DNA of 63,323 nt, filler included, from Lenisia limosa (taxonomy: Eukaryota; Protista; Breviatea), in the NCBI GenBank assembly GCA_001655205.1. It is 16 parts of 16 records of this genome, joined end to end, with 100 filler letters (N's around TTAATTAATTAA, not from the genome) between each part and the next. Parts side by side here need not be neighbours in the genome. Positions count along the whole stretch, not along the records: positions 1 to 7,984 come from LPNZ01009481.1; positions 8,085 to 10,620 come from LPNZ01009081.1; positions 10,721 to 18,658 come from LPNZ01001657.1; positions 18,759 to 21,803 come from LPNZ01006032.1; positions 21,904 to 26,081 come from LPNZ01008428.1; positions 26,182 to 28,176 come from LPNZ01008634.1; positions 28,277 to 37,615 come from LPNZ01000746.1; positions 37,716 to 38,844 come from LPNZ01003251.1; 8 more parts are not named here. One strand, given 5' to 3'. The notes beneath the pieces were generated by a model, which worked only from the letters and a program-made list of their open reading frames with translations, was not told where the DNA came from and searched no databases. Position 1 is the stretch's first letter. Every line of letters begins with the position of its first letter. This document shows, one piece after another, positions 1-63,323 of this stretch. A program made the translations under genes and the position numbers.

Positions 1-125
1 ACGCCGCTTATTTTTCTTCATTGATTTTCTGAAATCATTATAAAAGAGGTGCCCCCCCTATAGCACAGCACCCAAGCCCCCCCAGAGCTAAGGCTGCCCA
101 GAGAACCCCCTTTCCCCCTCACAAG

Positions 126-3100
126 ATGGACACAGCGTTTGATGCCATGGCCGAATTCCTTTCACCTTTATCCGTGTATGTGGGGGATTAATACTCCATG
201 TTGGAGATTCCTTTCATTCGGGGAATATTGGGGAATATGCCTGATATTCGCGCGTCCCTGTCCAGCACCTGAGTGTCAATAATATAACATTACTTACCTC
301 AATGATTATGGCTATTCCTATCACCTTTGTCGGATTTGAGGAATTTACACTCCATGTTGGGAGATTCCTTTCTTGTGTACTCGGGGAATATGCCTGACTT
401 TCCCTCACCCCTGTCCATTATCTCTCCTTTATATACCTGACTTTCCCTCACCCCTCTCCATTATATCGCCTTTTTCCGTTTATTTCGTAATTTTACTTGG
501 ATGTAAAAATATTGTATAACCATGATCAGAATTCTGATAACCTTTGTTGGCATATTTGGATTAATATGAGACGGGTAGGGCTTCATACAGGTACGAAAAA
601 GATCGCTCAACTGTCGAAATAGTATATCGATGGTTTATCGATCTTTGTGAAGCCCTAGGTATGAGACAACTTATCACTGATGGACAACATATCATGGATA
701 TGGGTAGGGCTTTACCGGTAAGAAAAAGATCGCTAAACTATCGAAATTGTGCAGTCTGATCCTGAGATCTCCAATTGACATTAACAGGTTAGTTACACCA
801 GATAATGTCTATGCTGCCACAACCCCTTTTTGGGTGTCTTCCTTCCCAGCTTTTTTGTAAGAGGGGGGGTGGTATATCTTCTTATTTCCATGTGGGAGCC
901 TTCTTATTTTGAAATAACGGGTGGCTGTTTTGGTTACTCCAATTTTTACCCCCCCCCCCCCCNNNNNNNNNNNNNNNNNNNNNNNNNNNNNNNNNNNNNN
1001 NNNNNNNNNNNNNNNNNNNNNNNNNNNNNNNNNNNNNNNNNNNNNNNNNNNNNNNNNNNNNNNNNNTCTGTTTTGACCTTTTACGGCTATTCTCGAAATC
1101 ACCTCTCTGAATCAGGAGCAATCTCTGCCTGGGTAGGGGGTCCTTTGGTGTTCATATTGGATCCTGTGTTACTTAGTTCAAATCAGTCAGCTTAATGTTA
1201 TACTAAATTCAAATCAATCAGCTGTATTTAGTTCAAATATGAGCTTTTTATTTTACCTGCAATAAGAAATAATCCTTCCAGATAGTAGGGTTCCTGACTA
1301 CCCTTTCTGGAGTTCCCTTTTTCGCCATTCTGCTGGTCTTCTTCATGTCTTCATCAATATTCTCCAAAGTGGGGGGGGGGGCGGTATCATTAATACTTCT
1401 CATTTCAACATCTGTATCATATGATATTATATTTTGGGCAATTATTTTCTGATAATATATTGTGTAGGAGATTAACTTTTTTGACAAGAGGAAGAATGTA
1501 TTATATCATTTATCATATACTATATATACATATTACATTAGAAATCTAGGGAACAAATAAATACATATCATATATGATGTGTAGAAAAAAAGCAATGAGA
1601 AATAAAATTAAGATGTATCTGGCCGAAGCCGTCCACACCACACTTATAAGAGATATTGGATTATAGTATAATATTAAATCACCCAAACATTTGCCTTACA
1701 ACTCTNNNNNNNNNNNNNNNNNNNNNNNNNNNNNNNNNNNNNNNNNNNNNNNNNNNNNNNNCTGCGTGCCTCCCCAACATGGGATACCATAAACAAATCA
1801 CCATACTCTTGCGCCCACACTCCTTGGCAGTAACTTACGATCAAGCTTGGCCTGACCAAACATGCCAAGGACCCTGAAAAAGGTTGGGGGATCCATATAG
1901 CTATATAGTATTAGGCTACTAAGAGATATTGGATGAAATATTGAGAGATGAGAAATAAAACAAGGATTATAGTATTAGTTCACCCCAACCAATTACTTGA
2001 AAAACTAGTGCACTCTGCTTTCTGTGTGCCTCCGCGGCATACTAATTCACCCGTTACCATCACATAATACAATGCTGCGGCTTTGGTTTGATGCCGTGGT
2101 TTTGATGCTTCGGTTTTTGATGCTGCAGTTTTGACTTTGTAGACAGCCGACGGACAATGAAAAACGTTCTTGCAAACGGATTTGTTCCTACATTGATCGC
2201 CGTGATCTGGAAAGCAGGAGGCACCATTGGGACTTACCCGGTCGATATGAACAGATTTCCAGTGCAGTCCTATCTCTTTCTNNNNNNNNNNNNNNNNNNN
2301 NNNNNNNNNNNNNNNNNNNNNNNNNNNNNNNNNNNNNNNNNNNNNNNNNNNNNNNNNNNNNNNNNNNNNNNNNNNNNNNNNNNNNTGAAGCTGTTCAAAT
2401 ATCATCATATCAACTTATTTGCATGAGAACTGTGTACACACTGCTTTTTCTCAGACCCCGCAATTTATACAGTGACCGGAATATGTTTTGACCGATTTGC
2501 TATGATTTTCCAAGAAAAATCGGTCAAGACTTATCCTGGTCACTGTACGTATAGCTATCCTTACACGCCCACCCCTTAATCTACACGTACCCCCATCTCT
2601 CTCCCCCACCCTTCCTTTATAAAACAAATTAAGTTGCAAGATGGAGTGTAAATGAGAAATAAGAAATAAGGTTGTATCTGGCCGAAGCAGCCCTTTATAT
2701 CTGGGCTTTGTTTGTTTTGTTGTTANNNNNNNNNNNNNNNNNNNNNNNNNNNNNNNNNNNNNNNNNNNNNNNATTTCATAAATTTTCCCATTTTACTCCC
2801 CTCAGGGCGTATTGCGCAGCATGTGGCGATACGTGGGCGTCGGAAGTTGGTGTATCTGACCCCTATAGCCCCCGCCTGGTCACAACCTGGAAAAAAGTGT
2901 GTTATATTTTTTTCGCAGTAGCCTTACTTTTTTCAACTGCCCCCTCATCCTTTTTTGCGTAGGAAGTAATCAGTAACCCATTTTCACCTCCGTTCACCCT
3001 GGACTTTTGTTGTTTTGTGTGTGCTGTCAACAGAGTTGATTTTGTCCTTTTTGTTTTGTTTCTTAAAGTGCCCAATTTCACCCCCTTTACCCTCCAGGTA

Positions 3101-4392
3101 CCGAAGGGCACCAACGGTGGCATGTCGGTTCTTGGTACTACAATGTCGCTGATGGGCGGCCTGTTTATTGGACTAGTAGCGTGGATTTCTATTCTTGGTA
3201 TGGGGTAATTTTGCTTAGATATTAGTAAGAAGGATAAAAAAACAAAGGAAACAGAAGAGAAGCAACCAAGTATTTATCTGCACCACGCATCTAACTTTTT
3301 AGCGAGTACTCCCGGAGCCATTTTAGAGGACGCTGCATCTCAATGGCCTTTAGTTATCATTGGGTGGGTTGGACTATAATATACTCGAAGTGATTTGGTG
3401 GGTTGGGCTATAATAATCCAATATCTCTCAGTGGTATGGACGGCTTCGGTCAGAAACAACCTTGTTTTATTTCTCATCTCTATAAGTAATCTTCGGGTGG
3501 AATATTACAAAAGATAGAATCAAACGAGAACTTAGGGATTTTTTGACCCTTTTTGTCTAATTTTGCTTCATGGTTGCACATGATATCTCTCAAGCGGGAA
3601 GAAATTTCTTTTTGAAAAAATTCTCTCTGAGGGGCTATCTTATGTTCTCAAACGTGGCATAGACGTTTTGAGCAATGTTTTCAGAACTGAATAGCAAGGT
3701 TTGGGAACCCGTTTTAGGAGTAACCGTCCACCCGCCACATTATTTCCAACCATACACACACACACACACAATAACCCTCCCAAGTTCGCTCCTCAGTCTC
3801 AGATGAATACAGGGGAATGGATTTCTGTATTTTTTACGTATTTCTTGCTGCCTCAGTACTAACCCTATTAGCGGAATAGCCGGGCTTGTTGGCTCGTTCA
3901 TTGACTCGATTTTGGGTGCGACACTGCAGTGGGTGGGAAATGAATACAAATCTGAAGGTCCATGGATATGGTATTCAGTGCTTCACTTCGGAGAAGCGAC
4001 TGGCTTGAGCTTTGGTTGTTTTGTTGTTCTCGTGTGTTAACAAACAGAGTTATTGTTTTTTTTTTGTATATTCCCAATTTGACCCCCTATATATATGATA
4101 TTCCCAATTTTACCCCCAAGATACTCGTGTTATGAGGCCGACAACGAGACGGAGTGGCAGGACAGCGACGACGTGGTAGTGTTTGAAGAGCCCGGCCCGG
4201 GTAGACGGCATATTTCAGGTGTCCAGCTCCTCAGCAACCATCAGGTACCTTGGGGGGAGGGGGTAAGAAGACACACATAAACAAAGTCACAATCCAAACA
4301 AGTCCCGTTCTAATTTCCAGGTAAACTTCTGTGCGATTCTTTTGACAGCAGCCCTGACTGGGGCCTTTGGGTTCGACGTTTTCTCCTACTAA
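126..4392 (+). CDS. TMEM19: TMEM19/DUF92 family membrane protein, about 10 exons, some partly in N gaps
   Basis: GT-AG exons translate to GYSRNHLSESGAISAW, KNVLANGFVPTLIA, AACGDTWASEVG..PRLVTTWKK|VPKGTNGGMS, GLVGSFIDSILGATLQ and LLSNHQ|VNFCAILL..FSY*, matching TMEM19 motifs. The ATG at 126 is inferred. Confidence 0.88.
576..657. mobile_element. Family A MITE (TAGGGCTTCA...TGAAGCCCTA); partial second copy at 705-750
   Basis: Terminal inverted repeats are visible, with the same core as about 19 other copies. Confidence 0.75.
1248..1487 (-). pseudogene. Possible LTR-retrotransposon pol 3' remnant inside a TMEM19 intron
   Basis: The ORF ends ERVVRNPTIWKDY, resembling the RRSxRxRxPPxWLxDY tail of LTR-element polyproteins. 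No catalytic motif is seen. Confidence 0.25.
1595..1668 (-). mobile_element. Family B dispersed repeat (~75 nt, GGC-TTCG-GCC hairpin)
   Basis: The reverse complement reads TACTATAATCCAATATCTCTTATAAGTGTGGTGTGGACGGCTTCGGCCAGATAC..TTTATTTCTCAT. At least 12 homologues occur in the window. Confidence 0.8.
2470..2545. mobile_element. Family C Tc1/mariner-type MITE
   Basis: TA|CAGTGACCGG...CTGGTCACTG|TA: a near-perfect palindrome with TA flanks. Confidence 0.8.
2701..2805 (+). mobile_element. Family D element forming the 3' end of a TMEM19 intron
   Basis: CTGGGCTTTGTTTGTTTTGTTG..(N)..TTTCATAAATTTTCCCATTTTACTCCCCTCAG, then the exon. Confidence 0.7.
2999..3097 (+). mobile_element. Family D element forming the 3' end of a TMEM19 intron
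   Basis: CTGGACTTTTGTTG..CAACAGAGTTGATTTT..CCCAATTTCACCCCC..CCAG, then exon VPKGTNGG. Confidence 0.75.
3408..3480 (+). mobile_element. Family B repeat
   Basis: CTATAATAATCCAATATCTCTC..GGACGGCTTCGGTCAGAAACAACCTTGTTTTATTTCTCATCTC. Confidence 0.8.
3991..4120 (+). mobile_element. Family D element ending at the intron AG
   Basis: GAGAAGCGACTGGCTTGAGC..AACAGAGTTATT..CCCAATTTTACCCCCAAG, then exon YSCYEAD. Confidence 0.75.
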
Positions 4393-4907
4393 TTAAATCA
4401 CAAGGTGTGTTTCTACTTTTTGGTTTTCTGTTTTTTTTTGGTTGTGATTTTGAATTTTGTTAATTTACACATATTTATTTTTGTTTTCCAAAAATTGAAT
4501 TTATGACCTCTGATAAAGCGTGTGTGGGCCAGATACATAGTAATATGGCACAGGGTCCACTGTTTTGATACTTGACAAGATCAAGTTCAATGACTTATCG
4601 CGGTCAGTTTATTTTGCTGTCTTTGTGAACACCTTTTTATTTCACTTTGGACCCCTCAATAGCTCAAAAAGTTAAGAATAATATGAAGCAAATGTTGTTA
4701 CAAATAACAATGTTTATCAAGTACGACCAGTAATTTATATTGACAGAAGAGCATATTGCAAAACCGCCATTGAAAATTCTGTGAAAAGGTAAAAAGATGA
4801 CGTCATCACAACTCTTTGTTCAAGAACGAAGAATATATAACTCACCGCCAAACTAAATTGGTAGTAACCGCTCTAACACTATATATTACCATACACCATA
4901 GAATGGC

Positions 4908-7862
4908 TTAAAGAAGCCCCAGACTCTCCATTGTTAACGAAGTCAATCCGCCGACGCCGAAGATCACGCCGAAGAAAATCATGCAGTATGGCACGAAATG
5001 GCCCTTCTTCGGGAAGATTCGGATGTCTGGGGGGGGGGGAGNNNNNNNNNNNNNNNNNNNNNNNNNNNNNNNNNNNNNNNNNNNNNNNNNNNNNNNNNNN
5101 NNNNNNNNNNNNNNNNNNNNNNNNNNNNNNNNNNNNNNNNNNNNNNNNNNNNNNNNNNNNNNNNNNNNNNNNNNNNNNNNNNNNNACGCTAAAACTTGAC
5201 AAAAGCCAGATGACAAGAACACAAAACAAAAACAAGCCCGAGCCAGCCTTTGAAGAGTTCCACCACCGCTCGATCACCCAAACGTACCTTTAAGGCGTTA
5301 AAAAGTCAGGGAAATGTTTTTTTAAAAAAAATCCGACTTATTAACGGTCACAAGTCAAAGGTTACTTTAAAAAAATATTAAGCTGAGGGAAATATTAGCA
5401 CTAGGCTTCGAAAAAGCACCCCAAGTTAATCTTTGAACCTAGATATTGTGACAAACTTGGAGCATCAAGTAAAACTGGTAAATTTATGAAACAAAAACAA
5501 AACAAAACAAAAAAAACAAAAAAAAAAAAGTAANNNNNNNNNNNNNNNNNNNNNNNNNNNNNNNNNNNNNNNNNNNNNNNNNNNNNNNNNNNNNNNNNNN
5601 NNNNNNNNNNNNNNNNNNNNNNNNNNNNNNNNNNNNNNNNNNNNNNNNNNNNNNNNNNNNNNNNNNNNNNNNNNNNNNNNNNNNNNNNNNNNNNNNCGGA
5701 TATCTGGGAGTGAGATGGTTGGAAAGGATGTGATACGAATTTAGAGTGAAAACCACAGAAGATACTCCTCCCACTCCATCTTTGTGTACAGTCAGCCGCC
5801 GGATCTCTATGATCCTAGTTTCAATCGAGACTTTACTGCAAAAAAACACTCCACAGAAAATTGCCCTAAACAAGATAGTCCCCCCCCCCCCCCCNNNNNN
5901 NNNNNNNNNNNNNNNNNNNNNNNNNNNNNNNNNNNNNNNNNNNNNNNNNNNNNNNNNNNNNNNNNNNNNNNNNNNNNNNNNNNNNNNNNNNNNNNNNNNN
6001 NNNNNNNNNNNNNNNNNNNNNNNNNNNNNNNNNNNNNNNNNNNNNNNNNNNNNNNNNNNNNNNNNNNNNNNNNNNNNNNNNNNGTCAGTACTGTTTCAAC
6101 GTCTTTCGCGAAGTATGCAATTAACTGCCAGAGTAAAATTGACACGAGCGGGGAGGGGGGTGAATTGGAAAATTAAAACAAAACCTCACCGAGCAGAAGG
6201 CGACACCAAAGAACGTAATGAAGAAGCTCCGGGTTTTGGAGGAGTATGCTGTGGGACTGTAGCGCTTGCAGAACAGAAGCTCAATCTGGGGGGAGGGGGG
6301 TAAAATTGAAAAATTAATGAAACAAAAAAAGCCCAAAAAATCAACTCGGCTGACAAAACACAAGGGTTGATAACAACAAAACAANNNNNNNNNNNNNNNN
6401 NNNNNNNNNNNNNNNNNNNNNNNNNNNNNNNNNNNNNNNNNCAGTAGACCAAAGTAATCTGACTTACCTCCGAAAAAAAATGGTCAAAACTTAATACGGG
6501 GGTGTATACTGGGAGGTAGAGGGGCTATTGCCAAAAAGAAAGCATTCTTCCAACATTTCTTTACCTCATCACAATACGTCATTTTTAAGGCTTCCCAAAG
6601 GACCGAAAAAGACTGTCAAAATATTGAGATTTATCGAAGATTTTTCGAGAAGTCTTTTTTGGGCTGCTCCCCCCCCCCCCCNNNNNNNNNNNNNNNNNNN
6701 NNNNNNNNNNNNNNNNNNNNNNNNNNNNNNNNNNNNNNNNNNNNNAGAGGACAGTAACGGTCATGCCAAGTCGGGCCACAAGAATGAGAACGTCATCGGC
6801 ATCGTAGTTGTTGGCAAGGTTGCCTACAGTGTCAACAGGAAATACGGAGTGATTTGTCAGTATAAAAGATGAACCATAGTTGATAGTCAAGGGCTTCCCT
6901 ATGGTCCGAAAAAGACAAATATCGGTATTTATCGAAGAAAAATACCCCTAAAAGCGTCAAGACATTGGCGACTCAGACCAGATAGGTCATATTTGCATTT
7001 TTTTATGTGGGTAGAGAAATAAAAAAGGTGAAGTCGTTCACATCATCACACTAATAAGAGAGTGTAATATGGGCACAGAATCACGCTTATAAGAGAGCAA
7101 CATTGACACAGAATCACACTTATAAGAGAGTGTAATATGGGTGTTACACTGAAACCCTTGTCATACCCTCAGTTTCAACACCAAATGAAAGGTAACCAAC
7201 AAGAGCAGTTCCCTAAACAGTTAACGCGGGTGTTAGCCAAGGTGGGTGTAAAATTGGAAAATTTGTAAGAAAGAAAAAAAAAACTCTAACCAACTCTGTT
7301 GGCTGATAACACACAAGCGTTGATAACAACAAAACAAANNNNNNNNNNNNNNNNNNNNNNNNNNNNNNNNNNNNNNNNNNNNNNNNNNNNNNNNNNNNNN
7401 NNNNNNNNNNNNNNNNNNNNNNNNNNNNNAGTAAAATTGGAAGTGAAATAGAAAAGATAAAAAAAAAGAGGGGGGGGGTAAATTTATGAAACGAAAAGCC
7501 CGGTGGTTAAACTATTTAGAAAAACGCAAGGGTTTCAACTAACACAATATACAAAGATCAGGCTAGTCCCACAATCTAGTTTTTAATAAGAATTATTAAT
7601 AAATAAAAAAAACATGTAATTGATGCAACAGAATGAATCCCCAACATCACCATCCCAATGGCGCACCCATCATCCATCATACTAAGTAGATAAGAGCACA
7701 GAGGAAGAGAGACAAGTAAGAGACGCCCATCATCATCTTAGCCGTCCTCTTGGCGAGGGTTTCGTAGAGCTGGAGGGCGTTGAAATGGCACACGAATGCC
7801 ACGCCGATGATGGGGAAGGACTGGAGGAGCTTGATCGAGGGGTTGATGACCCAATCAACTTT
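4908..7862 (-). CDS. SLC38/AVT (AAAP) amino-acid transporter, 3' part, multi-exon
   Basis: Exons read SFPIIGVAFVCHFNALQLYETL, GYLSFGVETE|GNLANNYDADDVLILVARLGM, FFITFFGVAFCS|LIAYFAKDVETVL and CMIFFGVIFGVGGL..LL*. Confidence 0.85.
6286..6383 (-). mobile_element. Family D element ending at the intron AG of the transporter gene
   Basis: The reverse complement reads TTGTTATCAACCCTTGTGTTTTGTCAGCCGAGTTGATTTTTTGGGC..AATTTTACCCCCCTCCCCCCAG, then exon IELLFCK. Confidence 0.8.
7240..7560 (-). mobile_element. Two family D copies in one intron, separated by an N gap
   Basis: One copy has the CAGCCAACAGAGTTG core and AAATTTTCCAATTTTAC tail. The other is a more diverged copy with a CATAAATTTACCCCCCC tail. 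Confidence 0.65.
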
Positions 7863-8028
7863 GTTCTAAACTGTGAGAGCCGTCTCAATGTGTCAGTAAA
7901 TTTAAGCACATTTCCTCTAGTCGTAATCGGACTGCTTCTTCGGTCATATGAAACTAGATGATATTTTGGAAGCTCTAACATGAANNNNNNNNNNNNNNNN
8001 NNNNNNNNNNNNNNNNNNNNNNNNNNNN

Positions 8029-8040
8029 TTAATTAATTAA
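8029..8040. other. Artificial contig linker TTAATTAATTAA (also at 10665, 18703, 21848, 26126, 28221, 37660, 38889, 40314, 44528, 49865, 53442, 56650, 57849, 60408)
   Basis: An identical 12-mer with stops in all six frames, flanked by about 44 N on each side. Confidence 0.97.
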
Positions 8041-8091
8041 NNNNNNNNNNNNNNNNNNNNNNNNNNNNNNNNNNNNNNNNNNNNTCAACAG

Positions 8092-10460
8092 ACTAAGCTT
8101 TTCGGGGAGTACGAGAATACGTCCATTCTTGTTGCTGATGAGGAGATGGATTGTCACAATAAGGACTATGTGGTGAGTGACTATCAAAGTTGATTTGGGC
8201 CTCTTTGTTTTTTGTTTTTTTTCCCCAATTAATTTTTCTCTCAGAGTTGATTTTGGGCCTTTTTTTTGTTTCATAGATTTTCCAACGCCAATATTTTCTT
8301 CATCGAAATTTTCTTCGTTTTACNNNNNNNNNNNNNNNNNNNNNNNNNNNNNNNNNNNNNNNNNNNNNNNNNNNNNNNNNNNNNNNNNNNNNNNNNNNNN
8401 NNNNNNNNNNNNNNNNNNNNNNNNNNNNNNNNNNNNNNNNNNNNNNNNNNNNNNNNNNNNNNNNNNNNNNNNNNNNGTTAAAATATCAATATTTATCGAG
8501 GATTTATCGAGAAATGCAGTATTTTTTGGGACCGTAGGGAAGCCCTACTCATCTCTACATATATGATATAAGGAGGATTTTGAAAACAGGTCGGATCCTC
8601 AACAAGTTAGTTACCTGTTTTGTCATACCAACTGCGTAAAAATGTCCAAACTATCGTCACTACAAAGAGAACCCAGTCGTTATGATGAAGCAAAAAAAGA
8701 TGTTCGATGACTGTTCTATCGGCTGACGTAAGAGTGTTCTCAGCTGATTGGATGTCGGTAATGTTGTGGGTGGATTGAGGTCCCAAATAAAGCCTCTGGG
8801 CATAGGCACTGTAGTTGCTAATCCCCCCAGAATGGAGCTGATGAATCCGGGTAGTAGCAAGATCACTTCTTGAAACATTGTTGAGGAGAGCGTTTTGAAG
8901 TCGTTAAGACGATTCTGAAGGTCATCGGCAAGGACCAGGTTTACGAAAGTGATGCCTCAAAATTTATAGAATTATGAGAATTTAATGCGAAACAATTGCT
9001 TCACTTCAATGTCACCAGAAGAAATGCGAGACAGTAACCAAACCTCATCATACGCGATAAATGTGGCTGGAAGGTTCCACTGTCGTTCTGGGATTCTCCA
9101 CGCACTGGGAAGACACACCCATAACTGCCGTAATTGTGGTGTTTGCCTCAAAAGAAGGACATGCATACCATTAATGAGTGCTTGATAAAAGAGTTACCAA
9201 TTCCTACCGTCCTTTTGAAAAATAAAAATCAAACGCGGTTACGCTGCGTGGTGCGGCAAGACTTAGCAAACCCCCAGTTCTCCTTTTCAGGGGAAGAGAC
9301 AGAAGCTACGCGCCACAAATAACAATGCGACCAAATTAATCTGATTACCGTTTGCATAATCCACCGTAGACTGTCAAAGATATCATTTCTCAATTTGCTT
9401 CAGACATTTTCCACTCTTTTTTTTACAACCATTTTTATGTTTGTCCAGATAGTTGTTGTCACCCCCCCCCCTAACCCTCGTATATTGCTAACCAACAGAG
9501 TTGATTTCTGGTTTATTNNNNNNNNNNNNNNNNNNNNNNNNNNNNNNNNNNNNNNNNNNNNNNNNNNNNNNNNNNNNNNNNNNNNNNNNNNNNNNNNNNN
9601 NNNNNNNNNNNNNNNNNCAGGAGACGCGGATATTTGTTATCACGTCGTTGCAAGTTCTGAAGTCTCTTTCGAGGGGTGGCAAGGCCTTTAGACAGCTCGT
9701 GTCTGCGGTTCTGCCTAGTATGATGCCCCTTGTGCTTCGCATGATGCAGGTTAGGTTTGGAATTATAGGTATGTGTATGATTCAGATGAGAGGTTGGAAT
9801 TAAAGGTGTGGGTCTGAGTGGGATTTGAGTATGTTTAGTGTAGGGGGGCTAACAAGGTATCATTTTTGCTTCCTTCGTGTAATTTAGGAGGGTATTTGGA
9901 TGATGCAGAATGGGGGGAGTATTCGACATTATTGAAACAAACATTTCAGACACTTTGATTTATTTTTGCCATTTGCTGCCGTGAAAGTATAACACAGAAC
10001 AGCATTGTATGGAGTGTTTGCACATTTTTCACGACAGCAAATGCAGGATTATCGAGCTGGACGCCCCCTGTTAACAAACTCCAGCTCTGTTGCGATGAAA
10101 TCGAGTCCGTCTCAGAAGAACCTAATCTCTTCCTGTCGCACGAGGACAACTACAATGTAACCGTCCGCGTTGAAGCTGCTAACTTCCTAGATGTTTGAGG
10201 GGTGTGAGCGGAGAGGAAATGGGAGTGTAATGGATTTGAGTTTTGCCTCAACTCTCATGTGTTNNNNNNNNNNNNNNNNNNNNNNNNNNNNNNNNNNNNN
10301 NNNNNNNNNNNNNNNNNNNNNNNNNNNNNNNNNNNNNNNNNNNNNNNNNNNNNNNNNNNNNNNNNNNNNNNNNNNNNNNNNNNNNNNNNNNNNNNNNNNN
10401 NNNNNNNNNNNNNNNNNNNTCCGATTGTCCTCAATAGCTTCAAGTCTTGTGTCGAGACAG
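8092..10460 (+). CDS. Unidentified multi-exon gene fragment, possibly HEAT/ARM-helical
   Basis: AG/GT-bounded open exons TKLFGEYENTSILVADEEMDCHNKDYV, ETRIFVITSLQVLKSLSRGG..LVLRMMQ and EPNLFLSHEDNYNVTVRVEAANFLD. The family is not recognised. Confidence 0.4.
8184..8323 (+). mobile_element. Family D element with a duplicated core
   Basis: AAAGTTGATTTGGGCC..TCAGAGTTGATTTTGGGCCTTTTTTTGTTTCATAGATTTTCCAA. Confidence 0.7.
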
Positions 10461-11390
10461 CTTCCGAGTTTACGTGGGTTTGTCAGTCTGTGTAAACTAT
10501 GGACATGATGTGGACGATTTGGGCCAGATTTACTATACTATATTATATATGATATGCATGTATATATATATAGTCAAAATGCGGATCACTGGACAAAATG
10601 CGGATCAGTGGACAAAATGCNNNNNNNNNNNNNNNNNNNNNNNNNNNNNNNNNNNNNNNNNNNNTTAATTAATTAANNNNNNNNNNNNNNNNNNNNNNNN
10701 NNNNNNNNNNNNNNNNNNNNCCAAAAAGCACCGGTTTTTGTTGACGGGGATATATATATATATGATATGATCATATATTAGTATATCATATCTACAAGAG
10801 CTCCGGGCAATTAATATTAATAAATGTATTATTTTTTTTCATCATAAATATTAATTAATATTATATATCATATAGCAACTATATGATATGTATTATTTTT
10901 GTTCATCGTAAATATTAATATTTTATTGATGTACATGTATAATATGTATAATATATGATTATATATCATACTATAATACAATCATATGTATTATTACTAT
11001 ATTTATTGTGTTCGTTGATTTTGTAAGAACAATTTTTTTATAAATGTGTTTTATTCTGTTGATTTTATTTTTCTTCCGGTTTCCGTTTTTTTTTTTGTTT
11101 CTAACATTATTAGTATTATTTTTTTTATTTATGCTCCTTTTATTATTAATATATTATTTTATTAATATTTTTATCAATACTATTATATGATAAATAGGTT
11201 ATAGTTCAAAAACCTTATTAGGTCGAAGGACAAAAAGAACCGTAAACGAGCAATAAACGAGTGTAACTTGCGTGATTAATGTAATTATTATTGAGATGAG
11301 AGAACAACAATTATGATTTCAAAATGACCAAAATTTTAGTTAAAATATGTACCCGTCATTAATAATTTGCTTGATATGTTATATGTGTAG

Positions 11391-11571
11391 ATTCCCTTCA
11401 GGGGAGCCAGTGGTTGTCAGAATGTGTGACCGTGGTGTTCTGACGGATAAGAGGTGGTCAATGATGTCTTTTTATAAATCCTCTAGGTCTGACTGTGGTG
11501 CAATGGAATTGTATGGAGCTGTGTATGTGAAGAATGACCCTTTCCACATTGCTCAAACATTGTTCTCCTAG
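11391..11571 (+). CDS. Last two exons of an unidentified gene
   Basis: FPSGEPVVVRMCDRGVLTDKR, a ~33-nt GT-AG intron, then SDCGAMELYGAVYVKNDPFHIAQTLFS*. Confidence 0.45.
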
Positions 11572-12376
11572 TTTCATCTCTTCTTCTTCTTTTTTTTTTT
11601 TGTTATTAATAATATATTTCAACATTGAAGGTGATACATAAAATTGAAGTACACTGACCAGCGAGTTGAAGCAGAGAAACTAAGAGGGGAGCTCCGCATC
11701 AAATTTAGAAAATCCTTATTTACATTAGAAAATATAGGGGGAAAATACATAGAGGTTCTTTGAAAAACAAAAAATGCAACGAGGAAACAAGGTTTTTTAA
11801 ATAAGAGGGTTTTGGGATCGGTCAGTGCGGGTTCGAGTTTCCCTGCGGCAGTTTTTTTTTCTTCGTATTCTTTTATTTCAGTGGACAATATCTGTGACAC
11901 GTCTGTGACCTGGCGTATTGTCACTGTTCTTATATTTTGGTTCGATTTTTGGTCCTAGGTCGCTTGGAAAGACACACTAGACAGAGACTCTGACTGACAA
12001 TGAAATTCTTCCCTAGAGTACCAGGTTTTATACTCCCAATTCCGGCATCCCAATCGTGTAACTTCCAGAATTTTCGGGAACCCCATTATACCGCCTGGCC
12101 CTTTTTCGTCTCCCATCTCCCACGCATCTCCAATCTTCCTTGCAATTGATAGAAAGAACCAGTTGAAAAAAAATATATCATAATACATCGAAATACCAGT
12201 TGATATTAATTTACCCCCCCTTCAGCATCAATTTTTAAGAATTTTACACTATTATATGTTTGGGAGTATATTACTTTTGCATGTTTGTCTTTAAGATTTC
12301 AATTATTTATAAGAAGAGATTGGTCAGTTTTTTGAGGTGATGATAGTTCTAATACTTTAGATTGTGAATTGACATA

Positions 12377-14339
12377 ATGCGTGATTTGTTCTCGTCAGAA
12401 GACGAGAACACTGTTGATGAGCATTCTCTTGGATGTTTGCTTTTTCATTTTCATTTTTGTGTCATCTTTGATATTACTAATTAGTATTGTTGCTGGCCAA
12501 TATTTAGCAAAATTTCATGTAAACTGGCTGCCTGAGTCTGGGGCCTTTATCCTTATTGGCTTGATTATCTCTGCATTCTTGAAGATATTCAATCAAAATG
12601 AATTGATTTCACTAACAGCTTTTAATCCCGAAATTTTCTTCTTTCTCCTTCTGCCTCCTATTATCTTTGAAGCAGGTGTATCTTTAAAGAAGGTTTGTTT
12701 TTCAGTATTTATGTTGCGTAATTTCTTCAAAAATTTCAATACCATCATTGTTATGGCGGTTGGTGGCACAATTTTTGCGACAATGTTTATCGGCATGATC
12801 ACGTTTTACCTTTTGGATTTTAATCTTTTTGATGCATTTCTATTTGGAGGTGAGAACTTGGAAGAAAATGATCATTAAGCTTTGATTTCTGCTGTGGACC
12901 CAGTTGCAACTATTTCAATCTTTCAACAGCTCCATGTTGTTCCTCATTTGTATTCCTTAGTGTTTTGTGAGTCAGTTCTCAATGATGCTGTGGCAATTGT
13001 ATTGTAGGAGCCAACTACAATTTATTTGATTTTAGATATCGCTCCTTGTCACGGTCGCAGATCACTGGCCATGAAGACCTTCCAAGTGTTATTATTGAAT
13101 TCCTTTGGATTGGTCTCTCTTCAGTTGTTCTTGGTTTTCTTTCTGGGCTGATTGCTTCATTTGTTGGTTTACTGTATTTGTCTCACCAAATAGCTTTTGA
13201 AGCATGCGACTATTGAAAAGCGAGGACCTCAAGACTCTGCAATCGTGCTTTTAGTTGCCTATATGTACGAAGAGTTTTCTTTCATTTTTTTTTAGTACAT
13301 ATTTGTTTGGTGAGCATTTCCATTTATCTGGTGTGGTATCCATATTCTTTGTTGGAATTACTGTGTCTCATTATGGAGAGTTTGTTTTGTCTTTTTTTGA
13401 CTTACCGTCTAGGAAAACAATTTCAGAGGAAAACCATGAGTGTGTCCATTTTGTCATTCACACAATTTCACATTTCTGTGAAACAGTAGTATTTGTTCTT
13501 CTTGGACTTTCTACTTTCGCTCACATTGATAAATACCCCGTTTTACTGGGCTTTCAGGCTTCCATTATTGTTGTGTGCTCAAGATTTTTGACCGTCTTCA
13601 TTTTTATCCCTTTGATTAACATGGGAAGGAAAATTGCTATTCCAAGGAAAATGCAAGTTGTCACCTTCTTTTCAGGTAAGCATTGTGCACCCTTTTGACA
13701 ACACAGGACTTCGTGGGGCCATTGCGTTTGCCCTTGCATTGAATTTACCTTCAACTACAGAACAAAAAAATGACATCATTGCAATGACTCATTTCACAAT
13801 TCTTCTGACTGTTTTTGTATTTGGTAAGTTCCAAAATTGGGAATCACACCATTCAGGAGGGTCCACTTCAGCGCTCCTACAGAAACTGGGAAATCTAACT
13901 GAAGATTCTGAAAACCCTATGTCCTTAGAATGTTTATCCAAAAAAGGAAAGAAGAATATTAATCGGCTCAAAATTGATAACTGGTTTCAAAAGTACTTCG
14001 GAGTTGTGAAGGCACTTCCTTCTGACCAACCAACTTGCCCCCCTGCAGATTATCAGCCAGCTGAAGGAGTAACAAGTTATATACAAGCTGATGTGGGTTC
14101 TACATAGTTAAGAATTGCGTTCTTTAAAACAGTACCATATTTTATTAACACTATCATTCTTTCCAACTATTTCAGGGCGGAGGCTTGATTGTTCCATCAG
14201 GTTCTGACAATGACGAATCATGTATGTTTAATGTGAATGTACCTGTTTTTGGACTCCTTTCACTTCTTTAGTACCTTCTACACCAACTGAGGTTGTGCTA
14301 GATCAGGAGGCAATTGATTCCAAAGTTAACCAATTGTGA
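12377..14339 (+). CDS. Na+/H+ exchanger (SLC9A, NHE8-like) with ~30-nt introns; carries apparent lesions
   Basis: [21 protein letters not shown]|[29 protein letters not shown] and FSG|[11 protein letters not shown]. The spliced tail stays in frame to TGA at 14337. Confidence 0.92.
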
Positions 14340-14363
14340 CAGGCTTTGTGCATCAATGAATTT

Positions 14364-16053
14364 TTATCTTGCTTCATGAATGGCGGCCAGACACTCTCTC
14401 AGGGCCATGTGTTTCCAGGTGGCACTTTCAGGGCAAAAGGTTTCAAAAACAGTGTTAAGAATGGGGTGATTAATATCTCTTGATATCTCGTGTTGCTTCA
14501 ATTGTTTTGAGTACGCTCTTTCTTCAATCAAGCTACGGAGTGTCTGTGGAATTAGACAGTTAATAACTCACATCAATTGATGAATAAGCTCCAACTTCAA
14601 CAACCACTGTGTCTACTTTTGAGCCTTGAAGATCTCTTTCGAACCCTTGAACTAAAGCACCTTGAACAGGATACGTCACACTCTGAATTCATGAAAGCCT
14701 ACAAATTACTCACATCATCCGCACTGACGACATCAACAGGTCGAGAGAATTTTCTACCCAAAGTTTCATTTACTTCCAAAAGGGAGGCACCTACAAATAA
14801 CCATCGAAGAGTGACTTACATCCCCAAGGGCCAAGTCCAGTATGAATGTCAACAACTGTAACCTTTTTGGTAAAGGAGTGGAAAAAAACATCAATAAACT
14901 GGCCCCTCTCCCACCTGTGATTTACCTTGAAGCATTGGAATGACTGACTCCGAAATAATTGTATGATCTTGAAATAGTGAGGAAATGGTTGAAATAGACA
15001 AAATCGATATCAAATGTAGAAATGTAAAATTAGAAGAAGAATCTTGTCGAAGTTGTTGCCATCACGTTTAAGGGATACGTAGAAAAACTAACTAATTGAA
15101 AGAGAACTGCCTCCAAAGAATAACCCATCTTCATAGACGTATTGACCTCCAGCAATAGCCTAAAGCAATAAAGACAAAAATCACTACCCTTTTCATGTTT
15201 TGCATTCCAATTCTTAAAATGTTATATGCAGATTTGAGGTAGAATTTGGTAGTGTCAATGTATTTGGAAACTACAAAGTGTTAACACACTCAGAGCACTC
15301 ACGGCCTTCGGTAGCAGATGGATTGTCTGGATGCAATGTAGGGTATAAATCGTCATATCTGAAAAAAAGGTGAATCAGTGAAATATTCACTACAGCGTGT
15401 TTTTCTTTTGCTTCAACTCCACAAATTTTTCTTGAGGTAGGTAGTTTCTGTTCAGATCAACTCCATCCTGGTTCCACCTTTACCATCATATAATTGGATG
15501 GAAATTTACCTTGATTTCCACGCCATTCCCCAAGGATTAACGGAATGGATCAGCAAGAGTGCTTTATCTTCAGGAGGATTTGCAAGGAAAGAGAGTGCTT
15601 TATCTTTGCTGTAAACTACTAAACCTCTTCACCTTTAGTTCCCACGGATTCTACTAAAGCCAACTGAACAGCAGAGCCCAGAAACCCCTCAGTTCCTAAA
15701 TAGGCATACAATTAAAAGGAACCAAAACCAAACCGTGTGTAGCCGAACAGACAACCTCCACATTTTCTGCTTCTTGTTGGCCTATCCAAATGGCATCAAT
15801 AAAAAGTTCTTTTCCATTAGGTCCCACTCCACCAATTGGAAAAGAAGTAACTTTTAAATCTGGCAGGTTGAAAACATGATTCAAGGCAAGAAGTTGAAAT
15901 CATCCAAAACATCAGCTCACTTTTCGACTTTGCCTTCTCGATGATCCTCGTTCGCGCATTATCATAAGTTGTTGAAAACAGTGCTACGGCTTCCTCTTCT
16001 GAAATTGCTTCTGTTCTCCATAAATGAGATGGGAGGAAAGCTGCCTCTTCCAT
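14364..16053 (-). CDS. DUF2817 family M14-like zinc peptidase (bacterial-type), intron-containing
   Basis: FSTTYDNAR, GPNGKELFIDAIWIG, SATHG|TEGFLGSAVQ (HxxE), IHSVNPWG..VDLNRN, AIAGGQY..GLFFGG and VDIHTGLGPWG. The 5' end is uncertain. Confidence 0.8.
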
Positions 16054-16396
16054 CTAAATTGGGCAGGGGGTCACACAGGTCCAGTTCTATTCTCCTTCTG
16101 TTGCTTCTGTACACTTTCTCAACTTTCTCTGTAAATCTGAAATGAAGGTGCTAAGAGAGCTGAAGGCAAAAGCTGTAGGAGAGTGAAATAAAACGTGAAT
16201 GTAAATTTCGACCATGGGGTAGTAGACTATATATCTGCGATTTGGCGATCAGGACGAATTTCCGAACACAACAGCACCTTGCCAGCACCCACCAGCACAC
16301 ACACCAGCACACCACCAAACCATGGGGAGTATCCAAACCACCAAACTTCATTAGATTTTACTAGATCTTCACCTGGTTGTGTCACCCCTTGTTATA

Positions 16397-18481
16397 ATGG
16401 GACTTCTAACAGTCTTGAAAAAGGTGAAAATGAATGAAAAGGAAATGCGGATTCTGATTCTGTTGGCTACAATATATACTTTTCTGTGTAACTTTTAGGG
16501 GTCTTGATAATGCTGGGAAGACAACATGTGTCAAGAGGCTTAAAGGCGACGATATCAGTAAAATAAGCCCAACACTCGGCTTTTCAATTGAGTCCCTTGT
16601 CCATATGGGGTTTGTGCGCCCTGTCATGACAAGTTTAGCTACAAGCTCAACATGTGGGATGTTGGCGGACAAAAGACAATCAGGTCTTATTGGAGGAATT
16701 ACTTTGAGCAAACTGGTAGGGTGGAAACTTTTTTGGGTGGGTCAGTGTTGCTGTAAATGTTTCCTTTTGGTTATCAAATCTAATTAAACACAATAAAGTT
16801 GAAATCTTTTTTGGAACAGAAGAAGGAACTCAAATAAGTATCTTCGAATCAGCAATCGATCATTCAATTCAAAACTATTACTGACCAATTAGAGGGTTTG
16901 ATCTGGGTCATCGACAGCCAAGATACAGGGAGAATGAAAGATTGTGCTGAAGAGTTCAAACAAGTGCTACAGGAAGAGGTTTGTTAACATCTTATAGGAT
17001 TCTAAAAGAACCATCCTAATGATATTTCAATATTCTTGCCGCAAAAATAAAGTGTTTTTCCGGGAAATCACTCAAAATTTAGTCAAAATTAGACAAATTA
17101 GACAATTTCTCTGACTCTAGAGCAAAGAAAGAAAGCCAGAACCTACAGTAGCAATACTGAAACTAAAGAACCAGCAGTCTCTGGAGCCGAAAGAATACAC
17201 ATGGAGAAAATGATAGTAGATGATCATCAGAAAAAAAGTTGAGATCCCTGGATGGATGGTGATTGGTCAAAATATTATGGATGGACGAAGGCTTGCTCCT
17301 TCCAAAAGAGCTCTTTCCCTGTCTGCCGCCCTCAAATACAATAAAGAAGCAGTTCGTGATTTTTCCTGACGCTTAAATATGTTTCAACCAAAAATACCCT
17401 TGCCTCCAGGTCCGGGTCCTTCGGCATCGGGCTTTTCTTATTGGAAAATCACGGCAAAAACAATAAAAATCAAATAAAAGTATTATATACACGACAGAAA
17501 TACCGTTAAGGAAGATTAAACTTCAATTTGAATCTTGGTGGGACGTTTGTTGTGGTTGGGGTTAAAAAGGCAGCACAGATAATATTGCTGTTGCTGGCGG
17601 AGGAACTCATTAAGACCTGAAAACAGTGAAGACAATTCAATAATAACTCAGCTAACCTTTAAAATATTGCCGATATTGACATTGACGACAACTGAAGGAG
17701 GTGGGAGAAGGAGAGAAGCAGCAAGAGGTAGTCGTTAAGATGAAGAGGAAGAAGGAGGAGCAAAATACAAAGTATTAGTGGGGCAGCAGGAAGAGGCGGT
17801 ATATCAACAATTGGATTGCATTTAAGTGTTTTCCAGAAAGGTCCCCGGGTTTCACCAAGTGGTCTTCTTTCTGCCGAAGACACCGAACTTCTTCATCCTA
17901 CAATTATGGTCACTATAAGACCTATTTTGTTTTTGGAACATACTACGCAACCCAATTTACCACTACAATGAATTTGTGTGTCAAGATCCCAAAATCTCGT
18001 TTTTGCCATTGTAAATTGTATCGTTTATTATTTTGTTCTTTGTGAATAATAAATATAGATACGAAATAGTCACCTCTTTAGAGACTAGCAGGTGCTTCTT
18101 TGTTGGTCCTATGTAACAAGCAGGACATGGCAGGAGCACTGTCTATGGAAGAAATTGCTGAAGTATGAAGTTTCTCCCTAGCGTTAAATAATAGTCTTTC
18201 AATGCATATGATATTTTTATTTCATTTCATTTTCTGTTGTATATAATTACATACATTGAGGTTCTTTTTTCTTGATACACACTAATCAAATAGCAGCTAC
18301 AACTCAGTAGTATAAGAAGCCATCACTGGAAGGCAATGGTGAGGGAGTGGGCAAGTGAAAGACAAAGCGAAACATGAAGTTACCATTTTAGCCCGTCTCA
18401 GCAGTGACTGGTCAAGGGTTGCGACCAGCCATGGATTGGATTATCAGAGATGTTGCATCAAGAGTGTATATGGCTGATTAG
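16397..18481 (+). CDS. ARL2: ADP-ribosylation factor-like GTPase 2, complete
   Basis: [64 protein letters not shown] and [23 protein letters not shown]. Confidence 0.95.
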
Positions 18482-18759
18482 AGGCTAATTTGAGATTTTT
18501 TTTTTTATTGTTGTTTTTGATTCCTCAACTAGGTTGTGATTAGGTTTTGATGTATTAATGTATGATCTGGGCTATGTATGATTGGACTGGTGTATTTTGT
18601 ACTTTACAGAAATTTTCACCAAGTTTTTACTTTTGTGCGAGGAGGTATACTACATATANNNNNNNNNNNNNNNNNNNNNNNNNNNNNNNNNNNNNNNNNN
18701 NNTTAATTAATTAANNNNNNNNNNNNNNNNNNNNNNNNNNNNNNNNNNNNNNNNNNNNG

Positions 18760-20152
18760 TCGAGATGACGACGATGAAAACATTGAGAAGGCTCGTGTGG
18801 AGGTGGCGACTGTGAGGGGATTATGGAAATTATGAAACAAAATCGAAATGGTATAATCCTATCAACTCTGTTGGAAGACTCAAAAAGACGAAGACATTTA
18901 GTTGTCATACCTGTCCACACATATTGACGCTTCATTCCCACTTCCTTTGCTATTACTTGAATTAATATTACTCTATAATCCAATATCTCTTATAAGCGTG
19001 AATGGTGTGGACCTTCGGCCAGATACAACCTTTTTTTTTTATTTCTCACTATATAATACTTGGATAGACTTACCATATTAGGAAATGTCGAAGGTTGTGC
19101 GTTATGAGGCGAAGGCCGCCCCCGTTGAAGGTGCCCTCAACCTCGGTCTTCCAAGAGAAGTGTTTTCTGCTGAAGAAATGACTGAGGTAATAAACAATAA
19201 ATCAAAATAAAACAACTTTTGTTGAAATCACACTTACCATATTAGGCAAGCGACCTGATTGCAGTGGAAGAGGCTGACTTTGTTGCCCATCATGGTACAG
19301 TGAAGCCCCAGGACTACCGACGGGTGTGGGATTTGATCCACAACGAAATGCAAGTGTAAGCGGCCGGGGTGATGTTCTTTGTTTGCGATTATTTCGGCTT
19401 CTAATCTCTATTTTTATNNNNNNNNNNNNNNNNNNNNNNNNNNNNNNNNNNNNNNNNNNNNNNNNNNNNNNNNNNNNNNNNNNNNNNNNNNNNNNNNNNN
19501 NNNNNNNNNNNNNNNNNNNNNNNNNNTCACAAACCAAGCTCATCCACGCCCTCAAGTGGCAACACACCGTTTGCAGGGCCTTGGTGACTCGTTTCCTTTT
19601 ATGTCATGTCATAGTGAAGCACTCAGGATTGCGCCTTTAGAGCTTCACAATGGTCCTATTCACATGACACCAATCTAACACACTCAGAACGCTATCAAGG
19701 CCCTGGAGGAGGAGACCGCCCGGTGTGAAGCTGCCCAAGCCAAGGTTGAGGTCATGTGCAAGGTGCGTGCTGCAACCATCTGTCATGCCATCTTTAACAT
19801 CTATGGTTCCACCACGCCTGCATCTTCTCACAACCAGGGCTACACCATGCGTGCGAGCGCTCTGACGCAGCGACTGACGGAGGCGCGTGAGAAGATCCGC
19901 AACTCCGTCGTGGACGCCAAGGCCTTCACCGCCCTTCTGGAGCATGAGTCTGAGGTCATCACGGAGAGGAAAATGGTGGGTTGTTCAGAGCAAGTCTGTT
20001 GCTTGGTACAAACAAAACCTTTTCTGTATCTAACCACCCAGTCCCTGAGACGCGAGGTTGAGGTCGTGCGTTCACGGCACGCTGCCCTGCAGCTCGAGCA
20101 TAAGAAGCTCCTGGAGGAGAGGGACAGCTTGAAGGCCTCAGTCGCCGCATAG
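18760..20152 (+). CDS. CDC5L: CDC5L/Cef1 splicing factor, 3' part
   Basis: IEKARVEVAT|EMSKVVRYE, FSAEEMTE|ASDLIAVEE..HG, GYTMRASAL..AFTALLEHE and SLRREVEVVRSRHAALQ align by eye with the CDC5L C-terminus. Confidence 0.75.
18812..18876 (-). mobile_element. Family D fragment antisense to CDC5L, starting at the inferred donor
   Basis: The reverse complement reads CCAACAGAGTTGAT..TTTTGTTTCATAATTTCCATAATCCCCTCAC. Confidence 0.65.
18973..19049 (+). mobile_element. Family B repeat
   Basis: CTATAATCCAATATCTCTTATAAGCGTGAATGGTGTGGACCTTCGGCCAGATACAACC..ATTTCTCA. Confidence 0.8.
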
Positions 20153-20338
20153 TGTGTTTGTTGTACTAGTTTAATATTCATGTTTCTCTTTCTTCTTCAC
20201 AGTGATGCATGCGCGGGAGAGAGGGGGTCTAATGTACAGTTTCAAAAACGACAGATAATTTGAGAAATCCACACCTTTTAGGGAAACATAATACATAAAT
20301 TTGCCGCAATCACACATAGGGCCAGAAAGAACCTTTGA

Positions 20339-21803
20339 CTATTGGGGTCCCAGACTGCGGAGATGGTCTAGGAGCTGCGTGTGGAATGTGGGGATCCCTC
20401 CATACCCTGCGAAAGTCAGAGAAGTGGGACTTGTAGAAATACACTACACAGACGCGAAAAACCCTGACACGATTGGGTAAAGCTCAATAGTTGTGTCAGC
20501 CAGTGTCCAAGTTAAAAAAAGTCCTTTCAAAGTAACAGACCTGGGAAGTAGTTCACATCCACCACGTGCCACTGCTGGGTGCTGTCGTTTTGTAGCAAGT
20601 CAAAACCATACACAGTCATGCCCTTCGTTGTCAGACAGAATGTTGGCAACAGAATACCTGGGATTGTCCATTTTTTGACCGTTTTGAAGGGCACATACCC
20701 CTCCCCCCCACGGTGTGATGTGTGATTGCCGATGATAGGGAGGCGACAAGAGGCACCGGCGGCCCCGGGTTGTCCGGCTCGGAAACTGAAGTACCTGGGG
20801 CGTCAGCTATCCTTCGCTTCAGCTTGGTACAAGGCTAATGGATATGTTGGAACGTTCGAAAAATATCGGTAAAATATCGATAGTTTCCGAGGATTTATCG
20901 AAAAATTCAGTCTTTTTATTGAACCGAAGTGAAGCCCTAGTTGCAATAAATAAGAACAAAAATGCAGGATGGCAGATAGTGGCTGCTGGGGTCGGGGAAA
21001 TATTCAGATGGAAAATAGGCAAAGCGTACTGAGACGTGGGGAGGGAAATCGAGGGACGTGAGAGGAAAACATCAGAGAGGACCGTTTGGCCTTGTCTTCG
21101 ACCTAGATGGGTGAATTGTGATAAGATATGGAAAACTGATCACATTTATGAAGGATATTGATTTGTTTATTACAGATATTGAAAGCAATATAACCATATG
21201 ATATGAATTCACCCGGTTATGTTCCTACAACTCAAAGTAGATTTCATTACGACTACAACAAACCCACTTGAGCCATGTTTTCTTCTGCTGCATCATCCAA
21301 AATAGACGGCACCACCTGGGGCTTCTGAATAGTCAGGTTGAGTGCGGATTTCAAACAATTCATCGTTATGGGGTAGAAGGTGAAGTAATGAGTACTGAGG
21401 GTCACAAAAGAGGAGGGAGTATCAGAAGTGGAAAATGAAAAGCCAAGTCATATATCGGAAAATATCCCGTTTGTACCTCGGCCTTCCTACGAGACATAAA
21501 ACACCCATTTACCCGAAGTACTGGCTCAATCGGAAGGGGGGAGGCGTCACGGTCCGGGTCAGAGAGAAGGGGCGTGGAGTGGATCGGTTCAGGCACGATC
21601 GGTTGCTGGCGGAATTAGTGAGAGGTCAGTACCCCGCTTCTCTTATCCCCATCCCCCCTCCCTCACGCGTCTTTTTGGCGGTGATGGTGAGCGCGAGGCG
21701 TAGACAGGGCGCGTGGTGGTCAACTTGCGTGCCAAACGATCGGCCGCGGACTCCACCATGTCCAGCGGCAGCGTGGGGGTCTGGATGGAGGGGCGGCGAG
21801 GCT
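20339..21803 (-). CDS. ITPK1: Inositol-tetrakisphosphate 1-kinase (ATP-grasp), 3' part
   Basis: LSSAITHHT|GMTVYGFDLL..WHVVDVNYFP|GYGGIPTFHTQLLDHL matches the ITPK1 FGIDII..IDINAFPGY region. Confidence 0.75.
20851..20939. mobile_element. Family A MITE with a degraded left end
   Basis: ..AAAATATCGATAGTTTCCGAGGATTTATCG..GAACCGAAGTGAAGCCCTA. Confidence 0.8.
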
Positions 21804-22039
21804 NNNNNNNNNNNNNNNNNNNNNNNNNNNNNNNNNNNNNNNNNNNNTTAATTAATTAANNNNNNNNNNNNNNNNNNNNNNNNNNNNNNNNNNNNNNNNN
21901 NNNATATTCCCTCGGGACTGGCGTCCCTAGTGGATATAGTATATAACATATTACCGCGTAGAAAACAAAAATGTAATATATGCTTAGAATATCCCCTATG
22001 AATATTTAATTAAATGTATTTTATTGTTCTCAAAATTAT

Positions 22040-23165
22040 TTTAATCCTACCGGGGCGTGGGTTATTGCCAAGCAAAGGAATGGTCCAAAGATCAAAACTT
22101 GCAACCTGTAGACATAAAATAAAATAAAAACGATTCCTTTCTGAGCAAAATAAACTCAATAGTGCAATACTTCGTTCAAATATCGTATTTGTTAATTTTA
22201 GAATTATCTTCCCTTTAATCCACNNNNNNNNNNNNNNNNNNNNNNNNNNNNNNNNNNNNNNNNNNNNNNNNNNNNNNNNNNNNNNNNNNNNNNNNNNNNN
22301 NNNNNNNNNNNNNNNNNNNNNNNNNNNNNNNNNNNNNNNNNNNNNNNNNTTGGTAGCGGTACAAATGTGTAGTTGTGACCTGGGGTAGTGGAGGTGGGTA
22401 AACAGCGCAATTATGTCACAAATCAAAAATACTGAAGTACAACAAAAATATCCCCTCCACCAAAAAATAATAATAATAATAATAAAAAATAGTCAACCTA
22501 TACATAGCTATACATATATTATACATGTGATACCCGTGCTGACTTGCATATCGCACATCGGACCGTGTATCTTCGGTATACACCACCACATTGCCGACTT
22601 GGTCGAAGTATGGCTCCAACATCTGGAAATTTCAAAAAAAAAATTCTGCTAAATAAAAACTGGGATATATAGAGCTATTTGACATGACTTGAGCTTCCTA
22701 AATTAACGATAAAAGCCTGGAATCCAAAATAAATCCTCTAGAAAAAATAAAATGTGAATCGGTCTACCAGTTACCAGGAAAAAGCCCCAATAATAACCCA
22801 ACGTACCATCCAAGACAAACTCACTTCTCACACCGTCAGGGCAGCAGATAATCCAAGACAAACTCACTTCTCACACCGTCATGGCAGCAGATAATCCAAG
22901 ACAAGCTCACTTCTCACACCGTCATGGCAGCAGATAATCCAAGACAAACTTACTTCTCACACAGTCATGGCAGCAGATAATCCAAGACAAGCCCCCTTAC
23001 CAGACAGGCTGGAGAACTGGTCTCGCCAAAAAATTGGACTGTCGGGTATGTAAAGGGCAGCTGTGCCCCATTCTCCAGCTGAACATAGTTGAGGTCAGAG
23101 ACATTTTGGGTGTGAGTTGCGTTAATGCAGGCGGTTGGGTACTTGATCGCATGGAACACTGGGGG
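22040..23165 (-). CDS. Unidentified multi-exon gene fragment
   Basis: Splice-bounded open exons HAIKYPTACINATHTQNVSDLNYVQLENG..PACL, MLEPYFDQVGNVVVYTED..QHG and VASFDLWTIPLLG. Confidence 0.4.
22808..22991. repeat. Minisatellite, 43-bp unit, about 4.3 copies
   Basis: ATCCAAGACAAACTCACTTCTCACACCGTCATGGCAGCAGATA repeats directly with no spacers. Confidence 0.95.
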
Positions 23166-24309
23166 ATANNNNNNNNNNNNNNNNNNNNNNNNNNNNNNNN
23201 NNNNNNNNNNNNNNNNNNNNNNNNNNNNNNNNNNNNNNNNNNNNNNNNNNNNNNNNNNNNNNNNNNNNNNNNNNNNNNNNNNNNNNNNNNNNNNNNNNNN
23301 NNNNNNNNNNNNNNNNNNTAGTGAACACAGAAAGAAACACCGACAAAATTGAACCTATTCAATTCCTTCACTAATTTGAGAAATGGAGGAAAGAAAGTTC
23401 GGCACATAATAAATACCCGATACGCATAACGTTGACTTGTACTAATCGTGGCAACACCACTTCCTCAAAAAGCCATATAAGTCAAGCACAAATTCCAAAA
23501 TTATCCAAATGCAAGTGTGGAAGAGTCTGAACAACAAGAAGTACAGAATGCGATGGAAGGATCGGTTGAGTGGACAATATCAAGAATGATAGATCTTCAA
23601 CGTTGTAAATAAATAGCACCATTATCTCCGAATTATCACACCATTACATATCATGAAATCATAAAAAAGCTACCTTTTACAAAAGAGAAGGTAGCCCTCA
23701 TATATACGGGGATTATGTGAAAAAAAAAACAAAGCAAAACCAACATAAACTTGCTGATACGAGTACTAGCGAGACTAATAACCATGTAAAACAGATGGAC
23801 AGGTACATAGCTACGCTGAACAATCAAAAAATGATCCTATGGAAACTCTAGAATACTATTGAGTGCTTTACTAGCAGTTCTTTAACATAATTTTCCTTTA
23901 TTTCTTTATTATATATAATGCTATATCTGATGGTTTGATTTCAGCATGTTCAGTATGTTTTTGTTTCTTATTTCGATAATTCTCCGATATAATTCGAAAA
24001 ATAAATATTAGGAATTTCTGCACGTTTTTTTCAAAAAATCGCCTTCAATTCAAATTTTAAGATTACTTTTACACTAGTATTAGCAGATTCTGAAAATAAG
24101 GAGAAAAAATGAGGTTCTTGTTTAAAAGCTAATACTTCTTAATACCTTGAGGAAACTGCTTCATTAAGCCTTATTCATAAGGAGCAGCCAAAAACTTCAT
24201 TATTTGGTACGCTGAGGCAGAGATGTTGTTATATTTTGCAGGAGATGACCTAGAAACCCGACTACCCTCCGAGTTATCTTTATTACTCATTACATATGAT
24301 ATTTATAGG

Positions 24310-25110
24310 AATAAACAGCTTAGTGGGTCCTCTTCTTCATCTTCCGCGGTCTTGGATGTACCAGCCAAGCGGAATTTGTAAGTATGTCTCTTGGAATGAT
24401 AGTATTAATGTATATAGACTCTGGAGGCAGCTATGACCAATCTAGAGGAGGACTAGAAGAGTGGGTTTCGCTTTAATATGCGTCTCAGAGTCTACACCTC
24501 GCCTTCCCTTCCGGATTATGGTTACTGCCACTGATAATTCACTATTTTAGGTCATGCGTCTTCTTTGGAACAACCCCCCCGGATGTAAGCCTTCTGTTTA
24601 TTATTTGTTGATCTTACTATAGTCAATAGACCTGGTATTTCTTTAAAATAAGCTTCGGATACTAAATAATATTTCACTATGGATTCTATGCTCGCATATC
24701 ATAGTTCTTCTACCATGGTAGTGAGCCAGTTTGGAGTGGTATTGTTTAACCGGCCTTTGGTCCATTTGTGGTTTGTTTCACTTTCCCTTCAATGCCACCT
24801 AATACTGTGAACTATTAATATCAAACATGAACTAGAATGAACAACGTGCAAAATTTTATTCTGCATCATACTGCACTGCATCACTACTCGTTGCTATGAG
24901 ACGTTTATCTGAGTAGGAATTTGAGTACCTCAAGGCAACTGGACCGCCAAAAGGAGACACTTCGTCGTCCTCCATCTTTGTCATGGCAGAGCCGGAGCTG
25001 CCAAAACAGACCTTTGATTGGCCCACGGTTCTTTTCGGGGCTGAAGGCAAACCGGGTTGGTGGTGGCCATTTTTTGCACTTTGATTGGCTTTCCAATGGC
25101 AACCCTCCGC
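24310..25110 (+). CDS. Unidentified spliced gene fragment
   Basis: GTAAGT/GTAAGC donors and TAG acceptors bound short exons, and the last exon has a hydrophobic stretch. No family is recognised. Confidence 0.3.
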
Positions 25111-27534
25111 CTGGTCCTTGTATCGTTGGATATATATATATATATATTGCAAATGTTCACTTTGTGTTGTGTATATGAGATTTTGGGATCGTTATCTATA
25201 TTTGGAATCGGTGTGGACGGCTTCGGCCAGATACTACCTAATTTTTTTATTTCTCATTGCTAATCGCGTTATTATGATAAATACCTTTTGTACTGTTTAT
25301 TTGCTGCTTTTTTTATATTCAAAATGAGCTCGGACATCCAAAGCCCCTTTTTTTATGAGAAATAAGGGGGGTAACTTCTCCACTTCTCAATCAACATGCT
25401 CAATCAACATGCTGCATAGCCCTTGTGAGAAGTTAAAATGTCAACCCCATACGACGATTTCAATTAAATTTTCAGGTCCGGAGAGTTCATTTGATGAGAT
25501 GTCATCATTAATGCCCATGCCGTCGCCCTCCTCGGAGGCAAGCCCGGAGTTCAATCATACTTTCAGGTCTGTGAATTAGGTATTACATTAGTGCTGGAAT
25601 TTCTTTTCATATTGGGTCAATATGATAAAGGGTAGTCGTCAAATATATATATATATATAGCTATATATATACATATATATAGCTATATCAGTATATATCC
25701 GTTTTTCCAAAGGGAGGGGGGGGGGTCTCGCTAGAGACCCCTCAAATATATACATTATATATGAATATACATTGTGGTGTATGGGGGTATGGGGTCAGGG
25801 AAAAAAATATAGCTACATACTGTTTTAAAAATTATTCCGTTTGTAGGTAAATAAATGTGTGATAGGTATATTAGCCAACTTTTTTTAATTTTGCTGAAAT
25901 CCAAGATTTAATTGAATATCTTTTGGTTGATGAATATGGGGAAGCCACATTAGTAGGATATAGATATATTTTTTTGTTTTTTTTTAAAGTTGTTATTGAA
26001 AATTTTGACAACTAAGATAATACATACATATATATGTACATAATAGGGTATGGGGGGTGCTAAATATATTTACAGCATATTNNNNNNNNNNNNNNNNNNN
26101 NNNNNNNNNNNNNNNNNNNNNNNNNTTAATTAATTAANNNNNNNNNNNNNNNNNNNNNNNNNNNNNNNNNNNNNNNNNNNNTTCAAGCTTTCTGCCCACA
26201 CTCTTCGGCATGTCATACAGCATTTCACCGTCTTAACTCTCGGGAGCGATTCTTTGTGGGTGCAGTGGAACACTAAAAACACATCACATATGGGCTTCAC
26301 TTTGGTTACATATGTCGAGTGCTGTTTCATCTTCTGTTAAAAGATTTTATTCATTTCCTCCTATAACGTCTTCAGAACCAATGAGGTACACCAGGTTGAG
26401 GAAATGAGCGTCTCCCATTTTTTCGAGGTGTTTGTTCTACTAATGCAGCGTTTTGCAATGTGCGGCCCTTCAAGAGCCCTCAGATCGGTGGGGGAGGGGG
26501 GGGGGGGGCNNNNNNNNNNNNNNNNNNNNNNNNNNNNNNNNNNNNNNNNNNNNNNNNNNNNNNNNNNNNNNNNNNNNNNNNNNNNNNNNNNNNNNNNNNN
26601 NNNNNNNNNNNNNNNNNNNNNNNNNNCAAATTATGGACTTTTTTTAGAATTATATTCCATTCCTGCTAACATCTTAGACATTTTTCGTTCTCAGCTCTGC
26701 TCTTCAGCATTTCGAAACTTCTAACGCCTCTACATCCTGCTTGAAATTGTGGGATGGTTTATTGCTGAAGCTTGAAATTTTTGGCCTATATTTATGGATA
26801 CTGCTTAAACTTGTGGGTAGTGATTGAGCTTTATCTTGAGTCAGTCATGTCAGGTTTATCGCGGGATATTATAAGCGTGGGTGGCTTCAGGCAGATACTA
26901 CCTTGTTTTATTGCGCATCTCTTTAACAAAGAAATATCTATTTAAAATTAACGTTGTTCGAAGTTTTGATGTGTCCGGTTCATTTTTAGCGTTGTCCGGC
27001 ACTTTGAACATAATATTGTATCATGTTCAATTGCTAATTTCCCAGTTTCTTCAAAGTCAATTCTCCACGTTTCCTGAGAGGTGAGCACTTTTGTTAATGC
27101 TGTCTTCTAATGACGATTATTTTGAACAAACTTTTACATTGCTGGAGGGAAATAAACAATACCATAAAGACAAATTAACTGATGATAATGATTGTGTTCA
27201 ATCATATATATTAATCGTTTCAGCCTTTTAGTACATGGCTTTGTTCAATCGCTTCCTTAAATTTCTTATTTTGCTATCCATTTCTGACTCTTGTAGACCT
27301 TCTTGGCTCCCAATGCGACATATCCGTATCATGCCAATACTTCAATTTGGTGACCTATCTAATCAAAGCGTCGTTTCAGGCAGAGCTGTTTGATTTGATT
27401 TTCCCAGTTCTCGTATGCCTAGGGGGGGGGGGGTCCAAGAGGAATACATAAAATAGAAGACTGGGTACCACCAGGGCTCCCTATGATCTTCAAAAGGGAA
27501 TCTCGTTAACTGTCGATGTTCTGTTTACATACCT

Positions 27535-27600
27535 TATCATATCACTTTTTGGATCATTTTCACACGTGTGAACTATCAGTTTCAACGCTGTGATATGGTA
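27535..27600 (+). repeat. Family E dispersed repeat (also about 32640-32720 and 35105-35165)
   Basis: Shared core TATCATATCACTT..TTCACACGTGTGAACTATCA..GTGATA. Confidence 0.65.
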
Positions 27601-29369
27601 ATCCTATCATCTCTTGTCCACCTTTATTTTTTTCTCACCTCTCAGACTGAACTACTCTCCGAAGTCTCCCCGCTCTTAACTTTCAAACTCACATCCACAA
27701 CCACAGTAAGTCCCCTCCTCCTCTTGATAATTAACTTATTTTCTTAAAATTAGTACTCATCGATTCAGAAGCCGCATTTGACCCGACTAGTCCAACAGGA
27801 CATTAACAAAAGGAATGCTAAAAAGCCGCAGCCAGGTAAGAGGGTGTGTGGGGATTAAAAGGAGGACCGCTTAAGGGCTGTCACACCACTCTGAAACTCA
27901 CAAAAAATAATTTGGGTGAATTAATAGTATTGTGTATCATCAATCACCAATATCTTCTTTCTAAGCAATAAACATGAACTTGTGGAAGGCTTCACACCGC
28001 TTTAATTATTGTTACATATTATAAGTTAGTAACTACAACTTTAATTATTGTTACACATGATGAGTGGGTAACATTGCAACTTCACCCCTTCGAGTGACAC
28101 TTTAGCCAAGCTCTTCCGCCCGCGTACCATGGCGGCAGAAAATTATCTAATAGAGTGAGATGGAGGGGGGGGGGGGNNNNNNNNNNNNNNNNNNNNNNNN
28201 NNNNNNNNNNNNNNNNNNNNTTAATTAATTAANNNNNNNNNNNNNNNNNNNNNNNNNNNNNNNNNNNNNNNNNNNNGGTAGAGTTGACTCGTATATCATA
28301 TCATTTACTACTATTTATGATATGTATTACATATAGTATACACATATGATATACTATATTACAATTTAACATATTATAGTATAGTAGTATATAATACACT
28401 CCTTTCTTCCTTATTATATTAAAACCATCAACAATTCATATTCTCACCTCATTAGCTGTTTTGTTGTCATAATCCTTGGTGGTGCTGACTTGTTGTCGCA
28501 TCCGTTTGAACTCATCGGTAAATAAAAGGATTTGTTCAGAACTCCCTGCAATTGAGACATCGATTGCAAAATTTGAAGTGGGATAAATTGTAACCAGAGT
28601 TGCTTTTCAAACTTAAAATTTATCAATTAATTTGTACATAAATTATTTTCACACAGTCTTGTATTGCTAACCTATCCAATATCCACTTTTTGCTATGAAA
28701 AGTCAGAGAATATAGGGGTTGAACTAATCAAGGTTTTGTTCAGCTATGTTCAATATTTGCTTGTTATGTTATTTTATCAGAGAATATTGGGGGTTGGTAA
28801 ATAGAGGATGTCGCAATATAGATATGTTTAAAGCTAAACTAAATAATCAATATCTCTCATTAACAAAACTGTTGGTATTTTGAAGACATTAATCTTGAAT
28901 AGGTAATTATGCAGTGTATCTACAAGTAGATCAAAACCTCCCATTTTAGAGAATGTAATTTCAAAAATCAACCCGGTAAAAAAATTGTTGGACTTTACCC
29001 ATGTATCCCTTCCTACTTCATCAACATTTTGTTTTGCTAGATCAGTAAGAGCATTGTATACCTGGTAGAATCAGCAAAATATATATCAAAATCCCAATGC
29101 AATGTCTTTAAAAGTGTTAATCATGAATAGCTTGAAAAAATATGATCATTGTATATATACTTCATAATAAAGTATAATATACTACAGGTTATGACTTATC
29201 ACAGTTACTGTAAAAGTATAATATTAAAAGTAAACAAAATATGATATGATAGAATATAGAATACGTACTTAATTGAACTACATCCCCTCTCCATAATTAA
29301 ACTTTTAAACAAAGAAATGCTGAAGAAGTTTACAGCTAACATTTCAGATCTTTACTCTGTGTACATAAT

Positions 29370-30950
29370 ACATGTACATATTCATATATTACCAAAATTC
29401 GATACTTGCGCATAAATCAGCTAAAGCCTCACAAAAGCCTACCCATAATATTACCAGAATTCTATGAAGAACTCAGTTCTTGCGCTTACCTCAGATAAAG
29501 GCTCACGAAGCCCCGAGTAGTCGTCAAATGTCTGTGCAGCATACAACAAGCTGCCAGTTTCAGCTGGTTCCAGTTCCTCATCATAGTCCCATCCGCTGCA
29601 AAATCGTTCTGCTGTTTTGCTGAGATGTGTTAGAAATGGTTCTGTGATATATAATACACTAATAGTATATATGCATAATATTGTAAATTATTTTGCTCAG
29701 AAATCAAATTAGACCAAAATTCTAAAAATTGTCCAATATTGTCAAATTTGTACAATATTATCAAATCTGTCTCTATTCGGAATCAAACCAACTTGTCATC
29801 AATACAACATGAAAACACCACCCAAAATGTAATCTGGTACATTTTTTTATCAAAATACTACTGTAGCTATTTTATAGATCGCTATGTGTACATAGTATAT
29901 TATACTCTATTATATATATTAGTAAATGTTTGTATATACCTAATATATACTATATGTATATATTGCATCTTATATTATCTGCTAAGTATAAACATAACCA
30001 CCCTTCTCCAACAGGAAATGCTGATGCTGCCTTCTGTACTGCGCGAAGGATTGCGGAACCCCTAGCTTGTCATTCTGGAAAAATCAACAATTGTTTGATT
30101 GTTATTCTTAGGGCTTTCAGTACAAAAAAAGGTCCGTAAATTCGAAATATATCAAAATTTATCGTAAATTTCAGGTATCCTCTACTAAGGTGAAGCCTTA
30201 CAGCAACTATGTAATATATAACGAAATTTATCATTTCCAAATGTATCATTTCTCCAATTTATAAAATATCAACAACTATGCCACCAGAAATCCATCCGTC
30301 TCACATATTCCGTTCCAAGAACCAAATGTATGCCATTTTCCTTAAAAACGTTCATAAGAGACTCGAAGTCTACGACATAGCTGGAATTGTCTTCATAAAG
30401 TGCCTTAAGTGTTAGATATCTATCAAATATAACACATCATTTTTAGGTGACAAAATTGAATAACATTATGATGAATTAATTTAGATAGTAAGGCAGAAGA
30501 AGAGTTATATGAAATACAAAGGTCTTTCAATCATTCCGCGAAACACTGAGGCTTATCGATTTAATGTCTTATTGGGAGAAGAAATAGAGCTGATATAACA
30601 TGGCTACGAACGACAGTCTTAAAATACTCAAGGCACCAACTGGATTTATGATGTAAAGATGGACGGATTTAAACACAACTGTCGCTTGCCCGGAACGGAG
30701 GGAGTTGTGGCTCTTTATAGACTGTTCAAGCTTAGTAGCCTCGACGCTGGTGATCGTCATCTTTTCAGATTGAAAATGATATAAACCTGGATATATGATA
30801 AGACAAATTGGATACCATTGATAGTAAACAATACACTAAAGTGTTCAGTTGAACTTACAAAATGCCCAGAAGTACGCGATGTTTATCGTTTTTTTGTCTT
30901 TTTTACAGCTTTTGAGATGCATGCAGACGGCTTTGTGGAAGTTTTCGATG
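29370..30950 (-). CDS. Unidentified multi-exon gene
   Basis: Open splice-bounded exons ALYEDNSSYVVDFESLMNVFKENGIHLVLGTEY, NDKLGVPQSFAQYRRQHQHFLLEK and RFCSGWDYDEELEP..REPLSE. Confidence 0.35.
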
Positions 30951-32769
30951 CTCAATAACCTTTTCTAGAGGATAACATTGTTTTGTGTGCGTAGTGATTC
31001 ATTTATACTACCATTTCCAACAAATCTGTCACGCTTATTTTCTCTTCACATTTAAGAGTTCAATATCAAAGATGACAACTTATTCTTAGCCCACAAACAC
31101 ATGGAACTATGTAACCGAACTTCTCGCTACCAACAAGATTCCTGAGGTACAAGACAACTGACGTGTTAGATATATTTAATGTTCATTTCTTCGAAATTAA
31201 ATATTGCTACTTTTGACTTAATTTTTTTGTAAGTCCTCATGGACTATTCTGCACGGTAATTTGTTTCCATTGAATTAATTTAATTTATGTGAAATATTAT
31301 GGCCTCAAATAAACTGACGTATCATATATATAGCAGCGAAACCAATGTTATCACATTGATATAACAAAAAGTGTCAACCACGCTGAACCATTTGAGAAAT
31401 CAAAACGAGAAGAACTCTCTCTAATAGTCTATATGACTTAATAAAACACTGTAATAATTTGATCTCAGAATTCGATCAAATGATCTTATCACTGTAAAAG
31501 GGATTAAAAAAAAGTAATTTCCCTCAATATTTCTTAATTAAAATTAAGAATTGTATTTTTATGATTTTTGGTCCTGGTGAGTGTGTCATATCGTGAACAA
31601 AAAAGGTGAAGTCTGTGAAAATGCTTTTAAATATAAAGCCTACCCAGGTTATAGAGTCTGTAGCTCAAAAAAGCGTTCATTAATTTGCCTTTTATATCAT
31701 CTGGCAATTTGAAGAAGCTCAAAATGGTGCAGTATTCAAATTGGATCCCATTCTCCTTAAACCTACGAATATTAATATTTTTGTCATAAAATAGCTATTA
31801 GCGATATTCTTGTCACTTAACAAAATGGATGAGATGTCCAGCCGACTTTTTTGCAGAAAACGCGATAGGAATGTACACTCCCATATCGCTCAAATCTTTT
31901 CCAATTTGATGTCTATAAAGTGATGATGGTGTAATGTGACAAGTTTAAAACATCAAATCAAATCAAATCAAACAAATCGCCAAATGTAACAGATCAAGTG
32001 TTACTATTGAGAATGTACAATATACTCAAATAAACTTGGAGTGAAGCAGTAAAATCCTATTTGAAATTATAGGAATCCCATCACTGACATGGCTGATTGT
32101 ATCAATAAATCTGTGATTCAAGGAATACTATATTATATCATATGCATAGCACTTACTATATACTATGTAAATGATAAGAAAAAGTACGTGGTATACATAT
32201 TTTTGTATTATATACACAGACCGATTTTCTGTGCGATTTCCCAAGAAAAATCGGTGAGGAGTTATCTCTGTCTGTATATTTGGGGTTTCTTTCAAATGTA
32301 CAGCGTATTCAGTGGGAATCACGGAAATTGTGAAAGAAAATCTAACTAGTCATGGGGGTGTGGAACAGACCTCGTTTCGTAGTTGATTGAACGTTTTAAC
32401 TTTGCTGCAATCATTTCCATCTAGGTATGTAAGAATAATTTTGACGAAATTAAATGACAAATTTTGAAACTATGGCCTGGTTACACTCTATTTCACCAAA
32501 AAATTGAAATAAATGAATCCATTAATTGAAATTTAATCAGGACAAATTAACGCATTTTTATGGAAATAAAACCTGTGTACCACATTAATTGCTTAAATAT
32601 TGAAACTCAAAAATCTACTGGTGTTATAGCATCACAAGTAGATATATCATATCACTTGTTGGGTCATATTCACATGTGTGAACTATCACTTTCCACACAG
32701 TGTTGTGATACCCCTTATAGTACATAAAAATGTGAAATGTCTTACAAATGAACATGAGAACTAAACACA

Positions 32770-32825
32770 GGTGGTATCTGGCCGAAGAGTTCCACACCAT
32801 CACGCTTTTTAGAGATATTGGATTA
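32770..32825 (-). mobile_element. Family B repeat
   Basis: GTATCTGGCCGAAG..CCACACCATCACGC..AGAGATATTGGATTA. Confidence 0.75.
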
Positions 32826-35800
32826 AAACAAGTTCTCAATCTTTTGAATACGCGGTACATTTTCTAACAGGTACACTGACCGTGATAATCCCTGGCACGA
32901 TTGACAAAAGATAAAGCTCAATGTCTGTATCAGGACTTATTGCGATCAATTTTGATGAGATTTTTTGTCGCAATATTAAAAGGATATAACAAGCTTTATT
33001 TTAACTGAAGCGCTTATATAGTGATCCACTCTCACAGTTTTATTTACTTTATCGTCGAAACATAGTACTGTGTCCACGGGAAGACGGTACCAGTCACCAA
33101 CACGATCAAAATCACCAAATGTCAGGGGGTAGACGTCTGGTGAGAAGTGAGGAAACCACATCTTCAACTGTATATTTCAAAAGTGAGCCTATTTTTTAGT
33201 TCATCAAATAAGAGTCTGTTGTGTCCATTTCCACTGAATATCATTTTCTATTATTTACATTAATTTTCAACAAACGTATGTCAAGGCTGTGTCATATTTA
33301 CTCTAAGTTATAAACCAAAGCACTTGTTATTTTGACGAGTCTCGTTTACAAAATCAAACATGTCCCATAAGAGTGAATAGACAGTATGAATGTACAGATC
33401 AAGCATGTGAATGTGATAGCGATCTGCACATATTTTTACATAGCATATGCAGAGTAATCATTCTATTATAAAATAATAGGTTTCTGTTTAATCATTATTT
33501 TGTTGGAGAAATTATTCATGATAAATGTCACTGTCGTTACAATAGTATCCACTTCAAATGCCAAAATTAATTTTTATATAAATACAGTACTACAATAATA
33601 TGTACTTAGACCACGATAAGTCCTAACACAGTTATTGAGCTTTATATTCTAAATCGAGAAATGCACCTGTTTACCCCAACTGAAAGCATCTGGTTACCCC
33701 AACTGTTTTGGGTGTACTTGGTTACCTTAACTGAAATTTATATCCAAATGGCCGTTTTACAAGCAGCTAATATATGTTCTCAAAACTCTTCCTACTTGTA
33801 AATAACAAAAGACTTATCAAAGGTCTACTCTTTGTGAAGGAGCTGTTATCCTAATACACATAGTTGGGGTAACCAAGTGCTCATCCCCAGTAAATCGTGT
33901 CAGGACTTATCACAGTCAGTGACGTCTCGTCTACATTCTTCTAAAAGTACTCGAAACCCACCATGGCAAGTTTTCCTGAAGACTTTTGCCAGAGCAATAC
34001 TGAATTCCTCTTTTTCAAAAGTCTTCCAACCTGTTACTTTGTCTAAGTTCTAAACGATCAGCAAAGTAACAATCTAGTTGACTAATATTTTTTTTAAGAA
34101 GTATCAAAAACCTGTGTTTCTGCCTGAGCAACACATACAAATAAAAATTGTTATTGGTTGATAGATTGAGGTTTGGACCAATTTCATACGTGTGAACTGG
34201 GTATCCACTCGTATGATAATTGACTTGCACATCTCAATGATATTCTGCCATACTCGGGATAATCCCTCTATGAAAGCAATATCGACCCAAATCTGAACTT
34301 GACAATTAGAATCATAAAAGTATAACCTGTTTAAAAGTTATAATTTTTTGGAACCTTGCATACAGTAAAATGTGGTCTGATGGTGGAGTGAGCATAGACC
34401 TCCTCAGCCGAATCTTTGTGTACCAGCCTTGTTTTTCTCACCAAGAAGTCGACAGATGACTCATCATTTTCCTTCTGGCCGCTGGATCGACTCAGAAGAA
34501 AGGAGATTACCCCAGTTGCCACCGGTATTAGGCCAGAAAGGGGGCCGATAAAAGGCGCTGCCAGAGTCGTTCCTGCCACTCCCACAAGATTTAAGACTTC
34601 GGTACTCGCCTAACGAGACAAGATTAAAACAAATCGAAATACTGACATTCTTTTAAAAGTAAATTATTTTATTCTGTGATGATTTATCATCAAAGTATTA
34701 TTAAGTCTTGTCGATCAATTATCATACCAGTAATGAGGTATAATATCATTGGGCGGACAATGATATTTCACACTTACAAAAATTAACCAAAAAAGAGAGG
34801 CTGAATTATGACACAAATTTCAAAGCAAGAGAACGTATTTAGAATGTACCACTCATAAATTTGAAATAAATTGAAATTTGATAAAATATCACACTTTACT
34901 ACTGCTCATTGAAAAGCAATTCTCAAATATCTCACTTTCATAAATTGATATTGTAAAAAAAGCAGAACATATTTATTGCACTGTGATAATGATACTTTCA
35001 AACAAAATTGACTTTGACTGTGGTAAGTGTTAACTGATATAATATATAATTTCCCCAAACAAAATTGTTCAATACAACCTTGTTCACTCAATATCTATCA
35101 CTTTTGAACATCTTCACCCGTGTGAACTGTCATTTTCCACGAAGTGATATGATCATATCACTTGACCGACAAATTTCACTCTGATGATGATATACTCTCG
35201 GGTGAACCCTCATGTATTCCTTTCATTATATGATTATCACTTTGTAGTATATAAAGGTCAATCAATGTAATTAGTGTATAATATTATCAATGAGAAATTA
35301 AAAACATGGTTTTATCTAGTGATTTATAATAATATGTGACATATCTAAGATATATTAATTACGCAGTTTCCCCTCACCTTTGCCATGTCAAAGTCGTCAC
35401 CACTTAGTTGTACAAATGAATCACTTTAGTTTACAGAACTGGATTCTCAATAAATCTTTGATAAATCCTCGATAAAATATCGATATTTTTTTGGAACCTA
35501 AAATGAAGCCCTAATATCCAGCCGACCATCTGGCGAATGATCTGTAGTTTAATGCAGCAGTTCTATTGTGTCATACCTCTGTTGTCAACGATGAAGGGTG
35601 CTCAGGTTCATTTGTCTTTTCAGAGGGATTATTAATGGTCTTTGGGGTTCTTTTTTCTTTACTAACAGGATGGGGTGATGGCAGTTTGTGATATAAGGGG
35701 TTCTTTTGATAAATAACAATACGGGTTGGGGCAAGAGTTAGGAGACTCGGATTCTTGTTTTAATTGTTAAAACATACATAAAGATGCGAGTGACAATGAA

Positions 35801-36377
35801 GGCATTTGAAGGAATAATTGAGGAAACCAAATCAACAGGAAAACTGCCTATTTAGGCAACAAGATTTCTATCATTCTATATGAAAACAATTTTGAAATCC
35901 CTGTATTTTCGCTGGGTACATCCATTACTCTCAGTTTGCGTTTGTTATTTTGCTGCGAAATATCGATATGATGCAAGTTACTGAATTCCGTTGTTGTCAT
36001 ATTCCGCCTTGATATCGTATTCTCAGTTTTCAGCTGAATTGAAATCCACTAAACTGCACCATTAACGCATTGACGCTCTTTTTTTTCGTTTTGTGAGAAG
36101 CTATCGACATTATGCAGCTAAATTTATTGACATTATTGTAATAAGTTCGTGCAAATGATGTAATTCCACCTCCCTGGGAATAACTTTTATTCAATTGAAC
36201 CTTTTAATATTATGAAATTTTTTTGATCAGGATCAATCGGGTCCATTTTGCTTCCATGAATCCAAAAAACAATATTCCTGGGGTAGAGCGGTAACTAGCA
36301 TTATCACCAAACGGTGCACATCTCACTTAAAAGGGACTATATTTATTACAAATGTCAAAACAACCATTGGAAAGAAA

Positions 36378-37262
36378 CTAAAGCATTAGGCACATGAAAT
36401 ACACATAGAGGAGAATGACAGCGTAGACCAGTAGCGGTTTCTGAGAAGTTAGCTTGAGGCTTGTAGTGGATGAGAAATAAAAAAGGTTGCATTTGGCCGA
36501 AGCGGTCCATACTATCACGCTTATCAGAGATATTTTATCATAGTGTTAGAATATAATAGAGCATATGACCGAAGTCGTCTATATCGTCACGTTAACAAAA
36601 GTTATTGATGATATACAGTGACCGGGATAAGTCTTGACCGATTTTCCTTGGGATATTCTATATTATAGCAAATCGGTCAAGAGTTATCCAGGTCACTGTA
36701 TGTATTAAAAAACAATTCATCCAGTCAAGAACATAAAAAGTACGACTCTGTATAATTCATTTCTTATGGAAATGAACTGATCAAATAGAGTTCTCGTGAC
36801 AATATGTTCCAAATCAAATTTGTGAACAAAGCACCTTGTTGGCTCACCTTTTCTGCAATTTCCGGCTGACTCAATATCGTCGCCGCCGCCACTCCAGCCC
36901 AAATCAGGCAGAAGCCGCGGAGGATTACAGCTGTCCACGTGCCGGCCATCAGAGAAACGCCCACGAGGAGGGCGCAGATTACCAGGGGGCCAAGGGAGTA
37001 CCCGGTTACACCGAGAACCTGGGGGGGGGNNNNNNNNNNNNNNNNNNNNNNNNNNNNNNNNNNNNNNNNNNNNNNNNNNNNNNNNNNNNNNNNNNNNNNN
37101 NNNNNNNNNNNNNNNGAAAATTCGGTCTATTTTCGAACCGAAGTGAAGTCCTAATTACCCCTCCCCCCTCACCAGTCCGAGTGACGTATTTTGCGCGCCA
37201 AAAGCACGGAGAAGCAGAAGCAGCATGTATGACCCCACTACCCACACCAGCAGGACCCCTGA
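36378..37262 (-). CDS. YIPF4: YIP1-domain protein (YIPF4-like), 3' exons
   Basis: VLLVWVVGSYMLLLLLRAL, VLGVTGYSLGPLVI..LIWAGVAAATIL and KPLLVYAVILLYVYFMCLML*. Confidence 0.75.
36616..36698. mobile_element. Family C Tc1/mariner-type MITE
   Basis: TA|CAGTGACCGGGATAAGTCTTGACCGAT...ATCGGTCAAGAGTTATCCAGGTCACTG|TA. Confidence 0.88.
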
Positions 37263-37367
37263 AGAGTGAAAAATGACAAATTTGGAAGCAATACCTTTCA
37301 AAATTTGACTTTTTGAGCCATTTTAAAGTGTTAACACATATGATGTATGATGTGATATGTAGACCGC

Positions 37368-37601
37368 AATAAGTCTTGACCGATTTTCCTTGGGATATCA
37401 TAGAGCAATCGGTCAAGACTTATCCCGATCACTGTGTATCATTAATGAAGAATTGAAATGTGATAATTGAAGTCCAAATCTTAATTCATAAAAAGCAGTC
37501 CTTTGATTATAATGAACATATACAGTGATCGGGATAAGTCCTGTCCTCATTTCCTTGGGAAATCACATAGCAAATCGGTCAACACTTATCCCAATCAGTG
37601 T
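37368..37601. mobile_element. Two adjacent family C MITEs (about 37368-37434 and 37523-37601)
   Basis: Both carry the same palindromic core; the second begins TA|CAGTGATCGGGATAAG. Confidence 0.8.
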
Positions 37602-37898
37602 AAACTTTGAGAACANNNNNNNNNNNNNNNNNNNNNNNNNNNNNNNNNNNNNNNNNNNNTTAATTAATTAANNNNNNNNNNNNNNNNNNNNNNNNNNNNN
37701 NNNNNNNNNNNNNNNTCATACATGCTAAATCATGAATATAAATGGGGGTACTTCCATTGGCTTTCCTTTCAAAAGTTAGAACAAATCCAAATGTAAGCAT
37801 ATTATTTAGGTTTCATTCCGGTTCAAAAAAGTCCGATGTCAGTCTTTTGACCGCAAGTGAATCGAATCTCATTTCAATCAAACCATTGACATTATCAG

Positions 37899-38844
37899 GA
37901 AATTGAAGGGCTGTTCCCCTATAACGGCAATGACATTGTGATTGCCTCAAACGGGAGTCTGCACTATGCCCAAGTCAAGGACGCTGCAACGGTCACAGTA
38001 ACTGCCATTCCTGATCAGGGAACCGTTTTCTGGAAGAAAGTGGAGGGGGGGGGGTAATAATGGAAGGTATAGGGATAATTTCCGATGTTTACATGATACT
38101 CTTTATCCATTGTTTACTTGGCAGTTTTCCTCCAACGGTCTTCTCTTCGGCCTAGGTCCCTATTCGAAACTTTGCTTTATCGACTCCATTCTCGATGTCA
38201 AATTCTGGGTATGACCTTTTGTTCTGGGGTCATATTAAATCATAATATATCATATCATATGATATAGTATATTGTCGTATAGTGTAGTATAGTATACTAC
38301 ATATACTATATATATTATCTTATTCAGATTTGTAAGATAAATGATGGGATCAATTGATATGCTACTCCCTATCTCTTAAAAGAGGGATGGTGTGGATGTC
38401 TTCGGCCAGAACCTTGTTATATGGTATAGACGGCTTCGGCCAGAGACAACCTTGTTTTATGGTGTGGACGACAACGTTATTTCTAATCTTTATATTCCTA
38501 TCACAAACGTTATTATGGGCGGTGTGGCTAGTGATAGCTCACACATTAATACTTCAACTTACCAAGTTGTATACATAAGTTCTCTCAAGTTTCTGTTGCT
38601 TTGTTTCTTTGTTGTATAGCAACGGCCTGATCTTTCCAAGTACATCTATACTGCAAACAGTTTTATTATTGTGTTTCACTTCCAGTTTCAATAAATTTTT
38701 CTTCCTCTAATTTTTTTTTTGGAGTACTGTTCTCATCCTAACTCACCCCACAGTGCCAACCCACGAGCGGGATGGACTCAATAGTCCTTCTCTCGCACAC
38801 AACAATGACTGCGGACCGCCTGTCGTTCGGCATCGCTGGAGTTG
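37899..38844 (+). CDS. Unidentified gene fragment (beta-strand-rich exons)
   Basis: Spliced exons EIEGLFPYNGNDIVIASNGSLHYAQV..VFWKK, FSSNGLLFGLG..DVKFW, a 20-nt exon QRPDLSK, and CQPTSGMDSIVLL. Confidence 0.45.
38370..38490 (+). mobile_element. Family B with an internally triplicated core
   Basis: ATGGTGTGGA..CTTCGGCCAGA..ACCTTGTT occurs two to three times in tandem. Confidence 0.7.
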
Positions 38845-38944
38845 NNNNNNNNNNNNNNNNNNNNNNNNNNNNNNNNNNNNNNNNNNNNTTAATTAATTAA
38901 NNNNNNNNNNNNNNNNNNNNNNNNNNNNNNNNNNNNNNNNNNNN

Positions 38945-39967
38945 ACTGTCCGTCGTATGATCGACCTTTTCAACGCCGACTGCATTTCCCTCGTCCCCCA
39001 GCAGGGTGGGGAGGGGGCAGTATCATGACTGAATTCTTCATAATCCTCGATGCCTGAAAAGGTGTTGCTTTTTAGGGCATACACATTCCATTGGTGTTTG
39101 CTTTTACTGTCCTAAACACAAATTCACTTGTTACACTTTTTACGATTTTAGGTACTGTTGGTGCTTCAGGAGATCTTGCCCCACTCGCTCACCTTGCTCT
39201 TGTATGTGGCTTCCTTTTGTGTTTTAATAACAACGTTTTTTGTGTTGCTTTTCCTCCTATTTTATTATTTGCATCCAATCGTGTCATCCGGGGTTTTTTT
39301 TCTGGTTTTAATGTGAGTTGCTCATGTTTGTCAATACTCCTCCTTTTGACCCCCCAGGGACTCCTCGGAGAAGGCGAGATGTGGGACGTGACGACTGGTA
39401 AACTTGGCCAGGCTGCAGACATCATCAAACGTGCCGGCCTCCCCATTCTTGACGTGGAGGGGGGGCTATATTATACATATCATATGTATAGACGATCTTG
39501 ACTTTCGTTTATATATTTTCTGTTGAGCATCGGACTATTATTATCCCCCTCCCCCTGTTTTTTTTTTTGATCAGATTTTTTTCATAAATTTTCCTTCNNN
39601 NNNNNNNNNNNNNNNNNNNNNNNNNNNNNNNNNNNNNNNNNNNNNNNNNNNNNNNNNNNNNNNNNNNNNNNNNNNNNNNNNNNNNNNNNNNNNNNNNNNN
39701 NNNNNNNNNNNNNNNNNNNNNNNNNNNNNNNGTCCTCCCTCGGGGCCGAGAGCGTTGAGCGTGCCAAGCGCGTGGCTCTCCAGGCCGATATTGTGGCCGC
39801 TCTCACCGTGGGGGGGTCATGGGTTTATCTTTGCCTGCACTCCTGGGTTTATCTTTGCCTGCACTCCTGGGTTTATCTGTGCCTGCACTCAAGGGTTTAG
39901 GTCGAAGCTCTTCGTGGCAACCACGTATGCTTCGATTCCTGCCTCCACGCTGCCCGCAACCACGAGG
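38945..39967 (+). CDS. HAL: Histidine ammonia-lyase, internal exons
   Basis: VPQQG|TVGASGDLAPLAHLAL|GLLGEG (MIO-forming ASG), ALQADIVAALT|VEALRG and LHAARNHEG. Confidence 0.93.
39821..39893. repeat. Intronic 24-bp tandem repeat, three copies
   Basis: GGGTTTATCTTTGCCTGCACTCCT, three times. Confidence 0.9.
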
Positions 39968-39987
39968 GTAAGCAGACTTGGTTGACG

Positions 39988-40079
39988 TAGGGCTTCACTT
40001 CGGTACAACAAAAGACTGAATTCTCGATAAACTCTTGGATATTTTACTAGTTTCTTTGTGAAAAAGGAGGGAAGCCCTA
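39988..40079. mobile_element. Family A MITE in a HAL intron
   Basis: TAGGGCTTCACTTCGGT...GGGAAGCCCTA. Confidence 0.8.
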
Positions 40080-40184
40080 GATAGGTGAACCTTCGAGAAA
40101 CACATGAATGCATACCTTGAGAATATGTTATCTATTCACACCCAGTAAAATGATGGGAGTGGGCCGAAGCCGTCAACGTACTTG

Positions 40185-40269
40185 TTTTGTTTAGTTTCCT
40201 AAATTCCCTTTTTACAACAGAGTTGATTTGGGCTTTTTCATAAATTTTCTAATTTTACTCCCCCCCCCC
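40185..40269 (+). mobile_element. Family D element in a HAL intron
   Basis: CAACAGAGTTGATTTGGGCTTTTTCATAAATTTTCTAATTTTACTCCCCCC. Confidence 0.8.
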
Positions 40270-40369
40270 NNNNNNNNNNNNNNNNNNNNNNNNNNNNNNN
40301 NNNNNNNNNNNNNTTAATTAATTAANNNNNNNNNNNNNNNNNNNNNNNNNNNNNNNNNNNNNNNNNNNN

Positions 40370-40730
40370 TATTGGCGTAAAGGTACTAATCACGAATTGA
40401 ATAATCTGAAACTCCAAACAAACAAAAAACAAAAAACAAGCAATAACAAACACGAGCAATTCAATATCTCCTCTAAGTAGATTAATCCCCTCCAACCATT
40501 GGCACCTCAAGAAGCTCAAGAGCCACTGCTTCCTTATCAATGTACACCTCATGTCGCTGACTTGACAAACACGATGCCGTGTCTAGATGTGGTTATTCCC
40601 AAGGCCGAACAAACATTCTTCGGTGAAGGTTAATGAAAAGGCTTGGTTGATAAGTGCCGTCTTGCCAGCCTTGCTGTTTCCCTAAAGAAATGAAGAATGG
40701 TTTCCAACTTACCAAAAGTGCAATTTTCAT
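40370..40730 (-). CDS. Divergent Ras-superfamily small GTPase, 5' part
   Basis: MKIALL|GNSKAGKTALINQAFSLTFTEE|YTAS..HEVYIDKEAVALELLEVP, with a P-loop and ~30-nt introns. Confidence 0.65.
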
Positions 40731-41138
40731 TGTAGCCTGCCACTTGCCAATCTAAAAGATGTCTGCTGTAATATTATTGGATAATTTAGGCTTATCAGCA
40801 GCTGGCGGGAGAGAGAGGTCTCAAAATAGCTAAAAAAATAAAATCCAATGTAGTCTTTTGAATCTTTGTGAAGCTTTTCGTAAATTTTTGTTCAATAAGT
40901 AAGCGATAAGTAAGATTAACGATTAGAGAGAGGGAAGAGGAAAATTTTGAAGGAAAAGGAGACTTGCACTGGTCCAGATGTCACTATATGGGTTGCCCTT
41001 TCAGGCCAAACCACGGTGCCTTCACTCCTCTTCTACCTTCTTTAGTTCAATAAAAACGTACAGAAACACAAAAACAGAGGGGAAAGAAGAAAGGAAACGG
41101 AGGGAAAGCGAAGCTCTGACCCCCCAACTCCATCCCAT

Positions 41139-44124
41139 ATGGGAAACGAGGCTAGTAAGCCGTCTGACCACTCGTCTCTCGAGTCAAAGGGACTGTCTCA
41201 CCTCGACTATTCGCACAAGAAGCAGTTTGGAAGGGGTGTAGCGTTTAACCGTGAGTTGGGCAACTTGCTAAATGTGATACAACAATGTGATATGTCAATA
41301 AATTTAAAGGAAGGACAAACACACACTACAATACAGTTTCTGTTGGTGACTAATACTATAATCAGTAATGGAGTGGATGGCTTCGGCCAGATACTTTAAT
41401 CCAATATCTCTTTAAGGGTGATGGAGACCTTGTTTCTCATCTGTACGTTACATGCTATTAACGGATTTGCAGTTCGTGTGGTGGTCAGGGGAGATAAAAA
41501 CACAGGAAAGTCATGTCTGCTCGCAAGACTTCAGGTTTTTTGTGTTTTCTGTTTTTAATGTCAGGGCAAACCGTTTACAAAGGAGTACACCTCCACCCCC
41601 TTCTTGAAGTCAGCAACGATCCAATGGAACTATAAAGTCTCTGACCTGGCTGTGAAATGCGACGTTTGGGACGTCGTCGACGTGGCAGACCCCAATTACT
41701 TCGAAACTGCAAGCTCAAAGTATCTCGAGAAGGAGGGGGGTGGGCTGGGTGGATTAGCTTCATCATATCAATTTTCAAGGGAATTTTGAAATGAAGATTA
41801 ATGTAGAGCCGCAGACCTAGGGATTATGCACATCTATAGATCTGAATACTGCAGACTAAGGATTATCTGTTTTCATACTTTGTTTTCAAGTATATTCTAT
41901 GCTAAAATGAAATGGGGATAATCAGAAGCATGATGACATCAATGATTAATTTGAGAACAACAGAATTGTCAAAATAATTCATTAAAATACATTGGGAATG
42001 TTAGCACAATTTTCGACCCCCCCCCCCCCAGATTTNNNNNNNNNNNNNNNNNNNNNNNNNNNNNNNNNNNNNNNNNNNNNNNNNNNNNNNNNNNNNNNNN
42101 NNNNNNNNNNNNCCTGACGCGACCAATGTGGATATTTATCGTGGAGCATCGTGCTGCATCTTCATGATCAACATCACCAAGAAGTGGACTTTTGACTATG
42201 TTGTGCGGATGGCCCCGGAAGTCCCCGATGAAATCCCCATCCTTATCCTGGTATGAAATTAATAATAAAAAAAGGAAGACGTAACTCTCAAATTAAAATA
42301 ATCTCGACACTATATTTTGGGTATAAGTAAGCCTGTGGGGGGATATTGCCATCCTTATCCTGGTAGGAGTCTATCATTCTACTGAGTATTTTCTTGCTTT
42401 TGCTTTTTTTTTTTGTCTTAATATTAACCCCAACAGGCGAATTTCAAAGACAGCCCTGAAAGACCTCAGATAACAACCTACGATCTTGAAGATCTCGTGG
42501 TATTTTGTTTCATTAACACCCTGGAAAATCTCAATTCAAAACGAATGAACACAGATTGCAAGTACCTGGAAACATCACTTTTGAACTGCTTTGGGCTAAA
42601 AGCCGTTTACAGCTATTTCAACGCCCCTTTTCTTGCGCTTCAGGTGGGAGGGATATCATCAACATCAGCATTATCACCATCATTACCATCACCATCAACA
42701 ACAACAACATCAAATCAACAACAATAACATTCTTCCCTCAGCGCCGTGAGCTTGAAGCCCAGCTCTCTCGAGTCTTACAAGAACAAAAAATGGCAGATGA
42801 GGAGTTCGAAGCCGTCTCTAAGGCCCAAAGGTTTTCTTTTTTCTTGACCGTAGCTACCAGGAATATTTAGTTTGGATGAAATCGACTCAGGAGGCTAAAA
42901 CCCAAGCCGCCCCGGGACCCCCAGCTCAGACTGCGGGTACTGCTAAACCCCCAGCCGCCGCGGCTGCACCCCCACAAAAAACGAAACCGCAAAAAGTGGG
43001 GGTCTTTGTTGGGGCTTTTTGAGTGCATACGGTTTTAGAAGTAGAAGAATTTTAAATAGAATAATGTATAATATGCTGGGGAGGCAGAAAGCTGAATGCA
43101 TAGTTGTGAGGCAAATGATTGGGTGAATTAATAAAAGTGAATAAGTAACAATTCAATACAATTCAATACAATTAAAGACAATTCATCAATACAATTCAAT
43201 ACAGTATTTGCTGTCCAACTGAGGCCACTTTCCCAAATGGAACCTTTTTTTTCGTCACCAGTCTAACGCGGCTCAGAAAGGAGGCTTCCTAAGTAGGTGG
43301 AAGGAGCGGAAGCATGAGAAGGAGGCTAAAAAAGCCCCAATGGTCATACCAAAAAGTAGGCCTTTGTTTATTATTTGGGCTTCCCTCCATATTTCCCCCT
43401 TTGTTTTTGTTCTAATTTCTCAATATACAACCCCAATCGGATCGATTTCTGTTGAGATGTTTGTTTGGGTGTTCACTGTTTGTTTGATTTTTTCACTGTT
43501 TGATTATTTCACTGTTGTATGGTTTAATTTTTTAAAACTATACAGAATCGCCAGAAGTTCGAACCCCTGTTGGCAATATCGAGGACTTTGCTGTCAAGGG
43601 TGAGCATGGATGATGTGAGGATACGGGAGTAAATGGGAGTTGCGCTTTTACCCCCTTGTGTTTGGCCAACAGAGTTGAGTTGTACTTTTAACCCCTTGTG
43701 TTTGGCCAACAGAGTTGATTCTGGGTTATTTTGTTTCATAATTATCTCTTTACCCCCCCCCCCCAGAAACAATCGAAGACTCGTTCTTTGACGATGATGA
43801 TGAATCACCTGCCAAACCTGTGGCAAAGCCAAAGAAAGCTCAGAAGGCTGCACCCGTGGTGGAATCCTCCAGTGATGACGATGATGATGATAGGTATGTA
43901 TGTTAATGATGATGATGAAAACGAGAATGAAATTGTGATGTAACTCTAGAATTTATTGAAACAATTTCTTGTTCTAACAAAACAGTCCATGAGTTATAAA
44001 TTATCAAAAATCATGTAATGCACGGACTCTCAAAGTCCAACACTTTAGGCCCCTAGCTATGATCCATGGTGGTGACGAGTCTGACGAATCAAGTGAAGAT
44101 GAACTCCCAGTCATCGCTGCAAAG
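41139..44124 (+). CDS. RABL6: Rab-like protein 6 (RABL6/RBEL1), 3' end truncated
   Basis: QFGRGVAFN, RVVVRGDKNTGKS, VKCDVWDVVD, INITKKWTFDYV and ETSLLNCFGLKAVYSYFNAPFLALQ. Confidence 0.9.
43648..43766 (+). mobile_element. Family D element with a duplicated core, ending at the intron AG
   Basis: (CCCCTTGTGTTTGGCCAACAGAGTTGA) twice, then TTTGTTTCATAATT..TTACCCCCCCCCCCCAG. Confidence 0.8.
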
Positions 44125-44819
44125 GTTGGTATTTGGGGGGGGGAGGTTATAGTTCGAGAAAATTGTCACGATATCCAAACACAAACTTACGGTGACGTCA
44201 TCTTTTTACAACTGTTTTCGAGAATTTAACTAACATTATATTCATTATAAAAATCATACTTTTTTTTGTTCTCTTATCTCAATAATAATTACTTTTAATA
44301 CACAAATCTATATCACACAAGTTAATACTCGTTTACGATTCTTTTTGTCCTTCGACGGAGCTAGATTTTGGAACTTTTACCTGCTTTAAGGAATTGGGGG
44401 TGGAGAGGTGTCTGCTTTGTTGCTCAACTGTCTTTGGATTCTAACCAGCAGAATTGATCTGGGCTTTTTTCGTTCCCAAAGTTNNNNNNNNNNNNNNNNN
44501 NNNNNNNNNNNNNNNNNNNNNNNNNNNTTAATTAATTAANNNNNNNNNNNNNNNNNNNNNNNNNNNNNNNNNNNNNNNNNNNNATCATAAATGACACGGT
44601 TTCTCATAAATGACACGGTTTCCGTGCAGCAGCATATTATATAATACTATATAATATGATATAAAAAAAAGCATACCCCCCACCCCCAATCCCTCCGCCC
44701 ACAGTTGGTAATCCATTTTGGGGAGATGAGAAACTCCTTGATCGGGTACCACTTGCCTAATAGAGTAAATGCGAGTCCATATATATATATATATATACCC
44801 TTCAAAGCACAATAAACAG

Positions 44820-47064
44820 GACCAGCCCAGTACCAATCTGAGTGCCAGCGGGGAGGGAGGAATATGATCTTCAGTAGATGATGTGGACATGGAAGAGCTT
44901 GGGGCGATAGGAGCAAATCCGAGGGAAGGGATACTTGGAATAGGCGAGATTCGGCTGGTGCTACAGGGTGAACACTTACGATAGTGCGAACATGCAATGG
45001 GTACAAGTAGGAAGGGTCGAATATTCTAATTTATTTTAGCTCAATGCTGGCTGACCTTGGGTGGAGAGGAGGAGTGGAGGGGAAATAGTTTCCAGGGTGC
45101 TGGGAGGCTTGGGTGTTGAACATTCTACAGAATGAGTTTCAAACTACTCGAAATCTTGTAACAGCAGACCTTTCATCCTCAAGATCAATGGTGTTTTGGA
45201 GGTTCACGGCTTTAGAGGCGTATTCTTGAACCTTGGCCTAAGGTATTAGATACAGTGATACAAACAAATCACGCAAGTAGACGAAAACGTATCATCCTTA
45301 ATGGGGCAAAACACTTTTTTTTTAAAAAAATCATTTTCGATAGAATGGATAAAAAGGACTTCCCACTTCTGGAAATATTACTTAAAATTCCATCAAAAAA
45401 AAAAAAAAAANNNNNNNNNNNNNNNNNNNNNNNNNNNNNNNNNNNNNNNNNNNNNNNNNNNNNNNNNNNNNNNNNNNNNNNNNNNNNNNNNNNNNNNNNN
45501 NNNNNNNNAAAAAACTCACATCTTGCCTTAAGGATTTCTGTGTCAACAAGAAGTTCTCCTTCTTAAACTTGGCTAGCTCTTTTTCTGTACAGCAGGCTTG
45601 ATCTTCGTCTAATAAAGTGAACAGAAACAAACAAACTCCCAATTCAAAGTAACAGGGTTGCCTAATGTTACGAGGCTGAAAGAGAGCAAAACTTCCCATA
45701 CAGTCGCTGGCACATGAGAAAAGCTTCCTGCAACACATTCGTAATTGCGTAATAGTCTCCAATGCCTCAGGTAATGTCGTGGGTAAACTAAAAGGTCACA
45801 GATAAGCTCTCATATTTATACTACAGCCCCCTGTTTTATGCAAAGAATAGTGACCTTACAATAGAATATGTCTACTAGATGGGGAGGGTTTCAAATGGGA
45901 AAGTTGTCTCGGGTATCCGAAGCAAGCTATTCTGTTTTGCACGTCATATTGAATGTGATCCACGCCACTTTTTCCTCTCTTTATTCCTTTCTCAAAATCG
46001 ACTTAAGAATTATCAATACAAAATAGAATAATATCGATATACATAAATCGCTCCAAGGAAAGCCTCGATAGTATGGAGACAAATTTCCCATTTGAAACCC
46101 TGCTTTAAACACCGTTCACCTGCTGTTTTCCCAGGACTTCTGTTCTGAGCGGCTGATACTTCTGTCATGTGAGATACAGTCAGAGACGGAGAACTTTGGA
46201 TAAAAGGGAGGGCAAAAGGCAAGGAGTGAGGCAACATGGAAGCACACTATAGGAAATTGCAACATTACATAAAATACTTATTACGCCAAAGATTGCACGT
46301 TGAACCCCCAGTGATTCAAGGAGTTTGTTGACAGTGAAAATATGAAATGTGTCTGCTGACCCCTTGGTCCTTTGGCGGACCAAAAATAATAAAAAAAGAG
46401 TGGTGGCAACATATACATGACATGTACAAAGAGGCAAGAAGCGTAAATCACTTCATAATAAAATTATGCATTACTCCAATATTTTTGTCAAAAAGCAATT
46501 TTTAAAAAATAAAATGATAGCAGAGCGGCAATAATCAGGAGCTGGGCCCTTTTCACCGCTTATGAGTCATTTTGGAGAGCTGCTTCTGAAGATGTTCCGT
46601 TTCAGTCTGCGACTAATTTGTTAATTATTGTGTGATTCAATGAATGGTAACAGAAACAGCACCAGCCCATGGCAGAGGTCGGGCGTATCAGAAGAGGTTG
46701 ATAACAAAGGCAGAGTTCAAACTATTGAAAAAGGAGAAGTTACAGGCAATTCCATCTTACCTCTTTCAATCTTCGATTTAACTGGTTGGTAATGTACTCC
46801 TTTTCGGTCTCAGCTGACACTGCGATCTTCCCCTTCTCCTTCCGCTCGTCAGAGAGCTTCTTTAGAAGGCGGTTCGCAATTAGCTCCTCCTCTTCCATAA
46901 TAGCCTCTTGCTAAAATGTTAGAATTTGGAGGAGAGGAGAAGGAAGAGCTCGAAGAGTAACATTTGCCTCGGACCATTCTTCCATGATGCGCCTTCAGCT
47001 CGTCAATTGAGGATTCCAGCTGTTGTATTCTGTCAATTAGATCTCTCTTTGACATATCTTCCAT
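44820..47064 (-). CDS. CCDC6-like (DUF2046) coiled-coil protein
   Basis: QEAIMEEEELIANRLLKKL..ETEKEYITNQLNRRLKE and NTIDLEDER resemble CCDC6. The 3' end is uncertain. Confidence 0.6.
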
Positions 47065-47574
47065 GATTGAAGCCAGTTAGTAAAGTATATGGAGAAAGCA
47101 ACGGTGAAATACGTCTAAGAGTTCAAGTCTGCTGATGCTGTGTGAATGCTGTGGTTGTGGTGTATGTGTGTTGTGAATTAAATAAAAGAATAGATTTTGT
47201 TTCAAGCAATGGTTTCAAATTCCAAATTCTCCAGCAAAAATTCCATGTTATATAACATATAACGGCGGGTATCAGTTTTCCAACCCCACTGATCCATCTC
47301 CCATTCCCTCTAATTCGCCTTGATAGCCCAATTCCACAGAATAGAAAGATGCAAGAAATAGATACCATTAACGAAACAACNNNNNNNNNNNNNNNNNNNN
47401 NNNNNNNNNNNNNNNNNNNNNNNNNNNNNNNNNNNNNNNNNNNNNNNNNNNNNNNNNNNNNNNNNNNNNNNNNNNNNNNNNNNNNNNNNNNNNNNNNNNN
47501 NNNNNNNNNNNNNNNNNNNNNNNNNNNNNNNNNNNNNNNNNNNNNNNNNNNNNNNNNNNNNNNNNNNNNNNNNN

Positions 47575-49820
47575 NTGCTTGTCAGATGGCAAGTGGGGCA
47601 CTGATGAACAGTCTGCGGGGAGAGTGAGTAATAGAGAATGGATAAAGAGAAAAGCAAGTAGTAGAAGAAAAGAATGGTGGGAATTAGACTAAGCACCTTT
47701 ACAGTGTCGAAACATACCCCACACACCTGTCCATCAGAGCAATCGAAAAGACGATCCTTGAGCAGGGCAGCTCCACCATGCGAAATAATGGAATCTCTCT
47801 CCATCTCTCCGAAACGGATACCTCCTCCAACCTGGGGGGGGGGGGNNNNNNNNNNNNNNNNNNNNNNNNNNNNNNNNNNNNNNNNNNNNNNNNNNNNNNN
47901 NNNNNNNNNNNNNNNNNNNNNNNNNNNNNNNNNNNNNNNNNNNNNNNNNNNNNNNNNNNNNNNNNNNNNNNNNNNNNNNNNNNNNNNNNNNNNNNNNNNN
48001 NNNNNNNNNNNNNNNNCTTACGTCCCTTGACAGGCTGCATGGTGACTCTGTTGACGGGTCCAGTGGCTCGCACTTGGAATTTGTCGGAAACCATATGACG
48101 CAGACGCTGGTAATACACACAGCCGAAGAAGATGTCTCCCTGCGAAAGTGAAAACAGCTCCAGCGTGCCACATTCCTATTCAGAGAAGATGGCCAAAGTA
48201 CTAGTAATCCGCCGCATACAGAGAATGGAGTTCCGGTCATGCCACTGTAGAACGGTTCGGAGCCCCAGTAGTTGAACCCGTTGCGCACCAAGCCCTCACC
48301 GATGGTTTCGAGAGGGGAGTCCTGGTAGGTCAAACCAAAGAGACGTGGATGAACCCACTTTTTGGAAGGGTGTAGAGTCTGTGAAGACGCCGTCCAGGGA
48401 TGAGAGTTTTCCAGCGTTACTCTCAATAAGCATACCTGGATAATAAGTAAGGAGTAGCGTAAATAATGCGTTCAAATAAGTGCAAGGAAATAAACAGAAA
48501 CAACCTTACCGATAGTCATTCTTGAGGGGAAGGCATGGGGGTTGATGAGAAGGTCAGGGGTGATTCCAGACTCACTGAAAGGCAAATCTTCAGTCTAGGG
48601 GAGGGGGGTGAGTTTGCGAAGAGGTGTAGATATACAAATACAAGTGATAATGAGAGTAAATGGGAAATGAAACTGATGATGAGAAAAGTACTGCCCCCCC
48701 CCCCCCTTANNNNNNNNNNNNNNNNNNNNNNNNNNNNNNNNNNNNNNNNNNNNNNNNNNNNNNNNNNNNNNNNNNNNNNNNNNNNNNNNNNNNNNNNNNN
48801 NNNNNNNNNNNNNNNNNNGAGGAAAACTTATCACCGATAATGGGGTTTCGGTTAACACGGAGGCGAATGACAGCAAGGGGGGGCTGCAGGAATGAATACC
48901 AGGCTCTAGATAATTCCTAGTCTCAAAAAAATCAATAGACGATGTCCACCAGCCATATACATTTTCCGTAGTGAGAACGCATGCGTCGTCGACAATGCTC
49001 TGTTCCGAGTCCTGGGAGATCAGTTGTGCTCTTACGGCGTTCATGGCAGTTAATTGTGTGATAATCCACACACCTTGTATTTGATCATCTTGTACTCTTG
49101 GAGGGTTCCGTCATAGTAACTTGCAATGGCCATACCTACGGGTTAAACCAACCAAAAATGATGATAGATTGCGACAACAAATGACTAAGCAGCCTACCAC
49201 TATGCATTGCGGTGCCAGCAGGGGGGAGACCATCATCGTCCAAATAGTCGAAGCCGTTCTTAGGGTCCTTGCGGAACCTGGAGTCCTTACCAACATCACC
49301 GTCAATGTGGTCCTTGAGACGCAGAATCTAGACGGTGAAAAGTGGTTGATAGTGCTGATAAGATAGTAAAAACTCAAACAGAACCTGTCTTATGCACCCT
49401 GAGTTCTGAGCCTACAACTAAGGCCCAAGTCACCCCCCCCCCACCTNNNNNNNNNNNNNNNNNNNNNNNNNNNNNNNNNNNNNNNNNNNNNNNNNNNNNN
49501 NNNNNNNNNNNNNNNNNNNNNNNNNNNNNNNNNNNNNNNNNNNNNNNNNNNNNNNNNNNNNNNNNNNNNNNNNNNNNNNNNNNNNNNNNNNNNNNNNNNN
49601 NNTTTCGACAGAATCATTGCGTCTTCCATGTCGAACCCTTTGAGGTAAGCTTTCTTAGCGGAAGGCCATGAGAAATAATAAAGTAGCAAAAGGTAAGAAG
49701 CAACTATGTGACTGTATTGAGCGGAATTACAATAGTCCCAACTACCGGTGTAAGACAGCACAGCAACACACGCATTGGTGCCCATTGCGTAGTTGTCTAA
49801 TCCGAAGGAATCGTAATCTT
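47575..49820 (-). CDS. POLR1B: RNA polymerase I second-largest subunit (RPA2), 3' part
   Basis: [13 protein letters not shown]|[57 protein letters not shown] and [21 protein letters not shown]. The DKFQVR and DRLFxCSD motifs point to Pol I. Confidence 0.9.
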
Positions 49821-50069
49821 NNNNNNNNNNNNNNNNNNNNNNNNNNNNNNNNNNNNNNNNNNNNTTAATTAATTAANNNNNNNNNNNNNNNNNNNNNNNN
49901 NNNNNNNNNNNNNNNNNNNNTTGTAGCTGTAACTCAATTATTTCCACATCTTATCATCCTTGAGAGCAAAAAAGCAATTTTTGATATTACATACCAAAAT
50001 ACATTCACTCGTTACTTGTCCTATTCTGTATTCAGGCTGCCATTTAGAACAACAACTGTCTCAAGATAC

Positions 50070-53000
50070 CATCTTATTCTTCAGGCATCCCTTGAGTGTA
50101 CAATATGCAAGGTGTCTGTCAAGATTCTAGATGAGGAGATCAAGAACCATGCACCGAGAAAGGACATTATTCCATTGGTGGCAGCTGTGGGGGGTCTGGA
50201 TCATATTTTTCAGGTGATTTATTGAAAGTTTTCAAGGTTTGTCTCAAATTTCAATTTTGATATCAGAAATATCCCGGAACCATTTTAACAAACGAAATCA
50301 TAAGGCCTCGCATTATCAGCGGTGACCGGTTTAGCTTATGGAGTACCAGTATCCGAATATGCACCCAAAGTTCTACCAGGGTATGGCCGAGTCCTTCACA
50401 AACGAAGGCATTGAGATCTTCGAGGAGATTGCCTTGGATCCCGAAGGTATGTGACAGGTGGCAATGGGTTTCCCCGAACCAGGGGGCCCGGCGGCGTAAG
50501 GCCTGGAAGGCCTTTTCAAATAAAATTGTAATACCTGGATCGGGGAAGCAATGGGTCATTGCTTCACTTTTCTTTGGTTCAGTCCACAGTTTATTTGAAT
50601 TCAGAAGTTTGCGAGTTTCTGAAAATGTGTCCCAGAAAGGCAACTCTGGAGAAAAGCTATCCTTTGGGTCCTCCAATTAAACCCATTCCGGTGTGGGGGT
50701 ATATTAATGCAGTTTTCTAATCGTGAGTAAGCTGCTATCTTGGTTGGAAGTAGTAATGTGTAAGCTTTCACAGTAATTCTTTGGAGAGAAGAGTATTTCC
50801 CCCCCCCCCTTTTTGTGTGAAGGCAATTTTGGAAAGAAAATCTTTACTTTATTAGGAAGAAGAATATTTGGATGATCCCTCAACCTCCAATCTCTTCGTT
50901 GTTCAGCTCACTGACATTCATGTCGACCCTCTGTATCAAGTTGAGAGGTGTTTTGTGGCAGTTGTTGTCACCGATATTGGAGGAATTTGTCTTTTTTGAG
51001 TTACTGATAGGGCTTTACTCAGGTAAGAAAAAGACCAGTAAGTTATCGATAGTTTTCGAGGATTTGTCGAGAAATTCAGTCTTTTTTCGAACCGAAGTCA
51101 AAAGATGAATATTATTAGTTCCCACCATTCATTCATGTACTTTCATCTTAACAAGATCATGACACGCGACTAGCTTAGGTCTATCATTTAGACTTTATCA
51201 AATTAACATATTACTTTCAAAGATAGGAAAGCGTTCATCTTTCAAAGAAATTTCATGAAGTACTTACCACCATATTAGGAAGGCAGTGACGTCAGCTGCA
51301 GGTTCTCCATCTGTTGTCGAAACGAAACCAATGGCGAAGGGGACGGAACGCTTGCTGGTTACTGGGGCAGCAAGCCATGCGACTTACCACCGCGCTCTCT
51401 TGAGCTTTTAGTTGAGGTGATTGGGTAAGAATTAACTCGATAACTATTGTATGGGGCTCTGGTGTTCCAGTTTCTATATGCGTCCGTTCAAAATTCCTTT
51501 TTTTTTTTTACTAATTCCAGTTTTTTTTTTTTTTTTTTTTTCCTNNNNNNNNNNNNNNNNNNNNNNNNNNNNNNNNNNNNNNNNNNNNNNNNNNNNNNNN
51601 NCAATCTTGCATTAATGATATTTTTTTGAACACAATATCGAAATTGATACAGAAAAAATCAATGTTGCACCAAAAGTTAACAGCACAATATAGTTTTTTT
51701 GAAATAATGAACACAAATAATCAAACAATTACTTCACCTGCGCTCCTCTTCCCCTTCCTCTTCCTCTTCCACGAGTTATCGGTACTACAAAAGTAAGACA
51801 AGGTGGAGAACTAAACACCTACTTTAGATAGTTGGTGCATTCACATCGTTGTCAAAATATTCACAATCTAGAGATGAAAGGGGCTTTTTGAAAGTTGAGA
51901 TGGGAATATCAGGTTGAGTAGCACCTTCAGCTCCATGGTCTACAGGGGGAATATATTTGGCATATTTCGAAAGTGTAATTCTTTTCTTTTCAGTTAGAAA
52001 ACTTCATTCAAAACACCGTTTTCCACTCACTCCTGTTGATTCTGCAAGAGCCTTTTCCTCTTCATAACATGCCATCTCTGACACTATGCTCACTTAGAAG
52101 TAAAGCATCATACTCATCATAATTGAATTTATACCCCAAACAGAACTCAGAACGGATTCAGCGGCCGATTTTACGTTTATAAGGCTGTTTCTATTATTTT
52201 GCAAAAAAAAATGCTAAAAAATCGATATTAGGAGTTTCTTTTTATTTTATTTTTTGAAAAAAAATAAAAATCGGAATAAGTAAAAAAAAACCGGAATTTT
52301 GAACGGTCGCATATACTACGCTTTTGTTTCCCCGCTTCACCCCCCTCCCCTGAGCTAAATTTGTGCCTTTTTCTTTTGTTCTTTTTGTTTCTTAAATATC
52401 CAATTTTACCCCTCCCCCAAACTTAAACCCACCACCAGTCCGCAGCCCGCGAGGCCACCAAACTCATGACGCCAGGTGCCAAGGTGTACGTTGCCCTCAC
52501 CGGCGATAACTCCCCCCACGATGTCTGGAAATATGTGCGTGGTTAGAAATTTGTAGTCCTTTGTTGTCTTTGTTGTGTATTTTTTTTTTTTTTGTGCAAT
52601 ATTAATTCCTTTCTTACCACCCCCCTCTCCAGACGCAAAAGTCACAGTTGGAAGCCACCAGGCTTGTCGATACCACAGTTCTCAAGCATTTCTCTGGTAT
52701 ATTGGGGTCAAGCTTGACACTTGTGTTGCCAGGAAAGGGGCAGGTGAATTTGAGATATTCCACACAGCAGAAGAAGAAGTTCATTTTTCTGCAATCATTT
52801 TCACCATGTAATGTGTTTTCAAATACGAATTGAATCATACATAGTACTACATGTATTATCGACATAATATATGACTTAAGAACCACATGGGCATGCCTCA
52901 GTTTCCAGGAATCGCATCCGGAGTATTCCCTACATTTGGCAACCACGAATCGCTGCCCATTGACCAGTACAATCTGGCCTTTGACGAGACAAAGGCCTAC

Positions 53001-53397
53001 TTCGGAAATGTGGGTTGAGTGTTTTTTTTTTTGCAGTAAACTCTATTGAAACAAGGATCATAATGATCTGGTGTTTCGCCTTGAGATCTGGATGATGTTG
53101 GAATTATCACTATCTTCTCGCCAGATACAACCTTATTTTCATTTCTACATGTATATATAGCTAGCTATATAATATATCTTACTCGAGAATATGACAAAGT
53201 TGAGACCAAAAACATGATTGGGTGGATTAATATACAATAAGCCAATATCTCCTTTAATAGTGATGGTGTGGACGGCTAACCTTATTTATATTTCTCATTG
53301 CTATACATTGTAGCTGACCAGTCAATGGGCCAATGTTTTTGGACTCAATGAGGAAGCTGCAGCAACCCTTAACAATGGCGGATTCTACACAATGAAA
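50070..53397 (+). CDS. SMPD1: Acid sphingomyelinase-like metallophosphoesterase with a saposin domain, partial
   Basis: ECTICKVSV, QLTDIHVDPLY, CRFSICCR..GYWGSKPCDLP, LTGDNSPHDVW, PTFGNHESLP and TLNNGGFY. Confidence 0.85.
51008..51101. mobile_element. Family A MITE in an SMPD1 intron
   Basis: TAGGGCTTTACTCAGGTAAGAAAAAGACC..TTTTCGAACCGAAGT. Confidence 0.75.
51475..52315. mobile_element. ~840-bp TIR DNA element with TATA flanks and internal gene-like cargo
   Basis: The left end TATATGCGTCCGTTCAAAATTCC..TTTACTAATTCC matches the reverse complement of the right end, TATATGCGACCGTTCAAAATTCC..TTTACTTATTCC. Confidence 0.8.
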
Positions 53398-53522
53398 NNN
53401 NNNNNNNNNNNNNNNNNNNNNNNNNNNNNNNNNNNNNNNNNTTAATTAATTAANNNNNNNNNNNNNNNNNNNNNNNNNNNNNNNNNNNNNNNNNNNNCCC
53501 CTATCTTTTCACTTCAATCCTT

Positions 53523-53612
53523 TGCTTCACTTCGGTTCGAAAAAAAGACTGAATTTAAACCCTCAAAACAATCGATATGTTTCAGTCTTTTTCGAAACGA
53601 AGTGAAGGCCTA
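53523..53612. mobile_element. Family A MITE
   Basis: GCTTCACTTCGGTTCGAAAAAAAGACTG...TTCGAAACGAAGTGAAGGCCTA. Confidence 0.8.
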
Positions 53613-53629
53613 TTTGCTCCCCCTCCCCC

Positions 53630-56345
53630 CATAACTTCATCGAATCCTCCATATTCCGTTTCAAGAGTTGTACCTTTACTCCAATGTTCTTCATTGAAAT
53701 CTCATTCGTTGACCCAAGCATGATTCCGGGCTTTTTGTTTCATACCCCTCCTCCTCCTCATCTTCTTCATTTTATCATTAACCCACCATTTCCTCCAAAC
53801 ATCCACCTACTGCTCCATAGGTTATGGACCTCTCGGGGTTGTCTGGCACCTTCGACCAGGCCTTAGCCCGATGGCGAACTGTACGGCAAACCTAAAATGT
53901 TATAATATATAAAAAATAATGAATGGAGGGTAGGAGGGTGGCAGAGGAGGAGTAATGCATTTGAAAGAAGGAATTTGAATGCCATTTAAGGGCCAACGGA
54001 ATAATAATACAGGTCTTAAAATACCAATTGAATAATAGTGTAGGTCTGATAATCAACTGAAGTATTGCTGTAAACCAAACTACCAAATCCACACCTCAGC
54101 ATCATGAATAAAACAACCAATCATAGAATTCATCACCCCCCTAGATTATTCAATCACTCAAGGACTTACAGTGACCATGGTAAATCATGATAGATTCTCC
54201 TTGGTGAAAATCGGTCAAGACTTATCCCCACTCCCCGACCTGAGCTGAAACCACTTCGCCAATGGAGAGGTCAAGACTCGCTAATCGGCTCCTACGAAGG
54301 GGGGTAATTATGATGATGATGACGATAATGATGATGATGGTGATGGTGATGATGATGGTGATGGTGATGATGATGATGGTGATAATGATGATGATGGTGA
54401 TGGTGATGATGATGGTGATGGTGATGATGATGATGGTGATGATGATGATGATGATTGATGCTGAAGAAGATTATGATAATGATGATGCTGAGGCTATTGT
54501 GGTGAAATAGGGTGGTAAAATATAGATGGGGGAAATTTTTTGAAACAAAAAAACAAATCTATTGGTGAGAAAAAAACAAGAGCAAGATAATCGCTTTCCA
54601 ATCAACCCCCCCCCCCCCNNNNNNNNNNNNNNNNNNNNNNNNNNNNNNNNNNNNNNNNNNNNNNNNNNNNNNNNNNNNNNNNNNNNNNNNNNNNNNNNNN
54701 NNNNNNNNNNNNNNNNNNNNNNNNNNNNNNNNNNNTTTCATTGCAGAGTGGAAGGAGCGTGAGTCTGATGACAAGTCCAAGTCTTGTAAGCTTGGGGGTG
54801 AGGGGGAAAGGCTATGATCTAAAAAAAAGCCCGAAGTTAACTATGTTGGCTGATAACACACATGGGTTGATAGCAACAAAACAAACAACGCTCAGGCCAG
54901 TCGCTTCTGTAGGAAAATTTTGCATTTGAAAACAAATAAGAGAGAGAGAGAGGGGGGGGGGTGAAAAATTTATGAAACAAANNNNNNNNNNNNNNNNNNN
55001 NNNNNNNNNNNNNNNNNNNNNNNNNNNNNNNNNNNNNNNNNNNNNNNNNNNNNNNNNNNNNNNNNNNNNNNNNNNNNNNNNNNNNNNNNNNNNNNNNNNN
55101 NNNNNNNNNNNNNNNNNNNNNNNNNNNNNNNNNNNNNNNNNNNNNNNNNNNNNNNNNNNNNNNNNNNNNNNNNNNNNNNNNNNNNNNNNNNNNNNNNNNN
55201 NNNNNNNNNNNNNNNNNNNNNNNNNNNNNNNNNNNNNNNNNNNNNNNNNNNNNNNNNNNNNNNTCATCTCCCCCAAGTATGGGAAACATGTTCAGTCCCC
55301 TGGAATATTATTAGTTGCATAAAAAGGGAAAATCTTCTCCCCCACGAAATATATGCATATATAAAAACGGACAACCACCTTCACAATATATATATATAAA
55401 AAAAAACGGACAACGATCGATATATAAAAACGGACAACGAAATATATATAAAAACGGACAACCCCCCTCCCTCCCACGACGCCACGCTGTGTCGCCCTGA
55501 AACCGGGGTAAACGTACGAGTCAAATCCTGCTTAGCCTAAAGCGTCAAGATAACGGGTTCAAATCCTGCTTAGCCTAAAGCGTCAAGATATTTAAGTTAA
55601 TTGCATTATATGGGAAATCCTCAAGAAAATTAACAAATCAGGGAATTTTCATAATAAGGGAAACTGATTAATATTGGGCATTCAGAATCGCTGGGTATGT
55701 GGTTTAAATTTGGAGAGTTCTTACTATGATTAATGAAATCCTTCAGAGTTACTCTGTTCAACATAAAGCGTATGTTGGAGGGGGAGGGGGGTAAAAAAAG
55801 GAAATTCATGAAACAAAAAAACACTGTCGGAGCAAATAACGATATTTGGGAGTTAGAGAAAAAGTTGTTAATATTTAGCTTGGCCTTCAGAGTGCCTCTA
55901 CCGCAAACCTTGAACAAAGTCGCGTGCCGGCCGCCGTCGGAAACAGCCGAGTTCTGAGTCCCGATGGCGATTGAAAACCGACGGCGCCTCGACCCTGACG
56001 AGGGCGGAGGGGCTATTGCGGGGCCTATAATCGTAAATGTCCGGGGAAAATAATATTACTAAACATGTTATTCAGCCATCATTTGCCCGAAGAAAACTAA
56101 AGAATACATAATTTTGAAGGAGTAGAATTGTAAAATTTATGAAGCAAAAAAGAACCCCAAAATCAATTATGTTGGCTTGCAACACACGAGGGTTGATAAC
56201 AACAACACAAACAAAGACCAGACCAGTTTTTTCTGCAACACCGCATCTCAAAACTCCTGTTTACTTACCTGGGGATGACGAGGCCGATTGGGAGGTTTTA
56301 CCATATGATGAAGAGGGACGAGGGGAGCGGGAAAGAACCTGAAAA
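53630..56345 (-). CDS. Unidentified Ser-rich multi-exon gene fragment
   Basis: Small AG/GT-bounded exons such as VLSRSPRPSSSYGKTSQSASSSP, DLDLSSDSRSFHSAMK and SRLASLDLSIGEVVSAQ. Confidence 0.35.
54310..54490. repeat. (GAT/GGT)n microsatellite
   Basis: About 180 bp of GATGATGGT triplets. Confidence 0.95.
54790..54981 (-). mobile_element. Two family D copies close together
   Basis: On the reverse strand, tail CATAAATTTTTCACCCC is followed by CAGAAGCGACTGGCCTGAGC..CAGCCAACATAGTT..GGGCTTTTT. Confidence 0.75.
56125..56250 (-). mobile_element. Near full-length family D element starting ~20 nt after a GTAAGT donor
   Basis: The reverse complement reads GATGCGGTGTTGCAGAA..TTGTTATCAACCCTCGTG..AGCCAACATAATTGATTTTGGGG..CATAAATTTTACAATTCTAC. 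Confidence 0.75.
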
Positions 56346-56705
56346 GTAAAAAAAAACAATTCCAAATACCATCAATTCGTGGGGAGGTGGGGACCATGAA
56401 TTTGTGTAGAATTTGTGCCAAAAACCAAGAACAAAGAATGGATTTTAGGTATTTAACGACATTTTATTGAGAAAACAGTCCTTTTTGGAACCGAAAGTAA
56501 AACTCAGGAAAGCACAAACTTATCAGTCAACCATATATTAATGTACAACAAACTTTGACCGTTATATATATGAGACAAGTAAAATGGAAACCAAAAAACC
56601 CAAATNNNNNNNNNNNNNNNNNNNNNNNNNNNNNNNNNNNNNNNNNNNNTTAATTAATTAANNNNNNNNNNNNNNNNNNNNNNNNNNNNNNNNNNNNNNN
56701 NNNNN

Positions 56706-56850
56706 ACAAGGGTTGATAACAACAAACAAAGCCCAGGCTAGTCGCTTCTGCAGCACCGCATCCCACCACTCCGTAAAATTGGAAAATTTATGTAACAAAA
56801 AAGCCCATATCAAACTGTTGACATACTCACATAATATTCAGCAAAACAAC
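56706..56850 (-). mobile_element. Head-to-tail family D junction
   Basis: The reverse complement reads ..CATAAAATTTTCCAATTTTAC-GGAGTGGTG-GGATGCGGTGCTGCAGAAGCGACTAGCCTGGGCTTTG.. Confidence 0.75.
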
Positions 56851-57041
56851 CATATCACCATTTTGTCTTTTTCTTTAATATGATATAACGGAGGGGTTTA
56901 TGGTAATTAAGATTTCATCCCTAAATAAAGTCCAGACCAGTCGCATTGTATTATATTGGGGTAGGGCATATATGATCATATGACCGACTTTTGAGTCGAA
57001 ATAGATAAGACGAGGATTTAACCCGAGAGATTTGTCGTATC

Positions 57042-57125
57042 TAGGGCTTCACTTCCGTTCAACTCGATAAATCCTCGAAAACTATCGATATTTCCGCGTT
57101 TTTTTTGAACCGAAGTGAAGCCATA
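57042..57125. mobile_element. Family A MITE in a kinesin intron
   Basis: TAGGGCTTCACTTCCGTTC...GAACCGAAGTGAAGCCATA; the 8-nt flanks match at 5/8. Confidence 0.8.
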
Positions 57126-57133
57126 CTCATAAC

Positions 57134-57790
57134 ACAAGTTTACAGACCTCAAGTCAGCAATGATGGAGGTGTATTGACTGACATGATGATGAACAGACAC
57201 AACATTTCGCTTCACCTTGAGAAGTTACAAAATTAGAAAAAGAGAGAATTTTGGAAGTAGTTAAGAGAGTATTGGGAGAGAAGAAAGAGCGCATTTTGAG
57301 ATTTTGAAGAAGTTAAAAGAGAGTATTTAGAGAAGGTTAAAGAGTATCTAGAGAGAAGGTTAAAGAGAGTATTTTGAAGAAGTTAAAAGAGTGTATTTTG
57401 AGAGAAGGTTAAAGAGTGTATTTTGAAGAAGTTAAAAGAGTGTATTTTGAGAGAAGGTTAAAGAGAGTATTTTGAAGAAGTTAAAAGAGTGTATTTTGAG
57501 AGAAGGTTAAAGAGAGTATTTTGAAGAAGTTAAAAGAGTGTATTTTGAGAGAAGGTTAAAGAGAGTATTTTGAGGTAGAATGATGGGAGAGGGTGAAGGA
57601 GAGAGAGAGAGTATGTGTGTGCATGAAACACAGGGGGGGAGGGGCTCACGTCGGTTTCAATATTCTTGGCTCTATTAGCGTATTTGAGGGTGTTGACGGT
57701 TTCCTCGAAAGTTGAGGCTGCTGGAGACACTGTCGACACCATCACTGTCTTGCAGTTTCCAACAAGAGAGTCTTTCAGGAGACGTGTAAG
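57134..57790 (-). CDS. Kinesin-8 (KIF18/KIF19-like), end of motor domain and neck exons
   Basis: [43 protein letters not shown]|[23 protein letters not shown]. Confidence 0.85.
57250..57573. repeat. Intronic minisatellite, 49-bp unit made of two related ~24-bp monomers
   Basis: AAAGAGAGTATTTTGAAGAAGTT-AAAAGAGTGTATTTTGAGAGAAGGTT, about four clean copies plus degenerate copies. Confidence 0.9.
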
Positions 57791-59299
57791 CTTTCTGGGG
57801 GGTGNNNNNNNNNNNNNNNNNNNNNNNNNNNNNNNNNNNNNNNNNNNNTTAATTAATTAANNNNNNNNNNNNNNNNNNNNNNNNNNNNNNNNNNNNNNNN
57901 NNNNCTGATATAAATGAATTAACACTTATTATCAGTTTCATGATGGTCATATCTGGCAATAGATATCTAGGCTGAGTTTGTTATAACGGATATCTTTCTG
58001 TTAACTAACATATACGTTTAACACTCTTTCAACTTGTTTTTAGATAAAGATTTATTGTTAAAGGTGCTGGAATCAGAAATCAGCTGCCTACCTAAGTGAA
58101 CACAATACGGCTTTAAACTGCTGAATGTCCAATGCTTTTGGCCCTAGTATTTGAGGGTGGAGGTGGAGTAATAAAGGAATGTGTTTCAAGAAGAGGAAGA
58201 TAGAAATTTGTGAAACAACAAAACAAAAAAAAAAACTCAACTCTACAGGTTAAGTGTTTGAGAAACACATGAGGGTTGCAATAACACGTGAAATAAATCA
58301 TGTATTTGCTGTCCAAAAAGTGAGAAAAAACGTATAAACAAAAATCATTGGTCAGGTGAATTGCTGAACCCTGTCTGGAGCACAGAATTCCTCTAGCAGG
58401 AGTTGCTATGTAAGCACATGCCATGAAACAAAAAGTTATTTTGTGAACAACCATAGTTAAATTGGTACTTTAAAACTTTAACAAATATATAACATGTCAT
58501 TTTATCCACACTGCGCTTGTGCTATTCCCAAAATATGGGGAAAGAGAAGAAAAGAAAAAATCGTGTGAAAGGGGAGGAGGAGGGGGGGGGGGGGGATGNN
58601 NNNNNNNNNNNNNNNNNNNNNNNNNNNNNNNNNNNNNNNNNNNNNNNNNNNNNNNNNNNNNNNNNNNNNNNNNNNNNNNNNNNNNNNNNAAGCAGGCAGA
58701 GAAGCTGCGGAAGTCGAACTATCCATATTCGGATGTTACATGCCCAACAAACCAGAAAAGAGGCGTGTAATGTCGCCTTGTCTGAAGTCATATAAACCAT
58801 CTTGACAGTCTTTAAGCCATCGGATCACCAAGGAGCTGACTTTAATCTTCACCCTTGCCACCTCGCTCCTGTATGCTGCGTCAAAAACCTCCAGTCCTGT
58901 CTCAACTTCCGTTGTGACATGTACTCTTGGTTGTTTTGAGGCCTGCGTCGTTAATACTGTTTTATACTAAACATTCACTAACCGATGAACCCATCTTTCA
59001 GCTAAAGGCTACCGTAAACGATTGGGAAATACTAAATTAGAGATGTTTATCATCCCAGAGAGGCCTATAATAATAACCTTTTGACGAAGAACATGCTGGT
59101 AATTCCGAGCCAGGTCTAATGAAACTACATTAGTTACAGTAATTACAATTAAACCCCTTTCAATTTTTTTTTCTGGACTTCACATCTTCACACAATCTTC
59201 TCACCTCTTCTGACAGAGGAGTTGGCTGAGGAGTTTGTAAGTATCATATTTGTTTGGCACTCTTTCAATATTCGATCCACCTACCTCTTTTGAAGGATC

Positions 59300-59850
59300 A
59301 TGAAGTTGCTCCTTGTTACCCTTGCCTTATTCTTCATAGGATCTGCTTTTGCTGAGAACTTACTGAGGTAATTAGGGAGAGGGGTGAGGGGTGGGAGATA
59401 CAGGGATAATTGATTATTTAATAACACTTGAGTTGTGAGTTTACTTTTTCAAAATCTCTGGGCAATCAAACACTGATTTGAAGATACCCCCATTCCCTTC
59501 AATTCCCTCTTGTGATAATATGGTCTATACTTTTCTAAACAGGATTTTATACATGTGTATTTTATAGGGGGGGGGGTAACAGCTTCATCTTTATTAAACA
59601 TAAGCTATAGCATTCTTTTTTTACTAATTGAATTTGGTTATTAATCGGTCGTCTAAATACAATATGCACAATATATCATATAATATCATATGTTGTTGCG
59701 GGTTTTGCGTACAATAGTATTATAATCGAGACCCGAAGCCCAAAACATAAATATACCAGTCTACTCAAAGCCTCATCCTTGCAGACAGACGAAAGATGGT
59801 GTCAAGCTCCACCTTGCTCCTTCAACTGATCCTCGGGATGCTGTGACCAG
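59300..59850 (+). CDS. 5' exons of a secreted protein, unidentified
   Basis: A signal-peptide-like exon MKLLLVTLALFFIGSAFAENLL followed by a GTAATT donor. Confidence 0.45.
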
Positions 59851-59888
59851 GGTGGGATATATATTCTCTGCCTCGGCCAGATACTAAC

Positions 59889-59988
59889 TAGAGCTTCACT
59901 TTCGGTTCCAAAAAAGACTGAATTCTTGATAAATCCTCGATAAATATTGATATTTTTCAGGTGTTTCAGAACCGAAAGTGAAGCTCTA
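59889..59988. mobile_element. Family A MITE, subfamily A2
   Basis: TAGAGCTTCACTTTCGGTTCC...GAACCGAAAGTGAAGCTCTA; flanks ATACTAAC and ATACTTTA. Confidence 0.85.
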
Positions 59989-60599
59989 ATACTTTACTTA
60001 TTAACTTTTTAGGAGGAATTCGACAGTGCAAATAACAGTTAGCCTGGGGATGCATTCTACATGCTTGCTAGAAAACCGTTAATATCTCGAAAATAGCGAT
60101 TATTCTTTATGTGAGAGCCTTCTGCAGCACCGCATCCCATCAATCCAGCGGGGGGTAAAACATGATTTTTGAATTGAAAAAACAAAAGAGAGAAATAAAA
60201 ACATGAGAAAACACAAAGAAAACAGTTACCAACCAGTGAGTGATAGGGGGTATAGTGAAGGAAAGGAAAGGTACTAATAACGAATAAAAATGGATAATTT
60301 CTCAAAAAAAAAGCCAATCAACTCTGAAGTATTTATCTGTTGGTGATGGTGGGGGGGGGGGGGNNNNNNNNNNNNNNNNNNNNNNNNNNNNNNNNNNNNN
60401 NNNNNNNTTAATTAATTAANNNNNNNNNNNNNNNNNNNNNNNNNNNNNNNNNNNNNNNNNNNNATATATGTATAACATATATTATGATCATGTCAATGAT
60501 TACAAGTTGTTAATGAGTAAGGATTAGAGTATACTATATGACCCTATATGACCCCCCCCCTCCCCACACACACACTAGTGTATAAACACCCCCAACACT

Positions 60600-62372
60600 A
60601 GTGTATGACGTGGCACATGAACCTGCAGTTGTGGCGCATTGCGGAGACGCGCAGTCCACTGGAGAACAGCTGAAGGGTTAATATTGTAGATCATATAGCG
60701 TGATTATAATGGAATAATAAAGACTTAATTAATATATAAAATGTGTACAGAATGACGGGACTAATTACTAGGGCTTCACTTCGGTTCGAAAAAAGACTGA
60801 CTTTCTCGATAAATCCTTAAAAAGTAGTATCAATAATGTAACAGTATTTTTCGAACCGAATTTGAAGTCGGACCTATTGTAACGAGAACCCTGTGCTAGA
60901 CGCTTTAATTTCAAATTGTGTCAATTTTCTCAAAAAATTAATTGCGAGGAATCCTACTGTATATCCTTTAGGGCTGCACTTTCGGTTCCAAAAAAGACTG
61001 AATTGTCGATAAATCGTCGATAAATATCGATATTTTACAGGTGTTTCGGAACCGAAAGTGAAGCTCTTACATCCTGCCCACTAGTCTCCAGTGTACGCCG
61101 AACTGCTACAAATGAGTGCTTGGCTCTTACATTGGCCCTGGTAATGTAACAAATGCAAGAAGTGTAATGTAACAAATATAATGTATGTACATGTAATGTC
61201 TATCCCCAACATACATAAAAAAAACCATATATTAGAGTAATATAATAGTAGTATGTACATGTACATAGTATATAAATAGATGTACCCCCATGGAATCGTA
61301 TAACTACATGTATATACCCCCCACATGGAAGCATTTGCCATTAGAACGGGTGGTGCCGTCATCGCAACTCGTGCCGGATACCTTAAACATGCCTGGGGGG
61401 GGGGTAAAACGAAGGAAATCTCGATGAAGAATATTGGCGTAAAGGAAAAATGGGAAAATTTAGGAAACAAAAAACCCCAAATCAACTCTGTTAGCTNNNN
61501 NNNNNNNNNNNNNNNNNNNNNNNNNNNNNNNNNNNNNNNNNNNNNNNNNNNNNNNNNNNNNNNNNNNNNNNNNNNNNNNNNNNNNNNNNNNNNNNTGCCT
61601 GAGGTGTGGATACATAATACATATAATATATGTAATATTTGTGTTATATACATAGATATTATATGATTATCTGGCCAACGCCGTTCACCATCACAATATA
61701 AGAGATATTGGATTATAATAATAGTAATTCTCCCAATCATATAGCTAGTATATACTTAGTGCTTCACTTCGGTTCGAAAAAGACTCTCGATAAATCCTCG
61801 AAAACTATCGATATTTTACCAGTTTTTGTTCGAACTGAAGTGAAACCCTACATATATACTAAATAGGAAGGTTGAGTGTATGTGGGGTGGCTGGTATGGA
61901 CATGCCTACACTCNNNNNNNNNNNNNNNNNNNNNNNNNNNNNNNNNNNNNNNNNNNNNNNNNNNNNNNNNNNNNNNNNNNNNNNNNNNNNNNNNNNNNNN
62001 NNNNNNNNNNNNNNNNNNNNNNNNNNNNNNNNNNNNNNNNNNNATTGAGCTTCACTTCGGTTCGAAAAAGACCGGTAAAATACCGATAATTGTCGAAGAT
62101 TTATAGAGAAAATCAGTCTTTTTTTCGAACCCAAGTGAAGCCCTAGTGATACCCCACCACCCCCCAACATAGTTTTTTTTTTGTTTTGTTTTGAAAAATA
62201 ATATTTAGAGAAATAAAAAATGGCAATACCCTCCTCCCCTCCCACTTCTGCACAGGCCAGTCACGCCGTCACAGGTATCATCCATATCACATTGCACGTC
62301 CACGCCAGATGCTGAGCTGGCAAGGCAGACAGTGCCCTTGGATTTTGGCGTGCAGTTACTGTTGCAGCATGG
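60600..62372 (-). CDS. ADAM-like disintegrin plus Cys-rich protein, internal exons
   Basis: DPCCNSNCTPKSKGTVCL..QCDMDDTCDGVTGLC, FKVSGTSCDDG..KCFH|GQCKSQALIC and YCSPVDCASPQC. Confidence 0.7.
60969..61068. mobile_element. Family A MITE, subfamily A2, with a probable 8-bp TSD
   Basis: Flanks ATATCCTT and ACATCCTG match at 6/8; the TIRs are intact. Confidence 0.88.
61393..61496 (-). mobile_element. Family D element ending at the intron AG of the ADAM-like gene
   Basis: The reverse complement reads AACAGAGTTGATTTGGGG..AAATTTTCCCATTTT..GTTTTACCCCCCCCCCAG, then exon GMFKVSG. Confidence 0.75.
61757..61850. mobile_element. Family A MITE (others nearby at about 60769-60862, 62045-62145 and 62737-62828)
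   Basis: TAGTGCTTCACTTCGGTTCGAAAAAGAC...TTCGAACTGAAGTGAAACCCTA. Confidence 0.85.
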
Positions 62373-63323
62373 GTCGATATCTCTGGGGGGGGGGGGNNNN
62401 NNNNNNNNNNNNNNNNNNNNNNNNNNNNNNNNNNNNNNNNNNNNNNNNNNNNNNNNNNNNNNNNNNNNNNNNNNNNNNNNNNNNNNNNNNNNNNNNNNNN
62501 NNNNNNNNNNNNNNNNNNNNNNNNNNNNNNNNNNNNNNNNNNNNNNNNNNNNNNNNNNNNNNNNNNNNNNNNNNNNNNNNNNNNNNNNNNNNNNNNNNNN
62601 NNNNNNNNNNNNNNNNNNNNNNNNNNNNNNNNNNNNNNNNNNNNNNNNNNNNNNNNNNNNNNNNNNNNNNNNNNNNNNNNNNNNNNNNNNNNNNNNNNNN
62701 NNNNNNNNNNNNNNNNNNNNNNNNNNNNNNNNNNNNGGGCTTCAATTCGGTTCGAAAAAGATAGGTAAAATATCGATAGTTTTCGAGGATTTATAGAGAG
62801 ATTCAGTCTATTTTTTGAATCAGCCCTAACTACATCTCAAGTGTTTTATCTCCCTCAAGGAGTCTTTGAATATCTCCCCAAGCATTGACATTTATGGAAC
62901 CAAAGTGAGCCCCTAACCCCCCACAAGCAAGAGGACCCTGAAGTGAANNNNNNNNNNNNNNNNNNNNNNNNNNNNNNNNNNNNNNNNNNNNNNNNNNNNN
63001 NNNNNNNNNNNNNNNNNNNNNNNNNNNNNNNNNNNNNNNNNNNNNNNNNNNNNNNNNNNNNNNNNNNNNNNNNNNNNNNNNNNNNNNNNNNNNNNNNNNN
63101 NNNNNNNNNNNNNNNNNNNNNNNNNNNNNNNNNNNNNNNNNNNNNNNNNNNNNNNNNNNNNNNNNNNNNNNNNNNNNNNNNNNNNNNNNNNNNNNNNNNG
63201 GGAAATTTATGAATAAAGCCCAAAACCAATCATGTTAGCTGAAAACACAAAAGCGTTGATATAACTATATCACTATTTCTGTAATCACCATATGAACACC
63301 ATATGAACACCATATAAACACCA

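Follow-up and report, generated by a model that had tools for sequence, protein, structure and literature searches.

A dispersed intronic repeat of Lenisia limosa whose tail adjoins splice acceptors: a candidate mobile element entering existing introns

The window analysed here (63,323 nt of Lenisia limosa, assembly GCA_001655205.1, made of parts of 16 records joined with 100-N spacers) contains a dispersed intronic repeat of ~140 nt, family D, copies of which run into the acceptors of unrelated genes, and the question it raises is whether such a repeat creates introns or enters introns that are already there. The initial annotation, which had counted about 25 copies by eye, allowed for both: an introner-like, intron-generating element or a mobile 3' splice-site cassette.

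The repeat itself was confirmed. An nhmmer search of the window with a D profile gave 33 matches at E<1 and 27 at E<0.1, or 32 copies and fragments once 2699-2725 and 2774-2808 had been merged over an N gap (Table 1); the scores are inflated, the profile having been seeded from 21 of the copies found, and the profile held more tails than heads. Controls (the window reversed, and five locally shuffled versions) returned no match at E<0.1 and 0–3 at E<1, and an unseeded self-blastn of the window clustered 8 D copies (19 pairs, 74–89% identity). The genomic scale had been underestimated: DNA-run depth reached 87,246 at position 7307, within a D copy, versus 17–30 on single-copy contigs, which suggests that the genome carries thousands of copies. 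RNA depth at the same position was 26.8 (7,758 contigs aligned for DNA versus 21 for RNA), and poly(A) RNA contigs were almost free of D. A single DNA run was found for this genome, and it may be the one from which the assembly was made. Exact D patterns had no match in metagenome or viral contigs, and the profile had none in 87 fetched loci. Among the matches listed for an RPA2 exon, identities of 71–87% were spread over fungi, animals, algae and protists, and so pointed to no one lineage. The position counts given below all rest on this single 63-kb window, whose scaffolds are small and rich in repeats and whose gene models were drawn up by hand.

Table 1. Family D copies and related stretches in the window.
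Position	Strand	Feature	Basis
928..962	+	tail-like stretch and C-run into N gap before TMEM19 exon	weak, E=6; outside the 32
2699..2805	+	D body, N gap, tail; acceptor AG 2804-2805, TMEM19 intron, phase 2	profile, acceptor reading
2996..3097	+	5'-truncated D ending at acceptor 3097, intron 2897-3097	profile; RNA piece from 3098
3976..4120	+	D, tail duplicated, up to acceptor 4120 of intron 3929-4120	profile; RNA piece from 4121
5187..5260	-	D-related variant, different head, toward gap closing in C-run and AG at 5027	E=0.09; high DNA depth
5469..5497	-	tail fragment, SLC38-type gene	profile
6148..6180	-	tail fragment, ~9 nt past donor 6189	profile
6286..6384	-	copy ending in acceptor 6286, SLC38-type gene	profile; RNA piece ends 6285
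7241..7337	-	copy stopping 26 nt short of acceptor 7213 (own TTAAC)	profile
7476..7570	-	older D, stacked upstream of 7241..7337 in one intron	profile
8173..8323	+	two stacked partial copies straight after donor 8173; second has insertion-type tail, enters gap at TTTTAC	profile
9447..9515	+	D body into gap that closes at acceptor 9620	profile
18802..18889	-	antisense D, tail adjoining donor 18812 of + strand gene	profile, exon reading
40214..40269	+	tail and C-run at scaffold end, HAL-type gene	profile
43644..43766	+	internally duplicated D running into acceptor 43766 of intron 43600-43766	profile
44409..44483	+	copy cut off by scaffold end	profile
52378..52424	+	tail ~16 nt before acceptor 52438 (scored non-abutting)	profile
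53721..53744	+	weak antisense fragment downstream of donor 53806, - strand gene	E=0.8
54530..54585	-	degenerate D ~220 nt before acceptor 54292, CAT microsatellite between	profile
54791..54981	-	tail, (CT)n and near-full D, probable acceptor 54791	profile; acceptor from reading frame only
55774..55822	-	tail fragment, intron without clear acceptor	profile
56113..56258	-	sole full-length D (146 nt); donor 56268 lies 10 nt upstream, acceptor 56025 ~86 nt downstream	profile
56706..56825	-	two copies joined head-to-tail, kinesin intron	profile
56924..56944	-	short head fragment, kinesin intron shared with 56706..56825	profile
58197..58278	-	degenerate D ~50 nt before acceptor 58144	profile
60119..60326	-	two fragments (head after tail-like C-run; body), no clear host strand	profile
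61393..61498	-	D of the insertion subfamily, up to acceptor 61393, ADAM-like gene	profile
63200..63261	-	copy entering gap, ADAM-like gene	profile

Twenty-eight of the 32 copies lay in sense to the host gene, as had been claimed for all but one or two, versus two antisense (18802-18889 and the weak 24-nt match at 53721-53744); the remaining two (60119-60146 and 60286-60326) had no clear host strand. With the host strands of four genes set by manual exon reading, this bias was significant by copy (p=9e-7) and by host gene (10 of 11 genes, p=0.012). The polarity had been called unusual, and on strand it is less so, since 8 of the 10 F copies inside genes also have the pyrimidine-rich strand in sense (D vs F, p=0.26); the polarity of position is specific to D. 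Among the host gene names, DUF92/TMEM19, Aa_trans, kinesin, disintegrin and aromatic lyase were supported by Pfam, whereas the exons assigned to RABL6 and SMPD1 had no relevant Pfam match; these two names are therefore presumptive, and a RABL6 exon used as query found no homologue.

In 7 of the 12 introns with a visible acceptor, no more than 15 nt separated the end of the last D copy from the AG, compared with 0 of 10 for families A, F and E in the same test (Fisher p=0.005, or p=0.03 when an F copy before 53313 was included); in the other five it stopped ~16, 26, 50, 86 and 220 nt before a separate acceptor. All six tail-to-AG junctions named initially (2805, 3097, 4120, 6286, 43766 and 61393) were recovered, and 54791 is a seventh, so that D stands at 7 of 56 annotated acceptors (about one in eight) while 49 work without it. 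The D tail, TTTAC followed by a C-run, equals the native YTNAC motif at the native spacing: native acceptors carried YTNAY in 44 of 49 cases at a median of 9 nt from the intron end, and D-ended acceptors had the motif 8–15 nt from it. The 12 nt preceding the AG were richer in C at D-ended than at native acceptors (8.6 vs 3.7). Three of the D-ended acceptors are used in RNA, with contig pieces starting at 3098 and 4121 and ending at 6285, directly beside 3097, 4120 and 6286, and D is nearly absent from the RNA contigs, as is expected of splicing with element-borne or co-opted signals. The exon after acceptor 2805 matches DUF92 positions 115-147, and the spliced frame is open. The cassette version of the earlier proposal is therefore supported in so far as the tail offers a branch-point motif, at native spacing, before acceptors in real use. 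From motif and spacing, the TTTAC of the tail likely serves as the branch point. The AG is probably derived from the host, because in none of 10 non-terminal D tails did an AG come straight after a C-run. Native branch points left orphaned were not evident upstream of D-ended copies, bar an ambiguous case in intron 2897-3097. At acceptor 3097 the last TTTAC is possibly native, D's own tail being a TTCAC 12 nt farther upstream.

Introners, in the available text of the surveys of Gozashti et al. (10.1101/2022.06.06.494994; 10.1101/2024.06.04.597373), show similarity near both splice boundaries and create introns in exons, and the pipeline described there filters out secondary insertions. In our window, D similarity never spanned a whole intron or reached the donors, and among the 5' parts of D-containing introns only 3 of 55 pairs were similar at p<0.01, each with a piece of the family A MITE near the donor. 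At the places of the introns ending at 2805 and 3097, protein P0010 of another eukaryote has a read-through of 28 residues and a break-off, which is indirect evidence, from protein sequence, that its gene holds introns without D at these two D-ended TMEM19 positions. No credible intron was found at the three D-ended TMEM19 positions in any of 34 spliced-aligned relatives, which were top-scoring, intron-poor loci; these were drawn from 80 metagenome loci as likely genomic or representative (7 bacterial loci excluded; 135 relatives overall), and the aligner missed or misplaced two introns of the window itself. Among these relatives, a 22-nt intron call at the 3097 position (L040) looks artefactual, and another locus (L044) has an intron in the very codon of the 2805 site, though in a different phase. 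Taken together, the donors not reached, the 5 of 12 copies short of a separate acceptor, the stacks and the P0010 alignment do not bear out the introner version.

The structure of the copies was also compared with known classes of element. The head was missing at 21 of 27 gap-free 5' ends and the tail at 5 of 25 3' ends (p=7e-5); copies form head-to-tail stacks and fall into subfamilies with shared insertions. Truncated 5' ends together with a conserved simple-sequence 3' tail (the C-run) are features of SINEs and non-LTR elements. The terminal inverted repeats (TIRs) of MITEs were not found: three clear heads scored at background, the full-length copy had an end match of just 5–6 nt, and 1 of 8 5' ends exceeded 99% of background (p=0.01, not significant after correction), so the earlier statement that D has no TIRs largely holds. 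A reading of G-run donor and C-run acceptor as TIR remnants was rejected, since G-runs also mark long D-free introns. Non-autonomous Helitrons have a TC start, a subterminal hairpin and a CTRR end; sense-strand folds of D gave no stable terminal hairpin, and neither strand of the consensus had CTRR ends. Shared flank words around 11 copies were not above those of mismatched flanks, giving no sign of target-site duplication (TSD). No tRNA lay over D and no Rfam family matched at a meaningful score, so these searches lend no support to a snRNA, snoRNA or tRNA origin; the Pol III A/B box pattern was absent from two D heads, no conserved RNA fold was found (z -1.9 to +1.6), and no transposase, reverse transcriptase or transposon domain occurred in 191 (41+150) window segments searched for an autonomous partner. 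With no TSD, no tRNA, Rfam or Pol III match and no transposase or reverse transcriptase among these results, the route of mobilisation is without direct support.

The reading that we favour, at about an even chance, is that D is a non-autonomous mobile element that enters existing introns and, where it lands in the pre-acceptor spacer, supplies the branch point and uses the AG of the host; that D is mobile and that the introns are older than D are each likely. Copying would most likely begin at the 3' end of the element, as in target-primed retroposition, with the TTTAC-C(n) tail annealing either to a prior D tail or, at a native 3' end, to the C-rich spacer. Such copying would yield 5'-truncated, sense, head-to-tail copies, of which selection would then retain those with the pyrimidine-rich strand sense and no added AG, and later inserts (families A, E and F) would extend the upstream part of the intron. 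Truncation at the 5' end is, to the detriment of this reading, equally expected where selection retains just the tail. The lack of evident orphan branch points upstream of D-ended copies, and of credible introns at the three D-ended TMEM19 positions in the 34 relatives, also counts against it. With target introns of ~30 nt, spacer landing would be common by chance (7/12 at p=0.27, p=0.02). In a bolder form, which we regard as possible but doubtful, D is a mobile branch-point cassette guided to the 3' ends of introns by pairing between its tail and the native spacer, and thousands of old introns owe it their present constitutive 3' ends, a change that let introns of 30–60 nt grow long and repeat-filled, in a niche discarded by the both-ends filter of introner surveys.

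It is somewhat unlikely that D is instead an ordinary short intronic transposon without site preference that entered very short introns, with antisense copies purged, spacer landings tolerated on account of their own motif, and redundant native ends later lost by deletion. The strand bias shared with family F, the graded tail-to-AG distances (seven abutting, then ~16 to 220 nt) and the presence of 30-nt introns in these genes (41535-41564 and 42831-42860) all fit such an element; however, the near-majority-sequence copy at 6286, among the deepest bins, already adjoins the AG, five scaffolds totalling 24,100 bases hold no D yet 16 copies of A, F and E, and 7 abutting copies of 12 are more than landing at uniform positions would give (p=0.02 with introns of 30 nt, 1e-5 with introns of ~100 nt). 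We consider it improbable that D is an old introner, which once made up whole introns, with GT and a G-run at the start and a C-run and AG at the close, before deletion and later MITE insertion eroded their 5' halves: the 5' similarities come only through family A pieces, the sole full-length copy stops 86 nt before its acceptor, G-run donors are not peculiar to D-containing introns, and P0010 points to prior introns at two positions. The relatives lacking introns at the three TMEM19 positions would favour it, but those loci are intron-poor; an inverted tail-like 14-mer (43625-43639) upstream of the D copy at 43644..43766 and the introners bearing only a 3' splice site described in the available text of 10.1101/2022.06.06.494994 are also in its favour. 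Least probable, in our estimate, is that D does not move by itself, and that either gene conversion among the 3' ends of introns spreads it or the host retains it as a splicing element of its long introns. The restriction of D to long introns, the better-kept tail and the failure to find a TIR, TSD or partner in the window agree with this, but antisense and near-donor copies, tandem stacks and subfamilies with shared insertions fit insertion better, most annotated acceptors (49 of 56) work without D, and D has no conserved fold.

Should the favoured reading, of a mobile element entering existing introns, be correct, a selfish repeat would now serve in constitutive splicing at roughly one annotated acceptor in eight (7/56, in long-intron genes), without having added any introns. 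It would offer a testable path for intron lengthening and splice-signal turnover, and splicing is predicted to fail when D is removed from such an intron, so that the copy would be locked in; such elements would form a class that introner surveys, in their available text, exclude by design.

SINEs and non-autonomous Helitrons have 5'-truncated copies, a simple-sequence tail and tandem arrays, and no TIR. D resembles them in all of these, but searches of D for a TSD, a tRNA head, Pol III boxes and a hairpin with CTRR end were negative. A literature search, sparse on subscription journals and without the bioRxiv supplements that catalogue introner families, gave no account of such an element. 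In the available text of PMC2592719, intronic Alu insertions are described as free of strand bias, with new exons arising from antisense copies; D is similar to Alu-derived splice acceptors in that a short repeat gives 3' splice signals in a single orientation, but is strand-biased and lies at the intron end before ordinary coding exons. With the fungal introner-like elements, as the accessible part of 10.1101/2022.06.06.494994 presents them, D shares the lack of TIRs and TSDs, a strong gene bias and a proposed RNA route, although those are whole introns and D is part of one. Like introners as far as these sources describe them, D is a repeated intron sequence in unrelated genes, apparently in thousands of copies, and some introner families also bear the 3' splice site; unlike them, D spans one end or the interior of the intron, forms tandem stacks and occupies introns that seem to predate it.

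The dispersed intronic repeat D, about 140 nt long with a tail of TTTAC and a C-run, is a real repeat. A profile seeded with 21 copies gave 33 hits in the window at E<1, of which 27 had E<0.1; the corresponding counts in the controls, one reversal and five local shuffles of the window, were 0–3 and 0. As the seeds score themselves, an additional self-BLASTN was run without seeds, which grouped 8 copies with identities of 74–89%. Merging two hits across a gap left 32 copies or fragments, which bears out the roughly 25 dispersed copies counted in the initial annotation. When a DNA run (X1) was placed on 1–7984, depth at one D position was 87,246 compared with 17–30 for single-copy contigs, a ratio of ~3,000 that indicates order of magnitude only, since summed contig depth does not equal copy number and X1 is possibly the assembly's own source. 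A poly(A) RNA run (X2) supplied 21 contigs matching 1–7984 versus 7,758 from X1, with a depth of 26.8 at the same D position, and D is therefore near-absent from mRNA contigs. Depth over a D-related variant (table) was ~20,000 at 5217–5259 and ~500 farther out, and one RNA contig continued to an A-rich end at 5304.

Coordinates of D copies, other repeat families and additional features (window positions)
Feature	Position	Strand	Description
Full-length D copy	56113-56258	minus	146 nt
D subfamily	8285-8323, 61393-61447, 40370-40383		~45-nt insert directly before final TTTTAC; at 40370-40383 only 13 nt visible (scaffold edge)
D-related variant	5186-5403		head longer and different
Family A	e.g. 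60969-61067, 59888-59988, 57041-57125, 39988-40080		~100 nt, MITE-like, long terminal inverted repeats, ~19 copies
Family F	1595-1667, 3413-3478, 18973-19046, 36469-36544, others		~77 nt, asymmetric, 18 hits
Family E	2466-2548, 36605-36703, 37362-37445, 37516-37603		~85 nt, inverted-repeat, TA-CAGTG ends
RNA polymerase I second-largest subunit gene	47576-49820
Gene with signal-peptide-like start	59300-60042	plus	3' end not readable
Intronic open frames	8600-9400		~800 nt, several frames
CAT/CAC microsatellite expansions	54311-54491, 42655-42712		within introns

The window comprises 16 small, spacer-joined scaffolds interrupted by N gaps, and its genes, modelled by hand, have GT-AG introns of 30 to ~1,000 nt. 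Only distant relatives of the TMEM19 and RPA2 exons were found; the TMEM19 frame is open over 281 residues in an exon chain with 12 hidden bases, and the RNA-piece record coordinates agree. Many N gaps within scaffolds have an edge in D or at a homopolymer of C or G, some conceal short exons, and further acceptors ending in D are probably hidden at gaps (5027, 47832, 62383). The intronic open frames at 8600–9400, for which no relevant Pfam match was found, could be the remains of a transposon or a gene nested within the intron.

Acceptors whose 3' end could be read were tabulated by hand (56, not exhaustive, the short-intron scaffold 10721–18658 being mostly left out), and seven had the last D copy within 15 nt of the AG: 2805, 3097, 4120, 6286, 43766, 54791 and 61393. 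All but 54791, a further and probable case, had been proposed in the initial annotation as D tails running into the AG and are upheld, with RNA pieces beginning at 3098 and 4121 and one ending at 6285. The seven carry TTTAC or CTCAC at 8–15 nt (the final TTTAC at 3097 may be native) and are richer in C than acceptors without D (8.6 versus 3.7 in 12 nt); a YTNAY motif occurs in 44 of the 49 acceptors without D, its median distance to the end of the intron being 9 nt. The last D of five further introns stops ~16, 26, 50, 86 and 220 nt short of the acceptor. D thus abuts the acceptor in 7/12 introns, a count that excludes the intron of copy 55774–55822 (acceptor unresolved) and copies entering gaps or scaffold ends, versus 0/10 for families A, F and E (p=0.005; p=0.03 if an F copy ending 15 nt before acceptor 53313, to which it may lend a CTCAT motif, is included). 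A C-run followed directly by AG was seen in none of ten non-terminal D tails, and some AG within 15 nt in two, and thus the AG is probably the host's or has been purged from internal copies. D quite probably has a cassette role at intron 3' ends, its tail likely supplying the branch point. Separately, three acceptors in two genes share a CTTACCA..TATTAG ending (19069–19081, 19233–19245, 51263–51278), possibly a second shared 3'-end unit, and long introns frequently open with GT and a G-run (GGGG within 20 nt in 12/37 introns longer than 70 nt and 0/10 shorter ones), which may be an intronic enhancer or a pairing partner of 3' C-runs.

An introner origin, also suggested initially, was not borne out. 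As given in part of 10.1101/2022.06.06.494994, introners show similarity to near both splice boundaries and secondary insertions are filtered out; here 5' intron parts were similar in 3/55 pairs (p<0.01), involving introns in which a fragment of family A lies close to the donor, the full-length D begins 10 nt after the donor and stops 86 nt before the acceptor, and copies are stacked head to tail (56706–56825, 54791–54981, 8173–8323). The evidence on intron age is indirect and mixed. P0010, a protein related to TMEM19, has a 28-residue insert directly before a YACCNGDTW motif and breaks off past TTWKKV, at the two sites where the window has its introns with acceptors 2805 and 3097, which would point to introns older than D; judged from the protein sequence, and with ascertainment possible through a query that included intron flanks, it appears to be a gene call reading through introns. 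On the other side, spliced alignment of 34 relatives gave no convincing intron at any of the three TMEM19 positions that end in D, but these loci are the best-scoring ones and poor in introns.

The strand polarity described for D was recovered in our own gene models (28 sense, 2 antisense, 2 unresolved, four host strands being without Pfam support; p=9e-7 per copy, 10/11 host genes, p=0.012), but it is not peculiar to D: the pyrimidine-rich strand of family F, one of three families profiled as a control and comparable to D in DNA depth, is sense in 8/10 in-gene copies, which does not differ significantly from D, so that the bias may reflect a filter of general effect on repeats here. Five scaffolds, 24,100 bases in all, carry 16 A, F or E copies but no D. 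Family E lies mainly on the AT-rich scaffold 28277–37615 and resembles a Tc1/mariner-type MITE; four family A copies are located 14–38 nt past a donor.

No target site duplications were found in 11 D copies, and terminal inverted repeats, reported as absent from the outset, were suggested at 1/8 ends tested, not convincingly; tRNA, Rfam and Pol III searches gave no match, no stable RNA fold was obtained and no partner element was found in the window. Heads are missing in 21/27 copies versus tails in 5/25, and native spacers frequently carry YTNAC-CC, which agrees with the D tail over a few bases. From these we tentatively infer, at somewhat less than even likelihood, that D would be copied from its 3' end by annealing at C-rich spacers or older D tails. 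An antisense copy whose tail adjoins the GT-G-run donor 18812, equivalent to C-run-AG on the opposite strand, fits strand-blind targeting. The main rival explanation is untargeted insertion of D into very short introns, with selection sorting the copies.

On the features tested, D does not belong to the introners, MITEs, SINEs or Helitrons. According to part of 10.1101/2024.06.04.597373, introners are known from many transposon classes and ~72% of elements are unclassified. At the level of search listings, no description of a repeat taking over constitutive 3' ends was found in the literature. D is a real, abundant and polarised intronic element, which works in like manner to the 3' half of an introner and to the Alu-donated acceptor, as the latter is presented in part of PMC2592719.
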